Positions 1-56,188 of a stretch of DNA of 56,188 nt are shown here, in pieces. The stretch lies in the IMG/VR virus record IMGVR_UViG_3300030329_001842, positions 1-56,188 of that record. One strand, given 5' to 3'. The notes under the pieces were generated by a model that was not told the DNA's origin, did no database searches, and was given only the letters and a program-made list of their open reading frames with translations. This stretch comes from a virus (Duplodnaviria > Caudoviricetes). Both the position numbers and the translations under genes were made by a program. Each line of letters starts with the position of its first letter. Position 1 is the stretch's first letter.

Positions 1-2
1 TC

Positions 3-23
3 TCACCCCACAGAGCGGGGTGA
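3..23. terminator. GC-rich hairpin just downstream of the minus-strand micro-ORF cluster
   Basis: TCACCCC-acagagc-GGGGTGA, perfect 7-bp stem. Confidence 0.4.
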
Positions 24-28
24 CCGGT

Positions 29-184
29 TTATTTTGGCACTAAAAAATCATCGTCGTCAAAAATAAAATCTTCTGCGTTCCATGATTCTCTTTCTTTCTT
101 ATGAAGGGCCTTTAATTCTTTAACGGCCTTCCAGAATTTACGTGCTTCTTTGCTTGCTATATGGGTTCTTCCCCCCGTTTTCAT
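29..184 (-). CDS. small hypothetical protein (51 aa, acidic C-terminus)
   Basis: Manually translated MKTGGRTHIASKEARKFWKAV...DDDDFLVPK; starts 1 nt after the upstream stop; below the ORF-track cut-off. Confidence 0.55.
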   Translation of the reverse strand: MKTGGRTHIASKEARKFWKAVKELKALHKKERESWNAEDFIFDDDDFLVPK

Positions 185-185
185 T

Positions 186-350
186 TTACTCATCTTCTAC
201 CTCGATGTATTCTAATTGAACTTTTGCTTTTAATAAAGCTAAGTCTAAGTCTTCCTTTAATTGAGAAAGTATCTTTAATGTTCTTTGGTCGTTTGCTTTA
301 GCTTCGCACATTTTGCGGAACTTTTCGGCCGGTGTCTCGCTCCAACTCAT
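186..350 (-). CDS. small hypothetical protein (54 aa, coiled-coil-like)
   Basis: MSWSETPAEKFRKMCEAK...; GGAGG Shine-Dalgarno; ATGA overlap with the upstream ORF. Confidence 0.6.
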   Translation of the reverse strand: MSWSETPAEKFRKMCEAKANDQRTLKILSQLKEDLDLALLKAKVQLEYIEVEDE

Positions 351-487
351 TTTAAACCTCCAATTTCTAAAAGCTTTTCGGCTAATTGTTGTTCCTGAAT
401 TGGTCTTTCACCATTCTTAAAGTAAGCCAACTCCATACCAATGCATAGTAAGAAGTCGGTCCAATTTAATTGATTGTGTTCACTCAT
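347..487 (-). CDS. small hypothetical protein (46 aa)
   Basis: MSEHNQLNWTDFLLCIGMELAY...; GAGGTG SD; overlaps both neighbours. Confidence 0.6.
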   Translation of the reverse strand: MSEHNQLNWTDFLLCIGMELAYFKNGERPIQEQQLAEKLLEIGGLK

Positions 488-569
488 CGAACACCTCGAA
501 TGCTTCGCAAAAAGTTATAATAAATGTTCCTAAAAACATAATTATACTCCAAATCATTATAAAGCTCAT
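480..569 (-). CDS. small membrane peptide (29 aa)
   Basis: MSFIMIWSIIMFLGTFIITFCEAFEVFDE; TAAATG junction with 570..797; GGAGG SD. Confidence 0.5.
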   Translation of the reverse strand: MSFIMIWSIIMFLGTFIITFCEAFEVFDE

Positions 570-797
570 TTACCAAAAACCTCCGGCGGTTTTGTCAAGG
601 ACTACGTCTTTTGCGTGGCTTGACTTTGGGCTTCGGCGAATTCTTACGGCGTAGCCTTCGGAGTCCAATTCTCCATTTCTCAAAGCCTTGCTTACGGCTT
701 TTGCTTCCATTTCATCATAAAATGGGCCTTCCCATGATGGCATTACGTGACCATCCGAGAGTCTAATTATGTGTGTTAATACTTTTATTTTATACAT
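570..797 (-). CDS. hypothetical protein (75 aa)
   Basis: ORF track; GAGGT SD; lies downstream of the TATA cassette at 838-890. Confidence 0.7.
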   Translation of the reverse strand: MYKIKVLTHIIRLSDGHVMPSWEGPFYDEMEAKAVSKALRNGELDSEGYAVRIRRSPKSSHAKDVVLDKTAGGFW

Positions 798-837
798 ATT
801 TTTTACCTCTTTCTTATAATTTACTTACGGTTTCAAA

Positions 838-889
838 GTATATAAAGGTTTGGTTCATTTTAGTATATAAAGGTCGAGGGTCCTTATAT
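838..889. promoter_or_regulatory. triple-TATA cassette, copy 1 (two minus-strand CCTTTATATA boxes, one plus-strand box)
   Basis: gtatataaaggtttg...gtatataaaggtcgagggtccttatata; near-copy at 1593-1644. Confidence 0.6.
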
Positions 890-948
890 ACCCCTAATTA
901 TGGCCCGAACGCACTTTTTAGAATAAACGTATAGGGAAAACAAAATCA

Positions 949-991
949 GCGGGGCTACCGGCGCCAATAATGCTGGCGCCGTGCACCCCGC
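949..991 (-). terminator. strong GC hairpin downstream of the tRNA, followed by a T-rich tract on the minus strand
   Basis: GCGGGG..CGGCGCCA-loop-TGGCGCCG..CCCCGC, then TGATTTTGTTTT on the minus strand. Confidence 0.5.
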
Positions 992-1012
992 AGCATAATA
1001 CTATATGATACT

Positions 1013-1088
1013 TGGCAGAGACACCGGGATTTGAACCCGGGTCCTTGGGTCGAAAGCCCAAGATGATGGACCACTACACTATGTCTCC
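1013..1088 (-). tRNA. tRNA-Glu (anticodon TTC), CCA encoded, no intron
   Basis: GGAGACA/TGTCTCT acceptor stem, TTGGG-CTTTCGA-CCCAA anticodon arm, CCGGG-TTCAAAT-CCCGG T-arm, 3' GCCA; 76 nt. Confidence 0.95.
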
Positions 1089-1090
1089 AC

Positions 1091-1410
1091 TAATAAGGTT
1101 GAGGGATGTAGGTCGTGAGAACCCACTCATGCTAACCACGGGCTTCCAACCGCGTGTGTCGCGAACACTCTAGTCATACATACCCTAGACCCGAAAGCCT
1201 CTTGATACATATGCTATTTTGCACTTCGCCATTCTTGTCAAGCGTCCCTCGCTTTAACGTTGGGTATTAACCAACGATTATGGCCAATAATTGTAAGGGA
1301 AGGGTTGCAATACTATTTTGCTATTTTCATCTTTTTAGGTCAAGACACGGTCGATAGTGTCTTAGTTCCCCTTCCGGTAATTACCCCATGGGGGGGTATT
1401 TACAATTTCC
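1091..1410 (-). ncRNA. candidate large structured non-coding RNA directly upstream of tRNA-Glu
   Basis: About 10 nested stems, e.g. 1400-07/1289-96, 1369-75/1298-1304, 1342-48/1357-63, 1258-63/1271-76, 1245-50/1101-06; no substantial ORF on the minus strand. Confidence 0.55.
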
Positions 1411-1468
1411 TTGTTGCGTATGATATACCGACTAACCATGTTAGTAAGCTTGATTGATACTTATTCAT
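1400..1468 (-). CDS. possible 22-aa peptide
   Basis: MNKYQSSLLTWLVGISYATRKL; GGAGG SD; TAAATG coupling to the upstream ORF. Confidence 0.35.
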   Translation of the reverse strand: MNKYQSSLLTWLVGISYATRKL

Positions 1469-1552
1469 TTATTTCCTCCATTGTGTGTGTCTTGTTTGTG
1501 TTGCCATTCTTGACGTTGCTTTCCATATCTTTAATGCTTGTTTTGATGTCAT
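1469..1552 (-). CDS. basic 27-aa peptide
   Basis: MTSKQALKIWKATSRMATQTRHTQWRK; GAGG SD; downstream of TATA cassette copy 2. Confidence 0.45.
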   Translation of the reverse strand: MTSKQALKIWKATSRMATQTRHTQWRK

Positions 1553-1592
1553 GTTTTTTTCCTCTTTCTCTTATATTACATATAGCAACCAA

Positions 1593-1644
1593 GTATATAA
1601 AGGTTTGCCTCTTTTTGGTATATAAACCTCGAGGGCCTTTATAT
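1593..1644. promoter_or_regulatory. triple-TATA cassette, copy 2
   Basis: gtatataaaggtttgcctctttttggtatataaacctcgagggcctttatata, colinear with 838-889. Confidence 0.6.
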
Positions 1645-1652
1645 ATTCCGTT

Positions 1653-1757
1653 TTAGGCTCCGCTACCCCCTTGGCGCGTCTTGGCCAAGTTGATGGCTTG
1701 CATTGCCTTAAGCTTTGCAAGCATTGCGGATGCCATTTTGGTTCTATTTGTTTTCAT
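1653..1757 (-). CDS. basic 34-aa peptide with its own promoter
   Basis: MKTNRTKMASAMLAKLKAMQAINLAKTRQGGSGA; AAGGAGG SD; AAAGCTTATATA box at about 1796-1807 on the minus strand. Confidence 0.55.
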   Translation of the reverse strand: MKTNRTKMASAMLAKLKAMQAINLAKTRQGGSGA

Positions 1758-2012
1758 TTTTGTTTGCCTCCTTGCTAATACCCACGCGCCCCGCATATAT
1801 AAGCTTTGTGGTCTTGTGCTAACATACCCCCCGTCTAAACAGAACGAGAGGGTGTTAAATTCTTATCGTCTAGGGGTGTAAACAAATCGAGGAAATTTTG
1901 AAAGTAACTCTATAGGGTCTAACTAGATAGTACCAGTGGAGCACTACTATATTAAGCTATATAGTATAATATAGCATTACATAAGAAGCATACAGTGGTA
2001 ACGAAAGGACAC

Positions 2013-2024
2013 AAGCTTTATATA
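2013..2024 (+). promoter_or_regulatory. archaeal BRE/TATA promoter (leaderless, ATG 23 nt downstream)
   Basis: AAGCTTTATATA, a motif repeated across the window. Confidence 0.7.
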
Positions 2025-2047
2025 CCCCTTCTACATTTCTGATATTA

Positions 2048-2347
2048 ATGACAACAACAGCAAAAATAGCAAAGACATGTGAAGACATTAAAACTCTCCT
2101 ATTGGAGAAAAATGCTAATTATGGAGATAGCGCACTAAAGCCTCTCAACATATTTAGTAAGCTCGATTCGGCAGAAGCAATTTGTGCACGAATAGATGAT
2201 AAATTGGCTCGAATAAGCAATAGAGGGCTCAATGACGCAACAGAAGACACAATTGATGACTTAATAGGTTATCTAATCCTTCTCAGAATAGCCAGAGGGG
2301 GAGCTTCAATAGAGCCTAAAGGCATAGATATAGGAGCATCAGCATGA
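2048..2347 (+). CDS. nucleotide-modification-associated domain 1 (DUF1599/Nmad1-like) protein
   Basis: KNANYGDSA...RIDDKLARI...EDTIDDLIGYLIL signature. Confidence 0.75.
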   Translation: MTTTAKIAKTCEDIKTLLLEKNANYGDSALKPLNIFSKLDSAEAICARIDDKLARISNRGLNDATEDTIDDLIGYLILLRIARGGASIEPKGIDIGASA

Positions 2348-3027
2348 TTAGCCATGACCTTGGCCTTATAGTGCCTGAGATACCTAAATGCGGTAGTTCT
2401 GCAATGTATGCACATCTATTAAGCAAGGATAGCACATTGGACCGTAAAGACCATGCTGCTTTAATAGAGTATAGAAACTACATTAAGCCGGGTATTGATT
2501 ACACAGCCCGATTTTTAGGTAGAAACCCATATACGCGTGCTGTATCAGCGTTCGAATATGGAAAACGTCATGACAACCATTCCAGTCTGAATGGTGTTAC
2601 ATTATTAGATGATGATGTTACGTTCCAGATGTGGTATAATGCTATACAATATCAAGATTTGTTTAGAGACCACGGTACAGAAGGTATGTATTTTGAAGGT
2701 AAAGAAGAAGGTTTAACAGGTTGTTTTAGAACTCAGACCTCTTTTGTTAACTATATAGACGATTCTAGAAGCTTTAATAGTGAAAGATGTGACGATTTAC
2801 TTAAAAAACATGAATTTATACGCCTCGAAGAGTGGGGAAAGGATAAATCAGTTGTGAATTCTCATAGAAATACCAATGAAGGTAGGCGTTATGAGTTAAA
2901 ACACTGGAATTTATACTATACAGACATGGAGATTGTAAAGCAAATTGAGTTATTATATAAAGATGACTTTATTCTATGGGGATATGACCCAAAAATCAAT
3001 CCATATACGGAGGAACCATGGCAGTAG
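2344..3027 (+). CDS. sulfotransferase family 2-like protein
   Basis: IPKCGSS (5'-PSB), RNPYTRAVSAF (3'-PB), C-terminal LYKDDFILWGY. Confidence 0.75.
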   Translation: MISHDLGLIVPEIPKCGSSAMYAHLLSKDSTLDRKDHAALIEYRNYIKPGIDYTARFLGRNPYTRAVSAFEYGKRHDNHSSLNGVTLLDDDVTFQMWYNAIQYQDLFRDHGTEGMYFEGKEEGLTGCFRTQTSFVNYIDDSRSFNSERCDDLLKKHEFIRLEEWGKDKSVVNSHRNTNEGRRYELKHWNLYYTDMEIVKQIELLYKDDFILWGYDPKINPYTEEPWQ

Positions 3028-4019
3028 ACGGTTGGGAACCCAGTTTTATGAGGTTAAGTCCCTCAAAAATCAATACTTACCATAAATGTCCTAGAGAATT
3101 CTATTACAAATACATAGCTCAGATGCCCGAAAAGAAAACAATACATTTATTTCGTGGAACTTTAGTGCATGCTGTACTAGAAGACCTGTTTAAGAAGCAA
3201 TTTCGTAATTTTACGGCTTGGGAAAAGGGAAATCCAGCAGAATGGATGGAAGAACAGTTCCAAACTAGGTGGGCTAAGGATATAGATAGTAAAACTTGGC
3301 TGTCTGAATTACACACCGCGGACGAAATGGCAGCTATGAAGCTTGAAACACAGGAATTATTACAAAATTTTGTAGGTTCTGTCAATAAAAAGCTTAACGA
3401 AATGGTGACTTGGAAGATTTACAAGTCAAAATGGCAAGCATGGAACTCTGTAGCGCCAAAATATGCAGAAAAATGGGTAAAATCCAAAGATTATGCAGTT
3501 ATTGGGATAGTGGATGCTGTCTGTTCCGACTTTGATGGAGGAACTACTCTTCTGGATTACAAGACATCTAAGCGATATGGACCATATCTACCAGAAGATT
3601 ATTACAGACAGCTTATAATTTACGCATTTTTATATACTTTAGAGATGGGAGAGATGCCAAATTTCGTAGGTGTAAGCTATTTACGCTTTGATGACACGTT
3701 TTATGTGAAGGTTAATCAAGGTGTTTTAGATGAAGCTAAAGAAGTTATCATGTTTGTACATGATTGTTTGAAAGAAAGGATGAAAGATGAAGAAAAATAT
3801 GAACAAAAACCTCAAAATTTATGTAAATGGTGTTCTTTTTACGTCGGAAATGGAGGACCATGTGACGTACAATTACCAAAATGGAAACCAAAAGGTAAAA
3901 GCTACACCAAAAAGCCAAATGTAAAGGCTGTTAATGCTATAATTGATGACGATATCGTAGATAATCTACCTCAATATGAAGATGGAGAGAAAAATACGGT
4001 CTGGCCAGACAAAGATTAG
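3018..4019 (+). CDS. PD-(D/E)XK RecB/Cas4-like exonuclease
   Basis: LSPSKINTYHKCP, GTLVH, GIVD...DYKT, QL..YA, C-terminal CKWCSF..C. Confidence 0.85.
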   Translation: MAVDGWEPSFMRLSPSKINTYHKCPREFYYKYIAQMPEKKTIHLFRGTLVHAVLEDLFKKQFRNFTAWEKGNPAEWMEEQFQTRWAKDIDSKTWLSELHTADEMAAMKLETQELLQNFVGSVNKKLNEMVTWKIYKSKWQAWNSVAPKYAEKWVKSKDYAVIGIVDAVCSDFDGGTTLLDYKTSKRYGPYLPEDYYRQLIIYAFLYTLEMGEMPNFVGVSYLRFDDTFYVKVNQGVLDEAKEVIMFVHDCLKERMKDEEKYEQKPQNLCKWCSFYVGNGGPCDVQLPKWKPKGKSYTKKPNVKAVNAIIDDDIVDNLPQYEDGEKNTVWPDKD

Positions 4020-4034
4020 CGAAAGCTTTATATA
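4019..4034 (+). promoter_or_regulatory. BRE/TATA promoter overlapping the upstream stop codon
   Basis: GCGAAAGCTTTATATA, 24 nt before ATG 4059. Confidence 0.75.
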
Positions 4035-4058
4035 GGAGCGTGTCGTATAATTATTTAT

Positions 4059-5108
4059 ATGGCGCGCGATGATTATGGAGCTATTTCCGTAATCTCTGAT
4101 GAAGAAAAAGAGATTTTAGGAATTGGTGGTCCAAAGAAACCTGAAGAAGAAGAAGAAAAACTCTTCGAAACTATAGGTAAAGCTGCTGACAAAATAGGGG
4201 AAACCCAAGTTGGTAAGAAGATTGGTACAATAATCACCGTGGTTATGTTAGCAATTCTTAGTGGCGGCGCTAATATGTCCATAATTCATGAATTTTTAAA
4301 CGGAGATGATGATATTGGTCCTATTGGTGGATGTTTAGAAGAAAATGCCACAAATTATAACCCAAAAGCTACATTTGATGATGGAAGTTGTAATTTTATA
4401 GTGATTGTGTATGGTTGTACGGACCCTGAAGCGGTTAATTACGACCCACAAGCGACACACGATAATGGGCGATGTAACATTTTAAACCAAAATGGTACTG
4501 GAAACAACGAAACACAGACAAATGAGACAGTTTATGGCTGTATGGACGTAGATGCTAACAACTATAACGAACGCGCTACAGAAGATGATGGCTCTTGTGA
4601 CTATGAAAATGAAGAAAATCACTGTAATCATACTGATATGTATGCTTATAACGGTCTTTCTCATGGAAATGTGTCCAGACCATCTAATAACAGTTTAGAT
4701 TTCTTTATGGATTTCGATACAAACTGTGATGACATGGAAGAACCTCTACCGATAATGGTGTATTATGATTTGGTACACATTATGATTGAAGAAGATGAAA
4801 ATGGAAACAAATCAATGAGCTACGATAATTACATTTACACTCAAGTATTTTTTAACATATCAGGGTGGTTTAGTGATGAACACTGGTTTGAATACGAAGA
4901 GTTATTTGAGGAACCATTAGAAGATAACTTTAATGATATACACGAAGGTTACTGGTTCTATTATACTTCATATTATGCAGATTATAACGGAGATGGTGAT
5001 TATTATGGATATGAAGATGGTGAAGATTACATAGATGAATATGTAGGTTACTCCACAAATTGGGGTAACGGAGAATTAGAAGAAATGGGATGGGTACTTG
5101 AAGTATGA
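4059..5108 (+). CDS. single-pass membrane/surface protein with three GCxDxxAxNY..A..DDGSC repeats and an acidic C-terminal domain
   Basis: TM segment IGTIITVVMLAILSGG; GCLEENATNY, GCTDPEAVNY and GCMDVDANNY repeats. Confidence 0.75.
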   Translation: MARDDYGAISVISDEEKEILGIGGPKKPEEEEEKLFETIGKAADKIGETQVGKKIGTIITVVMLAILSGGANMSIIHEFLNGDDDIGPIGGCLEENATNYNPKATFDDGSCNFIVIVYGCTDPEAVNYDPQATHDNGRCNILNQNGTGNNETQTNETVYGCMDVDANNYNERATEDDGSCDYENEENHCNHTDMYAYNGLSHGNVSRPSNNSLDFFMDFDTNCDDMEEPLPIMVYYDLVHIMIEEDENGNKSMSYDNYIYTQVFFNISGWFSDEHWFEYEELFEEPLEDNFNDIHEGYWFYYTSYYADYNGDGDYYGYEDGEDYIDEYVGYSTNWGNGELEEMGWVLEV

Positions 5109-5191
5109 CAACATACTATAGTTATATAACAATGAAAAGATATAGGAAATTACTGGAAGCACTAGGAGAGGAGGTTGTAAATGACAAATGA
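5105..5191 (+). CDS. possible 28-aa peptide
   Basis: MTTYYSYITMKRYRKLLEALGEEVVNDK; ATGA overlaps at both ends. Confidence 0.35.
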   Translation: MTTYYSYITMKRYRKLLEALGEEVVNDK

Positions 5192-5796
5192 AGTCACTTG
5201 CAATGACGATTCTGGAGATTGCAGCTGCTACTATGGCGGTGATGGCATGTGCTTTTGCAATGGTAATTTTACTTATAATGTTCAGACAAATGATAACGAA
5301 GTTAATATCTCCATTACGATTAGGAGCCTTGATTCACAGCGCGCCAAAGATTGTGAAGAAGGACAAACCAAAGAAGACGAAGAAGACAAGGAGGACTGAA
5401 AGAATGAGTAAAGACACAGCAAGTGAAGGAGTTACATTCAACGACATCTTTATGTTTATGATAGCTGTACCTTTAGTTTTACTATGGGTAGGTTTTGCAG
5501 GATTCGTTATACACAGCGGACTACAAGACGACTCTGTTCTTGAACAAATCGAAGGTTATACAACGTTGATAGCTATATTAGGTGGGCCAGCCCTTCTAAT
5601 CATCAAAGACGCCTTAGATGTATGGAAACAAGAACAAGCAGAGAAAACAGCTTTCTATAAGGTAAAGGCACAAGCAGTTATAGATTACAATGACGCTGCT
5701 CAGAAGCAAATGCAAATGATTGAAGCAAACGCACAAGCTCAAGAGCACAAGATGGAAGCATCTACCATTGATAAAGTAACAGCTAAAAAGAAGTAA
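5188..5796 (+). CDS. membrane protein (2-3 TM segments); start could be 5404
   Basis: Hydrophobic segments and a C-terminal coiled coil. Confidence 0.7.
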   Translation: MKSLAMTILEIAAATMAVMACAFAMVILLIMFRQMITKLISPLRLGALIHSAPKIVKKDKPKKTKKTRRTERMSKDTASEGVTFNDIFMFMIAVPLVLLWVGFAGFVIHSGLQDDSVLEQIEGYTTLIAILGGPALLIIKDALDVWKQEQAEKTAFYKVKAQAVIDYNDAAQKQMQMIEANAQAQEHKMEASTIDKVTAKKK

Positions 5797-5803
5797 TTGA
5801 CGT

Positions 5804-5815
5804 AAGCTTTATATA
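5804..5815 (+). promoter_or_regulatory. TATA promoter upstream of the candidate small RNA
   Basis: AAGCTTTATATA. Confidence 0.6.
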
Positions 5816-5836
5816 GTCTTACGCCGTATTAATATT

Positions 5837-5898
5837 GTGGCTCTCACAAGACCACGAACCCATTGGATACTTACGCAAAATGCGTCTCCGAGGGCCAC
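5837..5898 (+). ncRNA. candidate 62-nt structured small RNA
   Basis: 9-bp closing stem GTGGCTCTC/GAGGGCCAC (one G-U), inner GGA/TCC and ACGCA-AAA-TGCGT; begins about 21 nt after a TATA box. Confidence 0.5.
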
Positions 5899-5903
5899 AA
5901 CAA

Positions 5904-5918
5904 CGAAAGCTTTATATA
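5904..5918 (+). promoter_or_regulatory. BRE/TATA promoter of the packaging operon
   Basis: CGAAAGCTTTATATA; AGGTGA SD before ATG 5954. Confidence 0.75.
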
Positions 5919-5953
5919 GTCCTGTATGATTATATAATAACAGGTGAATACCT

Positions 5954-6394
5954 ATGGCAAACGAAACAAATAACAACACAGCAACCAATAACACAGCTGA
6001 TAATAATACCGCAGATGACGGTAACTTAACAGCTATATTGGATACTGTAGAAGAATCAGGTTTGTTAGATACCCTTATGGATGAACCATTACTTATGGCA
6101 TTAGCTGCTTTAGTATTGGGTATGGGCGGTTATATCGCTTATACTGTACCAGCAGTTAAAATGTTAGTCTTTAAATACTTAAAGAATAACGAAGCTGAGT
6201 TAATGGATTTATTAGATAAGAATCTAACCAAAGCCCAAATGAAAGCCTTTGACAAATTAGATGAGCAAGCTAAATTACACGTCAAAGATTCTTTAGTCCG
6301 TAATGTATTAATTACAGCTTGGGACGAAAAGGACGACGAGTTAGCTGGCTTAGTTAAATCTAAAGTTAAAGCAGCACTCGATGAATCCAAGTAA
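5954..6394 (+). CDS. membrane protein (1 TM, N/T-rich N-terminus)
   Basis: ORF track; LLMALAALVLGMGGYIAY helix. Confidence 0.7.
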   Translation: MANETNNNTATNNTADNNTADDGNLTAILDTVEESGLLDTLMDEPLLMALAALVLGMGGYIAYTVPAVKMLVFKYLKNNEAELMDLLDKNLTKAQMKAFDKLDEQAKLHVKDSLVRNVLITAWDEKDDELAGLVKSKVKAALDESK

Positions 6395-6732
6395 TGGACG
6401 TCGAGGGATACGAAGCGCGACTACGCGAGAGGGTAGGAGAAGCAGAATATGCTAGGCATAAAGAGCTTGTCCTCCTTCTGGCACGCAATCTTGCTCTTGA
6501 AGACGTGCTTTGGCAAGAAATTTCTATACATATTCGGGATGTTGACTTACGAACAGAGCTCTTGCGACAAAGAAACTCGATTGTACGTGATATCCATACT
6601 GAGTTTCGTGCTCTTAATATAGAAGTTCCAACAGTAACTGAAAAGAATACAGAAAATTTTATGGCAATGTTAAGTGATTTAGATGACAATCCCAGTGAAG
6701 AACGAACAGAAGAAGCTGAACGCAGCGATTAG
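6394..6732 (+). CDS. putative terminase small subunit
   Basis: Helical 112-aa ORF overlapping the start of the terminase large subunit; assigned by position. Confidence 0.55.
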   Translation: MDVEGYEARLRERVGEAEYARHKELVLLLARNLALEDVLWQEISIHIRDVDLRTELLRQRNSIVRDIHTEFRALNIEVPTVTEKNTENFMAMLSDLDDNPSEERTEEAERSD

Positions 6733-8347
6733 TGGAAGGTTAGCTCACGATTCTAGAGCACTAGAAGATGTGTTTGAGAAATGTAGAGTAGATGAAAAGA
6801 AAATGACCCTACTTGTAAGAGCTTTTTGTGAATCATATCTCATTGACCAAGCAAGAAGGCCACTTAAGTTAAGACCATTACAAGAAAGAATTGTAGTAGC
6901 TTGTCTTACACACCCATCCAGTAACCCCGCAAAACATAGAAAACTAGCAATTTTGGCTCCACGTGGTAGTGGCAAGTCTTATGCTTTATCTGTGGCAGTG
7001 GTTATATATATGTTCTTTAAGAGATTTAGAGATTTAATCTTTGTATTGGCTCCATCTGAGGACCAAGCTTCATTAATCTTTAACTATTGTTATAGACATT
7101 TTGCTGATAATGAGTTCTTGGGGAGCTTAATTGACCATTATAGATTCCATAACAAGCCTAATATTACAATGAAGGGAGGTACGGTGCTACGTAGAGCCCC
7201 TATTGCTGCTTCTAATCAAGGACAAGCAATACGAGGACAACACCCTACTTTCTTAGTAGTGGATGAAAGCCCATTAATTGATGATAAGTTATTTATTGAT
7301 AATGTAGAACCTTCTATATTATCTAATAAGGCTCCATTTATCAACTTGGGAACTCCAAAAAGCAAAGAGAACCATATGTATAGATATCTTTATGATGAAG
7401 ATTATGAAGATTCATTTGATAGGTTACACTTTACTTGGAGAGATGCAGTGAAGAAAGGTAGAGCCTATGCTCCTCCTTATGATGAAGAAGATATGTTACA
7501 GAAAATGACTGAATGGGGAGAAGATTCAATATATTGGAGAACAGAATATGAGTGCGAGTTCGTCGAATCAACGAGTAATATTTTTAACCCGGAGTTACTT
7601 CGCAAATGTTATATTCAACAAGAATTTGCCGAATACGGAACGCCGTATCCAAATTGTGTTGTTGGTGTGGACATTGGTAAGTCTGTCAATTCTACTGTTA
7701 TCAGTGTATGGGCTAACGAGAAGAGTGATACAGGAAATATTGCAAGTTTAATTTATTTAGAAGAGATAGGACCAAAGACAGGTGGACATGATATACCATT
7801 CCAACGTAGTCGTATAATGGATGTTGCAAAGAATTTTGATGCAAAAAGAGTTATTATTGATGCTACAGGTATAGGTGGTGCATTTGAACAAGATTTAAGA
7901 GTAGAATGTATTCAAGAAGAGATACATTTAATACCATTTATATTTACAGGAGGACCGAAGGGTTCTAAAACACAGGTCTACAGAGACTATGTGTCATATG
8001 TACAACAAGGACAAATTAAGGTGCCAGACCCTAAATACCTATCTCCAGACCAAGCAAAGTTAGTTACCAAGTGGTATAAAGAACATGTAAATCTAGAATA
8101 TACAATGGATGCAGCTAATAAGACAGAAAAGATATCAGCACCAGATGGTAAGCATGATGACTACTGTGATAGCTCTGTGATAGGAATACACGCCTGTTTG
8201 GGCATGTTACCACCCGAATCTTCGTTTGCATCAGTGAATGTTAACCGTTCTACAAGGATGCCAGCGAAAAAAGGTCTATCTGGACCAGTTTTTGGTAAAA
8301 CAACACGGAAACATAGGGTTAATAAGCCCCGACCGGGCGGAATTTAG
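6683..8347 (+). CDS. terL: terminase large subunit
   Basis: LRPLQ, Walker A APRGSGKS, Walker B LVVDE, GTP, nuclease GVDIG...DATGIG...HDDYCDS. Confidence 0.93.
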   Translation: MTIPVKNEQKKLNAAISGRLAHDSRALEDVFEKCRVDEKKMTLLVRAFCESYLIDQARRPLKLRPLQERIVVACLTHPSSNPAKHRKLAILAPRGSGKSYALSVAVVIYMFFKRFRDLIFVLAPSEDQASLIFNYCYRHFADNEFLGSLIDHYRFHNKPNITMKGGTVLRRAPIAASNQGQAIRGQHPTFLVVDESPLIDDKLFIDNVEPSILSNKAPFINLGTPKSKENHMYRYLYDEDYEDSFDRLHFTWRDAVKKGRAYAPPYDEEDMLQKMTEWGEDSIYWRTEYECEFVESTSNIFNPELLRKCYIQQEFAEYGTPYPNCVVGVDIGKSVNSTVISVWANEKSDTGNIASLIYLEEIGPKTGGHDIPFQRSRIMDVAKNFDAKRVIIDATGIGGAFEQDLRVECIQEEIHLIPFIFTGGPKGSKTQVYRDYVSYVQQGQIKVPDPKYLSPDQAKLVTKWYKEHVNLEYTMDAANKTEKISAPDGKHDDYCDSSVIGIHACLGMLPPESSFASVNVNRSTRMPAKKGLSGPVFGKTTRKHRVNKPRPGGI

Positions 8348-8362
8348 CGAAAGCTTTATATA
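8347..8362 (+). promoter_or_regulatory. BRE/TATA promoter overlapping the terL stop codon
   Basis: GCGAAAGCTTTATATA. Confidence 0.75.
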
Positions 8363-8391
8363 CTCCGCTGTATTATATTTATACGATAGCT

Positions 8392-9666
8392 ATGGCTCTA
8401 AGAGATTATTGGCCTTTCAATAGGCGGAGTTTCGCAACTAAAGGGACAAACCCACCGTTCAATAAAGATAATCCACGCTCCTTCGGAGATGGAGTAATAC
8501 GCCGGATTCAATTGCAGTCCAATGCCTTCGGGCGTGGTGGTGCTATGAAAGAACCGCAGGTTGGCGATTATCGAACGTACATGAATGTGTATTTGTCGGA
8601 CCCTATAGTAAGAACTCTGATAGATTTGCCATGTCTCTACGCCTCTAAGGACGGTTACGACATCGTAACTGACAATGAAGAGGAACGCCAAGCTATCACC
8701 CAGCTTTTTGATAGCATAAATGTAGAACAACTTATTTATTCGTGGTTGCGTAATGGAAGAATCTTTGGTACATCCTATTTAGAATGGACTGGAGACAATT
8801 TAGTTTTACGTTCATCACAGAATATGTATGTTCAAAGAGACGATAATGGACAAATAATGTATTATTATCAAGATTTGGGCGACGATAAGGAGTCGATTAG
8901 GTTTGAGGAAGAAGAGATTATCGAATACAAGAACAATCCGTTTGATGATTATGCCTACGGTTTATCTGATATACATCCTATTCTTTATCTCATTGACCTT
9001 AAAGATTATGCAGAGCGCGACATCGGTGCGGCTCTTAATAAATACGCTAATAGTCGTTTCGATATTAGTGCTGGTCTACCTGATATGCCTTATGGACCGG
9101 ACAAAATCAATGAAATAGTGTCTGCATTCAATGGATTAGAGCCGGGTGAAGATATCATTCACGGTAATGATATAGAAGTAAAAGAATTACAAGGAACACA
9201 AAGAGCGTTTGAGTATGGTAAATACACAGATGATATAATGAAAAAGATATCCATGGCTATGAAAGTTCCAATGACAATGTGGGATAAGCCAGAACAGGCA
9301 CGTCCTATATTTGAACCATATGTAAGACATTTACAATCTGCTATTGAAGCATCTATCAATTCACAACTGATGCCTCAAGTAGGTTCTGGAGATGCCTTAT
9401 TTAGATTCCGTCAAATGAACGTCGATGATGCTTTCTTAAAAGCTAAGACAGATATGATATACCTTTCAGAGGGAGTTCTTTCACCTCAAGAGGTAAGAAT
9501 GGAAAGAGGGTTAAACCCAGATGGAGTGGTAGAACAGCAAGAAACTGCAAAGAATGCCAATGTATCTGGAGGTAAAGACCAAGATAAGACAGAAGAAAAA
9601 GAAAGAACAGAGAACCGCGCTGGTAACAAACCAAGCGCTAATACTACGGGGGATAGAGAAGAATGA
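8392..9666 (+). CDS. portal protein
   Basis: Follows terL; RIFGTSY, YGLSDI, GVLSPQEVR..RGL motifs. Confidence 0.88.
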   Translation: MALRDYWPFNRRSFATKGTNPPFNKDNPRSFGDGVIRRIQLQSNAFGRGGAMKEPQVGDYRTYMNVYLSDPIVRTLIDLPCLYASKDGYDIVTDNEEERQAITQLFDSINVEQLIYSWLRNGRIFGTSYLEWTGDNLVLRSSQNMYVQRDDNGQIMYYYQDLGDDKESIRFEEEEIIEYKNNPFDDYAYGLSDIHPILYLIDLKDYAERDIGAALNKYANSRFDISAGLPDMPYGPDKINEIVSAFNGLEPGEDIIHGNDIEVKELQGTQRAFEYGKYTDDIMKKISMAMKVPMTMWDKPEQARPIFEPYVRHLQSAIEASINSQLMPQVGSGDALFRFRQMNVDDAFLKAKTDMIYLSEGVLSPQEVRMERGLNPDGVVEQQETAKNANVSGGKDQDKTEEKERTENRAGNKPSANTTGDREE

Positions 9667-10919
9667 GCGATTATGAATACGAGCGCTGTTTGATAGACGT
9701 AGCAGCCACACTTAAAAAGCGTGGAACTAAAAACTACGAAGAGACTGCGGCTAAAATGTGCCGCATGAGGGTAGATGAAGTCAAGACTGAAAGAAGTTTT
9801 GCTATGGATTCTGCCGGGGACCGAGAGAACAGGAGAGTTTATGCTCCTGCTATTGGAGAGATTACTAATACGGATGACTATTTAGAATTCCCTGTAATCG
9901 CTATCACGTCGGGCCCCCACGACGAAGATGGTGACCAAAAGGTTTTTATTGAACCATCCATCTTGGAAGAAAATTTAAAAGCATTTGAAACTCTTCCAGT
10001 ATACTATAATCATCAAAGGACAGACGATGACCTCTTAGGCACGGCTATCAACCCCAAAATCGTCCAACTTGAAGATGGTAAGTCAGCAATTGAAATGTTG
10101 GCTAGAATACACAAAGAGTCTGCAAAGGCAAGTGAAGTGTTAGAGAAATTGGAAAACGGTAACATGACGCATGTTAGTATAGACTGGTTATCTAAAGACG
10201 TTGATGTCTTAGGAGAGCCTTTCGCAACTGACATACGCCCTGTAGAGGTGAGCTTCATTGATAATGAGACTCGCACACCCGTTTGTGAATCATGTACAAT
10301 TGGAGAAGAAAAGGAATGTGGTGAACACCGTGAATTCGGTGAAAAAGATTCAGATTGTGGCTGTGGTGGCCATGACGATGAATCATGTGCCTGTGAAACA
10401 CACGGGACAACCAGCGAGGAAATAACTATGGCTGAAGAACAAGTAAAAACAGAAGACTCTGGAGCTGAGACACTTGTAGAGCGTGAATTCGCCGCTATGA
10501 GAACCCAGCTTGAAGAGATGAAAACTTCATACGAAGAATTGAACGCCAAGCACGAAGAAGCCCTCGCTATGATTACCAAATTTGAAGAAGTAGAAGCAAC
10601 AAGAGCAGAAGCAGAAGCAAAAGCTCGAATTGATTCCTTCGTCAACACAATCATAGAAAAGGAAGCTCTCTTAGGAAAAGTCAATGACGAATCTAAGGAA
10701 GCACGTGCTGAGGAACTCACTTCTTGGGATGAGGTTAAGCTAGAAGGTTTCTCCATCGCAATGGAGTCTATGCCAGTACCAGAAGAATCCGAAAGGACCT
10801 TCGGTAAGGGTAAAGCCCACAGTGATGAAGAACAACCCGTTGAAGCAGAAGCCGAAACACCACGCATGTTTGCGATGGAAGACGGCAGAATTGTCTTCAA
10901 AGGAGAAGAAAAGGAATAA
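9663..10919 (+). CDS. prohead protease fused to scaffolding coiled coil
   Basis: PVYYNH...G, VSI, EVSFI (herpes/HK97-type protease motifs); Cys/His linker; acidic coiled-coil C-terminal half. Confidence 0.8.
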   Translation: MSDYEYERCLIDVAATLKKRGTKNYEETAAKMCRMRVDEVKTERSFAMDSAGDRENRRVYAPAIGEITNTDDYLEFPVIAITSGPHDEDGDQKVFIEPSILEENLKAFETLPVYYNHQRTDDDLLGTAINPKIVQLEDGKSAIEMLARIHKESAKASEVLEKLENGNMTHVSIDWLSKDVDVLGEPFATDIRPVEVSFIDNETRTPVCESCTIGEEKECGEHREFGEKDSDCGCGGHDDESCACETHGTTSEEITMAEEQVKTEDSGAETLVEREFAAMRTQLEEMKTSYEELNAKHEEALAMITKFEEVEATRAEAEAKARIDSFVNTIIEKEALLGKVNDESKEARAEELTSWDEVKLEGFSIAMESMPVPEESERTFGKGKAHSDEEQPVEAEAETPRMFAMEDGRIVFKGEEKE

Positions 10920-10929
10920 GTGATGAAAT

Positions 10930-11328
10930 ATGGCAGCAGGAATTAACATATTAGTAAATGATGGTGGTGCACCATGCCGAATCATGAAGTTAGGAAACGC
11001 AGGAGCTGATATAGATGCAGGAACTATTGTTGAATTCAACAGCAGTGGAAACATCGTAGTAGCCTCTGAAGACTTACCTTCATATTTGAACGCAGCAGTA
11101 GGTGTACTTTTCGTCGATGCTACAAGTGGAGACCCAGCGTCTGTAATAACCGGTAAAGGAGCAGTTGTTTTCTTGAAAGCAACAGGAACCATTGCCGCAG
11201 GTGCAGCACTCGGTCACGACAACGCAGGATTAGCAAAAGCTAAAACATCAGCAGATGAAAGGTTCGCTATTGCTCTAGAAGCAAAAAGCGCTACCCACAC
11301 TGATTTCGTAAAGGCTCTATTACTATAA
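10930..11328 (+). CDS. capsid cement/decoration protein (DUF2190-like)
   Basis: Small Ala/Gly-rich beta protein immediately before the capsid gene; ATGTIAAGA...AIALEA pattern. Confidence 0.7.
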   Translation: MAAGINILVNDGGAPCRIMKLGNAGADIDAGTIVEFNSSGNIVVASEDLPSYLNAAVGVLFVDATSGDPASVITGKGAVVFLKATGTIAAGAALGHDNAGLAKAKTSADERFAIALEAKSATHTDFVKALLL

Positions 11329-11344
11329 GGTATAAGGTGAAAAA

Positions 11345-12427
11345 ATGGTTACAGCAAAAGAAGGACTAATGAGTTCCAATCTCTCGTCAACCGCAAACCG
11401 AGTACTTGTAGATTACAAAGACGCTATTCAAGACTACAAAGTCACGAATATGCCTGTAATTCAACAGTTCGCAGAGCGATTTACGACAGAGACTGGAGGC
11501 GATGTAGATATTACATTCGCAAAACCTAGCATGGCGCTAGAACAGATAGAAGAAGGAGACACTCCATCTTATCAACACACTGACTTGAGAAACGAAAGAA
11601 TCTCAGTGAAAGAGTGGGGATTAGCAGTAGGTGTCACCCGACGTATGCTTGAAGACTCAAGATTTTCAGAAATGGAAATGGCTTTGAACGAAGCTAGAAG
11701 AGCCGTCGAGCGTCACGTAACACAACACTTCATTTATACAGTTTTCGGTTTATATAAAGCTGAATTCGGTACAGGTGTAAGTGGAGCAACAATTGTCAAG
11801 ACAAATACAGAAGCACAACTAACTACTTTCGCTAACTGTTCCCACGGTGGTTTCTATGGGAAAACCCCAACCACAGGTGGAGACGCAGTACGAATTTACG
11901 ACTATGGTGAGTACAGTGCAGCAGAATTAGCTGCATTAGGAACCAACTCTGGTTCTCACTACATAGCATCAGCTGGTACTGGTGGTGCAACTGGTGACTT
12001 GGCATTGGCAGACGTAACAACCGCAATGGAGTTAATTAACGCAAAAGGTGGAACAGCAGATACAATTATGATATCTCCTTCCCACTACAAAACTCTATTG
12101 AACTTGGCTGACTTTACAGCACCATTCACCGGAACAGGTGACGATGCAGTGAACAGCAAAGGTGGTTTGGATTATGTGAACAACGTTTCTAACAGTGGAC
12201 TTGTAGGACAACTCTACGGTTTGAATGTTTACATGAACCACTACATACCAAAGGACCGCTACGGTGTCTTTGATATGAAGGTAAAACCTGTCGCATACGT
12301 TGAAAGACGTGGCTTAACAGTCGAAGAAGCAAACCCCGGATTCGGAATTACTGGTTCTTACATGTCCATGAGATATGGATTGAAAGTTATCAGACCAGAA
12401 TCAGGTGTTATTGTCATCGGCGAATAA
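11345..12427 (+). CDS. major capsid protein (HK97 fold)
   Basis: Position; EQIEEG, VTRRMLEDS, ADTIMISP, GQLYGLNVY, RYGLKVIRPE. Confidence 0.9.
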   Translation: MVTAKEGLMSSNLSSTANRVLVDYKDAIQDYKVTNMPVIQQFAERFTTETGGDVDITFAKPSMALEQIEEGDTPSYQHTDLRNERISVKEWGLAVGVTRRMLEDSRFSEMEMALNEARRAVERHVTQHFIYTVFGLYKAEFGTGVSGATIVKTNTEAQLTTFANCSHGGFYGKTPTTGGDAVRIYDYGEYSAAELAALGTNSGSHYIASAGTGGATGDLALADVTTAMELINAKGGTADTIMISPSHYKTLLNLADFTAPFTGTGDDAVNSKGGLDYVNNVSNSGLVGQLYGLNVYMNHYIPKDRYGVFDMKVKPVAYVERRGLTVEEANPGFGITGSYMSMRYGLKVIRPESGVIVIGE

Positions 12428-12466
12428 AGCTAACTGTTCAGTACAACTGGTTTAAACATTTTGGTA

Positions 12467-12495
12467 TGGGTGCCACCAATAGAAAAAGGCACCCA
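12467..12495 (+). terminator. hairpin after the capsid gene
   Basis: TGGGTGCC...GGCACCCA, 8-bp stem. Confidence 0.5.
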
Positions 12496-12511
12496 AACAT
12501 GAGGATAATAT

Positions 12512-14032
12512 ATGGTTAAAAGAAAACCTTACGGTCTTGAAAACGAGAAACTAGCTGGCAACAAAAGGATGTCACAACAGCCATTGGTCTTAGACGACAG
12601 GCTAATCTCTAAACAATATATTAAAGCAAAAGCTGATGCTAAAGTAGATGATACAGCATTTGGCGTTTCTTGGGATGCAGTAGATGATATTGCACCAAGT
12701 AAAAATGCACTTTACGATTATTTAAATTCTTTAACTCCTTCTTCAGATATGTGGACTAAGAAGGAAGATACAACTGATACTAATATTAGAGCTAGAAAAA
12801 CAGGCAATTATGCTATTGGCCCAACTAACTTTACTTCAGATAGTGATTGGGAGAAGCTCTATGTATCAGGCAATATAAAGGCTACTGGAGACTTTATTAT
12901 GCAAAACAATGGGAGCAAAATAGGGCCAAGCTCTGGTGAGCTCACATTACATGCTACAGATGGAGCCTTATTACCAACTAAGTTTATGATAGGTACAGGA
13001 ACAGCAGGTGTTCCATTAGAAATATCATTAGCTGGTTCTTCTCCTACTACTACCGATGGTACAGGTATAATACAAGCAGGAGCTGATGGAGCAGCAAATC
13101 TTGGAATTGGTACAGACAAAATACAAGCAAGAGATGGTAGCACAGCAGCTGCCGAATTAAAATTAAATACTAGCGGAGGAGCAGTAACGATAGGTTCAAG
13201 TGGAGCAACTACTACTATTAGTGGAAATTTGAATGTAGTAGGAACAGCTACTACCACTCTTTCTGAAACAGTTAATATTAAAGATTCTAACATATTATTA
13301 AATTCTGATTTAGCTTCTGATACAGCACCTTCAGTTAATGCAGGTATTACAGTAGAAAGAGGAAGTTCTACAGACGCACAAATAATATGGAACGAAACTG
13401 ACGATAAGTGGCAGGTTTCCGATGGAAGCTCTACTTTTGATATAGCACATAGTACACATGCACCATTAACATTAGGTACAAATACAGCAAGTGCTTTATC
13501 ACTAAGTGGACAACAACTAGCATTAGCAGATAAATTTTTACAGATAGCTGGAGATACTGCAACAGGTGCTATGACCTTTGGTAGTTCAGGAAACCAAACA
13601 GATAATAGTGGTGATGGTACTACTATGCTTACAGTATTTGGTGGACCAAATACAGGTAATCCAGCTTTAGTAGTCAATGGACATATCTCTGCGGATACCA
13701 AGTCTTTTGATATACCACACCCTATTAAAAAGAATATGAGATTAGTACATGGTACTTTAGAAGGTCCTGAATTTGGTATGTATCAAAGAGGGACTATAGT
13801 AAAATCTCATTTACCAACAGAAGAAGTACCTTTACCGGCTTATTGGGGTAAGCTTGTTGCTGATTACACAGTATCACTTACACCACATGGAAATTATAAT
13901 GTATGGTTAGTGGAAAAACACAAAAACATGTTCGAGATTAAATCTAATGCAGACGCAATCAATGGACCATGGTCTTGTGACTGGATTGTAATAGGAAGAA
14001 GAAATGATTACCCATTGGAGGTTGAGCAATAA
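12512..14032 (+). CDS. virion fibre/spike protein with a C-terminal chaperone-like domain
   Basis: Beta-rich G/T/S body, AGITVERG..WNETDDKW, C-terminal KSFDIPHP..RLVHGTLEGPE.GMYQRG typical of marine phage fibres. Confidence 0.7.
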   Translation: MVKRKPYGLENEKLAGNKRMSQQPLVLDDRLISKQYIKAKADAKVDDTAFGVSWDAVDDIAPSKNALYDYLNSLTPSSDMWTKKEDTTDTNIRARKTGNYAIGPTNFTSDSDWEKLYVSGNIKATGDFIMQNNGSKIGPSSGELTLHATDGALLPTKFMIGTGTAGVPLEISLAGSSPTTTDGTGIIQAGADGAANLGIGTDKIQARDGSTAAAELKLNTSGGAVTIGSSGATTTISGNLNVVGTATTTLSETVNIKDSNILLNSDLASDTAPSVNAGITVERGSSTDAQIIWNETDDKWQVSDGSSTFDIAHSTHAPLTLGTNTASALSLSGQQLALADKFLQIAGDTATGAMTFGSSGNQTDNSGDGTTMLTVFGGPNTGNPALVVNGHISADTKSFDIPHPIKKNMRLVHGTLEGPEFGMYQRGTIVKSHLPTEEVPLPAYWGKLVADYTVSLTPHGNYNVWLVEKHKNMFEIKSNADAINGPWSCDWIVIGRRNDYPLEVEQ

Positions 14033-14223
14033 TGGCATCAAGTAGAGTAAGAATAGGAGCTCCGGGAGGAGTATTAAATAACGCAGTAATTAGATTTCAA
14101 AGAGATTCAGATGACGACGGCGATTATGATGATATTGATATATTAGCATTTGCTTTAAATGCTTCAGATAGTACAGTTACACTAGATAAGTGTGTAATAG
14201 ATGGAGGGACTTTCGGGTCTTAG
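14032..14223 (+). CDS. small fibre-associated protein ending IDGGTF
   Basis: TAATG coupling; IDGGxF C-terminal motif. Confidence 0.6.
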   Translation: MASSRVRIGAPGGVLNNAVIRFQRDSDDDGDYDDIDILAFALNASDSTVTLDKCVIDGGTFGS

Positions 14224-14226
14224 ATA

Positions 14227-17200
14227 ATGGCAGATAATAGAATTTACATCAAGCGTAGTGCAAAAGGTACAGACGTACCATCCAATACTGATTTAGAATT
14301 AGGTGAATTGGCAATTAATACGTATGATGGTAAATTATATGCCAAAAAAGATGACGGTAGTGCAAGTATCATAGAGATAGGAGCAAAAGGAGCTACTGGT
14401 ACTAAAGGACAAAAGGGAGAATTATCACCCGGACCGCAAGGACCTACAGGAGCTGATGGACCACAAGGTCCACAAGGAGTTGCTGGAGATAAGGGAGCTC
14501 AAGGACCTCAAGGAGCAGCTGGTCCACAAGGTATACAAGGTTCACAAGGAGTTGCTGGAGATAAGGGAGCTCAAGGTGCTACAGGTGCTCAAGGACCAAC
14601 AGGTGCTCAAGGACCACAAGGAGATGCTGGTCAAAAAGGTGCTACCGGTGCTCAAGGTACTCAAGGTGTTGCAGGAGATAAAGGTGCAACAGGAGCAGGT
14701 GGACCAACAGGACCTACAGGACCTCAAGGAGGAAAAGGAGAACCCGGTGTAGGTGCTAAAGGTGCTACTGGTGCTCAAGGACCTACAGGACCTCAAGGAC
14801 CTACAGGAAGTACAGGGCCACAAGGACCTGCTGGACCTACTGGACCAGCTGGAGATAAAGGTGGAACTGGACCTACAGGACCGCAAGGTAACGTAGGACC
14901 TCAAGGAAGCACAGGACCGCAAGGTACTCAAGGTACTCAAGGACCACAAGGTCAAAAAGGTGATACTGGAGCTGATGGAGCTACAGGTGCAAGAGCAGGT
15001 CTCTCATATGAAATAGAACTTGCTAATACTACAGACTCAGACCCCGGTTCAGGTAAACTTAAATTTAATAATTCTACACAAGCTAGTGCAACAGCAATAT
15101 ATATCAATGATTCTAGTAATGATGGTGCTAACGTAAGTTCATGGATAGATTCATGGGATAGTTACAATACTAATCAACCCGGTCATATCACTATATCTAA
15201 GTCAGCACATACTACTGGTACACACTACGTAGCAACTGCTGAACTTTCAACAATAACAGATGCTACTAATTATTGGAAATTAAATTTCGGTTCTTTATCT
15301 ATTTCTAACTCTTTTTCTGATGGTGATTTAGTTATATTAGAATTTCACAAAAGAGGTCAAAAAGGAGATACTGGAGACCAAGGAACTGCTGGAGATAAAG
15401 GTGACGCCGGTATTACAGGAGATAAAGGACAAAAGGGAGCTCAAGGTGCTCAAGGTGCTCAAGGAGCTCAAGGTGTTGCTGGAGATAAAGGTGGAACAGG
15501 TGCTCAAGGACCTCAGGGAACTCAAGGAGCTGGTGGACCTACAGGACCAACAGGAGCAGCTGGTGCTAAAGGAGCTACAGGTGCTCAAGGAACAGCTGGT
15601 ACTAAAGGACAAAAAGGAGCTACAGGAGCTCAAGGACCTCAGGGAGCTCAAGGTACTGCTGGAGACAAAGGTGCTACAGGTGCTCAAGGACCTCAGGGAG
15701 ATACAGGTGCAGGTGGACCAACAGGAGCGGCTGGAGATAAAGGAGCTACAGGTGCTACTGGACCTCAGGGACCACAAGGAACTGCTGGAGATAAAGGAGA
15801 TACAGGTGCTACAGGACCAACAGGACCACAAGGAACTGCTGGTGACAAAGGAGCTACAGGTGCTACAGGACCACAAGGTGCTACAGGACCTCAAGGTCCT
15901 CAAGGTGCTACAGGACCACAAGGAGATAAAGGAAGTAAAGGAGAAGCATCATTACCAGCTTCTACTTTCTTAATGCATGTAGATTTAACAGATACTACTA
16001 CTGCACCATCAACAAACGGAGAGATTGTTTTAAACCATGCTACATTAGGAAGTGTTACACAATTATCTATATACGAAGATGATGAGAGTGGTGGTACATT
16101 AGATGCAGTTCTAACAGATATGTTAGTAACTGGTAATAGAATTAAAATAGAAAAGAAAGATGATATAACCAAATGGGTTACTTTCGAAATGACTGGCAGC
16201 GGTGCTGATGTAGGTGATTACAGAACTGTTGCAGTCTCACATGAGGGCGGGGCAAGTGGTGCAGCTACTTCTTCTTTCTCAGATGAAGATGACGTTTATT
16301 TTTCCCTTTCAATGAAAGGTGATACAGGACCACAAGGACCTGTTGGACCACAAGGACCTACAGGACCTCAAGGACCACAAGGAGCTCAAGGACCACAAGG
16401 AGCGGCAGGAGATAAAGGTGCTCCCGGTGCTACAGGACCTCAAGGACCAACAGGAAGTACAGGACCAGATGGACCTACAGGAGCTGCTGGTGATAAGGGA
16501 GGAACTGGTGCTCAAGGACCTCAAGGAGCTCAAGGTGCTACAGGACCTACAGGACCTACAGGAGCAGCTGGTGCTAAAGGAGCTACAGGAGCTCAAGGAC
16601 CTCAAGGTGCTACAGGACCACAAGGAACAGCTGGTGACAAAGGTGCAACTGGTTCGACAGGACCAACAGGACCTCAAGGTACTGCTGGTGATAAAGGAGG
16701 AACTGGTGATACAGGAGCAACTGGACCTACAGGAGCAGCTGGTGCTAAAGGAGCTACAGGAGCTCAAGGACCTCAAGGTGCTACAGGACCACAAGGAACA
16801 GCTGGTGACAAAGGTGCAACTGGAACCACAGGACCTCAAGGACCACAAGGTGCTGTAGGACCTCAAGGACCTCAAGGTACTAAAGGTGCTACTGGTGACA
16901 CAGGACCTCAAGGACCTCAAGGACCTACAGGTAATCAAGGACCTCAAGGAGCTGAAGGTAACGTAGGACCTACAGGAAGTACAGGACCTCAAGGTACACG
17001 CGGTGGTGTAAAATACAAATATAGTTCTACCACCACAGAAGCTGACCCCGGACAAGGTTATTTTAGATTTGATAGTACAACTATAGGTAGTATTACTGAA
17101 ATGTATATTGATGACGCTGATGTTAACGGCGTTGATATGCAAACATGGATTAGAACATGGGATGATTCAGATTCTACGTCAGTTCATAAAGCAGTAATTC

Positions 17201-20200
17201 ATATTCATTCAGCTGATTCTTCTGATAACACATACTGTTCATTCTTAGTTAAAGGTGGTGTCAATATGACAGAAGAGTCTGGTTATTTCAAAATTGAAAA
17301 CCACACTACTGGTATGGGTGGTGCATTACCAACTAATGATGAAGATTGTGTAATATCAGTTTCTTATACTGGTTATACTGGACCTCAAGGAGCGGCTGGA
17401 CCAACAGGACCTCAAGGACCTACAGGAAGTACAGGACCTCAAGGTGCTAAAGGTGCTACTGGTGCTACAGGACCAACTGGACCACAAGGAGCAACAGGAC
17501 CACAAGGACCTCAAGGTGCTGCTGGAGATAAAGGAGGAACAGGTGCTCAAGGACCTACGGGACCTACAGGACCACAAGGTTCTACAGGACCTCAAGGTCT
17601 TGCAGGTGATAAAGGTGGAACAGGTGCTACTGGTGCAGCAGGAGATAAAGGTGCACCCGGTGCTACAGGACCACAAGGAACACAAGGTGCTGCTGGTGAC
17701 AAAGGAGGAACTGGTGATACAGGTGCAACTGGACCACAAGGTGCTACTGGTTCTAAAGGAGCTACTGGTGCTCAAGGACCAACTGGAACTACAGGACCTC
17801 AAGGACCACAAGGAGCAGCAGGAGATAAAGGTGCAACTGGAACTACAGGACCTCAAGGACCACAAGGAGATACAGGACCACAAGGAGCAGCAGGAGATAA
17901 AGGTGCTACAGGAGCTACTGGACCTCAAGGACCTCTTGGAGATAAAGGTTCAAAAGGAGGGACTGGTGCACAAGGAGCAGTAGGTGGTGTTAACTATACG
18001 TTTAGTACTACTACCACAGATGCTGACCCCGGTTCAGGTAATTTAAGATTTAATCATGGTACTATAGGGTCAGTTACTTCTATATACATAGATTTAGCAG
18101 ATACTAATGGTACAGACTTTACAGACTGGATTGATTCATTTGATGATACCGATAGTGGTACATTAACAATTAATTCAGCAGATTCTACAGATTCAACATT
18201 CTGTAATTTTACAGTAACGGCAGTAGTGTCTGCCACTGGTTACAGAAAATTAACATGTACCAATATTTCAGGTACATTACCAAGTAATAGTGAAAGTATA
18301 GTATTACAATTCTCATCATCTGGTAGTAAAGGAGCGCAAGGTTCCACTGGAGGTACAGGACCTCAAGGACCTCAAGGAACTGCTGGTGACAAAGGTGCAA
18401 CTGGTTCGACGGGACCAACTGGACCTACTGGACCAACAGGACCTCAAGGAACTGCCGGTGATAAAGGAGCACCCGGTGCTACAGGACCTCAAGGTTCTAC
18501 AGGACCTCAAGGACCTACAGGTGCTGCTGGTGACAAAGGTGGAACAGGAGCTCAAGGACCTCAAGGAAGTACAGGACCTCAAGGACCTACAGGAGCTGCT
18601 GGTGCTAAAGGAGCTACTGGTGCTCAAGGACCTACAGGAAGCACAGGACCAACAGGACCTCAAGGTTCTGCTGGAGACAAAGGTGGAACAGGTGCTCAAG
18701 GACCTCAAGGAGCTCAAGGTGCTCAAGGTGCTCAAGGAGCTGCTGGTGATAAAGGAGGAACTGGTGCCACTGGACCTCAAGGAGATGCAGGACCAACAGG
18801 ACCACAAGGAACTGCTGGTGATAAAGGTGCTCCCGGTGCTACAGGACCTACAGGACCACAAGGTACTGCTGGTGACAAAGGAGCTCCCGGTGCTACAGGA
18901 CCTACAGGACCACAAGGAAGTACAGGACCTCAAGGTGCTGCTGGAGACAAAGGAGGAACTGGTGCTACAGGACCAGATGGACCTGCTGGACCACAAGGAC
19001 CTACAGGAGCAGCTGGTGCTAAAGGAGCTACTGGTGCTGCTGGACCTACAGGACCAACAGGAAGTACAGGACCTACTGGACCACAAGGAAGTGCTGGTGA
19101 CAAAGGTGCAACTGGAAGCACAGGACCTCAAGGAGATGCAGGACCAACAGGACCACAAGGAAGTGCTGGAGACAAAGGTGCTCCCGGTGCTACAGGACCA
19201 CAAGGACCTACAGGAAGTACAGGACCAACAGGACCTCAAGGAGCTGCTGGAGACAAAGGAGGAACTGGTGCTCAAGGACCTCAAGGAGCTCAAGGAGCTC
19301 AAGGTGCTCAAGGTGCTGCCGGTGACAAAGGAGGTACAGGAGCTACAGGACCAGACGGACCTGCTGGACCAACTGGACCAACAGGAGCTGCTGGTGCAAA
19401 AGGTGCTACAGGAGCAGCTGGACCAACTGGACCTACTGGAAGTACAGGACCTCAAGGAAGTGCTGGTGACAAAGGTGCTACTGGAAGCACTGGACCTCAA
19501 GGACCTCAAGGAAGTGCTGGTGACAAAGGTGCTACTGGAAGCACTGGACCTCAAGGACCTCAAGGAAGTACAGGACCTCAAGGAAGTGCTGGTGACAAAG
19601 GTGCTCCCGGTGCTACAGGACCACAAGGACCTACAGGAAGTACAGGACCAACAGGACCTCAAGGAGCTGCTGGAGACAAAGGAGGAACTGGTGCTCAAGG
19701 ACCTCAAGGAAGTGCTGGACCTCAAGGACCTACTGGTAGTGCAGGACCAACAGGACCTACTGGTGGTGCAGGACCAAAAGGACCAACAGGAACACCTGCT
19801 GGACCACAATACGCTTATAACAACGCTGGTACCTCTGGTGCCACACAGAAAGGTGAAATGGCCTTTAACAATGCAACAAATGCAAACATTACAAACATTT
19901 ACGTTAACGAATATTCAGCAGACGATTCTTCTAACAGTATATCAAGCTGGTTAGCTGACTTAGGTAGTGGTGACCAAGAAGTAGATATAAGAATTGTCGA
20001 AGATGGTGTCCCATCTAATTTCTTAATTTTAAGAGCATCTGCAACAGCATGGTCAACATCTGTTTCAGGTGGACTTACAGAATACGCAATAGGATGTACA
20101 CATACAGCATCTACTGGTACAAGTATACCATTCTCAAACGGAGATACAGTTACATGTTCTTTCAACCCAGTAGGACAGAAAGGAGCAAAAGGACAGAAAG

Positions 20201-21159
20201 GTGCTGCTGGAGGCGGTGGCGGTGGAGGTTCTAAAGGACAGAAAGGACAAAAAGGTGCTACAGGTTCTCAAGGACCAACTGGAAGTACAGGACCTCAAGG
20301 AAGCACAGGACCAACTGGACCACAAGGTAGTGCTGGTGATAAAGGAGCAACTGGTGCTCAAGGACCTCAAGGAAGTACAGGACCAACAGGACCTGCTGGA
20401 GATAAAGGAGCTACTGGTGGTGGCGGTGGAGGTTCTAAAGGACAAAAAGGACAGAAAGGTGCTACAGGACCAACTGGACCTCAAGGACCTCAAGGAGACC
20501 CCGGAGACCCCGGTGGTGGAGGATGTCACTTCCCACCCGGTACTTGTTTTGCACCCGGTACACCAATTATGTTAGCTGATGGAACAACCAAAGCTATTGA
20601 AGAAATTGATGATGGTGAAGAAATATTAATTTATAATACAGAAACTGGTGAGTATGACGTAGAAGTACTTGAACATGGTTCCTACGCTACATACAGAAAC
20701 CACTTTGTAGATTTACACTTTGACGACGGTTCAAAGATTACCTCTACACATGAACACCCTTATTTGACAGCAGATAAAGAATGGGCTATTGTAGAGTTTG
20801 AAGAATGGATGAGAGAAAGATATCAACAAGATACAGTATTCAAAAATTTAAAACTTGAAAGTATATTAGGTATACCAACTGGTGCTAAAGGTATAGGACT
20901 TAAAGGTAAACAATTAGTACAAAAGAAAGTTGTAGATGTAGAAAAACACTGGTCAACTGGTGACAGACAGAATGCAGTATGGAATATTATAACTAAATCT
21001 AACAACTATGTTGTAGATGGTTTAATAGTAGGAACAGAAACAGATATGGATTGGGATGAGATTAATCTTTACGCTATAACTGAATATGGTATGTCATTAG
21101 AAGATATGTATCAAATGTTTGTTGATGAAGGAACACTTCCAGACAGGAGAGGTGAATAA
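14227..21159 (+). CDS. giant collagen-like fibre (2310 aa): N-terminal fibre anchor, six Gly-X-Y segments, five globular inserts, C-terminal Hint domain
   Basis: RIYIKRS...[13 protein letters not shown] anchor; roughly 1400 residues of G-X-Y; CFAPGT..T..HP..VWNI...NYVVDG. Confidence 0.92.
16552..16823 (+). repeat. 101-bp exact direct repeat inside the collagen gene (16552-16652 and 16723-16823)
   Basis: Identical copies of ggacctacaggagcagctggtgctaaagg...ggtgcaactgg. Confidence 0.8.
19447..19554 (+). repeat. perfect 54-bp tandem duplication inside the collagen gene
   Basis: ggacctcaaggaagtgctggtgacaaaggtgctactggaagcactggacctcaa, two copies. Confidence 0.85.
20545..21036 (+). other. Hint (Hedgehog/intein) autoprocessing domain starting at Cys2107
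   Basis: Block [19 protein letters not shown], block B TSTHEHP, block F VWNI..NNYVVDG; ends LIVGT instead of VHN. Confidence 0.85.
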
Positions 21160-21368
21160 TGGACGATTGGGAAAGAGAAGAGTTACTTATCCGTATGGAT
21201 GAGAGAATAAAAACCATTTATAATAGAATGGATAAATTTGAAAATCTCTTCACTAATCACTTAGCACACCACGAAATGTGGGAGAATGATATTAAGACGT
21301 CTTTACAACGCTGGTTAGCTGTATTAGTTACAGCAGCTGGTGGAGCGGGCGCAATGGGGATGATGTAA
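21159..21368 (+). CDS. small coiled-coil protein with C-terminal TM (holin/hemolysin-like)
   Basis: LIRMDERIK...; hydrophobic C-terminus; GAGGTGA SD. Confidence 0.6.
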   Translation: MDDWEREELLIRMDERIKTIYNRMDKFENLFTNHLAHHEMWENDIKTSLQRWLAVLVTAAGGAGAMGMM

Positions 21369-21369
21369 A

Positions 21370-21840
21370 ATGGCAATAACAAGAGATTCGACAATGACGT
21401 TAGATACGTTAGGAACAAGAGTCAGATTACTGACAGGTATCGAAGCTGTAGAAGTAGACGATACTGATTTGTCGGTTCTCATGACAATGGCGATAGAATG
21501 GGTAGAAGAGCAGGAAGGTACTTCATTTACAGTGAATACCAATGATTTAGTAGACCAAGCAGTATGTTACTACACTTCATATTTATTATGTGTAGCACAG
21601 AACGGTATGGGAGTAGAAGATATGAAGATTGGAGATATCTTTATGTCTTTCACTAAGGAAGACCCATATGGTAAATTCTTAGACATGGCAAATGAAGCTT
21701 TGTTACAAAAGAATGCACTAAGTATTAAAACCTCTACCTATAATGCAGATTCAAGTCTTGGAGATATAGACTGGAAAAAGAATATTGATGGTTCAGGCAG
21801 TACATTAAATGTGCGCCAGAAACCCCGCAATATAGGATAG
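21370..21840 (+). CDS. putative head-tail adaptor
   Basis: Position; helical; RVRLLTG...DQAVCYY. Confidence 0.6.
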   Translation: MAITRDSTMTLDTLGTRVRLLTGIEAVEVDDTDLSVLMTMAIEWVEEQEGTSFTVNTNDLVDQAVCYYTSYLLCVAQNGMGVEDMKIGDIFMSFTKEDPYGKFLDMANEALLQKNALSIKTSTYNADSSLGDIDWKKNIDGSGSTLNVRQKPRNIG

Positions 21841-21844
21841 GTAT

Positions 21845-22825
21845 ATGGCACATAATGTTAAACTAGGTAGAGTAAACATGCCTAAACTTCTTAGGCAAAT
21901 GAGACATCGTACAAGTCAAGTACGTGACCTAGTTTTCATTAGAGACCCAATATATAGAAAGTCAACTAAAACAACTAAAGTAGGTGGCTCTGCATTAGCA
22001 GGTCCAGCTGTAAATTTTGGTTATGAACAAGATAGTTATGCAGCGCAATCTGCGGGCACTGATGCATCTTACCATGTAAACACACCAGAACTAGTTCTAC
22101 CGGGCCTTAAATGCCTCCAAAGCCCTATTGTTAGCCGTACTGGTGAATTAGAAAGAACAGGACATAGGATTACAGGAGCTTGTACATTCTATATGCCTTC
22201 ATTAGATTATATTTTAGCAATGGATAATTTTAGTGAAACAACTCAATTTAACGAGTTAGAATCCTTTGATAAATTAATTGATGTAGAAAGAATAATAGAA
22301 AAGATAGATGATTACTCAGCTACAGCTACTTCTCACACAGTTAAAACTTTCGCAGATAAAACAGCTGGTTATCAAATAGATAGGCTTCAATTTAAAATAA
22401 AGTCGGGCACTACATTAACGAAGATAGCTCTAAGTGGTAACGAAGGGGGCTCAACTAAGAGTCTTACATGGAGCGGTTCATTGGCTCTATCTAGCAGCGA
22501 GTATGTCACTATAGATGTACCTCTAAGAGATATAGCTGTTTCTGATAAAACATCAGTCTATAAAGATGGTGTTAGAACAGAACTTACAGCTGGCACAGAT
22601 AACACTATATTAGATATAGATAAGCTCTATGGTGCATCCACATATGATTTATTGAGCCTAGTGCTTACTACAAGCTCTGGCTTAGTAGAGCTTAAAGATA
22701 TAATATTATATAAAGAAGCTGAATGGAGAATAGATGGCATTAAAGAGTATAGAGATGAATATATGGAGATAGGTGCTGTAAGAGTAAGAGGAGAAAGAGG
22801 AAGTAGGAGGAGAACATATGGCTAA
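21845..22825 (+). CDS. putative head-closure/neck protein with an inserted beta domain
   Basis: Position in the neck module; T/S-rich beta insert. Confidence 0.45.
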   Translation: MAHNVKLGRVNMPKLLRQMRHRTSQVRDLVFIRDPIYRKSTKTTKVGGSALAGPAVNFGYEQDSYAAQSAGTDASYHVNTPELVLPGLKCLQSPIVSRTGELERTGHRITGACTFYMPSLDYILAMDNFSETTQFNELESFDKLIDVERIIEKIDDYSATATSHTVKTFADKTAGYQIDRLQFKIKSGTTLTKIALSGNEGGSTKSLTWSGSLALSSSEYVTIDVPLRDIAVSDKTSVYKDGVRTELTAGTDNTILDIDKLYGASTYDLLSLVLTTSSGLVELKDIILYKEAEWRIDGIKEYRDEYMEIGAVRVRGERGSRRRTYG

Positions 22826-23219
22826 ATCGAATAATGTTTATACTCATGGATACAATTGTAAACTTGATAGAGTTGTAGATGGTGATACTTGTGATGCCAT
22901 GATTGATTTAGGTTTTAGCACATGGAAAAAAATAAGAATACGCTTTTACGGAGTAGATACTTGGGAAAGTAGAACCAGAGATAAAGAAGAAAAAAAGAAA
23001 GGTTTAGCTGCTAAAGCGTATGTTAAAGATTTATTAGAAAACTCAGATGATGGTAATTTTACTATTATATCACATGGTGTAGGAAAATATGGAAGATGTT
23101 TAGGTGAATTATTTGTTAAAGGACATGAAGAATCAGTTAACGAATTATTAAAAATAAATGGACATGCGTATGAATACCATGGTGGAACTAAAAAAGTATA
23201 TGGAGTAAAAGGAGATTAA
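22818..23219 (+). CDS. staphylococcal nuclease (thermonuclease) homologue
   Basis: RVVDGDT..IDLGF..RIRFYGVDTWESR...GKYGRCLG. Confidence 0.9.
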   Translation: MAKSNNVYTHGYNCKLDRVVDGDTCDAMIDLGFSTWKKIRIRFYGVDTWESRTRDKEEKKKGLAAKAYVKDLLENSDDGNFTIISHGVGKYGRCLGELFVKGHEESVNELLKINGHAYEYHGGTKKVYGVKGD

Positions 23220-23220
23220 A

Positions 23221-23730
23221 ATGGCAAAGGATTATTTAAATGTAATAGAAAGAGCCCTAATAATGGGTGTAAGTGATAAAATAAATTCTGTAACAGATAC
23301 AGGTGATGACATATATTGTTATGGTCAGTTTCCTGAGACAGAAGAATTAAAGTTCCCAGCAGTTGTAGTACAACAAGTAGCTTCTGGTATAGAAGAGAAG
23401 TTTATGGGAGAAAAGATAACTTTCGGAGATTCAAACACATTATCTACAGGTGAAGCTTATGGTATAGGATTCATGATTCATCTGCTTATAGATAAAGATA
23501 CTAAAATAACAGTTGATAGCGTAGACTATAAACAAAGAAGATTATTAAATTGGTTAATGTTAAACGTAGCTAATGCACTTAATGATATAGACTGGGACGA
23601 TTATGAAGAGGAGGATTTAGAAATACTACAAAGAAATGTATTGGCTTGGAATGACGTAGGTCACATGCCACAAGTTCAATGGTATGGAGCCACCTGTCGT
23701 ATGTCAGTAGTATTCTTGAATAAGAGATAA
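23221..23730 (+). CDS. putative tail terminator/completion protein
   Basis: FP..KFPAVVV motif; position before the tail genes. Confidence 0.55.
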   Translation: MAKDYLNVIERALIMGVSDKINSVTDTGDDIYCYGQFPETEELKFPAVVVQQVASGIEEKFMGEKITFGDSNTLSTGEAYGIGFMIHLLIDKDTKITVDSVDYKQRRLLNWLMLNVANALNDIDWDDYEEEDLEILQRNVLAWNDVGHMPQVQWYGATCRMSVVFLNKR

Positions 23731-25835
23731 TGGCTAAGAGAAGTGTTCAACTTACACCAGTAAAGAAAACACATAGTTTTGGTAGAAAGACTAAAGACGG
23801 AACATCTAAGGGTGTTTTCGGAAGTCGTAAATGGGCAGAGTTTAGTGGAGTCGGAAAAGGTCCTTTAGTCCAAAGATTTAGACATGAAACTTTTCAGGAA
23901 CAAGCATATAGAGAAGGTGGTAGTCGTACTGGCAAAGGTGTACAAGTTAAAAAAGCAGAACTCCAACCCGGTGAAGAATTTGACCCACAGAAACACTTTC
24001 CACAAGCACCTATGCCTGTTGATAAGGTTGCAGCGTCACCCGGTGCTATATTTACATTAACAGGAGGTTTTTATCCTACCTTCACAGATGACTTTGCAAA
24101 TATGGATAGATATTATAAACAATATGCAGCAGGAATGATTCTAGTTCAAGAATCTTTAACAATGCAAGGTCCCGGAGCTACCTTTTTGCGTGGTAACCAT
24201 GTATGGTATAACTATGCGAAAGATTATATTCCTGAATTAAAAAAAATAGTTGCAGAGATACCCAGCGAACTTAATCTAAAGAAGAAAACTTTAGTAGATG
24301 ATGAACACAGTGATTATTTAGATATAATGATGTCATATTTAAATGGTATAGAACATTACTCTAGAAATTTGTTAACATCGTGGAGAGAAGCCATGGGAAC
24401 ACATATGGCAAAAACGGCGACATTAGTATCTGATAAAGATTATGAAGATACAGCAGACGCAAGGAATGCACAACAAGCGCCTGAAGAAGCTATACCAAAC
24501 TTATTAGAACAACTTTTAGGTCCTGATGTATTTAACGCTTTGACAGGTGATGACGCTGAAATGGTAACATATGGCGGTGCACACTCTATAGATATAATGT
24601 TTCGGTTTGGTGAAAAACTATATGTTATTGATGTTACACAATCGGATATAGCTAAAGGTTCTACTCACACTTCTATTGGAACGTTTAAACAATTAACAGC
24701 ACAAGAAAAGCAAGATTTCGAAGGAACTTTAGACGAAGCTAGAGAAGATAAAATAAGAAAACATTTTGAATACTCAAGAGATAGTATAAACATGTTAATA
24801 CAAGATATCCACGGGGTATTAAAACAGGCAGGTTATACGGGTTTACAAAATGAAGGTGAGATGAGAAAGGCTTTACAAAAAATGCAAAAGGAAGAGAAAG
24901 GTTTTGTAAGGGCCGATACAGGTAAAGCTGGAGAAGGACTCAGAGGTTCAGATATTGAAAAGACTATAAGAAAATTTAACGGTGAATATAATAATCTATT
25001 AGCATCTGGTGCTAAAAGATTAGCAATTAAAGAAACCTTTGAAGCAGTTATGCACATTCTCGGTGGTACATTCCAAGCTACCGATGATTTTCATGATATA
25101 ATGGTAGTAAGTTTAGACCCTAATGAAAAATGGTTAGTTGGACCTAATTGGAGTTTATCACACAGCGGAAAATTCCCTCAATTAATATTAAAAGACGTAA
25201 TGTTTAATATAGACCATAACTTTTATATGGACTGGTTTATGAAAACACATTTATTTGGATTGAAAGATGATGAAGGAAAAGCAGTTTTTGATGATGCAAT
25301 GAGAATACAAATTATAGAAGCAGCTAACGCGTTATGGAATAGAGATTCGATGTATGTTGTAGGTGAAGGAATAACTACTGGACAAATTACAACATCAGCT
25401 GAAGCACTACCTACTATGGCAGGTTATCAAGTGGCTGGTGGAGCTGTGGTTTTTGAACCAAGTACATTAAATGAAGATTTAGCAGAAGCCTTACAAGAAG
25501 TTATAGATGAATCTGTAAATAACCCAAGTTCTTTTGGAGGTAAGACACAAGAAGTTTTACAAAAAGGAATGATTGAGGCATCAAGATTTAGTGCACAATG
25601 GAATAGAGGTTCTATAGGTAGTCAAACAATGTTAGGTATGGCGCAAAATGATATAGGTTCTGAATATGAAACTCTTATGGAAGGTATGCATGATGCTATG
25701 CAAGCAGATGACCCTGATAAATACATACCTATGAATAAACTTTTACGTAGTAAAACATGGGTAGCCCCTTATATTGGTGTACATTATCAAGGTGGACGTT
25801 CTCAAAAGGTAGAAACGATGCTTGGTGCATACTAA
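23730..25835 (+). CDS. hypothetical virion-module protein (701 aa)
   Basis: Long ORF with codon usage like its neighbours; no motif recognised. Confidence 0.75.
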   Translation: MAKRSVQLTPVKKTHSFGRKTKDGTSKGVFGSRKWAEFSGVGKGPLVQRFRHETFQEQAYREGGSRTGKGVQVKKAELQPGEEFDPQKHFPQAPMPVDKVAASPGAIFTLTGGFYPTFTDDFANMDRYYKQYAAGMILVQESLTMQGPGATFLRGNHVWYNYAKDYIPELKKIVAEIPSELNLKKKTLVDDEHSDYLDIMMSYLNGIEHYSRNLLTSWREAMGTHMAKTATLVSDKDYEDTADARNAQQAPEEAIPNLLEQLLGPDVFNALTGDDAEMVTYGGAHSIDIMFRFGEKLYVIDVTQSDIAKGSTHTSIGTFKQLTAQEKQDFEGTLDEAREDKIRKHFEYSRDSINMLIQDIHGVLKQAGYTGLQNEGEMRKALQKMQKEEKGFVRADTGKAGEGLRGSDIEKTIRKFNGEYNNLLASGAKRLAIKETFEAVMHILGGTFQATDDFHDIMVVSLDPNEKWLVGPNWSLSHSGKFPQLILKDVMFNIDHNFYMDWFMKTHLFGLKDDEGKAVFDDAMRIQIIEAANALWNRDSMYVVGEGITTGQITTSAEALPTMAGYQVAGGAVVFEPSTLNEDLAEALQEVIDESVNNPSSFGGKTQEVLQKGMIEASRFSAQWNRGSIGSQTMLGMAQNDIGSEYETLMEGMHDAMQADDPDKYIPMNKLLRSKTWVAPYIGVHYQGGRSQKVETMLGAY

Positions 25836-25839
25836 ATTA

Positions 25840-25855
25840 GCGAAAGCTTTATATA
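25840..25855 (+). promoter_or_regulatory. BRE/TATA promoter of the tail operon
   Basis: GCGAAAGCTTTATATA. Confidence 0.75.
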
Positions 25856-25911
25856 CTACCGTCTGCTATTAGTATATACATACGTTCGACGGAACGTAGG
25901 AGTAACAAAGT

Positions 25912-26637
25912 ATGGCATACTATTTAGGCAGAGATTTAGATTTCGCCCTTACGACAGAAAACGTAAGTTATGGGATTATTGCAGCTCAGGCAGCTAATGT
26001 AGGAGAGCAGATTGCAGAATTGAGAGATTTTGCAAATGCTTCTTCTATAACAAACTGGGATGAATCTGCAATGACAGGAGGAGCAGCAGGTGCTCTTTTT
26101 GCTGGACCAAAAAAACAGACCTCTAACACTGTATTTGGAGACATGAGTGCTTCAATCGGTAGTGGGACTGAAGATTGGAACAACAGACCAGCAAACTTAA
26201 CTTCAGTTGATTTGTCAGTAAGTACACAAGACGAAGATGTTCAATTTATTGGACAAAGAAACGTCTTAAAGGCAGAAGTAAAGAAAGAAAACAGCGTAAC
26301 TATCACTCGTAAGAAATCAAACGAGGTATGGAACGTAGCATATAACGCAGCAAGATTTGGTGTATCTGAAACACCAACAGGAGACAGTTCAGTAGGAGAC
26401 GGTAAATATCAACCCGATTTTACAGGATATGGATATAGAGTTTATATTCAACTAGCAAGTGGAGCATCAGGAGAAACTTTGATTTTACCTAATTGCTGTA
26501 TCACAGATTATTCAGTAACTGTATCCCCAGACGCTTCTCAGGAAGAATCATTAACTTTCATGAGTTATGTAAACCCAATTATTATAACAGGTGCAGCTAG
26601 CACAGACCAAATTGGCGATGCAACAGGAGGACTATAG
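25912..26637 (+). CDS. putative major tail (tube) protein, paralogue 1
   Basis: MAYY.G.D start, QDEDVQFIG, SVTITRKK, LPNCCITDYSV...EESLTF. Confidence 0.65.
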   Translation: MAYYLGRDLDFALTTENVSYGIIAAQAANVGEQIAELRDFANASSITNWDESAMTGGAAGALFAGPKKQTSNTVFGDMSASIGSGTEDWNNRPANLTSVDLSVSTQDEDVQFIGQRNVLKAEVKKENSVTITRKKSNEVWNVAYNAARFGVSETPTGDSSVGDGKYQPDFTGYGYRVYIQLASGASGETLILPNCCITDYSVTVSPDASQEESLTFMSYVNPIIITGAASTDQIGDATGGL

Positions 26638-27360
26638 ATGGCTTATTATACAGGAACAGACGTAAAAGTATGGATTCAAACAGAACACGCATCAAGAGGA
26701 ATCCAAGTTAACTCAAATCAATTAGAACAGGTTGACAACTCTGGTGATGCTTATGACCAAGTAGAAATATTCGGACGCAACCTTGTAGGTAAGTCAGGAT
26801 ATAACTTACCAGATATCACTGGTGTCGATATAACCCAAGGTGCACAGGATGAAGAAATATCTTATTTCGGAACTAAAACACCCGGTAAAATCGAAACTAA
26901 AGCAGATATGAGTGTAACACTAACCAGAAAGAAGAGTGATAAATTATGGTCTACTCTAGCACAAGGTGACACCGCATCAGGAAAAAGTTTCGGTAGTGGT
27001 GGACACGGTGGAAGATGGGGATTAACCCTTAATTCCGGTGGTAGTGGAGCAGCTGATATGGTTCTAAATGATGGAACTGTAGACCCTAAAGGTGCAAAAG
27101 ATGAATCTGGAAATCAATCTTATGGTTTCAGAGTGGCTATTCAATTAAAAGCAGCCTCATCTGGAAATTCAGACGGTGCTGTTCTATTACTTAGAAACTG
27201 TACCATGGGACAATATACCACAACCATGAGTAATGATACTGCTAACGAAGAAACAATTGAGTTTGTTTCTATGGTTAAACCATTAATACTAAACGGAAAA
27301 ATACACACTGATGGCTACTTTGACGCAGGTCAAGATGCTACAGCCGCAGCGGATATGTGA
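26638..27360 (+). CDS. putative major tail (tube) protein, paralogue 2
   Basis: MAYY.G.D, QDEEISYFG, SVTLTRKK, LRNCTMGQY...EETIEF; clearly homologous to the upstream gene. Confidence 0.65.
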   Translation: MAYYTGTDVKVWIQTEHASRGIQVNSNQLEQVDNSGDAYDQVEIFGRNLVGKSGYNLPDITGVDITQGAQDEEISYFGTKTPGKIETKADMSVTLTRKKSDKLWSTLAQGDTASGKSFGSGGHGGRWGLTLNSGGSGAADMVLNDGTVDPKGAKDESGNQSYGFRVAIQLKAASSGNSDGAVLLLRNCTMGQYTTTMSNDTANEETIEFVSMVKPLILNGKIHTDGYFDAGQDATAAADM

Positions 27361-27368
27361 GGTGAATA

Positions 27369-27524
27369 ATGGCTAAAGAAGAAAAAAAATCTGAAGAAAA
27401 GAAGGTTGAAGAACCTGTCGAAGAAAAGGTTTTAAATCGTCTCTATGTAGATGGAGATGGTAAAAAGTACACTTGGACCATGAAGAGTGGTGCAACTGAA
27501 CCAATTAAGATATATTATAAATAA
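27369..27524 (+). CDS. small K/E-rich protein (51 aa)
   Basis: GAGGTGA SD; MAKEEKKSEEKKVEEPVEEKVLNRLYVDGDGKKYTWTMKSGATEPIKIYYK. Confidence 0.65.
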   Translation: MAKEEKKSEEKKVEEPVEEKVLNRLYVDGDGKKYTWTMKSGATEPIKIYYK

Positions 27525-27540
27525 TCTTAATTAAACAAAT

Positions 27541-27563
27541 TATGGGGGTGAAATTCCCCCATA
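27541..27563 (+). terminator. hairpin
   Basis: TATGGGGG-tgaaatt-CCCCCATA. Confidence 0.5.
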
Positions 27564-27584
27564 CAATATAAAGGAGAAAAAGAA

Positions 27585-27929
27585 ATGTCAGAAATATGGA
27601 CAATAGAAGAATTGAAATCGTTAACTACAGAAGTTCAAACTAAAGATATTGAATACCGTGGTAAGACCCTAACAATACAATGGTGTGAGTTAACAGAAGC
27701 AGAAGAACCAAAAATGAACCTCCCTGATGATGAAGCAGGAGAGGAAGAAAAAAACAAAGCATACCAGAAAATTGGTGTTGCTAAAGTTTTGGCTATGATA
27801 GAGAAAGCAAATGAAATGAATCCAGAAGGTAAGACTTTAGATTCAGATGCTTGGGAACATCTACCATCCACTTTGAGATACAACTTAAGTGCAGTCGTTC
27901 TTGGTGGTGACACGAAGTCGGATTTTTAG
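27585..27929 (+). CDS. tail assembly chaperone (G-like)
   Basis: Position before the tape measure; ends at a slippery site. Confidence 0.7.
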   Translation: MSEIWTIEELKSLTTEVQTKDIEYRGKTLTIQWCELTEAEEPKMNLPDDEAGEEEKNKAYQKIGVAKVLAMIEKANEMNPEGKTLDSDAWEHLPSTLRYNLSAVVLGGDTKSDF

Positions 27930-27948
27930 ATTGGGCGGAAAACGCCCA
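27920..27948 (+). other. programmed -1 ribosomal frameshift signal
   Basis: G-GAT-TTT heptamer at 27920-26; TGGGCG-GAAAA-CGCCCA hairpin 5 nt downstream; -1 frame open to 28231. Confidence 0.7.
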
Positions 27949-27955
27949 CGAGTTA

Positions 27956-28231
27956 GTGAATCTTTGGATTCCTCTGATGGAAAAACTCAATATGAGTTGG
28001 TCCGAAATAAAGCAAACGCCCCGTCATGAATTACAAATGTTGTTAACAGGTTTAAGTAACTACAACATATTACATTCTTTTGATGGATATGATTCAGATG
28101 ATGTAAGTCAGTTAGCTAAGGATAAACCTAAAGTTAGACAAGATTATAATAAATATAGGGCAATGCAAGATAGGTTCGGAAAAAAGAAAAAACCTGTCGC
28201 TTTTAGCGATTTGGTAGGCGGAACAAAATAA
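27956..28231 (+). CDS. tail assembly chaperone extension (T-like, made as a frameshift fusion)
   Basis: In the -1 frame relative to 27585..27929 and open from the slippery site; GTG start with no clear SD. Confidence 0.65.
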   Translation: MNLWIPLMEKLNMSWSEIKQTPRHELQMLLTGLSNYNILHSFDGYDSDDVSQLAKDKPKVRQDYNKYRAMQDRFGKKKKPVAFSDLVGGTK

Positions 28232-28232
28232 A

Positions 28233-30956
28233 ATGGCAAGTTTAACGGGTCTAGCATTCCAGATTGATTTCCTCGTAGGCCGAGGTTCGAGAAGGAACGC
28301 GGTTAGCACCGTTAAAGACACCATTGACCAAATTAACTTAGTTGCTAAACAAGGTGCAACAAAAGCTTCTGCTGATAGAAGAACAAAATTAGAAAGAGAT
28401 TTAAATGAATTAGGCGAAATTTCTTCACAGTCTACCAATAAACTTATGGCAGGACGTGAAGCAGCCGCTAAATCTATGGCTTCAAGAGTTGCAAAGACAG
28501 CGTCAGCTATGACTAGGAAAGCTAAGACTGATACTAGTGGTTTAGATGAAGTAGGTAAGAAAACCAAGTCTGTAGCAAATCAAATGAAACAAGCATTTAG
28601 AGGATTAAATGCTGAACTTAAAGATAGAGGAATAACACAATTAGCTGGTACAGGATTTGGTTCTTATAAAACTACCATGGATTATGCAAGTAGGGAAAGA
28701 GAAGAAAGAGAACAGATATTAGCTATTGAACAACAAATAGTTAATTCTAAAAAGGCAGCTGGTAAAGAAACTGAAGCAGAAGTCAGAATGTTACAATTAA
28801 TGAAGGACTTTGAAGCTGAACTTTTAGCTTTAGAAAAAGAAGATAAAGCTACTCAAGCAGAAATTAATAAACTTCAGAAACAGTATATGAAAGATTTCTA
28901 TGAGTTAGAACGTGCAGAAGCAGCTCATATTAGAGAAACTATACAATTAAGGAGAGAAGCAGGAGACCAGATTAGTAGAATGACAGACCAAATTGGTACA
29001 TCATTACGTAATGCCTTTGTTTATTCCACTGCTGCTGTCGCTGCTTTCTATTATAAGTTAAACGATGTTCTTACTACATTTAAAGATTTTGAAAATGAAT
29101 TGATTAATGCTCAATCTATTTTCCAAACAACACAAGAAACATTATTCGGATTATCAGACCAAATTGCAACTTTTGGATTACAATATGGTATTGAATTACA
29201 AAATGCAACAACTGGTCTTTATCAACTTGCTTCGGCAGGTTTAAGCGCTAATGATTCAGCTGAAGTATTAAATAACACACTTTTACTATCTATGGCTGTT
29301 CAAGGAGACCATAATACCATTTCTAAGTTAACTACACAGACTATTTTTGGTTTTGGTATGGAAATGTCTCAGAGTTCTGAACTTGTAGATAAGTTTGCAC
29401 ACGCTATTAACAAGTCTTTAATTGAATACCAAGATTTAGCTAGTGCTGTTAAGTTCGCTATGCCTTTCTTCGTATCCACAGGCCAGAGCGTAGACCAATT
29501 ACTAGGTTCTTTGCAAGTATTAACTAACCGTGCTTTAGAAGCAGGTATTGCAGGTCGTGGTTTAAGACAGGCTTTAGCAGAGTTCGCTGAAGGAGCAGAA
29601 GATAATACAAGAGCATTTAGAAAGATGGGTATTGAAATTGTCAATACTGACGGTACCTTCAAACAACTAACAGAGATAGCACGTGATTTCCACGATACTT
29701 TCGGTGCTACATCTACAGACGTAGAATTAATGACCACATTGTTAGACGACTTAAACGTCCGTGGTGCTACAGCGTTTGTTCACTTAGTACAAAACGTAGA
29801 TGAATTTGAAGGAGCTGTTAATGACCTTCAAAATTCTGCGGGGTCAGCGGCAGAAATGGCAGAGATACAACAACAATCTTTAACTAATCAAATACAAATT
29901 CTTAAAAACGCACTATTGGCTCCATTTATCATTGGCGACGAGATTGGTAAAGCCCATGGTTATATAAATGAATTTCATATGACATTACATAACATGATTC
30001 AAACATTCTCTGATTTGATATATGTTGTATTGCCTGATGGTACTTGGCAGCTTACTGAACTAGGTCAAGGTTTGAAAACCTTTGTTATAGAGGCTTTTAA
30101 ACAATTAACAGTTTTACTTAAAGGAGGAATGAATCTATTCAAAGATATGGGTAAGCATGTTCAAACTGCTACTGGATTCTTTAATATGATATTAGTTCCT
30201 TTAAAGATAGTTGTTGGTCTTATGGACTTCTTAGGTACTGCTGGTATGCAATTTGTACTTACGATGAGATTATTAAATAATGTTTTACCAGTGTCTACAG
30301 CAATGCTTTGGGCAAACACAGCAGCTGAAATTGCTTCTATGGAAGCTACAATGGCAGATACTACAGCAATACAAATGAAAAAGACAGCATTAATGGGAAT
30401 GATAGTGGCTCAGACCGCGGCTTTCGTAGGTATGGGTTTTATGGCTTATGCTACTATACAGATGGCTAAAGGTAATGAAGGATTAGCAACGACCTTTTCT
30501 GTATTAGGTGGTGCAATATTTGGTGTAGCAGTGGCTACGCAAGCGTTAAAAGCTGCTGGAATGGGCGGTCCAGCTGCATTCTTTACAGCAGCAGCAGCCG
30601 GTGCAGTAGCTGGTTACGCTTATATGAGATTAATGAAAGATATGATGGCAGCACCAGTATTACCAGAAGTTGAACCATTGGATTTATCAGGATTTGGTGC
30701 TCAAACAGATGAAACATTTGATACAGGTGGAAGAATTCCTATGTATGATACAGGTGGTAGACCTAACCATAGGGCAGTTATGGTAGAACCCGGAGAATCA
30801 ATTATATCAAAAACAATGAACATGGCTGACAGTATGGGTAACGAACAAATTAAGATAGTAATCGAAGGTGATGTTTATGATGGGGATAATTTTGCAGAAA
30901 AAGTGGCAGAAGCTTTACCAGCTTCATTACGATTACAATCAAGGAGAGGATATTAA
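28233..30956 (+). CDS. tail tape measure protein (TP901-like core)
   Basis: GLYQLASAGL, LTNRALEAGIAGRGLRQ, GSAAEMAE; hydrophobic C-terminal helices; FDTGG. Confidence 0.9.
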   Translation: MASLTGLAFQIDFLVGRGSRRNAVSTVKDTIDQINLVAKQGATKASADRRTKLERDLNELGEISSQSTNKLMAGREAAAKSMASRVAKTASAMTRKAKTDTSGLDEVGKKTKSVANQMKQAFRGLNAELKDRGITQLAGTGFGSYKTTMDYASREREEREQILAIEQQIVNSKKAAGKETEAEVRMLQLMKDFEAELLALEKEDKATQAEINKLQKQYMKDFYELERAEAAHIRETIQLRREAGDQISRMTDQIGTSLRNAFVYSTAAVAAFYYKLNDVLTTFKDFENELINAQSIFQTTQETLFGLSDQIATFGLQYGIELQNATTGLYQLASAGLSANDSAEVLNNTLLLSMAVQGDHNTISKLTTQTIFGFGMEMSQSSELVDKFAHAINKSLIEYQDLASAVKFAMPFFVSTGQSVDQLLGSLQVLTNRALEAGIAGRGLRQALAEFAEGAEDNTRAFRKMGIEIVNTDGTFKQLTEIARDFHDTFGATSTDVELMTTLLDDLNVRGATAFVHLVQNVDEFEGAVNDLQNSAGSAAEMAEIQQQSLTNQIQILKNALLAPFIIGDEIGKAHGYINEFHMTLHNMIQTFSDLIYVVLPDGTWQLTELGQGLKTFVIEAFKQLTVLLKGGMNLFKDMGKHVQTATGFFNMILVPLKIVVGLMDFLGTAGMQFVLTMRLLNNVLPVSTAMLWANTAAEIASMEATMADTTAIQMKKTALMGMIVAQTAAFVGMGFMAYATIQMAKGNEGLATTFSVLGGAIFGVAVATQALKAAGMGGPAAFFTAAAAGAVAGYAYMRLMKDMMAAPVLPEVEPLDLSGFGAQTDETFDTGGRIPMYDTGGRPNHRAVMVEPGESIISKTMNMADSMGNEQIKIVIEGDVYDGDNFAEKVAEALPASLRLQSRRGY

Positions 30957-33900
30957 TGGCATATTTTTATAGATATACAGACGTAGTAAGAAACCCAGAC
31001 GAGGTTTTCGACATGCAATTGAATGGAACTTATGGTGATTTATCAAGTGGTGATTCACCAATAATTAAAGTAAATCCCGGATTTACAGATTCTAATTTAG
31101 CTTTATTCCAATTTCCGATTGCTCCAAAATATAAATTTGGACATGGAGAAATATCAGGATTTAGTATGAAATTTAGAACATTACCAGACGATGTAGACGA
31201 TACATCTAATTTACAAGGTACACAAAAATTCGGTTTATATAACGTTTATTTACACAAAAAAGGAGCAGCCTTTCAAGGAGGTAAAAATGGTAATGTTCAA
31301 CAATTAGGAGAACTTAGTGCCTACTCAATGGCTAACCAATATGCTGCTGATGCTAACGTAAGATGGCAACCTATGGATATGATGGCCTATTTAACATCAA
31401 TGGACGACGCTTTCCCTAATTATAAAGGGTTTTATGAAGATTTTGAAGGAACCTCAGATGTAGATACCACTATTGATGTAACTCAGGGAGCCGTTCGTAA
31501 AAAGGGAGACCCATATATTACATTAGATGTTGCATATGAAAGTGCAGCAAGACAAGCAGCTGGCTCAAGAATGAGTAAATTAGAATTATCTGTCTTCTAT
31601 GGCAGTGATTTTAATGGACAGCGTATTATTAAATTAAAAGAAGATGGTAAAAAGTGGAAACCTCTGAATAAACGAGGTGTAGGAGGTTTGGGTCCAGCAT
31701 GGGGTTCAGCGTTAGGTACTAGCGGCCCGGAAACTCAACTAAGAAATCCGGGGTCAAGGCAAGATACTGATGACAGACTTATAACTGGTGCAGCTACATA
31801 TGGAACTGGAACTACAGCTGGAGCACATGCATTAATGACTACAGGAGGGCGTTCAGCTGGTGGACACGGTCAATTATTAACTAAAGCAGGTGAAGTAGAT
31901 TATAGAGGAAAGGGAGGAAAATCATTTAAACCGGGTTATTATCAAAAAGCTGTTGATAAAGTATTTGGAGGCCAATTAAGAACAGGTACTGCTGCTAATA
32001 CTGGTAAAACAGGTAAGGCAATTAAAGTTGCAAAGTTTGGTGGTAAAAAAGTTCCAGTTGTAGGTGCATTTATTACAGCAGCATTTACTCTGTCTGATGT
32101 TAAGAAAAGAAAATATGACTTAAGAGATGCTGAAGCGAGTGGAGATGCTTCAGGTTTAGCAAGGCCAATGAGAGACCCTGTTTGGTACTCAAAAGCTTCA
32201 TGGAAAAATGCACATGTAGGTGAAAAGAGTATAGAATCACATATTAAATATTCTTATGAGACTGTTTTAAATCCTCTAGAACAAAAAGATTCACAAGCAA
32301 TAACAACTACGTCCTCATGGTGGGACCAAGTAAGAGAAGTAACTGATTACGCTAAAAGTGAAGTTACCACAGATGGTGTAGAAATAGCTTATGTAGGTGG
32401 TGAGGACATGGCAGCAAAATCATCTATAAATTTCCACACAGGTGATTCAATATCAGGACAATCTATGGAAATGAGAGCGTATTGTGATTATGATGCAAAT
32501 CAATTACCAAGAAATCAAGAAGCTATGAATTTTTCTTCTGGAAGAGTTTCAGAACAACAGGACATCTTTGTTTCTAAAAGATTACCAACACCAAAAACAA
32601 TGTTTGCTACTAAAACAGGTGCAACTGGACATATTACAGCAGATGCAGGTAATAGATGGGAATTATCATTAGATTTAAAAGTAGCTAACGGTTGGACACC
32701 ATATACATATGCTTATAATGGTGTTTCTGATTTTCGTAATAGTTTAAGAAGAACTATAGCAATTACCTTCGGTTCACATAAACCAGAAGAAAATCAAACT
32801 TTAGCAGATTATATAGAATCCTTTACAGACGGTAGTGGTAATTATACTGCTGCTAAGAAAATTACTGGCATATATATGATGCCATCTATGGATTTCAGTA
32901 ATGGTGTAGCATCTGATGTACATATAAATCCAATATCAACATATAGTTGGAGCGGTTCTGCTGTAGAAAATACAGCTACATTAGATTGGGGACTTGGCTC
33001 TTTTGCTAACGACCAAATTTTACAAACAAATACAACAAATGGTACGTATGGATGTAAAATATCTACTGGAAAATGGATGAGATTAAAATTTTCTACCACA
33101 CCTCTTGGAGCAGCTGGCGTTATTGCTAATGGTACTGGTAGTGGTGACACTCTAGATGGTAATAGAGCTAAACATCAGGGTAGATTTTGGTTAACAATAC
33201 ATGACCCAGATACTGATGAAGTTGTAGATGTGTCGTCAACTGATGATACAAATGCTGGTTATGGTACAACTTCAAAAGGACCAATAAATTTAACAGCCCC
33301 AAGTGACCCTATTAATGCTTTTGGTAATCAAGCAAGTACTTATAGGTATGCACACAACATAGGATTTCACGATGGTAGAGATGCAGACGGTGCTGGTACA
33401 GGTGCTGGTAACCCAGACGACCATTGTATATGGACTCCTTATTTTACAATATGGGTTTGTAACCATAGATGGAATGTAACAGGTTCTTCATCTTTTGATA
33501 TAGCTAAAAAAGGTAGTAGCAATGGTACAGCTGATAATGTATATAAACATGATGTATTTCAAAAAGCAGCTATTAAATCTGACCAATCAGTAGACCTTCA
33601 TGGATTAGTTCCAGATACTTATTATAAGAATGCTAATTTATCTGATATGAGATTATTAGTAGACCAGATTGCTTTAAAAGGTGTTGAACCAGACGTGGTA
33701 AACTTATCAGTTAATGACCAAAACGTTTCATCAGCTCAGGAAAATATATTTAATAGACATAATTCAAAATTATCAAAATACTATGTTGATGCAGCAACTA
33801 CATCCAATGCTTATTTTTATCAAGATGCTATAGGTACACCTTCTTATAGTACAAAACAGAAAGATATACAACATAAGGTAAACATGCCAACAGTGTTATC

Positions 33901-36508
33901 TTTAGGTTTCACTTTAAACGCAGCTTATAATTGGAACAATAATCTCGCATCTGAATCAGGTGGAGATACACACGGTGCTTGTTCTACAACTAAACCGACT
34001 TTCTTATTATTTAATGATTTTATATGTAAGGACCTTATACCTACAGCTATAGCAGATGATTATTTAGCGGCTTCATATTCTTCAGCAACGACAGGAGGAT
34101 GGGAAGCTGATGGCTCTTGGGATGGAAAACACAGATTATGTGGAGACCCAATTGATTTGTTTGGTAGATTAGGTTCTTCTACAGCAGCTAATCCATTTGT
34201 TGCTTCTCAATTAGGTAATTTAAGTATAGGAAATACCGTAGGTAATGATATAGTTACAGGTAATTCAGAAACAGATGCTTGGGATAGAAACAGAAGTACT
34301 AGTCATAAACTATACATGAATAATTTCCAAAATAAAGGATTTTTACAATTTCAAAAAGATTTAATTGATGCAGGAACATTCAGTTCAAATGATAAAGGAT
34401 GGATAAGAAGAGAAAATATTTACGCTTCTACACACGTTATTAAAGCCAAAGAAATATCAGCATCAACAGCTAAATTAACTGTTTCACAACCAGATGCTCT
34501 ATATTTTAACACTATAATCGACGAAGATAGTGATAACGGCCACGAATTATTTATTTTATATCAGTATGGTAGACCATTATCTTTTGCTACAGATACAGGA
34601 GATACAAATGGTGAAAATATGGGTACATGTGCTGTAGGAACTATAGAAAGAGATGGTGATGAATATATATTTACTAAAGTAAAAACACATGCTTCTCAAT
34701 CAGCTAATAATGAATGGCAAGGTTATTCTAACGGCCATTGTGGAGAAGGAGGAGATTTAGAGGTAATACTTGAAGAAAAGAATATGGCAAGAATGATGAT
34801 ATCACCATACAGATGTTGGTTAGATATACAAATAGGTTTAGGACCTAATGGTGCAGCTGCATCAGATGAAGAGGTTTTAGACGGCTATAAACCACGAGGT
34901 TATGGTAGTATAGTTCCTGTAAAAAGACCACGTAAGGCAGGTACAGACGCTACATATGGTGGTTTTGCAATGGGACCTACTTTTAACGAAAGTAGATGGT
35001 ATGTTAATTCATCAGACCAGAATCCATATTATGCGAAAGCGTCGTATGATATTCAAGAGACAGATACTGCTTATTATAAAGAATTAGATTTCGGTTTTGG
35101 TGCATATAATGCTGAGACAGGGCAAGGAGGACAAGTTACTAATTTCAGACCTGATTACAATAGAAATCATATTAGTTTAGATAATTTATTAGTTGGAAAG
35201 GGAGAACTTTCTCAAGCTTATGGTAAACCAATATCATTTATTATTTCACCAAGTGGAGGTGGAGACCAAAAAGCAAATGCAATGTTTATGCATTCTTCTA
35301 ACACAACAAATAATCATGAGAAACCTCAATTTGTTACAGAGTTCTTTGATGAAATTCCACCTAATCCGGGATTAACTGTAGAACCATATGAAGAAGACCA
35401 GCATAAACCTCATTTCAGATTTGCAATAGGTGGAGAAGATATATGGCATAGTTTCTTAATGGTCGATAATGTACCAATTACAAGCAAATTCCACAGAATG
35501 GTAGCTTATGCACCATTAAATGAGGATTTAGATAATTGGGAAGCTAATGTTACTTATGATACAGCAAGTACTCCGGCACAAATTAAATGTTATAATCATG
35601 AAGATTTTATAGGTAGAGAAATGATTGGTAAAACTTCATCTGGTGACATTGTAAATAAATTATCATATCAAACATCAAATGGTTTTTATAATGGTAGTGG
35701 TGGAGGCTGGGCTTTTACTGATGACACTTGTGAGGGTTTAGCTGGACATGCAAAATTAGGAGGAGGAGAATTTTTATACGGATTATATCCTTCTCAGACA
35801 GACACTGGTTATGTACCTAATACAAAAACTAATTACAGAACACATTTCACAGCACAGGGAATATTTACATTTAATTCATCTATGAGCACTAATAATTATA
35901 CTATGATGGCTCATGGAGCTGATACAGCACCACATTGGATGGTGTATTATGATGGCACAAATAAGCAGGTGGTAGCAAGAGCTTATTGGAGCGGTACAGG
36001 ATATGTAGAGCTTAAATCAACTACTGCCCCATTATTAGATGATGTTACACCAATGCATGTAGCTATAGTATTAGACACAGAGCTACTTGAAAGTAACTTT
36101 AAATTATATATTAATGGTGTTTTAGAAGACCAGACAGGTAAAGCTTTAGCAACTGGTACAACTAATAATTGGGATTATGGTGAATTATTATTACATACAG
36201 CTAATTCAATGTTAGTAGTGGGTAATGCTATGGGTACTGTACCAGAAGGTTCTTTAGCTACCATAGAATGGACTGGTAAGGTTGAGGAAATATTAGTACA
36301 CTCTTTACCTTTATATTTCTTCCCTAATGGAACTGATAATTATGTTTATAATAAAGAATTAGAGGAAGTTATGAATACTTTATCAGGTGAAGCTCAATCA
36401 TATCATGCTAAGTTGTTTACTATGGATTATCATAATATAAGAGACCCAGTAGCATCTTCACCTAATGTATCATGGAAGATACCATCATTCAATATAGACG
36501 GAACGTGA
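30956..36508 (+). CDS. large tail protein (1850 aa) with C-terminal LamG/concanavalin-like domain
   Basis: MHVAIV...KLYINGVL...WTGKVEEI LamG pattern; follows the tape measure. Confidence 0.75.
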   Translation: MAYFYRYTDVVRNPDEVFDMQLNGTYGDLSSGDSPIIKVNPGFTDSNLALFQFPIAPKYKFGHGEISGFSMKFRTLPDDVDDTSNLQGTQKFGLYNVYLHKKGAAFQGGKNGNVQQLGELSAYSMANQYAADANVRWQPMDMMAYLTSMDDAFPNYKGFYEDFEGTSDVDTTIDVTQGAVRKKGDPYITLDVAYESAARQAAGSRMSKLELSVFYGSDFNGQRIIKLKEDGKKWKPLNKRGVGGLGPAWGSALGTSGPETQLRNPGSRQDTDDRLITGAATYGTGTTAGAHALMTTGGRSAGGHGQLLTKAGEVDYRGKGGKSFKPGYYQKAVDKVFGGQLRTGTAANTGKTGKAIKVAKFGGKKVPVVGAFITAAFTLSDVKKRKYDLRDAEASGDASGLARPMRDPVWYSKASWKNAHVGEKSIESHIKYSYETVLNPLEQKDSQAITTTSSWWDQVREVTDYAKSEVTTDGVEIAYVGGEDMAAKSSINFHTGDSISGQSMEMRAYCDYDANQLPRNQEAMNFSSGRVSEQQDIFVSKRLPTPKTMFATKTGATGHITADAGNRWELSLDLKVANGWTPYTYAYNGVSDFRNSLRRTIAITFGSHKPEENQTLADYIESFTDGSGNYTAAKKITGIYMMPSMDFSNGVASDVHINPISTYSWSGSAVENTATLDWGLGSFANDQILQTNTTNGTYGCKISTGKWMRLKFSTTPLGAAGVIANGTGSGDTLDGNRAKHQGRFWLTIHDPDTDEVVDVSSTDDTNAGYGTTSKGPINLTAPSDPINAFGNQASTYRYAHNIGFHDGRDADGAGTGAGNPDDHCIWTPYFTIWVCNHRWNVTGSSSFDIAKKGSSNGTADNVYKHDVFQKAAIKSDQSVDLHGLVPDTYYKNANLSDMRLLVDQIALKGVEPDVVNLSVNDQNVSSAQENIFNRHNSKLSKYYVDAATTSNAYFYQDAIGTPSYSTKQKDIQHKVNMPTVLSLGFTLNAAYNWNNNLASESGGDTHGACSTTKPTFLLFNDFICKDLIPTAIADDYLAASYSSATTGGWEADGSWDGKHRLCGDPIDLFGRLGSSTAANPFVASQLGNLSIGNTVGNDIVTGNSETDAWDRNRSTSHKLYMNNFQNKGFLQFQKDLIDAGTFSSNDKGWIRRENIYASTHVIKAKEISASTAKLTVSQPDALYFNTIIDEDSDNGHELFILYQYGRPLSFATDTGDTNGENMGTCAVGTIERDGDEYIFTKVKTHASQSANNEWQGYSNGHCGEGGDLEVILEEKNMARMMISPYRCWLDIQIGLGPNGAAASDEEVLDGYKPRGYGSIVPVKRPRKAGTDATYGGFAMGPTFNESRWYVNSSDQNPYYAKASYDIQETDTAYYKELDFGFGAYNAETGQGGQVTNFRPDYNRNHISLDNLLVGKGELSQAYGKPISFIISPSGGGDQKANAMFMHSSNTTNNHEKPQFVTEFFDEIPPNPGLTVEPYEEDQHKPHFRFAIGGEDIWHSFLMVDNVPITSKFHRMVAYAPLNEDLDNWEANVTYDTASTPAQIKCYNHEDFIGREMIGKTSSGDIVNKLSYQTSNGFYNGSGGGWAFTDDTCEGLAGHAKLGGGEFLYGLYPSQTDTGYVPNTKTNYRTHFTAQGIFTFNSSMSTNNYTMMAHGADTAPHWMVYYDGTNKQVVARAYWSGTGYVELKSTTAPLLDDVTPMHVAIVLDTELLESNFKLYINGVLEDQTGKALATGTTNNWDYGELLLHTANSMLVVGNAMGTVPEGSLATIEWTGKVEEILVHSLPLYFFPNGTDNYVYNKELEEVMNTLSGEAQSYHAKLFTMDYHNIRDPVASSPNVSWKIPSFNIDGT

Positions 36509-36512
36509 TAAA

Positions 36513-39500
36513 ATGGCAACATCAATAATTAAATGTTATGACACAGAAGAAAATGCAATAAACGGGGGCGCTGAAGGATTAATAGCATCCTCTACAAACG
36601 TAGATAGTTACCCCTTTGCTTTTACAGTTAATAGTATAGGTAATGGTATATACAACAGAGCAGACCATGTACCATTCTTTATATTTACTAGATATTTTTT
36701 TAGATTTGAATCTAATGACCCTGTAATAGCTTTCCATGTAGATTGGGACGATGGAGAAGATAATTCTGATAATAGAAATAATTTTGAAATCGTAGAAGTA
36801 GATGGAGCTGTAGGTTTTTACGCAGTTACAGGACATATATATTCGAAAATAGGTACGTTTTGGCCTATGATAAGAGCAGAAAGTGAAGAAGGATTTGTTT
36901 CTAAATGGTATACAAACGATAATAATACAGGATATAAACACAGAATGTATAATAAAGTAGCTACAGCTACAGATACTGTACCACATGGAAGACAGGATAC
37001 ATTTGGAGTTAGAGAAGAAAAAACGAGCGATATATCTAGTACTACTGGATTTCGTATACCACACATGCGTCCTGCCAACTTACCTCCTATAGCGGTTATT
37101 AAAACAGATAATAAAAGAGTATTTGCAGGTATAGACAACGAACAGATAGATTTTAGAAGTGGTCAGAAACCATTATTATATGCATGGAGTGATTCTACTG
37201 CAATAACTAATGCAGGTGATGAAGGTGGTACTTGTAATATTAGAGTAACAATGGAAGTTGAAGGTGACGACGACGCTCAAGTTAGAGAATACACATTACC
37301 AGTTCAAAATGATACAAGATTACTCAGTTCTAATTGGGATGAAAATGACATAAGAGATGATTGTGCACCACAAGGTGGATTGTTTGGTGCAGGTGCAATA
37401 GAAACACAGACTATTAGATTTGATGCAGGTGATACAGCTGGTGTAGACATAAATGGTACACCTACAAGCAGTGCAAGTTTTAACGAAAAATTTATTAAGA
37501 TAGCAGGTGGTACCGCCGGTATAACTAGTACGAATTTTATTGTACAATTTAAACATGCAGCCGTAGCTCAATCAGCGACGTTAGTTTGTGGAGATTCTAC
37601 TCCGGGAGCTATGGGAAATGCTGGTTCAGGTACAGCACCTTATATTGATTTACGTTCTGCACTAAATGGTACACACAGATTTTGGTTGAATTGTTCAGGT
37701 TCTAACACAGCACCATCAGCACCATCATCTGGTTTCCTTGAAGAAATTGATATTAGTAGTGACGCAAACGCTAACGCTATTGCTGCTACTATTGATTCTG
37801 CCATTGAAAATGGTATAACTATTAGTGATATGAGCGGTGGTACAACAACAAGTGACCAGTTCTCATCCTCTGTAGTTGATAACAGAGTTACAATAACACA
37901 TGCTGCTGGCTATGTATCACATGATACACATCCATGGACTTTAAATAATTTAGCGGGGGGTTCGGCATCTTCTCTTACAACAGACACAGTAGGAGAAGCG
38001 GCAGGAGGTGATTCTTCTTTAGGAGGTCACACACTTCTAACTGTAGAATTTACAAGTGGTGACAGTGCTAATACTTTAGCTTCTTTAACTGCTACAGCAA
38101 TTAACGCTAATGCTAATTTTACAGCTTCAGCAGATACAAATACAGTGTCTTACAGTCCAGTGGTTACTGGAAATATGGTTGATGCCGACAATAGTACTAC
38201 TAATGGTTCTAACAATACACAAGATGTACCTAGTTTAACACTTGCAACAACAGCAGCAGGTTCTTCCTCTACAGGAAGTATAAATCCATCAAGAAGATTA
38301 TTCAAAGCTAAGTTAAATGATATAGATACTTTAGCAGATAACGATAGAGTATATATTAAAGTTCACAATTTCGATTTAGATACCGATGGTACAGCAAGTC
38401 CAGATAGTGGTCTAGACAATACTGTAGCTATATTATCTAATGGTAATCCTATAGTAGAATTAAATGACCGATTAAGTAAGGTTTTATTAGATGGTGGTGA
38501 AAGTCACACTAGAGCTGGAAATACAGTAATTAAAAATTATTATTTTGATTTAGATAAAAATCTTATTACATCTGGAGGTGCAGCAATCAGCTCGACAAGT
38601 GTATCTAATAGTGTAGGTGAACTAACAGGTAAATTCTCTGATTACTTTAACAATTTTAATGATTATACTAAAGAAACAACATACACTCACCATAACCTAG
38701 GGTTTTCTACTGATTCTGATGGTAGATTCGAAGGGTTTTCACGATTATGTAGATTACAAGTTGAAGACGATTCTGCCAGATTCTTATTAGACACGGCAGC
38801 AAACGAAGGATGCGCTATCACGAGGTCTATAATAGATTTAACAGAAAGTAGACACCCTGAGCAAATAATTAGAGTTAGATTGAATGCTAGAAAAAGTTAT
38901 ACTAAAGGAGCTGTTTTAACACAAGCTAGTACAGGAGCTACTGGTACTGTATATCGTAGTACTTTTAATCAGAACTATGTTGATTTACACAAACAGTCGA
39001 AAGTATCAAATTTTGATGCAAGTGGTACAGCAATCACAGTATCATCTAATGCCTTAGTTAGTAATATAACTGGTGACGATGATGACGGATATCCATTGGC
39101 GTTAAGTAGTGGTAGTCTCAGATTGATAGATAATTTCTTTGAAAATGGAACTAATCAATTCTTAATTCAATCAACAAATCAAAGTGGACTTTCTAATAAC
39201 TCTGCTAATTTCCCATCTTCTAATACAACTACATTAGATGGTGCAATATTAGCTGGTGCAAATCCTACTACATCTTTCGATTTAACTAGTGCTTCAGGAA
39301 TATTCATAGGTGATATATTAAAAATCAATAACGCTGAGTTAGTTAAGGTAACAGCTATATCTTCTAATACAATAACTGTAAAAAGAGGATATCATGGTAC
39401 TACTATCGCTGCTGCAAGTGATGATGATAGTGTAAAAAGAGCAGCACCTAATTGGGGAGGTGTTTCAGGCTTTAATGATGATGGTACCAATCCTATTTCT

Positions 39501-40502
39501 GGTGGTAGTGCAACAGCACAACAATGGAACGTATCTTCTTGGACAGCATCTAATAGTTTCCAGAATGATATGCCTGAAAATTTCATTCGTATGTCGATGC
39601 AAAAGAAATGGAATGGTGTATATCTAAGAATGGGACACTCTTTTAAACCATTCATTGACGCAGGTTCTGCAAATGGACCAGCAAAGGTTAAATTAAGTAT
39701 GTGGTATGGACAATCAGTCCCACCCAACAAAGATTCAACTACCCAAATATATGACTGGAAACCACTTGAATTTATAGATTATACTAACGAATTAAGAACC
39801 AGTGGAGTTTTAAAATTTAATCCACCTGAAGATTGGGCATATTGTACAGATAATGATTTATGTGAAAATAACGGAACTTATAATACTACAGAGAACTGGA
39901 AAGGTCCTGTCTTAAATGATAGTGCTAAAACATCATATGACCCATATTACCATATATTAATAGGTTGGTCAGCAAAGGATGATTCAAATACTGATACTCA
40001 CATGGCTATTCAAAATGCGTGGCCAATAGGTAATCAACATTCAGTATTAATTGATGTAATAGACCCTCACCATGTTAATTTGAATAGTATAGCCCTTGCG
40101 CAATCTTTAGCGTATAAACGTGAGGGAAAATTTAACATAGTCACTGACAAATTAGGTAAATCTGATATAAGAAGAATTGGTGCAGCAGGTGGAGGAATTA
40201 AATTTGGTGGTATAGATTTAGGTTCTGATGAAACAGGTAGAAACAAAATAAAAACTTATCAGCAAAATGCAACTCCTGTCTTTTTAGATATAACTCACAA
40301 TGACGATTCAAAAACAAGATTTTACGGTGTAATAACATCTATGTCTGAAGATATGCCAACAGGAAAGATGACTCCAAAATGGGCAGTACAATTTCAATGC
40401 TCTTATTGTGTAGAAATGAGTTCTACAGGAGCAATGACTTCAGATAAAATAGCATTAGGTGGTGTAATAAACGATGTCTCAAAGTATCTATTGCAATCCT
40501 AG
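36513..40502 (+). CDS. large tail/tip protein (1329 aa) with PKD-like N-terminal region
   Basis: VDWDDG...HIYSKIG; S/T/A-rich; ELVKVTAISSNTITVKRG..GT.AA motif. Confidence 0.7.
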   Translation: MATSIIKCYDTEENAINGGAEGLIASSTNVDSYPFAFTVNSIGNGIYNRADHVPFFIFTRYFFRFESNDPVIAFHVDWDDGEDNSDNRNNFEIVEVDGAVGFYAVTGHIYSKIGTFWPMIRAESEEGFVSKWYTNDNNTGYKHRMYNKVATATDTVPHGRQDTFGVREEKTSDISSTTGFRIPHMRPANLPPIAVIKTDNKRVFAGIDNEQIDFRSGQKPLLYAWSDSTAITNAGDEGGTCNIRVTMEVEGDDDAQVREYTLPVQNDTRLLSSNWDENDIRDDCAPQGGLFGAGAIETQTIRFDAGDTAGVDINGTPTSSASFNEKFIKIAGGTAGITSTNFIVQFKHAAVAQSATLVCGDSTPGAMGNAGSGTAPYIDLRSALNGTHRFWLNCSGSNTAPSAPSSGFLEEIDISSDANANAIAATIDSAIENGITISDMSGGTTTSDQFSSSVVDNRVTITHAAGYVSHDTHPWTLNNLAGGSASSLTTDTVGEAAGGDSSLGGHTLLTVEFTSGDSANTLASLTATAINANANFTASADTNTVSYSPVVTGNMVDADNSTTNGSNNTQDVPSLTLATTAAGSSSTGSINPSRRLFKAKLNDIDTLADNDRVYIKVHNFDLDTDGTASPDSGLDNTVAILSNGNPIVELNDRLSKVLLDGGESHTRAGNTVIKNYYFDLDKNLITSGGAAISSTSVSNSVGELTGKFSDYFNNFNDYTKETTYTHHNLGFSTDSDGRFEGFSRLCRLQVEDDSARFLLDTAANEGCAITRSIIDLTESRHPEQIIRVRLNARKSYTKGAVLTQASTGATGTVYRSTFNQNYVDLHKQSKVSNFDASGTAITVSSNALVSNITGDDDDGYPLALSSGSLRLIDNFFENGTNQFLIQSTNQSGLSNNSANFPSSNTTTLDGAILAGANPTTSFDLTSASGIFIGDILKINNAELVKVTAISSNTITVKRGYHGTTIAAASDDDSVKRAAPNWGGVSGFNDDGTNPISGGSATAQQWNVSSWTASNSFQNDMPENFIRMSMQKKWNGVYLRMGHSFKPFIDAGSANGPAKVKLSMWYGQSVPPNKDSTTQIYDWKPLEFIDYTNELRTSGVLKFNPPEDWAYCTDNDLCENNGTYNTTENWKGPVLNDSAKTSYDPYYHILIGWSAKDDSNTDTHMAIQNAWPIGNQHSVLIDVIDPHHVNLNSIALAQSLAYKREGKFNIVTDKLGKSDIRRIGAAGGGIKFGGIDLGSDETGRNKIKTYQQNATPVFLDITHNDDSKTRFYGVITSMSEDMPTGKMTPKWAVQFQCSYCVEMSSTGAMTSDKIALGGVINDVSKYLLQS

Positions 40503-41517
40503 GTTAGTAATTGATAATAACGATATACCGTTCGAGTTTTCCGCTAATATAGATATAAAAGGTAATAATGCTATTAGTAGGGCTACAGTTAAGATAGAAT
40601 CAGATAAATTAAACGATATGAATTTCTTTGGTAAAGAAACTTGTATTTATCTTAATCAGGGGAGTGTAGATAATGTCCCTATATTTAGGGGATTTATTCA
40701 AGATGTTAAACCCACAGATACTTCATTAGCATTAGAAATATTAGACCCAAGATGTTTATTAGCAGGACCAAATACACCTTTTGTTAAATCAATAAGATAT
40801 GCAGGACATACATTAGCACAATTTACTTACAGATGGATAGATGAAGTTATTAATAAAGAAAAAATAAGAATTGGGTTAGATATGTTAAATGAAACCTCAC
40901 CAGTTCAACCCTTTTATGGTCAAGACTTATTTGATGTAGAAGCAAAAGCGTATGATATAATAAAAAAAGGTATATCTTTAAACCGTGATGATGACGGCGA
41001 CACACAATATAAATATGAAATAGTAATGATTGATGATGGTACAAAGTCTAATATTCATTTTATGAAAGATAAAAAATTAGATAGACCAGCAGCTCTTACA
41101 TTGTCTGATAGGGATGGTATAATAAAAAGGACATATAAAAAAGAACCCACCGCTAACTATATAATGGTAGGTGAAGTAAAATATCAGATTGGTAATCAAC
41201 CCAATGGTCCTCGATTATTAAAAAATGAATATCTACCAGATGTATCTGCATATGAAGACACTCCTGCTGAAATAAATGATATATTAATTACTCAGTTAGA
41301 AGTAGAACGTAAATGGAATGCAAAGGAAATACGTATTACATCTAATAAAGGTCACTATTTAAATTTAGGAGACTTAGTATTTTTAGACGTTGAAGATAGT
41401 GAAATTAGAGGAAAACATAAAGTAACTAGTAAAAAATTAAATATAGGAAAGGGCCGAATGACTGTTTCGCTTTCTTTAAATAAACGTCCTCCTACTTATC
41501 AAGATTTATTAGACTAA
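40474..41517 (+). CDS. baseplate hub/tail tip protein (gpD-like)
   Basis: PIFRGFI..V; LNLGDLV.L...G.HKVTS; last gene of the plus-strand block. Confidence 0.6.
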   Translation: MSQSIYCNPRLVIDNNDIPFEFSANIDIKGNNAISRATVKIESDKLNDMNFFGKETCIYLNQGSVDNVPIFRGFIQDVKPTDTSLALEILDPRCLLAGPNTPFVKSIRYAGHTLAQFTYRWIDEVINKEKIRIGLDMLNETSPVQPFYGQDLFDVEAKAYDIIKKGISLNRDDDGDTQYKYEIVMIDDGTKSNIHFMKDKKLDRPAALTLSDRDGIIKRTYKKEPTANYIMVGEVKYQIGNQPNGPRLLKNEYLPDVSAYEDTPAEINDILITQLEVERKWNAKEIRITSNKGHYLNLGDLVFLDVEDSEIRGKHKVTSKKLNIGKGRMTVSLSLNKRPPTYQDLLD

Positions 41518-41726
41518 TAACTTCTATTTGTTTTATTAGATTTACTTCTAGATTTTAAATCACCACTATCAGGGTCATCAGCTGGTGTTCTAGCTAATAT
41601 AGTTCCTTCTGGCATTTCAGTACCTTGTAATGAATGTATTCCCTGATTTAAATGTCCTGATTCTGTAAGGTTTGCGTTTCTACCAAGTTTCTTGGTTCCT
41701 GTTATAATATCTTTCTCAGATGTCAC
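41514..41726 (-). CDS. hypothetical protein (70 aa)
   Basis: GTG start with AGGAG SD; overlaps the end of the RNR gene. Confidence 0.5.
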   Translation of the reverse strand: MTSEKDIITGTKKLGRNANLTESGHLNQGIHSLQGTEMPEGTILARTPADDPDSGDLKSRSKSNKTNRSY

Positions 41727-43581
41727 ACTTATCTCCTGTGCAAGCTAGCTCTTGTTTACCTTGAGTATTATCTTCATACTCGTATTCAGAGAGTTTGCTA
41801 TAATCTATTACGGGGAGCTTCTTTATAAAGCTTTCGTAGGTTCTATGGTCTATTTCCTCATATGGAGCTAATTCATAGTGTCCACCGTCGTATGGTAGGA
41901 AAGAAACACCGTTGATTATATCCCAATTCTTGTATACCCAATTACCTACTTCAAACCATTCATCATCTCTAACATATACAGTCATACTAGCGTTATGTTC
42001 ACACCAATTATGTTGTAAATCTTTATAATGACTTAGTTGTTGTAATGCAGTTACATCTTTACGTGTAACACATCCCTGTGGAGACTTAACTGGGAATTCT
42101 AATACCCACGTATTAGCTGTTTCCTTTGTTTGTCCATTTTCTGGATGACATGGTATACCAGTATCTCTCATCATTGCGAACAATGGGTCTCCTGCTGATA
42201 TTCTATATCTTCTTATGTAATATTCAGAGTATCTTGGGTGTACTCCAGATGCTGAATCTACAAGCTGTGAAACAGTGCCGCTTGGCTTCACACATGTGGT
42301 CGCTGCTGGCATTTTTGTACCCAATATTCCTGATGCCTTACGAGATATGCGTATAACACGGCTTTTAAGGGCCTTAAACACCTCCGAGTTCATTAGGGAA
42401 GGGTTATCCATCTGTCCGGTCAAACTAACGCCTAAAAGCGCTTCTACGTCACAGTTCTTTTTCCACTCTTTTCTTAGATATGGAAAGTATGTAAATGAGC
42501 TCTGTATGACACCTAACCATGTAGCTGTCTCTACTTTGTCAAGTAGGCTATCTAAATCGTCATCTTCTCTTACTACAACTTCACTAAGGTTACAAAACTC
42601 CATATCTCTTAGCATTATTTCGCCACAAGGGTTAGTTCCTTGTATTAATGGAGCATAACGTCTTGATGGAGCTTTGCTCTGTGCAGCATTAAGATTAAAT
42701 ATGCCTCTTTCTCCAGTGCCTGATAGAGCCAATGATGCCCATTCAGATAAAAATTCACCTGCGGAGGGCTTATCCCTATAGATAGCACTATTGTTAGCCA
42801 TAGCACGTTTGATAGGATAAGGCCACTCCTTCGCATGTCGCATATCTTTATCATGGAGGTCCGACAAGGATATTTGAGAGCTGCGACGAACTCCGCCAAC
42901 TACAACAATCTCAGCTATCTGATTACATATATCATGACATTCGAGAGACGTTAGTTGACGTCCTTGAGCATTGTGCATGGTTTCACGAATGAAATCATGT
43001 AATTTTACCAGAGGTTGAGGACCAGAAGCTCTACCACCCATAGTTTTGAGTCTAGCACCTTCTAATCGAATCTCTGAGTAATCGAAATAGACGTTTTGTC
43101 CTTCATACAGACTTTGCATGAGTGTCTTTACTGAATCTGCCCAGCCAGCCTTCGAATCTTCTATTACAACCTTTTTTAACGCTTGCCCCGAACTTATCTC
43201 CGGTATTACCGGAAGTTTGCCCACTTCTTCTTGTTCTACTGAAAATCCGAATCCTGTGCCACACATAAGGATATAAAGACACTCTGCGAAAGCGTCTACG
43301 GTATTTATCTTTGCAAAGGAACAGTTGTATATGCATGTATTATCTGCCTTTGCTGCTGGACCTGCGGCCCATAAAAATCTCATTGATGGCATTACTCCAA
43401 ATTCCATCATATATTTCTTAATTTTAACTTGAGTCTTTTCAGGTATATCTGGTCTTTCTGAAATTACAAAACTCAAAAATCTGTCAATGGTTTCTTCCCA
43501 TTCTTCTCTTCTATTCTCTTCTTCTATCCAACGTGAATACGTTCTTTTATATATAAATTCTGCTACTTGATTCTTAAACAA
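41716..43581 (-). CDS. nrdJ: class II (adenosylcobalamin-dependent) ribonucleotide reductase
   Basis: RTYSR, PSMRFLW, YNCSF, GGVRRS, TNPCGEI, CNLSEV, TCVKPSGTVS, C-terminal CTGDKC; TTG start; TATA at about 43623-43634. Confidence 0.92.
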   Translation of the reverse strand: MFKNQVAEFIYKRTYSRWIEEENRREEWEETIDRFLSFVISERPDIPEKTQVKIKKYMMEFGVMPSMRFLWAAGPAAKADNTCIYNCSFAKINTVDAFAECLYILMCGTGFGFSVEQEEVGKLPVIPEISSGQALKKVVIEDSKAGWADSVKTLMQSLYEGQNVYFDYSEIRLEGARLKTMGGRASGPQPLVKLHDFIRETMHNAQGRQLTSLECHDICNQIAEIVVVGGVRRSSQISLSDLHDKDMRHAKEWPYPIKRAMANNSAIYRDKPSAGEFLSEWASLALSGTGERGIFNLNAAQSKAPSRRYAPLIQGTNPCGEIMLRDMEFCNLSEVVVREDDDLDSLLDKVETATWLGVIQSSFTYFPYLRKEWKKNCDVEALLGVSLTGQMDNPSLMNSEVFKALKSRVIRISRKASGILGTKMPAATTCVKPSGTVSQLVDSASGVHPRYSEYYIRRYRISAGDPLFAMMRDTGIPCHPENGQTKETANTWVLEFPVKSPQGCVTRKDVTALQQLSHYKDLQHNWCEHNASMTVYVRDDEWFEVGNWVYKNWDIINGVSFLPYDGGHYELAPYEEIDHRTYESFIKKLPVIDYSKLSEYEYEDNTQGKQELACTGDKCDI

Positions 43582-43632
43582 ATTGTCACTTCCTTTCGGT
43601 TCATTATTTTAGGCGACGCACCTATATAAAGT

Positions 43633-43722
43633 TTATGGTGATTCGTCGCATTTTAGGCATTTTTTAGAGCCATCATAGTAAGTTAAGATGGCTCTACTTC
43701 CACATAGTGGGCATGGTGTCAT
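43633..43722 (-). CDS. CPxCG-type zinc-finger microprotein (29 aa)
   Basis: MTPCPLCGSRAILTYYDGSKKCLKCDESP; ATGA overlap. Confidence 0.6.
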   Translation of the reverse strand: MTPCPLCGSRAILTYYDGSKKCLKCDESP

Positions 43723-43781
43723 TTATAATCAACCAGAATGCGCTTAACTGGTTTCTTTTTGACGTTTGAAGTTAATACCAT
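43719..43781 (-). CDS. basic 20-aa peptide
   Basis: MVLTSNVKKKPVKRILVDYK; TAATG and ATGA coupling at its two ends. Confidence 0.45.
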   Translation of the reverse strand: MVLTSNVKKKPVKRILVDYK

Positions 43782-43963
43782 TATCCTTGCGGTTGCTTTC
43801 CAGCTTTGTACAATGGTGAGTCTTCATCGACTGTTACCCATCCTACACCGTTCCAGACTTTGGTTAATTGTTTCTCAGCTTTAGGTTCTTCCTTCTTAGG
43901 TTCTTCCTTAACTTCTTCCTTAACTTCTTCTTTTGCTTCTTTTTTGTCTGCTTTCTTGGCCAT
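43781..43963 (-). CDS. small K/E-rich protein (60 aa)
   Basis: ORF track; tightly coupled in the operon. Confidence 0.65.
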   Translation of the reverse strand: MAKKADKKEAKEEVKEEVKEEPKKEEPKAEKQLTKVWNGVGWVTVDEDSPLYKAGKQPQG

Positions 43964-43965
43964 AC

Positions 43966-44013
43966 TTATTCACAAGTACAATCACAAGTGCATCCTTCTT
44001 TATTACAACACAT
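43966..44013 (-). CDS. 15-aa metallothionein-like peptide
   Basis: MCCNKEGCTCDCTCE; AGGAGG upstream; exactly fills the gap between two ORFs. Confidence 0.5.
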   Translation of the reverse strand: MCCNKEGCTCDCTCE

Positions 44014-44015
44014 GT

Positions 44016-44384
44016 TTACTTTTTCCTCCTTGTAGTTTTTTTGCGCGTAGTTTTACGTTTAGTAGTTTTACGCTTTCTCGCTGCTGCGGCCTTACGACCT
44101 TTTTCTGGGTGCATTTTATTATGCTGTGCAGCAGTCATCTTTTTAAGGTTACTTTTTCTGGCAGTCTTAGCAGTATGGACTCCGGGTTTACCCTTTCCTC
44201 CTTTACCACCACTTTTATGGTGTACTACTTCGTTTTTACCAGCATTAGCTTTCCTTCGGTAGTAGTGAGGTGATTTACCACCTTTCCATGACCCGTTTGA
44301 TTTACCATAACGCGCCATAGGTGATTTTTTACTCCACCTTTTCTTACGATTGGCACTTGTATCTTTAAATTTCTTTCGTGCCAT
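44016..44384 (-). CDS. extremely basic protein with a degenerate HNH-like core
   Basis: NGSWKGG...VVHHK...SNL...QHNKMH; R/K/T-rich termini. Confidence 0.7.
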   Translation of the reverse strand: MARKKFKDTSANRKKRWSKKSPMARYGKSNGSWKGGKSPHYYRRKANAGKNEVVHHKSGGKGGKGKPGVHTAKTARKSNLKKMTAAQHNKMHPEKGRKAAAARKRKTTKRKTTRKKTTRRKK

Positions 44385-44393
44385 CCTTAATAC

Positions 44394-44726
44394 TTACTCC
44401 TTTTCTTCTTGTGCTTCGCTAGCTTCTTCGCTACTTTCGGCTTCTTCTTGTACAGATACTTCCTCTGTTTGTTGCTTTTGAACGGCATCGTCCTTCTCCT
44501 TAATGAAATCATTCCACGAATCTAACAATTCATTTTTTTCGAAATACTCTTGCATTAGAGAGTTCAACATTTGCCTTTCCCTGTTGAGTTGGAAAAGCTT
44601 ATCGTCGGCATCTCTATAAACATGAATTAAGAAATTCATATTAGACAAAGTATCTCCGCCATCATTCTCTGCAATCCATTCTTCTATCTTTTTGACCCTT
44701 TTGGTCAATCTTTCGTTATTTGCCAT
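44394..44726 (-). CDS. hypothetical coiled-coil protein with an acidic tail
   Basis: ORF track; leaderless after the promoter at 44747-44762. Confidence 0.7.
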   Translation of the reverse strand: MANNERLTKRVKKIEEWIAENDGGDTLSNMNFLIHVYRDADDKLFQLNRERQMLNSLMQEYFEKNELLDSWNDFIKEKDDAVQKQQTEEVSVQEEAESSEEASEAQEEKE

Positions 44727-44746
44727 ATATCTTTATCTCCTCGTAG

Positions 44747-44762
44747 TATATAAAGCTTTCGC
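44747..44762 (-). promoter_or_regulatory. BRE/TATA promoter overlapping the primase stop codon
   Basis: GCGAAAGCTTTATATA on the minus strand. Confidence 0.75.
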
Positions 44763-45868
44763 TACTCACAGGGACACTTCTCACATTTACAGAGATTTCT
44801 CTCCTTTAATGTGGATTTTTTGTATCTCCATCCAAAGTTTTCACTGAACTTTACAATCTGTCTACCGGGCTCAGTTGGGTCATCATTATACCAACCGTGG
44901 TCTCCAGCAGGTTCATCATAGATAAATCTGAATACATTAGAGATATCCGTTAGGCTCCAATTTGCATTCAATAACTCACCTACAATAGCTTTATTTTCTT
45001 CATAAGAACTGTGTCCCTCTACTATATTATGCTCTATAAGCTTAATAATACACTCTCTAGGTGCTAAATAGGGCCTATCCTTAATAGAGCCTGAAAAAGA
45101 CCTTACTACGAACTTGTCTTTTCCTTTGAGCTTATCTAATAAATAATCAACACTATTAGATACAGTGTGTTTTATATCAGCCTCGTCACAAAGATAATCA
45201 ACCATGTCTCTCTGTGCCCGTTTTGATTTAACTACGTCAGGTTTATCTCTGGGTTCCATTGCTAGACCATATAGTTCTTCTATATCCATAGTCATAACCT
45301 CCTCTACTGATAAGGGTACACACCACACGCCTGTAGGTTCCCCAGTCAGTTTACTTATATACTGTGTGTTGGGAATCCTTCTTAAGCAAGCTACACTATT
45401 ATTAATGCAAGCTTGGTCAAGCGTACTTAATTTAAATTTCTTCTTCAGATGCGTCAAATACTCTCGTAAAGCTTGTCGCTTCTGGTCGTCCGATAAGTCC
45501 AACGGGGAGTAGAAGTCTATGTTCATTTGAAAGCCCTTCCCCCCTGTAAGATATATCCTCGGGGTAATTTTGTTCGGTTTGCAATACCGCCTTAAAAACT
45601 TTCTTATATCTTTTAAACATTTACTCACATCCTTGTCATGGTCGAAATCGAACCATATACCATTTAGAATTGCAGAATCATAGTTAGGTTTACCATCTAC
45701 ATCTTTCATATCATCGAAGGCATATACACTGGTATAACAACTTTTCTTTCCGTTATACTGTTCCATTAACTTTTCTATATCTTCAACAGAGTAGCATCTA
45801 GCTATTCTGGCTGGGATTCCGAATTCTCTGTAATACATTCTTTCAATATCTCCACTTTTTGACACCAA
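44762..45868 (-). CDS. priS: archaeo-eukaryotic primase (PriS) with a fused PriL-CTD-like domain; likely start MYYREFG at 45838
   Basis: REFG, CYTSVY, WFDFD, TGGKGFQ, LRRIPNT, WCVPL; C-terminal PREC...QI...LCKCEKCPC. Confidence 0.85.
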   Translation of the reverse strand: MVSKSGDIERMYYREFGIPARIARCYSVEDIEKLMEQYNGKKSCYTSVYAFDDMKDVDGKPNYDSAILNGIWFDFDHDKDVSKCLKDIRKFLRRYCKPNKITPRIYLTGGKGFQMNIDFYSPLDLSDDQKRQALREYLTHLKKKFKLSTLDQACINNSVACLRRIPNTQYISKLTGEPTGVWCVPLSVEEVMTMDIEELYGLAMEPRDKPDVVKSKRAQRDMVDYLCDEADIKHTVSNSVDYLLDKLKGKDKFVVRSFSGSIKDRPYLAPRECIIKLIEHNIVEGHSSYEENKAIVGELLNANWSLTDISNVFRFIYDEPAGDHGWYNDDPTEPGRQIVKFSENFGWRYKKSTLKERNLCKCEKCPCE

Positions 45869-46185
45869 TCAGTTGGTATAGCAAAGATGTCTGCACCGTC
45901 ACATTGTGAACCGTGCATTACTAAAACTGTAGCGTGTTCATCTTGTGCTACCATTTCTCCTACAGTCTCACATATTGTGAGATGTTCTCTTGGGTCTTCT
46001 GCATTTATACGGTAGGTCTTGAATGTGCTGGCTGCATCATACCAAGTAAGTTTAACTATAGGGCCAACAGAACCTAATGTTTCTGCCGTTCTACCTGTAT
46101 TATCTACCATATTTCCACTTCTAGTGTTTATTTTCTTTTCCTTTAGTTTTGTCATTTTTCCATTCCTCATACATTCCTGCAACAA
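45802..46185 (-). CDS. small beta-barrel protein; likely start MVDNTG at 46110
   Basis: VKLTWYDA...CETVG...IFAIP..W.QKV pattern seen in marine phage proteins. Confidence 0.65.
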   Translation of the reverse strand: MLQECMRNGKMTKLKEKKINTRSGNMVDNTGRTAETLGSVGPIVKLTWYDAASTFKTYRINAEDPREHLTICETVGEMVAQDEHATVLVMHGSQCDGADIFAIPTDWCQKVEILKECITENSESQPE

Positions 46186-46504
46186 TACCTAAATCACCAT
46201 AGTGTTTATAAAACTTTGCATGAGATGGTGTCTCATCAACACTTATAAAATCACTTGGTCTATCGAATATTAATCTATCATATGGTATTTGATGAATTTC
46301 AAGCCATTGTTCTGTGGCAAATTTAACTGCTAAGTCATTTGGTCTTTCGCACCATATAACTATAGTATGTTCTTTATTTACCCATTGCATAAATTCTACT
46401 ACATCTTCTATAGGTTTACAATCTTTGATATAATCAACTATACCAAACTGTATACCTTTAGCTGGTGTACATATGATATTATCTAATCCGAATACTAAAT
46501 TCAT
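46121..46504 (-). CDS. HAD-like phosphatase homologue lacking the first catalytic Asp
   Basis: LVFGLDNIIC (DxD position), IWCER, TEQWL..HQIPYDRLIFDRP..VDE. Confidence 0.65.
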   Translation of the reverse strand: MNLVFGLDNIICTPAKGIQFGIVDYIKDCKPIEDVVEFMQWVNKEHTIVIWCERPNDLAVKFATEQWLEIHQIPYDRLIFDRPSDFISVDETPSHAKFYKHYGDLGIVAGMYEEWKNDKTKGKENKH

Positions 46505-46695
46505 TGTTTTATTGCAATAATATCTTTCTTGTTTACAATAACTGTGCCTTTATCGCCAGTTAAATATACAAAATTCTCGTCGTCGTTGGTTATTTTACCA
46601 CGACCAACTTTCGTTCTATCCTCTTCTCTCCAGACTATCTTAACCTCATCATCCTTGAGGAAGGTCATTAGTCCTTTCATATCACTTTCTTCCAT
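46501..46695 (-). CDS. small Sm/Hfq-like fold protein
   Basis: VKIVW...GRGKITNDDENFVYL...TVIVNKKDIIAI. Confidence 0.55.
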   Translation of the reverse strand: MEESDMKGLMTFLKDDEVKIVWREEDRTKVGRGKITNDDENFVYLTGDKGTVIVNKKDIIAIKQ

Positions 46696-46754
46696 ATTAA
46701 TTCTCCTATTAGGAGCGGCAACGCGCCGTCCTATATATACTTAGTATAAGCTAG

Positions 46755-46768
46755 TATATAAAGCTTTC
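46755..46768 (-). promoter_or_regulatory. BRE/TATA promoter
   Basis: GAAAGCTTTATATA on the minus strand. Confidence 0.7.
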
Positions 46769-46770
46769 TA

Positions 46771-47574
46771 TCATTCCAAGTTAATTTCTACTTCTTTATC
46801 TGTGGTTTCTGATAATGATAAGAACATTTCGCTCTTATAATCTAGTATAACTTCAGGAAACCTTCTACCTGCCACTAATGTGATAAAACCTTGGTCTCCA
46901 CCAAAAAGATTTTCATCCCACCATCCATCAGGTATAATCTCCATAACTTCTTTATAGAAATCTATCATATATTCTCTTTCTCCTATCCATGCACCACTAC
47001 ATAGATGTTTAAAAGGAGAACCTAGCCATTCATACACTTCTTCGAGTTCTCTAACTCTTTTCAATTCGTCTTTCCATGAACCTAAATCAATTGGTGCTTT
47101 TCCGTGAGCATCCATTATACCTTGACCTGTTTCAAGATTAGGCCATTGTGGTATTTCAGCACTGAATACACATCTAGCTTCTTTACGTTGAAAAGACCTC
47201 AATACTTCATCAACAGCATCATATCCTAATACCATTACATCAGTTGCATCTAAAGCCATCACATATTTTGTTTTAACTAGACTTAAATATTTTGTCATTT
47301 TCCTTATTTTATCAAGAAAATCGAAAGGTTGTTTCATAGGTATAACAACCAATCTGTCAGATAAGTTAAGTTGTTTAAAGCAGTTTTCTAATAGTGTTTC
47401 TTCACTAGGAATACTCCACGTAATAACTGTTATATCTTCAGACATTTCACCTTCACATGGTGGTTCTGAAAAGTATTTATTTACTGCATCATCCCAACGC
47501 TTCTCCATCTTTGCGGGGCCATTGGCGTGTACAATAGGTACTAAATTTTCACTTAACTTATTTTTAAAATACAT
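46771..47574 (-). CDS. PLOD/LH3-type glycosyltransferase domain protein (apparently circularly permuted)
   Basis: YVMALDATDV, VFSAE..WP, HLCSGAWIG, GDQ, LDYKSEMF; PIVHANGPAK at the N-terminus. Confidence 0.75.
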   Translation of the reverse strand: MYFKNKLSENLVPIVHANGPAKMEKRWDDAVNKYFSEPPCEGEMSEDITVITWSIPSEETLLENCFKQLNLSDRLVVIPMKQPFDFLDKIRKMTKYLSLVKTKYVMALDATDVMVLGYDAVDEVLRSFQRKEARCVFSAEIPQWPNLETGQGIMDAHGKAPIDLGSWKDELKRVRELEEVYEWLGSPFKHLCSGAWIGEREYMIDFYKEVMEIIPDGWWDENLFGGDQGFITLVAGRRFPEVILDYKSEMFLSLSETTDKEVEINLE

Positions 47575-48191
47575 TATAACGATTCCACCATTTCATCCAT
47601 TGAAGGTTTCTTATCCCATAAATTTATAGCTATAGCATATCTTTTACCTTTAGTAATCTCAGTTACAGCGTGTAGTTTACCTGCATCGAATATAACCAAT
47701 CTATTAGGAACTGGTGCTATAAGTTCATAAGGAGCTGTTAAATCCATCTCATGAGTATCATATACTTTCAAATAACCACCTTCACACTGCGGCTCACCCA
47801 TAGGAGGGTAGTAGACAGTTCCTAATTTAGGACTAATTACTTCTCCCTTTTCATGCCACTTAGCTTCATCTTTATCAAAGTGATGGTTTAATGCATATCC
47901 ATTGTTTATAGCATCACCGTTTGTTATTATTTTATCTTTTGATAATATACCAGTCCAATGTTCAAAACCTTCTAAATCAGTTCCTACTAATTGTGGGGGA
48001 CAGTTGTATCTCCATATAGTTTCTATCAACTCATGTCTAACATCCATAGGATAGTTACTATTCCACCATCCACTCCACCATCTATATCCTTCTTTCCAAA
48101 AATCTTCATCTTTTTGAATTTTAGAAAGTAATTCTTTATCTTGTATAAAGTCATCTATTATTATCATCGGTAATGGTCTCCTCCTACCCAT
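47574..48191 (-). CDS. 2OG-Fe(II) oxygenase (prolyl-hydroxylase-like)
   Basis: HFD, EGG.L, PNRLVIFD..LHAV, KRYAIAIN; real start may be MIIIDDF. Confidence 0.8.
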   Translation of the reverse strand: MGRRRPLPMIIIDDFIQDKELLSKIQKDEDFWKEGYRWWSGWWNSNYPMDVRHELIETIWRYNCPPQLVGTDLEGFEHWTGILSKDKIITNGDAINNGYALNHHFDKDEAKWHEKGEVISPKLGTVYYPPMGEPQCEGGYLKVYDTHEMDLTAPYELIAPVPNRLVIFDAGKLHAVTEITKGKRYAIAINLWDKKPSMDEMVESL

Positions 48192-48802
48192 AATACAAGT
48201 GACTCACGAGTACCTTTAGTTACTTCAGTTACTCTATGCATCATATAAGAAGGGAATATAACTACAGTTCCTTTACCACGTGGTGCGTTAAGAGATGATT
48301 GCCCTCTCCATAATTGTAGTTCTCCTCCTTCATAATCATCACCATCAGTTAATTGAACTGTAAGACTGACTTTTCTTTGTCTTTGCATACCTGCACCACA
48401 ATCCATGTGCCAATCATAGTGTCCACCACCTTCTCTATATATAGTATGTTGTATAGCATCTCTACCATGAGATAGGTTAAAATTCCATACGTTTCTGTTA
48501 GCTTCTTCTACCATGGTCCATAATTTCTTATATAACCATATAAAATCATCACCGTGATGTACTGTATCACCATCAGTATAAGGTTGGTTTCCATTTAACC
48601 ATCTTATCTCTGATTTCCTGAATACTTCACTAGTACTACCATCTTTACCAGTTTTTCCTACTTGTGGAGGAACTTTCTCCGCTTCTTCTTGTATTAGTTT
48701 TATTTCTTCATCTGTAAATGCGTTTTCGAAATAATAATATTCTGCCATATTAACATGGCTCTCATCTATCGCATCTACCCATATCGTTGCTTTATCTATC
48801 AT
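48164..48802 (-). CDS. 2OG-Fe(II) oxygenase (P4H/PKHD-like)
   Basis: RKS, HYDWHMD, RKVSLTVQL, YEGGEL, FPSYMMHRVTEVTKGTRESLV. Confidence 0.88.
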   Translation of the reverse strand: MIDKATIWVDAIDESHVNMAEYYYFENAFTDEEIKLIQEEAEKVPPQVGKTGKDGSTSEVFRKSEIRWLNGNQPYTDGDTVHHGDDFIWLYKKLWTMVEEANRNVWNFNLSHGRDAIQHTIYREGGGHYDWHMDCGAGMQRQRKVSLTVQLTDGDDYEGGELQLWRGQSSLNAPRGKGTVVIFPSYMMHRVTEVTKGTRESLVLWVGGDHYR

Positions 48803-49358
48803 TCTTTACCTCGTTAAAGAAGAATGTCTGGAATAATCTTCCATCTTGCATATCTTCTCCAAAATATTCATCTGCTGCATGCCATAAATCTCCTCTAAAG
48901 ATTATAGCTCTATTAAATACATTAGACACTACATCTTCTCGTGTCCATTTATCATAATTATCACCATCTTCTTCTATCTTTGCTCCGTCATTATCACTAT
49001 ACATACGTGAGCCTGTTTCTTTATGCTTATAAAAGGAAGTTCCTGAATTATATACTGGTTCAGGGTGTAAATAAACTATACAAGACCAGTCAGTGTGATG
49101 GTCTGAATGTACCCATGTATTGGTTCCTTCAGTTACAAACTGATATGAACCTGTATATTCTCCTAATTTCCAGTGCATTTCATCTATTTCTATACCTAAT
49201 ATACGTTCTAAATGCTCTCTAACACCTCCACCTACGAAGGTTTCTGTTCTAGTTCCGGGATAATTCCCACTTACTTTGAATTTCTGACTTAAAGCGAATT
49301 CTCTAATTCCTTCAGGGTCGTCATAAAATCCATCTACTACTACTATTTCTTTTCTCAT
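48792..49358 (-). CDS. 2OG-Fe(II) oxygenase-like protein (DUF6445-like)
   Basis: VDGFYDDP, YPGTRT, WVHSD, IVYL, GTSFY, NVFNR, WHAA, RLFQTFF. Confidence 0.75.
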   Translation of the reverse strand: MRKEIVVVDGFYDDPEGIREFALSQKFKVSGNYPGTRTETFVGGGVREHLERILGIEIDEMHWKLGEYTGSYQFVTEGTNTWVHSDHHTDWSCIVYLHPEPVYNSGTSFYKHKETGSRMYSDNDGAKIEEDGDNYDKWTREDVVSNVFNRAIIFRGDLWHAADEYFGEDMQDGRLFQTFFFNEVKNDR

Positions 49359-49966
49359 TACGTCTCCTTTTTAACAAATGAAACTATAATATATCGAGTT
49401 CCTTTTGTTGTTGGTCTTCCACCATGTCTATGCGTTACACTTGGGAATAGAGTGCAATATCCTGCTTTAGGATTTGCTAGTGTTTGTTGTCTTGGGAACC
49501 AAGTTCCTCCACCTTCAAAGTCTGTATTTAATCCCACTGTAAAGGTATAATCAGCATGGTCATGGTGTATATCCAAGGCTGATTGGTCTGTATCTTTATA
49601 TCTTGCAATAAAGTCTTCTGAGGTAGCTCTTGTCCAAGATGTACCTTCTAATCCCCATATGTGTCTTGCTATAGGGTGACAATATTGATTTAATACATAA
49701 TCATACATATCTTTTAATTTTAAATCGTCTAATAATATATCTGTGGTTGGGTAAAACTTATGTCTTGCTGTAGTCCACTCTCCTTCTTTCTCAGCATGTT
49801 CTATGACTAAATTACAAAATTCTTCTGTGAACAGAGGAAATCTATAAATTTCAGGTCCTATTTTTTCGACGACTAAGTCCCATTGTTTATCTCTGGTTCC
49901 TCTAGCAATCATTTTCTTAGACCATGCTTCTCCGTCTAACTTATATGCTTGTAATTTTGGGTTCAT
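49358..49966 (-). CDS. stand-alone PLOD-like lysyl hydroxylase catalytic domain
   Basis: PEIYRFPLFTEEFC, YPTTDI, FIARY...Q..L..HHD..YT..VGLN..FEGGG..F, THRHGG.PTTKGTRYIIVSFV, matching the C-terminal domain of procollagen-lysine hydroxylases. Confidence 0.82.
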   Translation of the reverse strand: MNPKLQAYKLDGEAWSKKMIARGTRDKQWDLVVEKIGPEIYRFPLFTEEFCNLVIEHAEKEGEWTTARHKFYPTTDILLDDLKLKDMYDYVLNQYCHPIARHIWGLEGTSWTRATSEDFIARYKDTDQSALDIHHDHADYTFTVGLNTDFEGGGTWFPRQQTLANPKAGYCTLFPSVTHRHGGRPTTKGTRYIIVSFVKKET

Positions 49967-50769
49967 TTTACTGCTCCATCAGGTAAACCTGTATCACTGC
50001 CTACAATATTGAATTCTCTTTGTTGAACGATGTCAGGATTTACTGCAAATGCATTTAGGGTGGGAGGGTATTTAAAGCTTACGTCTGGACGTGGATGTTC
50101 TGTATATGTAGAACATAAAAATTCGTCTGCTGGTATTATACCTTTATGTACATTATATTTTCTTATTTTCTTTATACCTGATTTAGATAACACATATCCA
50201 TATGTACAATATGAAAAATTAGGTTTAACTAGATTTTTAGCTACTCGTTTCTCAGGAATTACTTGTGCTACTCTTCCAAGATATAATAAATCCCAGTCTT
50301 CTTCCATTACTTCTAATGTATCAATAGCTATATCTCTCTGTAGTTCCATACTACTATCAAAGACAGCATCATCCTCTAGTATAGTAACAGGTCCATCACA
50401 ATCATTCCATATTGCCCAATGACTTAATGTACAACCTATTTCACCTTTAGTTAACGGTCTTGACCACCATTTAGCCCAAGCTGAATCTATAGATAGTGCT
50501 TCACCTTCATCCATTTCCCAGTCAAATAGTTTAAAATTATTTTCTTTTAGATATTCATCTGTTATTTCGTCACCGACTCTATTATGTTCCCAATGTGTAG
50601 TCCACTCTACCCGCAAATCTGGAGCAGTATGACCTTGTTCATTTATTCGGTGTGATTTATCATTACCTTCATCATCTGTGTATATCTCAAATCCATTTTC
50701 TCTTAACATTAAATCCATAAGGTGTCTTCTATCTTCTCTGGTTTTTATATTTATAACATAAGTTTTCAT
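49963..50769 (-). CDS. GT25 glycosyltransferase, COLGALT (procollagen galactosyltransferase)-like
   Basis: YVINIKTREDRR, RPLTKGEIGCTLSHWAIW, ILEDD, WDLLYLGR, PNFSYCTYGY, IIPADEFL. Confidence 0.82.
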   Translation of the reverse strand: MKTYVINIKTREDRRHLMDLMLRENGFEIYTDDEGNDKSHRINEQGHTAPDLRVEWTTHWEHNRVGDEITDEYLKENNFKLFDWEMDEGEALSIDSAWAKWWSRPLTKGEIGCTLSHWAIWNDCDGPVTILEDDAVFDSSMELQRDIAIDTLEVMEEDWDLLYLGRVAQVIPEKRVAKNLVKPNFSYCTYGYVLSKSGIKKIRKYNVHKGIIPADEFLCSTYTEHPRPDVSFKYPPTLNAFAVNPDIVQQREFNIVGSDTGLPDGAVK

Positions 50770-51356
50770 TTCCAGCTCTCCTCATCATATCCTGTTAATT
50801 TAAATAATCTTTTAAGGTATTTATTAGCAAGTATATTATCTACTAATTCTTGATTCCAATACTGTTTCCAACCACCTTCTACTAACCTTTGTCTACCCTT
50901 TCCTAACACATCATAATCAGGTGTATTGATTGTAAAGAAAAGTTCATCTCCTAATTCTTCTGCCTTTTCTTTTAATTCTGGTATTTCCATTAAAGAACCA
51001 TACATATCATCACATTTAATAAAATAATCAGGAGTAAAACCATCTTCTTCCCATTGTTTAACTTGTTTCATCAATTCTAGATTCATCAAATTATTCTTTA
51101 AATAATCATCAAAGTTATCTAATTGCTTATGGTCAAATAATACAGCAGTTATCCATTCATAAGGATTCCTTGTATTTACTATTTTTTTATATCCATCCTT
51201 AAAGGAGTTGTTATCGTAGTTATTTCTTCTACCTCCAGCTCCCTTTTTGGTAGGCATATCAAATAAATTAGTAAAAGCCCAGAACATAGTAGCACTGCCA
51301 TTTGCTCCTATCCCCCACCAGTGTATCTTATATTCGTCTGATGTAATCATACCCAT
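50766..51356 (-). CDS. divergent sulfotransferase-like protein
   Basis: GANGSAT (5'-PSB-like), TRNPYEW, WKQYWNQEL, FKLTGY. Confidence 0.55.
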   Translation of the reverse strand: MGMITSDEYKIHWWGIGANGSATMFWAFTNLFDMPTKKGAGGRRNNYDNNSFKDGYKKIVNTRNPYEWITAVLFDHKQLDNFDDYLKNNLMNLELMKQVKQWEEDGFTPDYFIKCDDMYGSLMEIPELKEKAEELGDELFFTINTPDYDVLGKGRQRLVEGGWKQYWNQELVDNILANKYLKRLFKLTGYDEESWK

Positions 51357-53566
51357 TCCATTAAACTTTGTTGACTTCTATCTAATAAAGTTAGAGGTGG
51401 TTTTTTCTTAACATAATGTGCCAACCCAAACTTATCTAATAGTTTAGTAACAATGTTCCAATAATAAGAAACATCTAAATCAGTTTTAGACTTAACAAGT
51501 TCTTTAATCCTATACCCATCTTTAGTTTTATAATATTCATAAGTAGTTCTTATCTCTGGTTGTATACCTACTTCTATACCCTGTTTTACGAGTGGTATCA
51601 TCATATCCGTTTCAGATTTATAATCTTCGAATTTCCTATTTAACGTTCTCCTTTGTATGAACGTCTCCATTGGTAAATCATCAAAATTATATAATTCGTC
51701 AATAAACGTATTTGTAACTCTATTATCTAACCTTGCATCTATAAGTCTATTTAAGATAGATTTATAAAACTTACTTCTGGTAGAAGCTTTAAAAGTCGAG
51801 CCGTGCTTTGTAATAGAACCATCCTCGTTACGAAGTACATAATTACCAATTTGTATCCATATTCCTTCTCTAAATACATCTTTATCTAGTGATATCCAAT
51901 TTGATTCTGTGTTAGGTATGGTGGCTTCTAGTATCAAACGTAGTCTTTTCGTTAACCAGTCTACGTCAATATCACAATTAGTATTGATACCATCAGTGTG
52001 GCAATAAACCACAGCCTTATCTCCATATTTCTTCCTGATGAGTTCGATTCCCGTAGTAAGTAAAAACCTAGCAACCGCAGTAATTGTAATACCAACAGAC
52101 ATATCACCGTAGTTGAGGTAAGGGTTTGTATTAGCTCCATAGAATGTATTCACCATAATCTTTAACGCATTGGACTTACTATCTCCTTCTTTTGTCCCCA
52201 TTTCTTTAAATGGTTTCCTTAATTCTGTAAATTGTTTACACATATCATATAGACAACTGCGTTTAGTATTGTCTATCGAAACCTTCACTCTCTTACCTAT
52301 CCTATTGTCAGGTATATAAAGGTTTCCATTTTTATACTCTAATTTGTCACTATATTCATCATATCCAACTATTTTAGTAGTATCAGGGCCTAAATTTAAG
52401 GCCATAGCTATAGAAGGATAGAATGATGCGAAATCCACTTTAATATTTTTAGCGTGGAATCCGGGTTCAAATAAATCAATATAAGCTGCTTGAAAATTAC
52501 CTTTGTCAGACTTATATATCTCAGGGTGTCTATCTCTATTAATGTCAGTAGTTACTATCTGTTCTTTAAACAACGCTCTACCTTGTAGAATCTTTGTAAC
52601 ATATGAACTAGGTGCGTTGATATACGTGTCTAACGGCACACCTATAAATTCAGCTGTGAACTCCAGTCTTGGATAGTAGTGGTCAAATAGATACTTTGTA
52701 CAATCTACATCAGACAGGACATAATCGTGGATTTCAGATAAGCTGTAATCCAGTAAATCTTTTTCACTAAAGTCTAATTCAATAGGCTCTAGTCCAAAAT
52801 ATCTACTGACAGGCTTAAGACCACGTGGTAATCCTGAAAGGGCATAATCAAGGCGAGTATGTCTTAATAAATCAAGAACTACTCTCCCTCCTGCACGCAT
52901 TCGTAGGTCGTCAGAATCTCTCTGAGGTTGCCAACCATAGTCTGACCCATCACGATTCAATAATTTCTTATAGTTTCGTATGCCATGATAGGCTGCACGA
53001 TATAGAATCTGAGGGATATCATAACCTACAAGGTTATATCCATAGATTATATCTGGGTCATAGTCTTTAACAAACTTAGCAAAGTCCATTAAGACTTGTT
53101 TATCATCTTCTCCATCCCATAGATAGACTTCACGTTCTCCGGTTGAAGTGACAATCCCGATTGCCACTACGGGGTAGTTTTCCCCGAAGGGAAACGACCC
53201 GTCGGGACTATGAGTCTCTATATCAAAACAGAGAGATTTCACAGGTTGGTCATTAGCGAATTCATAAAAATAATCTGGATGCTCTATTAAGAGTCTATCC
53301 ATAATTTGTTCTCTACCTCCATCAAGCATTAGGCTCGATGGAAGCTCTTCACCGGCTCTATAATACTCCTTTCGCAGCAAGATAGAGCCTTCTTTGCCTG
53401 TTCTATTATATTGTTTGCCTGTTTCTGCATCAGGCACATAACAGTAAGGCTTATATGGTACAACATGGCTTTCTTTCTTACCATTACGCCACATTATACT
53501 TTGTAAATTACCAGTCTCAAGATTAACAGTGTTGGGACTACATATCCCTATAAGTGGAACTTTCAA
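51347..53566 (-). CDS. polB: family B DNA polymerase with proofreading exonuclease
   Basis: ExoI FDIET, ExoII YNLVGYD, ExoIII YVLSD, motif A DFASFYPS, motif B KIMVNTFYG, motif C YCHTDG. Confidence 0.92.
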   Translation of the reverse strand: MKVPLIGICSPNTVNLETGNLQSIMWRNGKKESHVVPYKPYCYVPDAETGKQYNRTGKEGSILLRKEYYRAGEELPSSLMLDGGREQIMDRLLIEHPDYFYEFANDQPVKSLCFDIETHSPDGSFPFGENYPVVAIGIVTSTGEREVYLWDGEDDKQVLMDFAKFVKDYDPDIIYGYNLVGYDIPQILYRAAYHGIRNYKKLLNRDGSDYGWQPQRDSDDLRMRAGGRVVLDLLRHTRLDYALSGLPRGLKPVSRYFGLEPIELDFSEKDLLDYSLSEIHDYVLSDVDCTKYLFDHYYPRLEFTAEFIGVPLDTYINAPSSYVTKILQGRALFKEQIVTTDINRDRHPEIYKSDKGNFQAAYIDLFEPGFHAKNIKVDFASFYPSIAMALNLGPDTTKIVGYDEYSDKLEYKNGNLYIPDNRIGKRVKVSIDNTKRSCLYDMCKQFTELRKPFKEMGTKEGDSKSNALKIMVNTFYGANTNPYLNYGDMSVGITITAVARFLLTTGIELIRKKYGDKAVVYCHTDGINTNCDIDVDWLTKRLRLILEATIPNTESNWISLDKDVFREGIWIQIGNYVLRNEDGSITKHGSTFKASTRSKFYKSILNRLIDARLDNRVTNTFIDELYNFDDLPMETFIQRRTLNRKFEDYKSETDMMIPLVKQGIEVGIQPEIRTTYEYYKTKDGYRIKELVKSKTDLDVSYYWNIVTKLLDKFGLAHYVKKKPPLTLLDRSQQSLMEWV

Positions 53567-53766
53567 TCTTTCACCTCCAGTTCTACTCCTAAAAGTTTTT
53601 CAAGTCTACCTAATTGAACTCCAAGAGCATTTATAGTTTTATCGAATCTTTTTACCATACCTAATAATGCCTTTTCATCCATTTGTCTTCTATGGACAGC
53701 ATTTATCTTTTTAGTTAATTCACCTATTTTATATATATGAGCCCAAAATACCTTCTCAGTGCTCAT
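53563..53766 (-). CDS. small coiled-coil protein
   Basis: ORF track; ATGA overlap. Confidence 0.6.
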   Translation of the reverse strand: MSTEKVFWAHIYKIGELTKKINAVHRRQMDEKALLGMVKRFDKTINALGVQLGRLEKLLGVELEVKD

Positions 53767-53891
53767 TTTGTTATTCTCTCAACTATTTTCTCTAATAAGT
53801 CTACAATTAGACCTATTTGTGCTTGTATTTCATCTAACTTCCTGTTAGACGTTCTATTACTTCTTACTTTTCCATTGTCGTTTCCAACCAT
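53763..53891 (-). CDS. small hypothetical protein (42 aa)
   Basis: MVGNDNGKVRSNRTSNRKLDEIQAQIGLIVDLLEKIVERITK; AGGAG SD; ATGA overlap. Confidence 0.5.
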   Translation of the reverse strand: MVGNDNGKVRSNRTSNRKLDEIQAQIGLIVDLLEKIVERITK

Positions 53892-54088
53892 TTCTCTTGC
53901 TCCTTTTTCAAACAGTATATCTTATAACACTCCTCACATCTATATGTCTGGAATGTTTTAGAATATATGTATTCATTACATTCATCTCCTATACATTTCA
54001 ATTTCTTAGCTCCTGTTTTACCGTCACAATTACAGTTGTGGTGACCGTATTCACAGTTGCAAATCCAGAAGTTCGTTACTTTATCCAT
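53864..54088 (-). CDS. Cys-rich zinc-binding protein (74 aa)
   Basis: CNC..HHNCNC...C...C...CEEC; ATG at 54088 preferred over the track start. Confidence 0.55.
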   Translation of the reverse strand: MDKVTNFWICNCEYGHHNCNCDGKTGAKKLKCIGDECNEYIYSKTFQTYRCEECYKIYCLKKEQEKWLETTMEK

Positions 54089-54336
54089 AAATAATATCCT
54101 ATTACTATCAAACAACATATATTACCCAGAGTATATAAAGCTATCGTTGCCCAATCTATGTCCTTTTTCTTATTTTTAACCACTTTAGCTTTAGTTGTCT
54201 TAACTTGATAATGTGGTATTGCGTTCCAACACTCATCACATAGATATGCTCTAACGTGGGGTGCGTCGCTGGTATAGTGGGTGCGACACCTGTTACAGTT
54301 GTGCCACATAACTTTATAATAATCTGGTTTACTCAT
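54076..54336 (-). CDS. zinc-finger protein with C-terminal TM
   Basis: CNRC...CDEC and a hydrophobic C-terminus. Confidence 0.6.
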   Translation of the reverse strand: MSKPDYYKVMWHNCNRCRTHYTSDAPHVRAYLCDECWNAIPHYQVKTTKAKVVKNKKKDIDWATIALYTLGNICCLIVIGYYLWIK

Positions 54337-54934
54337 TCCTTTCTGCTACTCCTAAATATGCAGCGTTGGCTTTAAAGATAGGACCACGTAATTCTTCAGG
54401 GATATAGTGGATACCTTCCATGCCTTCTTCTAGGTTCTCTTTGAATAGACGTATGTATATATCATGATTAGCACTTATATACTCATATCCCTTTTCTAAG
54501 TCTTCTTCATAATCTCTTACGAAGTTAATAATCTGATATGCTCTTCCTAATGCTCTTGCATAGTAATCAGCTTCAGGTGGACAACCTAATATACGTGCCA
54601 TCATACATCCTACTGACTCAGAAGAACCTTTACAGTATTCTAACATAGATACCATTGTGTGTTTCTTCTTATGTAAGTCTGTAAACATAGCATGATGGAA
54701 ATCTTCTAACCATTCTCCTTTAAATTCATACTTAGCACTAACTTCGTGAAATGCCTCAATAACCATTCTATATTGTTTGAAGTCATCGTCGTAATTAACT
54801 CCTTCTACCATTTCATCTATCACTCTGAGATAAGCATATAACTTATATATATCCTTTCTTATCTCATCAGGCCATTCTTCTACACATGCAAAGAATGTAG
54901 TGCTATACTCTTCCATTATGTCTTTACTACTCAT
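54329..54934 (-). CDS. crtB: phytoene/squalene synthase family protein (201 aa, start MSSKDIM)
   Basis: YSTTFF, IYKLYAYLRVIDEMVE, EYCKGSSESVG, ARALGRAYQIINFVRDYEED...Y. Confidence 0.78.
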   Translation of the reverse strand: MSSKDIMEEYSTTFFACVEEWPDEIRKDIYKLYAYLRVIDEMVEGVNYDDDFKQYRMVIEAFHEVSAKYEFKGEWLEDFHHAMFTDLHKKKHTMVSMLEYCKGSSESVGCMMARILGCPPEADYYARALGRAYQIINFVRDYEEDLEKGYEYISANHDIYIRLFKENLEEGMEGIHYIPEELRGPIFKANAAYLGVAERNE

Positions 54935-55203
54935 CCTGCTGGTCCCGGCTTTGATAGCTCTTCTTCTCCTTCTTCCATTTCCTCGAAGTATCCATACGCT
55001 TCCATTTGTTGTATCAGTGCCATACAATCTTGTATAGAAACAGCCCATGCCATATGCATAAGTTGTTCATCGGTCATTTCCGCACCTATAATAGGACTGG
55101 CACCTTCCTTTATCTGTTGCTGGTGATACATCCAACATGAGTGTAATAACTGCACCCATCTTTCTCTTTCTTCGGTTTTAGTATTATCTATTATCCCCGT
55201 CAC
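54931..55203 (-). CDS. hypothetical protein
   Basis: ORF track; ATGA overlap with the synthase start. Confidence 0.55.
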   Translation of the reverse strand: MTGIIDNTKTEERERWVQLLHSCWMYHQQQIKEGASPIIGAEMTDEQLMHMAWAVSIQDCMALIQQMEAYGYFEEMEEGEEELSKPGPAG

Positions 55204-55495
55204 CTTTCAATACTCCTCTTTCTTTTCTATCAGTGAGTTTTAAGTAGTTCTCATGTAATACTTCTACTAGTGTCATGTCATACATATCAAATAGTCTTGC
55301 CATATACCACATTACATCACCGAGTTCTCCACGAATCTCTTTATACTTATCTCCATCTCCACGAACTTGTTTCTTGTATTTACCCAATACTTCTCCAACT
55401 TCGTTTGCTAAACCTATCATTAGGTATTCTTCTTCTTTTTCTTTAGGGTAAACAGCTGTTTCCCTTGTCCATTTTTTATATGTTTCAAAATCCAT
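55184..55495 (-). CDS. mazG: MazG-like NTP pyrophosphohydrolase
   Basis: GLANEVGEV..KYKK...ELGDVMWY...N..KL.DR..RGVL.GDGDNR. Confidence 0.9.
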   Translation of the reverse strand: MDFETYKKWTRETAVYPKEKEEEYLMIGLANEVGEVLGKYKKQVRGDGDKYKEIRGELGDVMWYMARLFDMYDMTLVEVLHENYLKLTDRKERGVLKGDGDNR

Positions 55496-55669
55496 CTATA
55501 TCTCCAAATCTCTATATTCATCAGCTGATAGAAAACCTGATAATGTTCCTCTACCTGCTATGTTTCTTCTCATATATCTCAGGAAGTCTATTGTAACTTC
55601 TAATCCTTTATCTTCTAAGTCTTCGTTTATACATTGTAAATGCCATATTAAATCTTCTATCACTATCAT
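55496..55669 (-). CDS. small hypothetical protein (57 aa)
   Basis: MIVIEDLIWHLQCINEDL...; GAGGAG SD; abuts both neighbours. Confidence 0.55.
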   Translation of the reverse strand: MIVIEDLIWHLQCINEDLEDKGLEVTIDFLRYMRRNIAGRGTLSGFLSADEYRDLEI

Positions 55670-55995
55670 ATAACTAACTCCTCTGGTACCATATCTCTAC
55701 GATATAACCAGTTTCTTTCTGCGGGTAGATACCTATATACTAGGTCAGCCTTTATATCTGTTTGCACGGGCCAAGGCTTTATCAATATTAAATCATTGAC
55801 TCTACACCACATTCTACGTTTGAGTTTGCCCGGAATTCTTATCATACGATTATTACCATCTTCACATAGAGCAGACATACGTGAACCACCTTGCATTTCT
55901 CTGATGACAGCAAATTGCATGTCACCACGTGGTAGTTTACCTGCTCTTTTCTCTGTGCTTCCAGCTTTTGATTTCTTCAACTTCTTCTTTCCCAT
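55666..55995 (-). CDS. eif1a: archaeal translation initiation factor 1A (aIF-1A)
   Basis: FAVIREMQGGSRM...CEDG..RMIRIPGKLKRRMWCRVNDLILIKPWPVQTD.KADLVYRY; start MGKKK after GGAG. Confidence 0.9.
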   Translation of the reverse strand: MGKKKLKKSKAGSTEKRAGKLPRGDMQFAVIREMQGGSRMSALCEDGNNRMIRIPGKLKRRMWCRVNDLILIKPWPVQTDIKADLVYRYLPAERNWLYRRDMVPEELVI

Positions 55996-56188
55996 AGTCT
56001 CCTTTCGCATTTAATAAGAATTCAACTTCACTCCATTCATTCTCAACTACCCAGCGGTAGTCTTCTTTTGTTTTAAACATATCTGGCCAGTCACCCCCCA
56101 CTACTTCTACAGTAGAAGCAGATGGAGCATCAGCTAATATGTTCACAGTCTCACCAGTAAATGGGTCTGTTATCTCTATGTCTTGGCA
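55937..56188 (-). CDS. hypothetical protein, truncated by the window edge
   Basis: Frame is open to the end of the window (QDIEITDPFTGETVNILADAP...). Confidence 0.55.
   Translation of the reverse strand, partial: CQDIEITDPFTGETVNILADAPSASTVEVVGGDWPDMFKTKEDYRWVVENEWSEVEFLLNAKGDYGKEEVEEIKSWKHREKSR

Follow-up and report, generated by a model that had tools for sequence, protein, structure and literature searches.

Two uncatalogued, self-contained RNA modules beside the tRNA-Glu gene of a tailed virus from marine samples

The stretch of DNA analysed here, which is 56,188 nt long and is referred to throughout as the window, carries genes for a terminase, a portal, an HK97-type capsid protein, a family B polymerase and a class II RNR, and is a contig of a tailed virus. 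It also encodes a translation factor (55666-56010, minus strand; Pfam PF01176), whose best solved relatives are the archaeal aIF1A proteins, with an E value of ~3e-26 to archaeal aIF1A as against ~1e-12 to eukaryotic eIF1A. More than 300 close relatives of this viral aIF1A (109 aa) are found in marine metagenomes. Judging from the aIF1A and from the TATA-like motifs described below, the host is probably an archaeon. The locus is present in 17 DNA runs labelled marine or aquatic, each of them containing at least half of the sampled words, and these runs come from at least eight studies.

Elsewhere in the window, Pfam identifies a squalene/phytoene synthase family protein (54329-55048, minus strand) and several 2OG-Fe(II) oxygenase family proteins (47574-49966, minus strand), and a MazG-like pyrophosphohydrolase (55184-55495, minus strand) was read from the translation. 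An open reading frame of 2310 aa (14227-21159, plus strand) lies where the G+C content rises to 0.45-0.50, compared with ~0.36 elsewhere, and other frames overlapping it are also open over long distances. Small, very basic peptides with the motif ...SK.A.K.WKA... are encoded at 29-193 and 1469-1552 (both minus strand) and in two of the compared loci (L002 and L003; L-numbers are the labels of these loci throughout), where they come first in short units.

The second of these peptides opens what is predicted to be a short transcription unit on the minus strand, laid out as follows in the direction of reading.

1593-1602, minus strand: TATA-like motif CTTTATATAC, found in excess as exact copies; likely promoter of the unit
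1469-1552, minus strand: basic small ORF of 27 aa from the ORF list, opening the unit; inside an RNA-library contig (1371-1559)
1400-1468, minus strand: conserved micro-ORF of 22 aa (MNKYQSSLLTWLVGISYATRKL), usually 5′ of D1; synonymous changes across loci
1382-1398, minus strand: hairpin UACCCC/GGGGUA, present in the MFE fold and specific to the window
1298-1375, minus strand: module D1, long form; supported by covariation and homologues
1277-1297, minus strand: linker with a recurrent CUUAY tail, which is found behind many modules
1101-1276, minus strand: module D2; supported by covariation and by an RNA-library contig (1108-1275)
1089-1100, minus strand: 12-nt spacer from D2 to the tRNA; similarly short gaps at seven other D2-tRNA junctions
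1013-1088, minus strand: tRNA-Glu, anticodon UUC, CCA encoded (ARAGORN; Rfam tRNA, 62.3 bits)
934-991, minus strand: GC-rich hairpin followed by a U-rich run, recognised by eye; likely end of the unit, comparable hairpins following D2 in loci without a tRNA

The motif CTTTATATAC has ten exact copies in the window against 0.31 expected, each 5′ of co-oriented genes (838-847, 863-872, 1593-1602, 2016-2025, 8354-8363, 25847-25856, 44746-44755, 46754-46763, 52312-52321 and 54131-54140), and it looks like the TATA-box promoter of this virus. Two of the copies, 25 nt apart, sit 5′ of the gene at 570-797. The next copy of the motif on the minus strand stands beyond the hairpin at ~991-934, which was not called by a simple terminator-type scan with a loop limit of 3-8. 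The tRNA-Glu is the only tRNA in the window by both ARAGORN and Rfam. A PHROG search returned no match for the 27-aa ORF (1469-1552) or for the micro-ORF (1400-1468).

In the earlier note the stretch 1091-1410 was described as one unrecognised two-domain RNA of ~320 nt, folding on the minus strand and abutting the tRNA gene, and the sequence, strand and coordinates are as it described. The minus strand folds with -97.4 kcal/mol (z = -2.84) and is better than all of 100 shuffles; for the plus strand (z = -2.20), 2 of the 100 shuffles do equally well. Folding energy alone is therefore weak evidence, and the decisive support comes from covariation in homologues, which were gathered and show strong compensatory change in both halves. 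There is a conserved, structured non-coding RNA fold on the minus strand, as proposed, although not in the form of one molecule.

Relatives were collected as 80 viral loci, fetched with the PD-(D/E)XK nuclease (3018-4019) as anchor. Among these, blastn and nhmmer found the RNA in L002, L003, L007 and L045. L047 has the second half (D2) only, L040 has the halves in the opposite order followed by tRNA-Glu, and five more loci contain a ~36-nt piece of the first half (D1) alone. The arrangements seen are D1 alone, D2 alone, D2-D1 (L040 and L086), D1-D1 and a fusion of D1 to the known RNA manA, and in L089 the two halves are 850 nt apart. The "domains" are thus found alone, swapped, in tandem and at a distance, and they must be regarded as separate modules; the single two-domain RNA of the earlier note does not survive this comparison.

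D1 (~78 nt here) consists of a variable closing helix round a near-invariant core of ~29 nt. Its mini form is a helix of 6-8 bp round the core, and its long form, which is the type in the window, is the mini form plus an inserted hairpin. In the window it is made up as follows.

1375-1369/1304-1298, minus strand: D1 helix P1
1364-1357/1348-1341, minus strand: D1 helix P1a
1340-1305, minus strand: near-invariant core of D1, containing hairpin P2 (1321-1318/1310-1307)

In an alignment of 18 mini D1 sequences (A2), 92.6% of cells are paired and 8 of 12 pairs are compensatory, with a covariation score that none of 500 shuffles matched. For the long form (A3, 10 sequences), 20 pairs are predicted, 11 of them compensatory. 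Twenty-eight viral contigs contain the core pattern, as do at least 119 contigs from marine metagenomes. Among the matches listed there are 115 distinct copies, 96 mini and 19 long. The mini copies carry 41 distinct closing-stem pairs, and 70 of the 96 have at least six contiguous pairs in a fixed register, some of the other 26 being bulged or register-shifted. The invariance of the core in the metagenome copies is circular, because these copies were collected by exact match to it. When a covariance model of D1 (R2) was applied to 81 protein-anchored sources, the 11 copies that it found shared one core, and no divergent copy in these sources rose above noise. The core is AT-rich, with the direct repeat AAAATAG, and its antisense matches within the window were just 10-11-mers, at chance expectation.

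D2 (~176 nt here) has nine helices.

1276-1271/1263-1258, minus strand: P0, leading hairpin
1250-1245/1106-1101, minus strand: P1, closing helix
1244-1241/1230-1227, minus strand: P2, 4-bp hairpin with a conserved 11-nt loop
1224-1221/1132-1129, minus strand: P3
1216-1204/1184-1171, minus strand: P4, forming with P4b a long bulged hairpin
1199-1195/1192-1188, minus strand: P4b
1168-1166/1158-1156, minus strand: P5, hairpin
1154-1150/1141-1137, minus strand: P6, hairpin with an invariant loop of 7-8 nt
1126-1121/1113-1108, minus strand: P7, hairpin between P3 and the 3′ strand of P1

P1 encloses P2 and P3, and P3 in turn encloses P4/P4b, P5 and P6. The P6 stem covaries in L108, L110 and L101, and its loop includes the triplet GAA, which is the codon of the adjacent tRNA-Glu. 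An invariant 22-mer of D2 is present in 11 viral contigs, and a profile search added five diverged copies. RNAalifold gave 46 pairs for the 11 D2 sequences of alignment A1, 28 of them compensatory. A covariance model (R1) was then used to align 53 copies from 53 sources that had been pre-selected as holders, which reduced to 39 distinct sequences (A5). In A5, 97.7% of cells are paired, a percentage inflated by the fitting of the alignment to R1, and 37 of the 46 pairs are changed on both sides. None of 500 shuffles reached any of five measures, and when the partners were slid by 1-3 columns as a control, pairing fell to 36-40%. A naive scan of A5 for extra covarying columns, which is noisy from clade structure, suggested an extension of P7 alone. 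Several positions of D2 are G-U in most sequences (pair 77-240 in 33 of 39 and pair 216-231 in 35 of 39), and the folding strand is therefore the minus strand of the window, as the earlier note had argued from G-U pairs.

Three other readings of conserved motifs were considered and set aside. A pseudoknot in which the CUUAY tail pairs with the conserved internal loop AAGG of P4 could form in some sequences, but the pairing is inconsistent in L082, L083, L109 and others. For a box C/D reading of GAUGA in D1 and a K-turn reading of GGCGAAG in D2, the partner strands are without the features that such motifs require.

Eleven helices had been named from the window sequence, and seven of these are supported by the homologues: GGAAGGG/CCCUUCC, UAAGACAC/GUGUCUUG, GCAA/UUGC, CGUUGG/CCAACG, GAGGGA/UCCCUC, GUGU/ACAC and GUGGGU/ACCUAC. 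Two are contradicted, CUUGA/UCAAG and UCUAG/CUAGA, which clash with the covarying helices P2 and P4. The remaining two are not conserved: the outer helix AAUUGUAA/UUACAAUU is kept in L002 and broken in L003 and L007, and the UACCCC/GGGGUA hairpin is conserved in none of the three. P2, P3, P4/P4b and P6 are additional to the earlier set. The sequence GCAAAAUAG, which had been placed in hairpin loops of both domains, does have two copies (1321 and 1222), but the copy in D2 spans a helix strand and a junction.

A protein-coding origin of the conservation was also considered. The open frames here (38 to 83 codons) vary among close relatives in their reading frame, position and length; no conserved open frame was found across homologues over the D1/D2 region, and the lengths of D2 (175, 183, 185, 186, 187, 191 and 203 nt) differ by amounts that are not multiples of three. 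Two possible coding sequences, a mini-ORF of 5 codons within the D1 core and an AUG-initiated ORF in D2, were rejected, the AUG being missing in L047 and the structure explaining the conservation.

The description of the RNA as unrecognised holds, in that none of the 4227 families of Rfam 15 matches it. At gathering score the whole window gives the tRNA only, and cmscan of 900-1700 at E<=10 gave nothing but tRNA-centred noise, with nothing in 1091-1410. No match was found by blastn of 900-1900 against a phage collection, and a literature search, which was not exhaustive, found nothing describing D1 or D2. The exact core of D1 has no match in a set of cellular genomes representing 185,579 species by one genome each. 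The exact core of D2 has one match in these 185,579 genomes, inside a bacterial coding region with the rest of D2 missing, and this is a chance match. By the measure of such exact-core scans of cellular genomes, D1 and D2 are virus-specific. It is concluded that D1 and D2 are two RNA families not yet catalogued, unrelated to each other and self-contained.

The surroundings of the modules are very varied. D2 does end about 12 nt before the tRNA 5′ end, as previously noted, since its closing helix stops at 1101, and the tRNA-Glu is adjacent both here and in some relatives. However, ARAGORN found no tRNA in L002, L003, L007 or L045, and the link to the tRNA is therefore optional. Eight of the 39 distinct D2 copies are followed by tRNA-Glu within ~8-13 nt, and two more reach tRNA-Glu via an interposed D1. 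Nine of the 39, including these two, are directly followed by a mini D1, and the remaining copies mostly have terminator-like hairpins downstream. The only tRNA type in related loci is Glu-UUC, found in 14 of 119 metagenome loci among the matches listed. What follows D1 may be a further RNA module, a promoter, a terminator or, in a few cases, an ORF. The U/A-rich CUUAY tail recurs after copies of both D1 and D2, and also in the manA consensus.

In many loci a co-oriented micro-ORF lies 5′ of D1. It encodes 22-23 aa in two sequence types ending in ...YATRKL(G), and precedes either D1 or tRNA-Glu; synonymous changes among the loci show it to be read as protein. A regular expression for its end matched within 220 nt 5′ of 30 of the 115 D1 copies listed, which is an undercount because many contigs are short. 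In L131, L159, L175 and L011 the micro-ORF is directly followed by tRNA-Glu, with neither D1 nor D2 between them, so that the modules look like inserted cassettes.

Two further structured elements were seen in these neighbourhoods. An uncatalogued RNA of ~270 nt, with no Rfam match, follows mini D1 in ten loci (L039 at about 3200-3430 on the minus strand, L066, L076, L103, L104, L065, L064, L067, L073 and L048); it has a shortened D2-like core (P1-P2 plus the following purines) and a hairpin whose loop is of the UUGGAAG type. In L048, L102, L047, L115 and L124, D1 or D2 has beside it a small recurring hairpin with ...UUCAGGGGCCGAAUCCCGA... in its loop; this hairpin may be yet another module.

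Expression was assessed by comparing four RNA-library runs with the locus. A contig of 168 nt (depth 2, no mismatches, 100% identical) spans 1108-1275, which is almost exactly D2. A second, of 189 nt (depth 4.1), spans 1371-1559, from the small ORFs to the first strand of D1 P1, and starts near the predicted transcript start (1559). A third match, at 1644-1768, has loose ends, and in the fourth run the tRNA alone was matched, with eight differences. The contigs are compatible with transcription of the locus and perhaps with cutting at the borders of the modules. They are assemblies whose true ends cannot be read, their depths are low (2 and 4), and the libraries may contain DNA; equally, the lack of coverage of the D1 core and the tRNA is not evidence of absence.

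Our preferred explanation, to which we give a probability of roughly 0.5, is that D1 and D2 are stable RNAs cut from a transcript that runs from the small ORFs through the RNA modules to tRNA-Glu, and that each binds an invariant partner in the host. The TATA-like promoter would drive a short unit of small ORFs, 22-aa micro-ORF, D1, D2, tRNA-Glu and terminator hairpin, in which D1 and D2 would form the tail part. In each module a closing helix free to vary would clamp the near-unchanging core, presenting a pocket or surface for one constant partner, for which a host protein, the ribosome, a tRNA and a small molecule are all candidates. Once freed as stand-alone stable RNAs, the modules would act in trans on this partner during infection. 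The reasoning is that varying closing helices, near-invariant cores and cassette-like shuffling together point to portable modules that bind an unchanging partner.

The 3′ end of D2 could be produced by RNase P cutting at the 5′ end of the tRNA, or by termination where a tRNA is absent. Release by tRNA processing, as suggested in the earlier note, is made plausible by the layout of the unit and the short gap in those loci where tRNA-Glu follows, but 29 of the 39 D2 copies have no tRNA, and it therefore cannot be general.

Four other explanations were weighed against release and action in trans. The modules might instead act in cis, as 3′-UTR or leader elements that govern how the micro-ORF mRNA and the pre-tRNA are stabilised, terminated or processed. 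Much of the layout would suit this: in many loci D1 follows the stop codon of the micro-ORF at a distance of 6-100 nt, the modules are often at the 3′ ends of transcription units, before terminator-like hairpins or the next promoter, the CUUAY tail recurs after the closing helix, and in cyanophage P-SSM3 manA is found 15 nt 3′ of pstS. Simple stabilisation or termination, however, requires neither an invariant core of ~29 nt nor a fold of nine helices, the neighbours on both sides are very diverse (19 contexts with several members plus many single ones), and some D1 copies, such as those of L094-L098, have no micro-ORF with them. We consider a purely cis-acting role unlikely, though it deserves to be kept in mind. 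A ligand-sensing aptamer of the riboswitch type, as has been proposed for manA, is a more doubtful proposition. Stems that covary freely, combined with nucleotides that never change in the junctions and loops, are the classic pattern of an aptamer, manA keeps company with the modules and is fused to D1 in four loci, and a few D1 copies stand ~8-12 nt before a start codon (L096, L106 and L225). Against this, a protein gene does not come next here or in most loci, where the next element is instead a tRNA, a terminator, a promoter or a further RNA module, and there is no evident expression platform.

The case for a single RNA of ~320 nt, with a function like that of GOLLD or ROOL, is that D1 is directly 5′ of D2 in the window, L002, L003, L007, L045, L082 and L083, that this order is found in about 18 of the 39 D2 copies, and that the whole stretch folds better than shuffles. 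It is nevertheless very improbable, given that the order is reversed in L040, L086 and seven further copies, that D1 stands alone in most loci and D2 in L047, that the two are widely separated in L089, that the outer helix, which would join the ends, lacks conservation, and that Rfam has no match. Least credible of all is a function of the DNA itself, for instance as an origin, packaging or recombination site, with the RNA fold incidental. The locus is near a divergent promoter region and many copies are near contig ends, and the AT-rich D1 core with its direct repeat might suit such a site, but read from the opposite strand the G-U pairs that dominate several positions would turn into A-C mismatches, the modules always run in the direction of the transcription unit around them, and contigs from RNA libraries match.

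To our knowledge, RNAs with complex folds whose jobs are unsolved are rare, each one solved so far has given new biology, and almost no viral non-coding RNAs are known for uncultured marine archaea. Here there are two new RNA families, found widely in samples from the ocean, in viruses that probably infect such archaea; both are supported by many compensatory changes, and the fold of one has nine helices. The orphan RNA manA is carried in the same genomes and in some cases on the same transcript, and a tRNA-Glu and a conserved 22-aa peptide belong to the same unit as the modules. The locus thus offers a concrete, testable setting for asking what RNAs of the manA type do, and it is an example of viral RNA modules shuffled like cassettes. 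If the partner were a host translation factor, this would be a new viral route to taking over archaeal cells.

A bolder idea, which we regard as a long shot, is that D2, D1 and manA belong to an unseen class of virus-made RNA acting on the host translation machinery. In one version, suggested by the loop sequences, D2 would recognise tRNA-Glu, the P6 loop offering the GAA codon and other loops docking on the tRNA. In another, by analogy, D2 would be a self-assembling RNA particle, of the kind reported for other tRNA-linked phage RNAs. In either version, it would together with the viral aIF1A and tRNA-Glu redirect protein synthesis in marine archaea.

Several known systems invite comparison. 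GOLLD and ROOL are elaborately folded RNAs of several hundred nt, carried by viruses and prophages and often found beside tRNA genes. D1 and D2 resemble them in being virus-borne, in elaborate folding and in their tRNA-gene neighbourhood, but are small separable modules, whereas GOLLD and ROOL are much larger single RNAs. The likeness to these RNAs of bacterial phages raised in the earlier note found no backing: the GOLLD and ROOL models, presumably both included in the Rfam 15 library, gave no match in 1091-1410 at E<=10 (cmscan), and the host is probably an archaeon rather than a bacterium. No match to archaeal RNase P RNA or SRP RNA was found in Rfam at E<=10, and the shuffling of modules also argues against either identity. 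D2 is reminiscent of tRNA-linked precursors of the mascRNA type in lying 12 nt before a tRNA 5′ end, where RNase P would set its 3′ end. It differs from them in not being tRNA-like by any model, and most D2 copies have no tRNA; ARAGORN and the Rfam tRNA clan found no tRNA or tRNA-like structure in D1 or D2, the weak hits falling on the true tRNA. T-boxes, which are bacterial, share with D2 a multi-helix structure of ~180-200 nt, invariant loops and, here, a GAA opposite tRNA-Glu, but D2 lies 5′ of a tRNA gene and not of an aminoacyl-tRNA synthetase gene. There is no T-box match in Rfam and no protein gene downstream of D2, and the complementarity of 3-4 nt between D2 and tRNA-Glu could be a chance match.

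A further comparison is with manA, an orphan riboswitch candidate known from marine settings and cyanophages (PMC2864571, PMC9964418), which the first of these sources describes from cyanophages and gamma-proteobacteria. manA is common in this probably archaeal virus group. Of 15 related viral loci, 4 have a match to its Rfam model (RF01745), as have 9 of 13 large loci from metagenomes; matches lie, for example, in L082 (3048-3233), L108 (5389-5569), L103 (10625-10796) and L089 (10032-10215), and manA directly abuts D1 in L082, L108, L133 and L161. No homology between manA and the two modules was detected. manA is absent from the whole window at its gathering threshold (55.2 bits) and from 900-1700 at E<=10; in L082 its model matches 3048-3233 only and not the adjacent D1 and D2; and the D2 model R1 finds nothing in the manA of L082, L103, L108 and L089 at E<=10, nor in that of cyanophage S-CREM1 with filters off. 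In S-CREM1, manA is flanked by tRNA-Leu and tRNA-Asn at distances of 0-1 nt, and in P-SSM3, where it follows pstS after 15 nt, there is no tRNA near it, so that the tRNA-embedded context was seen in one of the two phages checked. The S-CREM1 region (L232, record 9745-10643) has wcaG, manA and abiF RNAs interleaved with tRNA-Met, -Leu, -Asn and -Gly. Unlike manA, D1 and D2 were not seen in S-CREM1, and all of their copies come from this probably archaeal virus group. In other respects there is resemblance: manA is likewise a marine viral structured RNA, of ~190 nt, it occurs in the same viruses and is sometimes fused to D1, and like D2 it has a leading hairpin, a closing helix round several hairpins and a short conserved tail after it.

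Follow-up and report, generated by a model that had tools for sequence, protein, structure and literature searches.

Within the window, that is, the whole 56,188-nucleotide stretch of DNA analyzed here (IMG/VR virus record IMGVR_UViG_3300030329_001842, positions 1 to 56,188), a stop-free ORF on the plus strand at 14227..21159 encodes a collagen-like structural protein of 2310 aa, which is the proposed substrate of the enzymes described below. The product matches Pfam Collagen with E 8e-173, and its gene is situated in the morphogenesis module, after the genes for the terminase, the portal, the cement protein and the HK97-type capsid protein. The collagen part comprises 477 G-X-Y triplets split over 8 runs, with five interrupting non-collagen domains, each about 110-125 aa long; the protein begins with a 68-aa non-collagen N-terminal domain and ends with a 209-aa non-collagen tail. 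In animals, lysyl hydroxylase (LH) requires Lys at the Y position of G-X-Y. The original prediction, which was made from the sequence, described a 2310-aa G-X-Y protein with its collagenous lysines at Y, and this description proved exact: all 70 lysines within the collagen runs are at Y and none is at X, with 39 more lying outside the runs. The X residue preceding these lysines is D in 42 cases, Q in 11, A in 8, S in 5, T in 2 and G and P in 1 each, and because of these counts the lysine motifs listed previously (GDK-G, GAK-G, GQK-G, GTK-G and GSK-G) can be regarded as real. Pro is found at 164 X and 11 Y positions of the triplets; since it is placed at X and not at Y, 4-hydroxyproline of the animal type is not expected in the viral collagen.

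Directly upstream of the collagen gene, the plus strand encodes a 506-aa protein of unknown function (12512..14032), whose PHROG matches are limited to families of unknown function. No homologue of this gene was found in the collinear relative G036, which is itself devoid of collagen, and we speculate that the product is possibly a partner of the fiber. The C-terminal tail of the collagen protein (20530..21159, plus strand) resembles a Hint (intein/hedgehog-like) domain in its Pfam and PDB sequence matches. When searched alone, the tail matched Pfam Intein_splicing with E 1.2e-5 over profile positions 1-153 of 155, below the cut-off; Hom_end_hint, Hint, Hint_2 and Vint also matched, each below its cut-off, and PDB 8w20, an intein-C-terminal-domain protein, matched with E 2.4e-5. 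The motifs CFAPGT and THEHP (the latter within a THEHPY block) are visible in the tail, and no terminal His-Asn, as splicing inteins have, is seen in its sequence. The same tail is present in the relative G003, and a different one is present in G001 and G002. We consider the tail to be a candidate self-cleaving module, with cleavage predicted from these matches.

The enzyme cluster (46771-51356) belongs to the replication module; it is encoded on the strand opposite to the collagen gene, 25.6 kb away. The co-oriented cluster that had been predicted here is indeed made up of seven minus-strand ORFs, which overlap one another and the upstream PolB gene by 1-28 nt, and the Pfam matches over these ORFs are GT_PLOD, 2OG-FeII_Oxy_3 (twice), DUF6445, an OGFOD2-like family and Glyco_transf_25. 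In one marine metatranscriptome run, contigs match parts of the 42.5-55.7 kb region, including exact matches such as 47582-47975, although such matches neither demonstrate nor prove transcription.

The ORF at 49358..49966 (minus strand) encodes a stand-alone PLOD-type LH of 202 aa that consists of the LH domain only. In a phmmer search of the PDB, its residues 24-199 aligned with residues 527-714 of human LH3 (E 6e-26), thus covering the whole LH domain, and the LH domain of mimivirus L230 was matched with E 1.7e-19. Both the Fe(II) triad (HxD...H) and the Arg that binds 2-oxoglutarate are retained; among 18 homologues, H134, H179 and R191 never vary and D136 is kept in at least 90%, and these four residues align with the LH3 stretches HHD, THYH and GTRY. 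The adjacent gene shares 4 nt with the LH gene and encodes a single-domain GT25 glycosyltransferase of 268 aa (49963..50769, minus strand; Pfam Glyco_transf_25, E 1.4e-17, 64.7 bits with a cut-off of 24). In the PDB, this protein matched residues 373-533 of COLGALT1, the catalytic GT2 domain, with E 1.8e-20, as compared with E 0.015 for a bacterial GT25 and E 0.028 for mimivirus R655. The viral ILEDDAVF aligns to VFEDDLRF of COLGALT1, so that the EDD metal-binding motif that PMC12003778 defines for the GT2 domain is present. The two-domain GT1+GT2 architecture of COLGALT is not reproduced in the 268-aa viral protein, in which a GT2-like domain alone was matched; therefore, we liken this GT25 to COLGALT in function without classing it as an orthologue, and we regard it as a candidate hydroxylysine galactosyltransferase.

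At the other end of the cluster, 46771..47574 (minus strand) encodes a 267-aa GT-A glycosyltransferase that is related to the LH3 glycosyltransferase domain (LH3-GT) and mimivirus R699 by Pfam, profile and fold. The Pfam GT_PLOD match is partial (32.1 bits, cut-off 27). A profile built from 23 homologues matched R699 (E 2.1e-9) and LH3-GT (E 3.2e-7) in the PDB, where no further family reached an E of 1 or lower, and in a Foldseek search with the AF2 model (pLDDT 93.4) all 13 of the 13 top-listed rows were LH3 or R699 (E about 3e-7, TM 0.45-0.51). D109 and D112 of a DxxD motif, H16, N18 and G19 are invariant in the 23 homologues. The sequence blocks are permuted, in that HxNGP is N-terminal in the viral protein and C-terminal in LH3 and R699. 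We propose this protein as a candidate second-sugar transferase. Thus, the PLOD-like hydroxylase, the COLGALT-like GT25 and the PLOD-like glycosyltransferase domain that had been postulated for the cluster are all borne out, and they are encoded by three unfused ORFs of 202-268 aa, in line with the separate single-domain enzymes that had been proposed. By sequence, profile and fold searches, they group with collagen enzymes instead of with LPS/capsule or DNA-modifying families.

The three further 2-oxoglutarate (2OG) oxygenases that had been claimed were recovered as two 2OG-FeII_Oxy_3 proteins and one DUF6445 protein. The 212-aa product of 48164..48802 (minus strand; 2OG-FeII_Oxy_3, E 9e-16) is a 2OG-Fe(II) oxygenase of the PKHD/prolyl-4-hydroxylase type, matching the PKHD-type hydroxylase PiuC in the PDB with E 1.2e-7 and an NCBIfam Fe2+-dependent dioxygenase below cut-off; 62 of 80 LH loci contain a homologue, often placed immediately after the collagen gene, and the protein is a candidate second collagen hydroxylase. 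The DUF6445 protein of 188 aa (48792..49358, minus strand; Pfam DUF6445, E 1.3e-13; phrog_1644, E 5e-37) displays an HxD...H pattern and apparently has a 2OG-oxygenase-like fold; a PDB sequence search returned nothing useful for it, and its homologues are found in 11 of the 80 loci. The remaining 2OG-Fe(II) oxygenase, of 205 aa (47574..48191, minus strand; 2OG-FeII_Oxy_3, E 8e-10), yielded no match in the PDB sequence search and has homologues in 4 of the 80 loci, confined to the closest relatives of the window.

The seventh ORF (50766..51356, minus strand) encodes a 196-aa protein with a weakly supported sulfotransferase-like fold and matched nothing in Pfam, NCBIfam or PHROG. A profile of 12 homologues gave a weak match to SULT4A1 (E 0.0027); with the AF2 model (pLDDT 83), the best Foldseek E was 0.02 and the top rows were nearly all sulfotransferases. 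PAPS-dependent sulfotransferases are characterized by a Lys in the 5'-PSB loop and by the 3'-PB motif RxPxxRxxS. An RNPY motif is invariant among the homologues of the viral protein, and the loop that contains Lys in distant members (PMKTAST, PMRTGT) reads GANGSAT in the window. BLASTP between the two sulfotransferase-like ORFs gave no significant match that would indicate paralogy. Three of the four close relatives examined (L009-L011) lack the gene, and the fourth (L012) has it elsewhere in the genome; we regard it as a variable accessory gene whose catalytic competence is doubtful. The earlier proposal that the fiber is possibly sulfated is weakly supported by these matches.

The link between LH and collagen was evaluated across genomes. 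Overall, collagen was found in every one of the 14 LH-bearing viral records with a completeness of at least 90%. By set, it is present in all four close relatives of the window and in 24 of 30 further LH-bearing records; among the latter, the 12 with a completeness of at least 90% all have it, and the six without collagen are all at most 23% complete. In bacterial genomes, collagen ORFs are present in 5/5 LH-bearing genomes versus 3/14 controls. A co-oriented collagen ORF lies 0.4-3.3 kb upstream in 56 of the 80 LH loci (in 18 of the remaining 24, the upstream sequence is shorter than 2.5 kb), although many viral LH loci are near-duplicates and the counts overstate their independence. In other viral contigs, fusions of GT4-GT25-LH (about 780 aa), GT4-LH and GT25-LH are encountered, with 11 of 12 scanned ORFs being multi-domain, and viruses of the L022 type display the gene order collagen, DUF6445, GT4-GT25-LH, PKHD oxygenase. 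The association recurs in unrelated viral lineages that differ in architecture and have genomes of about 55 kb and about 175 kb. The R699/LH3-type transferase is restricted to the clade of the window (5/80 LH loci). On the basis of this comparison, LH appears to imply collagen, which would tie the enzymes of the LH cluster to collagen. The converse does not hold, as none of the 10 records with collagen and a completeness of at least 90% has LH.

Within the clade of the window, five genomes, the window and four relatives with 75-85% LH identity, possess both modules. The relative G036 is collinear with the window (PolB 63% identical) and is the one LH-less relative that covers both syntenic sites; it lacks the whole seven-gene block, with about 270 bp between the p127 homologue and PolB, and it also lacks the collagen gene, the slot of which is occupied by three giant Laminin_G_3 lectin proteins. 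The p127-PolB junction is likewise empty in L099, and L021 carries GT25-LH-GT_PLOD plus one oxygenase at the cluster junction. In relatives, the enzymes thus co-vary with collagen instead of occurring independently of it.

The position of the collagenous lysines was also considered as a signature of LH-bearing viruses, and this candidate was rejected. In 23 collagen ORFs of LH-bearing viruses, including that of the window and some near-duplicates, 6 lysines are at X and 1665 at Y; in 12 collagen ORFs of LH-less viruses (10 records that are at least 90% complete), a sample that was drawn using Lys-containing peptides and is therefore biased, 9 are at X and 142 at Y. LH-less viral collagens are also Y-biased; therefore, the Lys position is permissive and not diagnostic, and the predicted Lys-at-Y pattern stands as a property of the window's collagen (70:0) but not as one specific to hydroxylase-bearing viruses.

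Taken together, these results lead us to the view that the virus probably builds a very long collagen-like virion fiber, which would be modified in the host cytoplasm by its own enzymes. We infer the substrate, the site, the identity of the sugars and the order of the steps from homology, catalytic motifs, the fusions and the co-occurrence with collagen. The 202-aa PLOD-type hydroxylase would use Fe(II) and 2-oxoglutarate to convert Y-position Lys, mostly within G-D-K-G, to hydroxylysine; the COLGALT1-like GT25 would then place a first hexose on the new hydroxyl, and the R699/LH3-GT-like transferase would add the second sugar. Further hydroxylations would probably be performed by the PKHD-type and DUF6445 oxygenases, which are neighbors of collagen genes in other viruses, and the third oxygenase and the sulfotransferase-like protein might serve as optional extras. 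The Hint-like C-terminal domain may cut itself off after helping to bring the three chains into register.

Alternatively, the enzymes might act on the collagen by a chemistry other than that of animals, directed at another residue, using other sugars or glycosylating Y-position Thr directly. Thr is abundant, occupying 167 of the 477 Y positions, the third enzyme is permuted and is replaced by GT4 in other viruses, the cluster contains three extra oxygenases with no assigned targets, and mimivirus L230 reportedly adds glucose, not galactose, to hydroxylysine. We nevertheless hold this to be unlikely, if worth bearing in mind, because the LH match spans the full LH domain with its ligands conserved, the GT25 is far nearer to COLGALT1 than to any other solved GT25 and the third enzyme matches collagen glucosyltransferases only. 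Still less likely, in our opinion, is that the cluster consists of auxiliary, host-directed genes whose targets would be lipids, glycans or proteins of the host, or viral ones other than the collagen. The 2OG-Fe(II) oxygenase and prolyl 4-hydroxylase are indeed classed as auxiliary metabolic genes in passages of Poseidoniales-virus papers, and the cluster is located in the replication module, distant from the collagen gene; moreover, the closest cellular homologues (55-63% identity), which are those of Thiotrichaceae, do not adjoin collagen, as no collagen ORF was found within 10 kb in 34 loci, mostly of Thiotrichaceae, and GT25 was found within 10 kb in 1 of the 34. However, the rule that LH implies collagen, the adjacency in other viruses, the fusions and the joint absence in G036 are hard to reconcile with such a role. 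That collagen gene and enzyme cluster are unconnected accessory modules co-occurring by chance in the clade, where five genomes with both and one well-covered genome with neither could reflect a single event of ancestry, is very improbable given the same association in unrelated viral lineages and in bacteria.

To our knowledge, hydroxylysine glycosylation of collagen is held to be animal chemistry, with mimivirus as the single viral precedent. The system of the window, with modification of the collagen by the virus's own enzymes as the favored reading, is a variant of the mimivirus/animal system, unfused and in a tailed virus. Homologues of all three catalytic modules of the animal pathway (PLOD1-3, COLGALT1) are encoded, with metal and cofactor motifs conserved, if in permuted order in the third enzyme, and Lys is at Y. 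LH3 also has glucosyltransferase activity, and PLODs and COLGALT1 form a complex (PDB 8zgc). Unlike their animal counterparts, the viral enzymes are unfused and without signal peptides or an ER context, the LH3 accessory domain or the COLGALT1 GT1 domain, and the viral collagen carries its Pro at X rather than at Y. Like mimivirus, the virus encodes a collagen-like protein together with LH-type and GT-type enzymes (in Acanthamoeba polyphaga mimivirus, L230 with lysyl hydroxylase and glycosyltransferase parts, R699 and the GT25-like R655), among which R699 is described in PMC9546862 as a collagen galactosylhydroxylysyl glucosyltransferase. Mimivirus is a giant virus that infects amoebae, and its enzymes are multi-domain, whereas the window belongs to an uncultured marine virus, tailed and of the HK97 type, with a genome of about 67 kb. 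Its three enzymes are separate proteins (202-268 aa), the glucosyltransferase-like one is permuted, the GT25 is much nearer to COLGALT1 than to R655, and the host is probably archaeal. Bacterial operons predicted in PMC2938197 (Iyer, Abhiman, de Souza, Aravind 2010) combine collagen-like/tail-collar proteins with beta-hydroxylase, PhyH dioxygenases and sulfotransferases; as in the window, prokaryotic collagen-like proteins would be hydroxylated by co-encoded 2OG dioxygenases and then modified, with sulfation proposed, but the dioxygenases in the relevant part of that paper are not of the PLOD type, no GT25 or LH3-type transferase is described there and the operons are bacterial, not viral. No publication describing a hydroxylysine toolkit of this kind in a tailed virus was found in the literature.

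The archaeal nature of the virus, which formed part of the original prediction, is supported by an archaeal-type aIF-1A gene in the window (NCBIfam NF003084, 97.5 bits, cut-off 91), the homologues of which show 65-94% identity. This gene, which is the host evidence given, mainly carries the assignment of a probable archaeal host; the capsid protein, terminase and PolB gave no close match, only distant ones or none, against 50,697 phage records.

A more far-reaching version of our interpretation holds that a tailed virus infecting marine archaea possesses a complete hydroxylysine-disaccharide pathway in the form of three minimal stand-alone enzymes, together with a giant collagen that is self-cleaving and procollagen-like, and that such toolkits of prokaryotic viruses, which are fused in phages, were the source pool of the multi-domain PLOD, COLGALT, L230 and R699; we offer it tentatively and consider it rather unlikely. 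The presence of all three enzyme types in tailed viruses of prokaryotes would shift the origin, or at least the reservoir, of the hydroxylysine-glycosylation pathway to the microbial virosphere. The 2OG oxygenases and prolyl hydroxylases that are reported as auxiliary metabolic genes of marine archaeal and cyanobacterial viruses would then be read as virion-finishing enzymes and not as genes of host metabolism. Soluble, ER-independent, single-domain enzymes of 202-268 aa could also serve the production of hydroxylated and glycosylated recombinant collagen in bacteria.

The fused viral systems, found in marine T4-like viruses and in contigs of about 55 kb, share with the window the same LH (44-49% identity) and GT25 families, the accompanying PKHD-type and DUF6445 oxygenases and collagens with Lys at Y. 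Their enzymes are fused, lie directly downstream of collagen and include GT4 as the extra transferase, whereas those of the window are separate, 25.6 kb from the collagen gene, and include the R699/LH3-type transferase. Because marine viral contigs widely carry fused versions, such a system is no peculiarity of this virus; phrog_61, the family of the fused viral LH proteins, is annotated as no more than "2OG-Fe(II) oxygenase".

The collagen encoded by the 2310-aa ORF 14227-21159 (plus strand) contains 477 G-X-Y triplets in eight runs, with X chiefly P (164), A (140) and D (58) and Y chiefly T (167), Q (141), K (70) and A (62). The lysine placement claimed in the original prediction was borne out: all 70 collagenous lysines are at Y and 0 at X, and G-D-K accounts for 42 of the 70 Lys-containing triplets. 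Five non-collagen domains of ~110-125 aa each break the helix. Together with a 506-aa ORF, this ORF follows the capsid gene and precedes the head-tail genes in a tailed-virus morphogenesis module on the plus strand. The module also encodes the large terminase (6683-8347), the portal (8392-9666), a cement protein (10930-11328), an HK97-type capsid protein (11345-12427) and a tape-measure-like protein (28233-30956). The window, 56,188 b long, spans an entire IMG/VR record, which is linear and has an estimated CheckV completeness of 80%; two close relatives are 67 kb long and 96% complete.

The last 209 residues of the collagen (20530-21159) form a Hint-like tail that matches the full Intein_splicing profile (E 1.2e-5) and four more Hint-clan families, every one below its cut-off, as well as a PDB intein-domain protein (E 2.4e-5); the terminal His-Asn is absent. 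The collagen of another LH (PLOD-type lysyl hydroxylase domain)-bearing virus, L108, terminates in a Peptidase_S74 self-cleaving chaperone. The two tails may represent different autoprocessing modules at the same collagen position, and they recall the procollagen C-propeptide. In the collagen ORFs of L105-L124, P, D, E and R are nearly restricted to X, and T, Q and K to Y. For Arg, this is the reverse of its most stabilising position in animal collagen.

The proposed modifying enzymes are encoded by seven minus-strand ORFs (46771-51356) with mutual overlaps of 1-28 nt, directly downstream of the family-B DNA polymerase (PolB). ORF 49358-49966 is a stand-alone LH domain matching residues 527-714 of human LH3 (E 6e-26) and the LH domain of mimivirus L230 (E 1.7e-19), and its Fe(II) and 2-oxoglutarate ligands are kept across 18 homologues. 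The best solved relative of the GT25 protein (49963-50769) is the COLGALT1 catalytic domain (E 1.8e-20, vs 0.015 for a bacterial GT25), and it retains the EDD metal motif defined for COLGALT1 (PMC12003778). The third enzyme, 46771-47574, matches Pfam GT_PLOD only partially; a profile of its 23 homologues nevertheless found in the PDB the mimivirus collagen glucosyltransferase R699 (E 2.1e-9), the LH3 GT domain (E 3.2e-7) and no others, and the thirteen top-listed Foldseek matches of its model (pLDDT 93.4; ranks 1-14 as printed) were all LH3 or R699. Its sequence blocks are permuted relative to R699 and the LH3 GT domain, with the HxNGP block N-terminal. The PLOD-like hydroxylase, COLGALT-like GT25 and PLOD-like GT assignments held in searches against solved structures. 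Of the remaining four members, one is a PKHD/prolyl-hydroxylase-type oxygenase, one is another 2OG-FeII_Oxy_3 protein and one is a DUF6445 protein; the fourth, of 196 aa, resembles sulfotransferases weakly yet consistently. A second sulfotransferase-like ORF, at 2344-3027, has an RNPY..R..S motif and matches Pfam Sulfotransfer_2 below the cut-off (E 0.0012); BLASTP detected no kinship between it and 50766-51356.

Several independent lines of genomic evidence support a tie between this cluster and collagen: domain fusions, adjacency, whole records, bacterial genomes and within-clade comparison. A profile scan of viral contigs detected LH relatives in 289 of them, and 80 loci were retained; at many of these, LH forms the C-terminal part of a fusion protein (GT4-GT25-LH, GT4-LH or GT25-LH). 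At 56 of the 80 loci, LH is preceded at 0.4-3.3 kb by a collagen ORF of 30 or more triplets in the same orientation; of the 24 loci lacking one, 18 have under 2.5 kb of sequence on that side. Because many loci are near-duplicates, the counts overstate independence. In one ~55-kb virus lineage the gene order is collagen, DUF6445, GT4-GT25-LH and PKHD oxygenase, so that four of the seven families of the window adjoin a collagen gene. The expected co-occurrence was also found at the level of whole records, collagen being present in 4/4 close relatives and in 24/30 other LH-bearing records (12/12 of those at least 90% complete); the six records without it are at most 23% complete. Among bacteria, collagen ORFs occurred in all five LH-bearing genomes examined vs 3 of 14 control genomes.

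Within the clade, the collinear relative G036 (81% complete; PolB 63% identical) yielded neither LH nor collagen. Its junction between PolB and p127, a neighbour gene of the cluster, holds ~270 bp in place of the 4.6-kb cluster, and its fibre slot (L102 5200-17744) encodes three giant proteins (1034, 1580 and 1565 aa), packed with Laminin_G_3/ConA-like lectin domains, in place of the collagen; the slot therefore appears to accommodate a swappable adhesin or fibre cassette. The same junction is also empty at a further locus, L099, and at L021 it contains GT25-LH-GT_PLOD with one different oxygenase, which singles out these three as the core enzymes. In record G004, a 447-aa ORF upstream of PolB (L101 1327-2667) combines an FkbM-type methyltransferase domain with a region of weak GT25 likeness.

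Other observations add nothing to this tie or tell against it. Lys-at-Y is not specific to LH-bearing viruses: in LH-less viral collagens from records at least 90% complete, sampled by their Lys-containing peptides, 9 lysines are at X and 142 at Y. In the same sample, LH was found in 0 of 10 collagen-bearing records at least 90% complete, and collagen thus does not imply LH. The collagens of LH-bearing viruses are much longer, mostly 195-477 triplets vs 31-92 in LH-less ones. In the window, 25.6 kb separates the cluster from its proposed substrate. The nearest cellular LH homologues (55-63% identity) are stand-alone proteins of Thiotrichaceae, with neither collagen nor GT25 next to them. These filamentous sulfur bacteria (Thiothrix, Thiolinea, Leucothrix and Cocleimonas; L207, L212 and 32 other loci) carried collagen-like ORFs elsewhere in the genome in 5/5 checked genomes, and they are possible users or donors of the same chemistry.

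The presence of the collagen and the enzyme cluster was confirmed, and homology, gene fusion and co-occurrence support their predicted role in collagen modification. Viral modification of collagen lysine is documented for mimivirus (L230, R699). The window system is best read as a predicted variant of the mimivirus and animal pathway that differs in having unfused enzymes and in residing in a tailed virus, probably an archaeal one. In the literature searched, no paper joined magrovirus with collagen or lysyl hydroxylase with an archaeal virus, and hydroxylysine went unmentioned in the ten papers listed around phage, collagen-like proteins and tail fibers. Poseidoniales-virus papers count prolyl 4-hydroxylase and 2OG oxygenases among the auxiliary metabolic genes, and Iyer et al. 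2010 (PMC2938197) predicted that bacterial collagen-like proteins are sulfated, and hydroxylated by other dioxygenase families.

The archaeal host in the original prediction is favoured with moderate confidence. The 114-aa aIF-1A (55666-56010) scores 97.5 bits against a cut-off of 91 for the NCBIfam archaeal IF-1A subfamily; searches of 50,697 phage records with the polymerase, terminase and capsid brought up no close relative. At E up to 1e-5, aIF-1A has 313 homologues, and the best 120 listed share 65-94% identity. All nine homologue clusters looked up sit on contigs no longer than 68 kb, so the gene seems to be conserved throughout an abundant group of viruses. The window also carries a tRNA-Glu (anticodon TTC; 1013-1088, minus strand), a Cas4-like PD-(D/E)XK nuclease at 3018-4019 (Pfam PDDEXK_1, E 2.5e-25; NCBIfam cas4 below cut-off) and, in the replication module, a squalene/phytoene-synthase-like gene at 54329-55048 (Pfam SQS_PSY, E 4e-28) that is also found in G036 at 67% identity.
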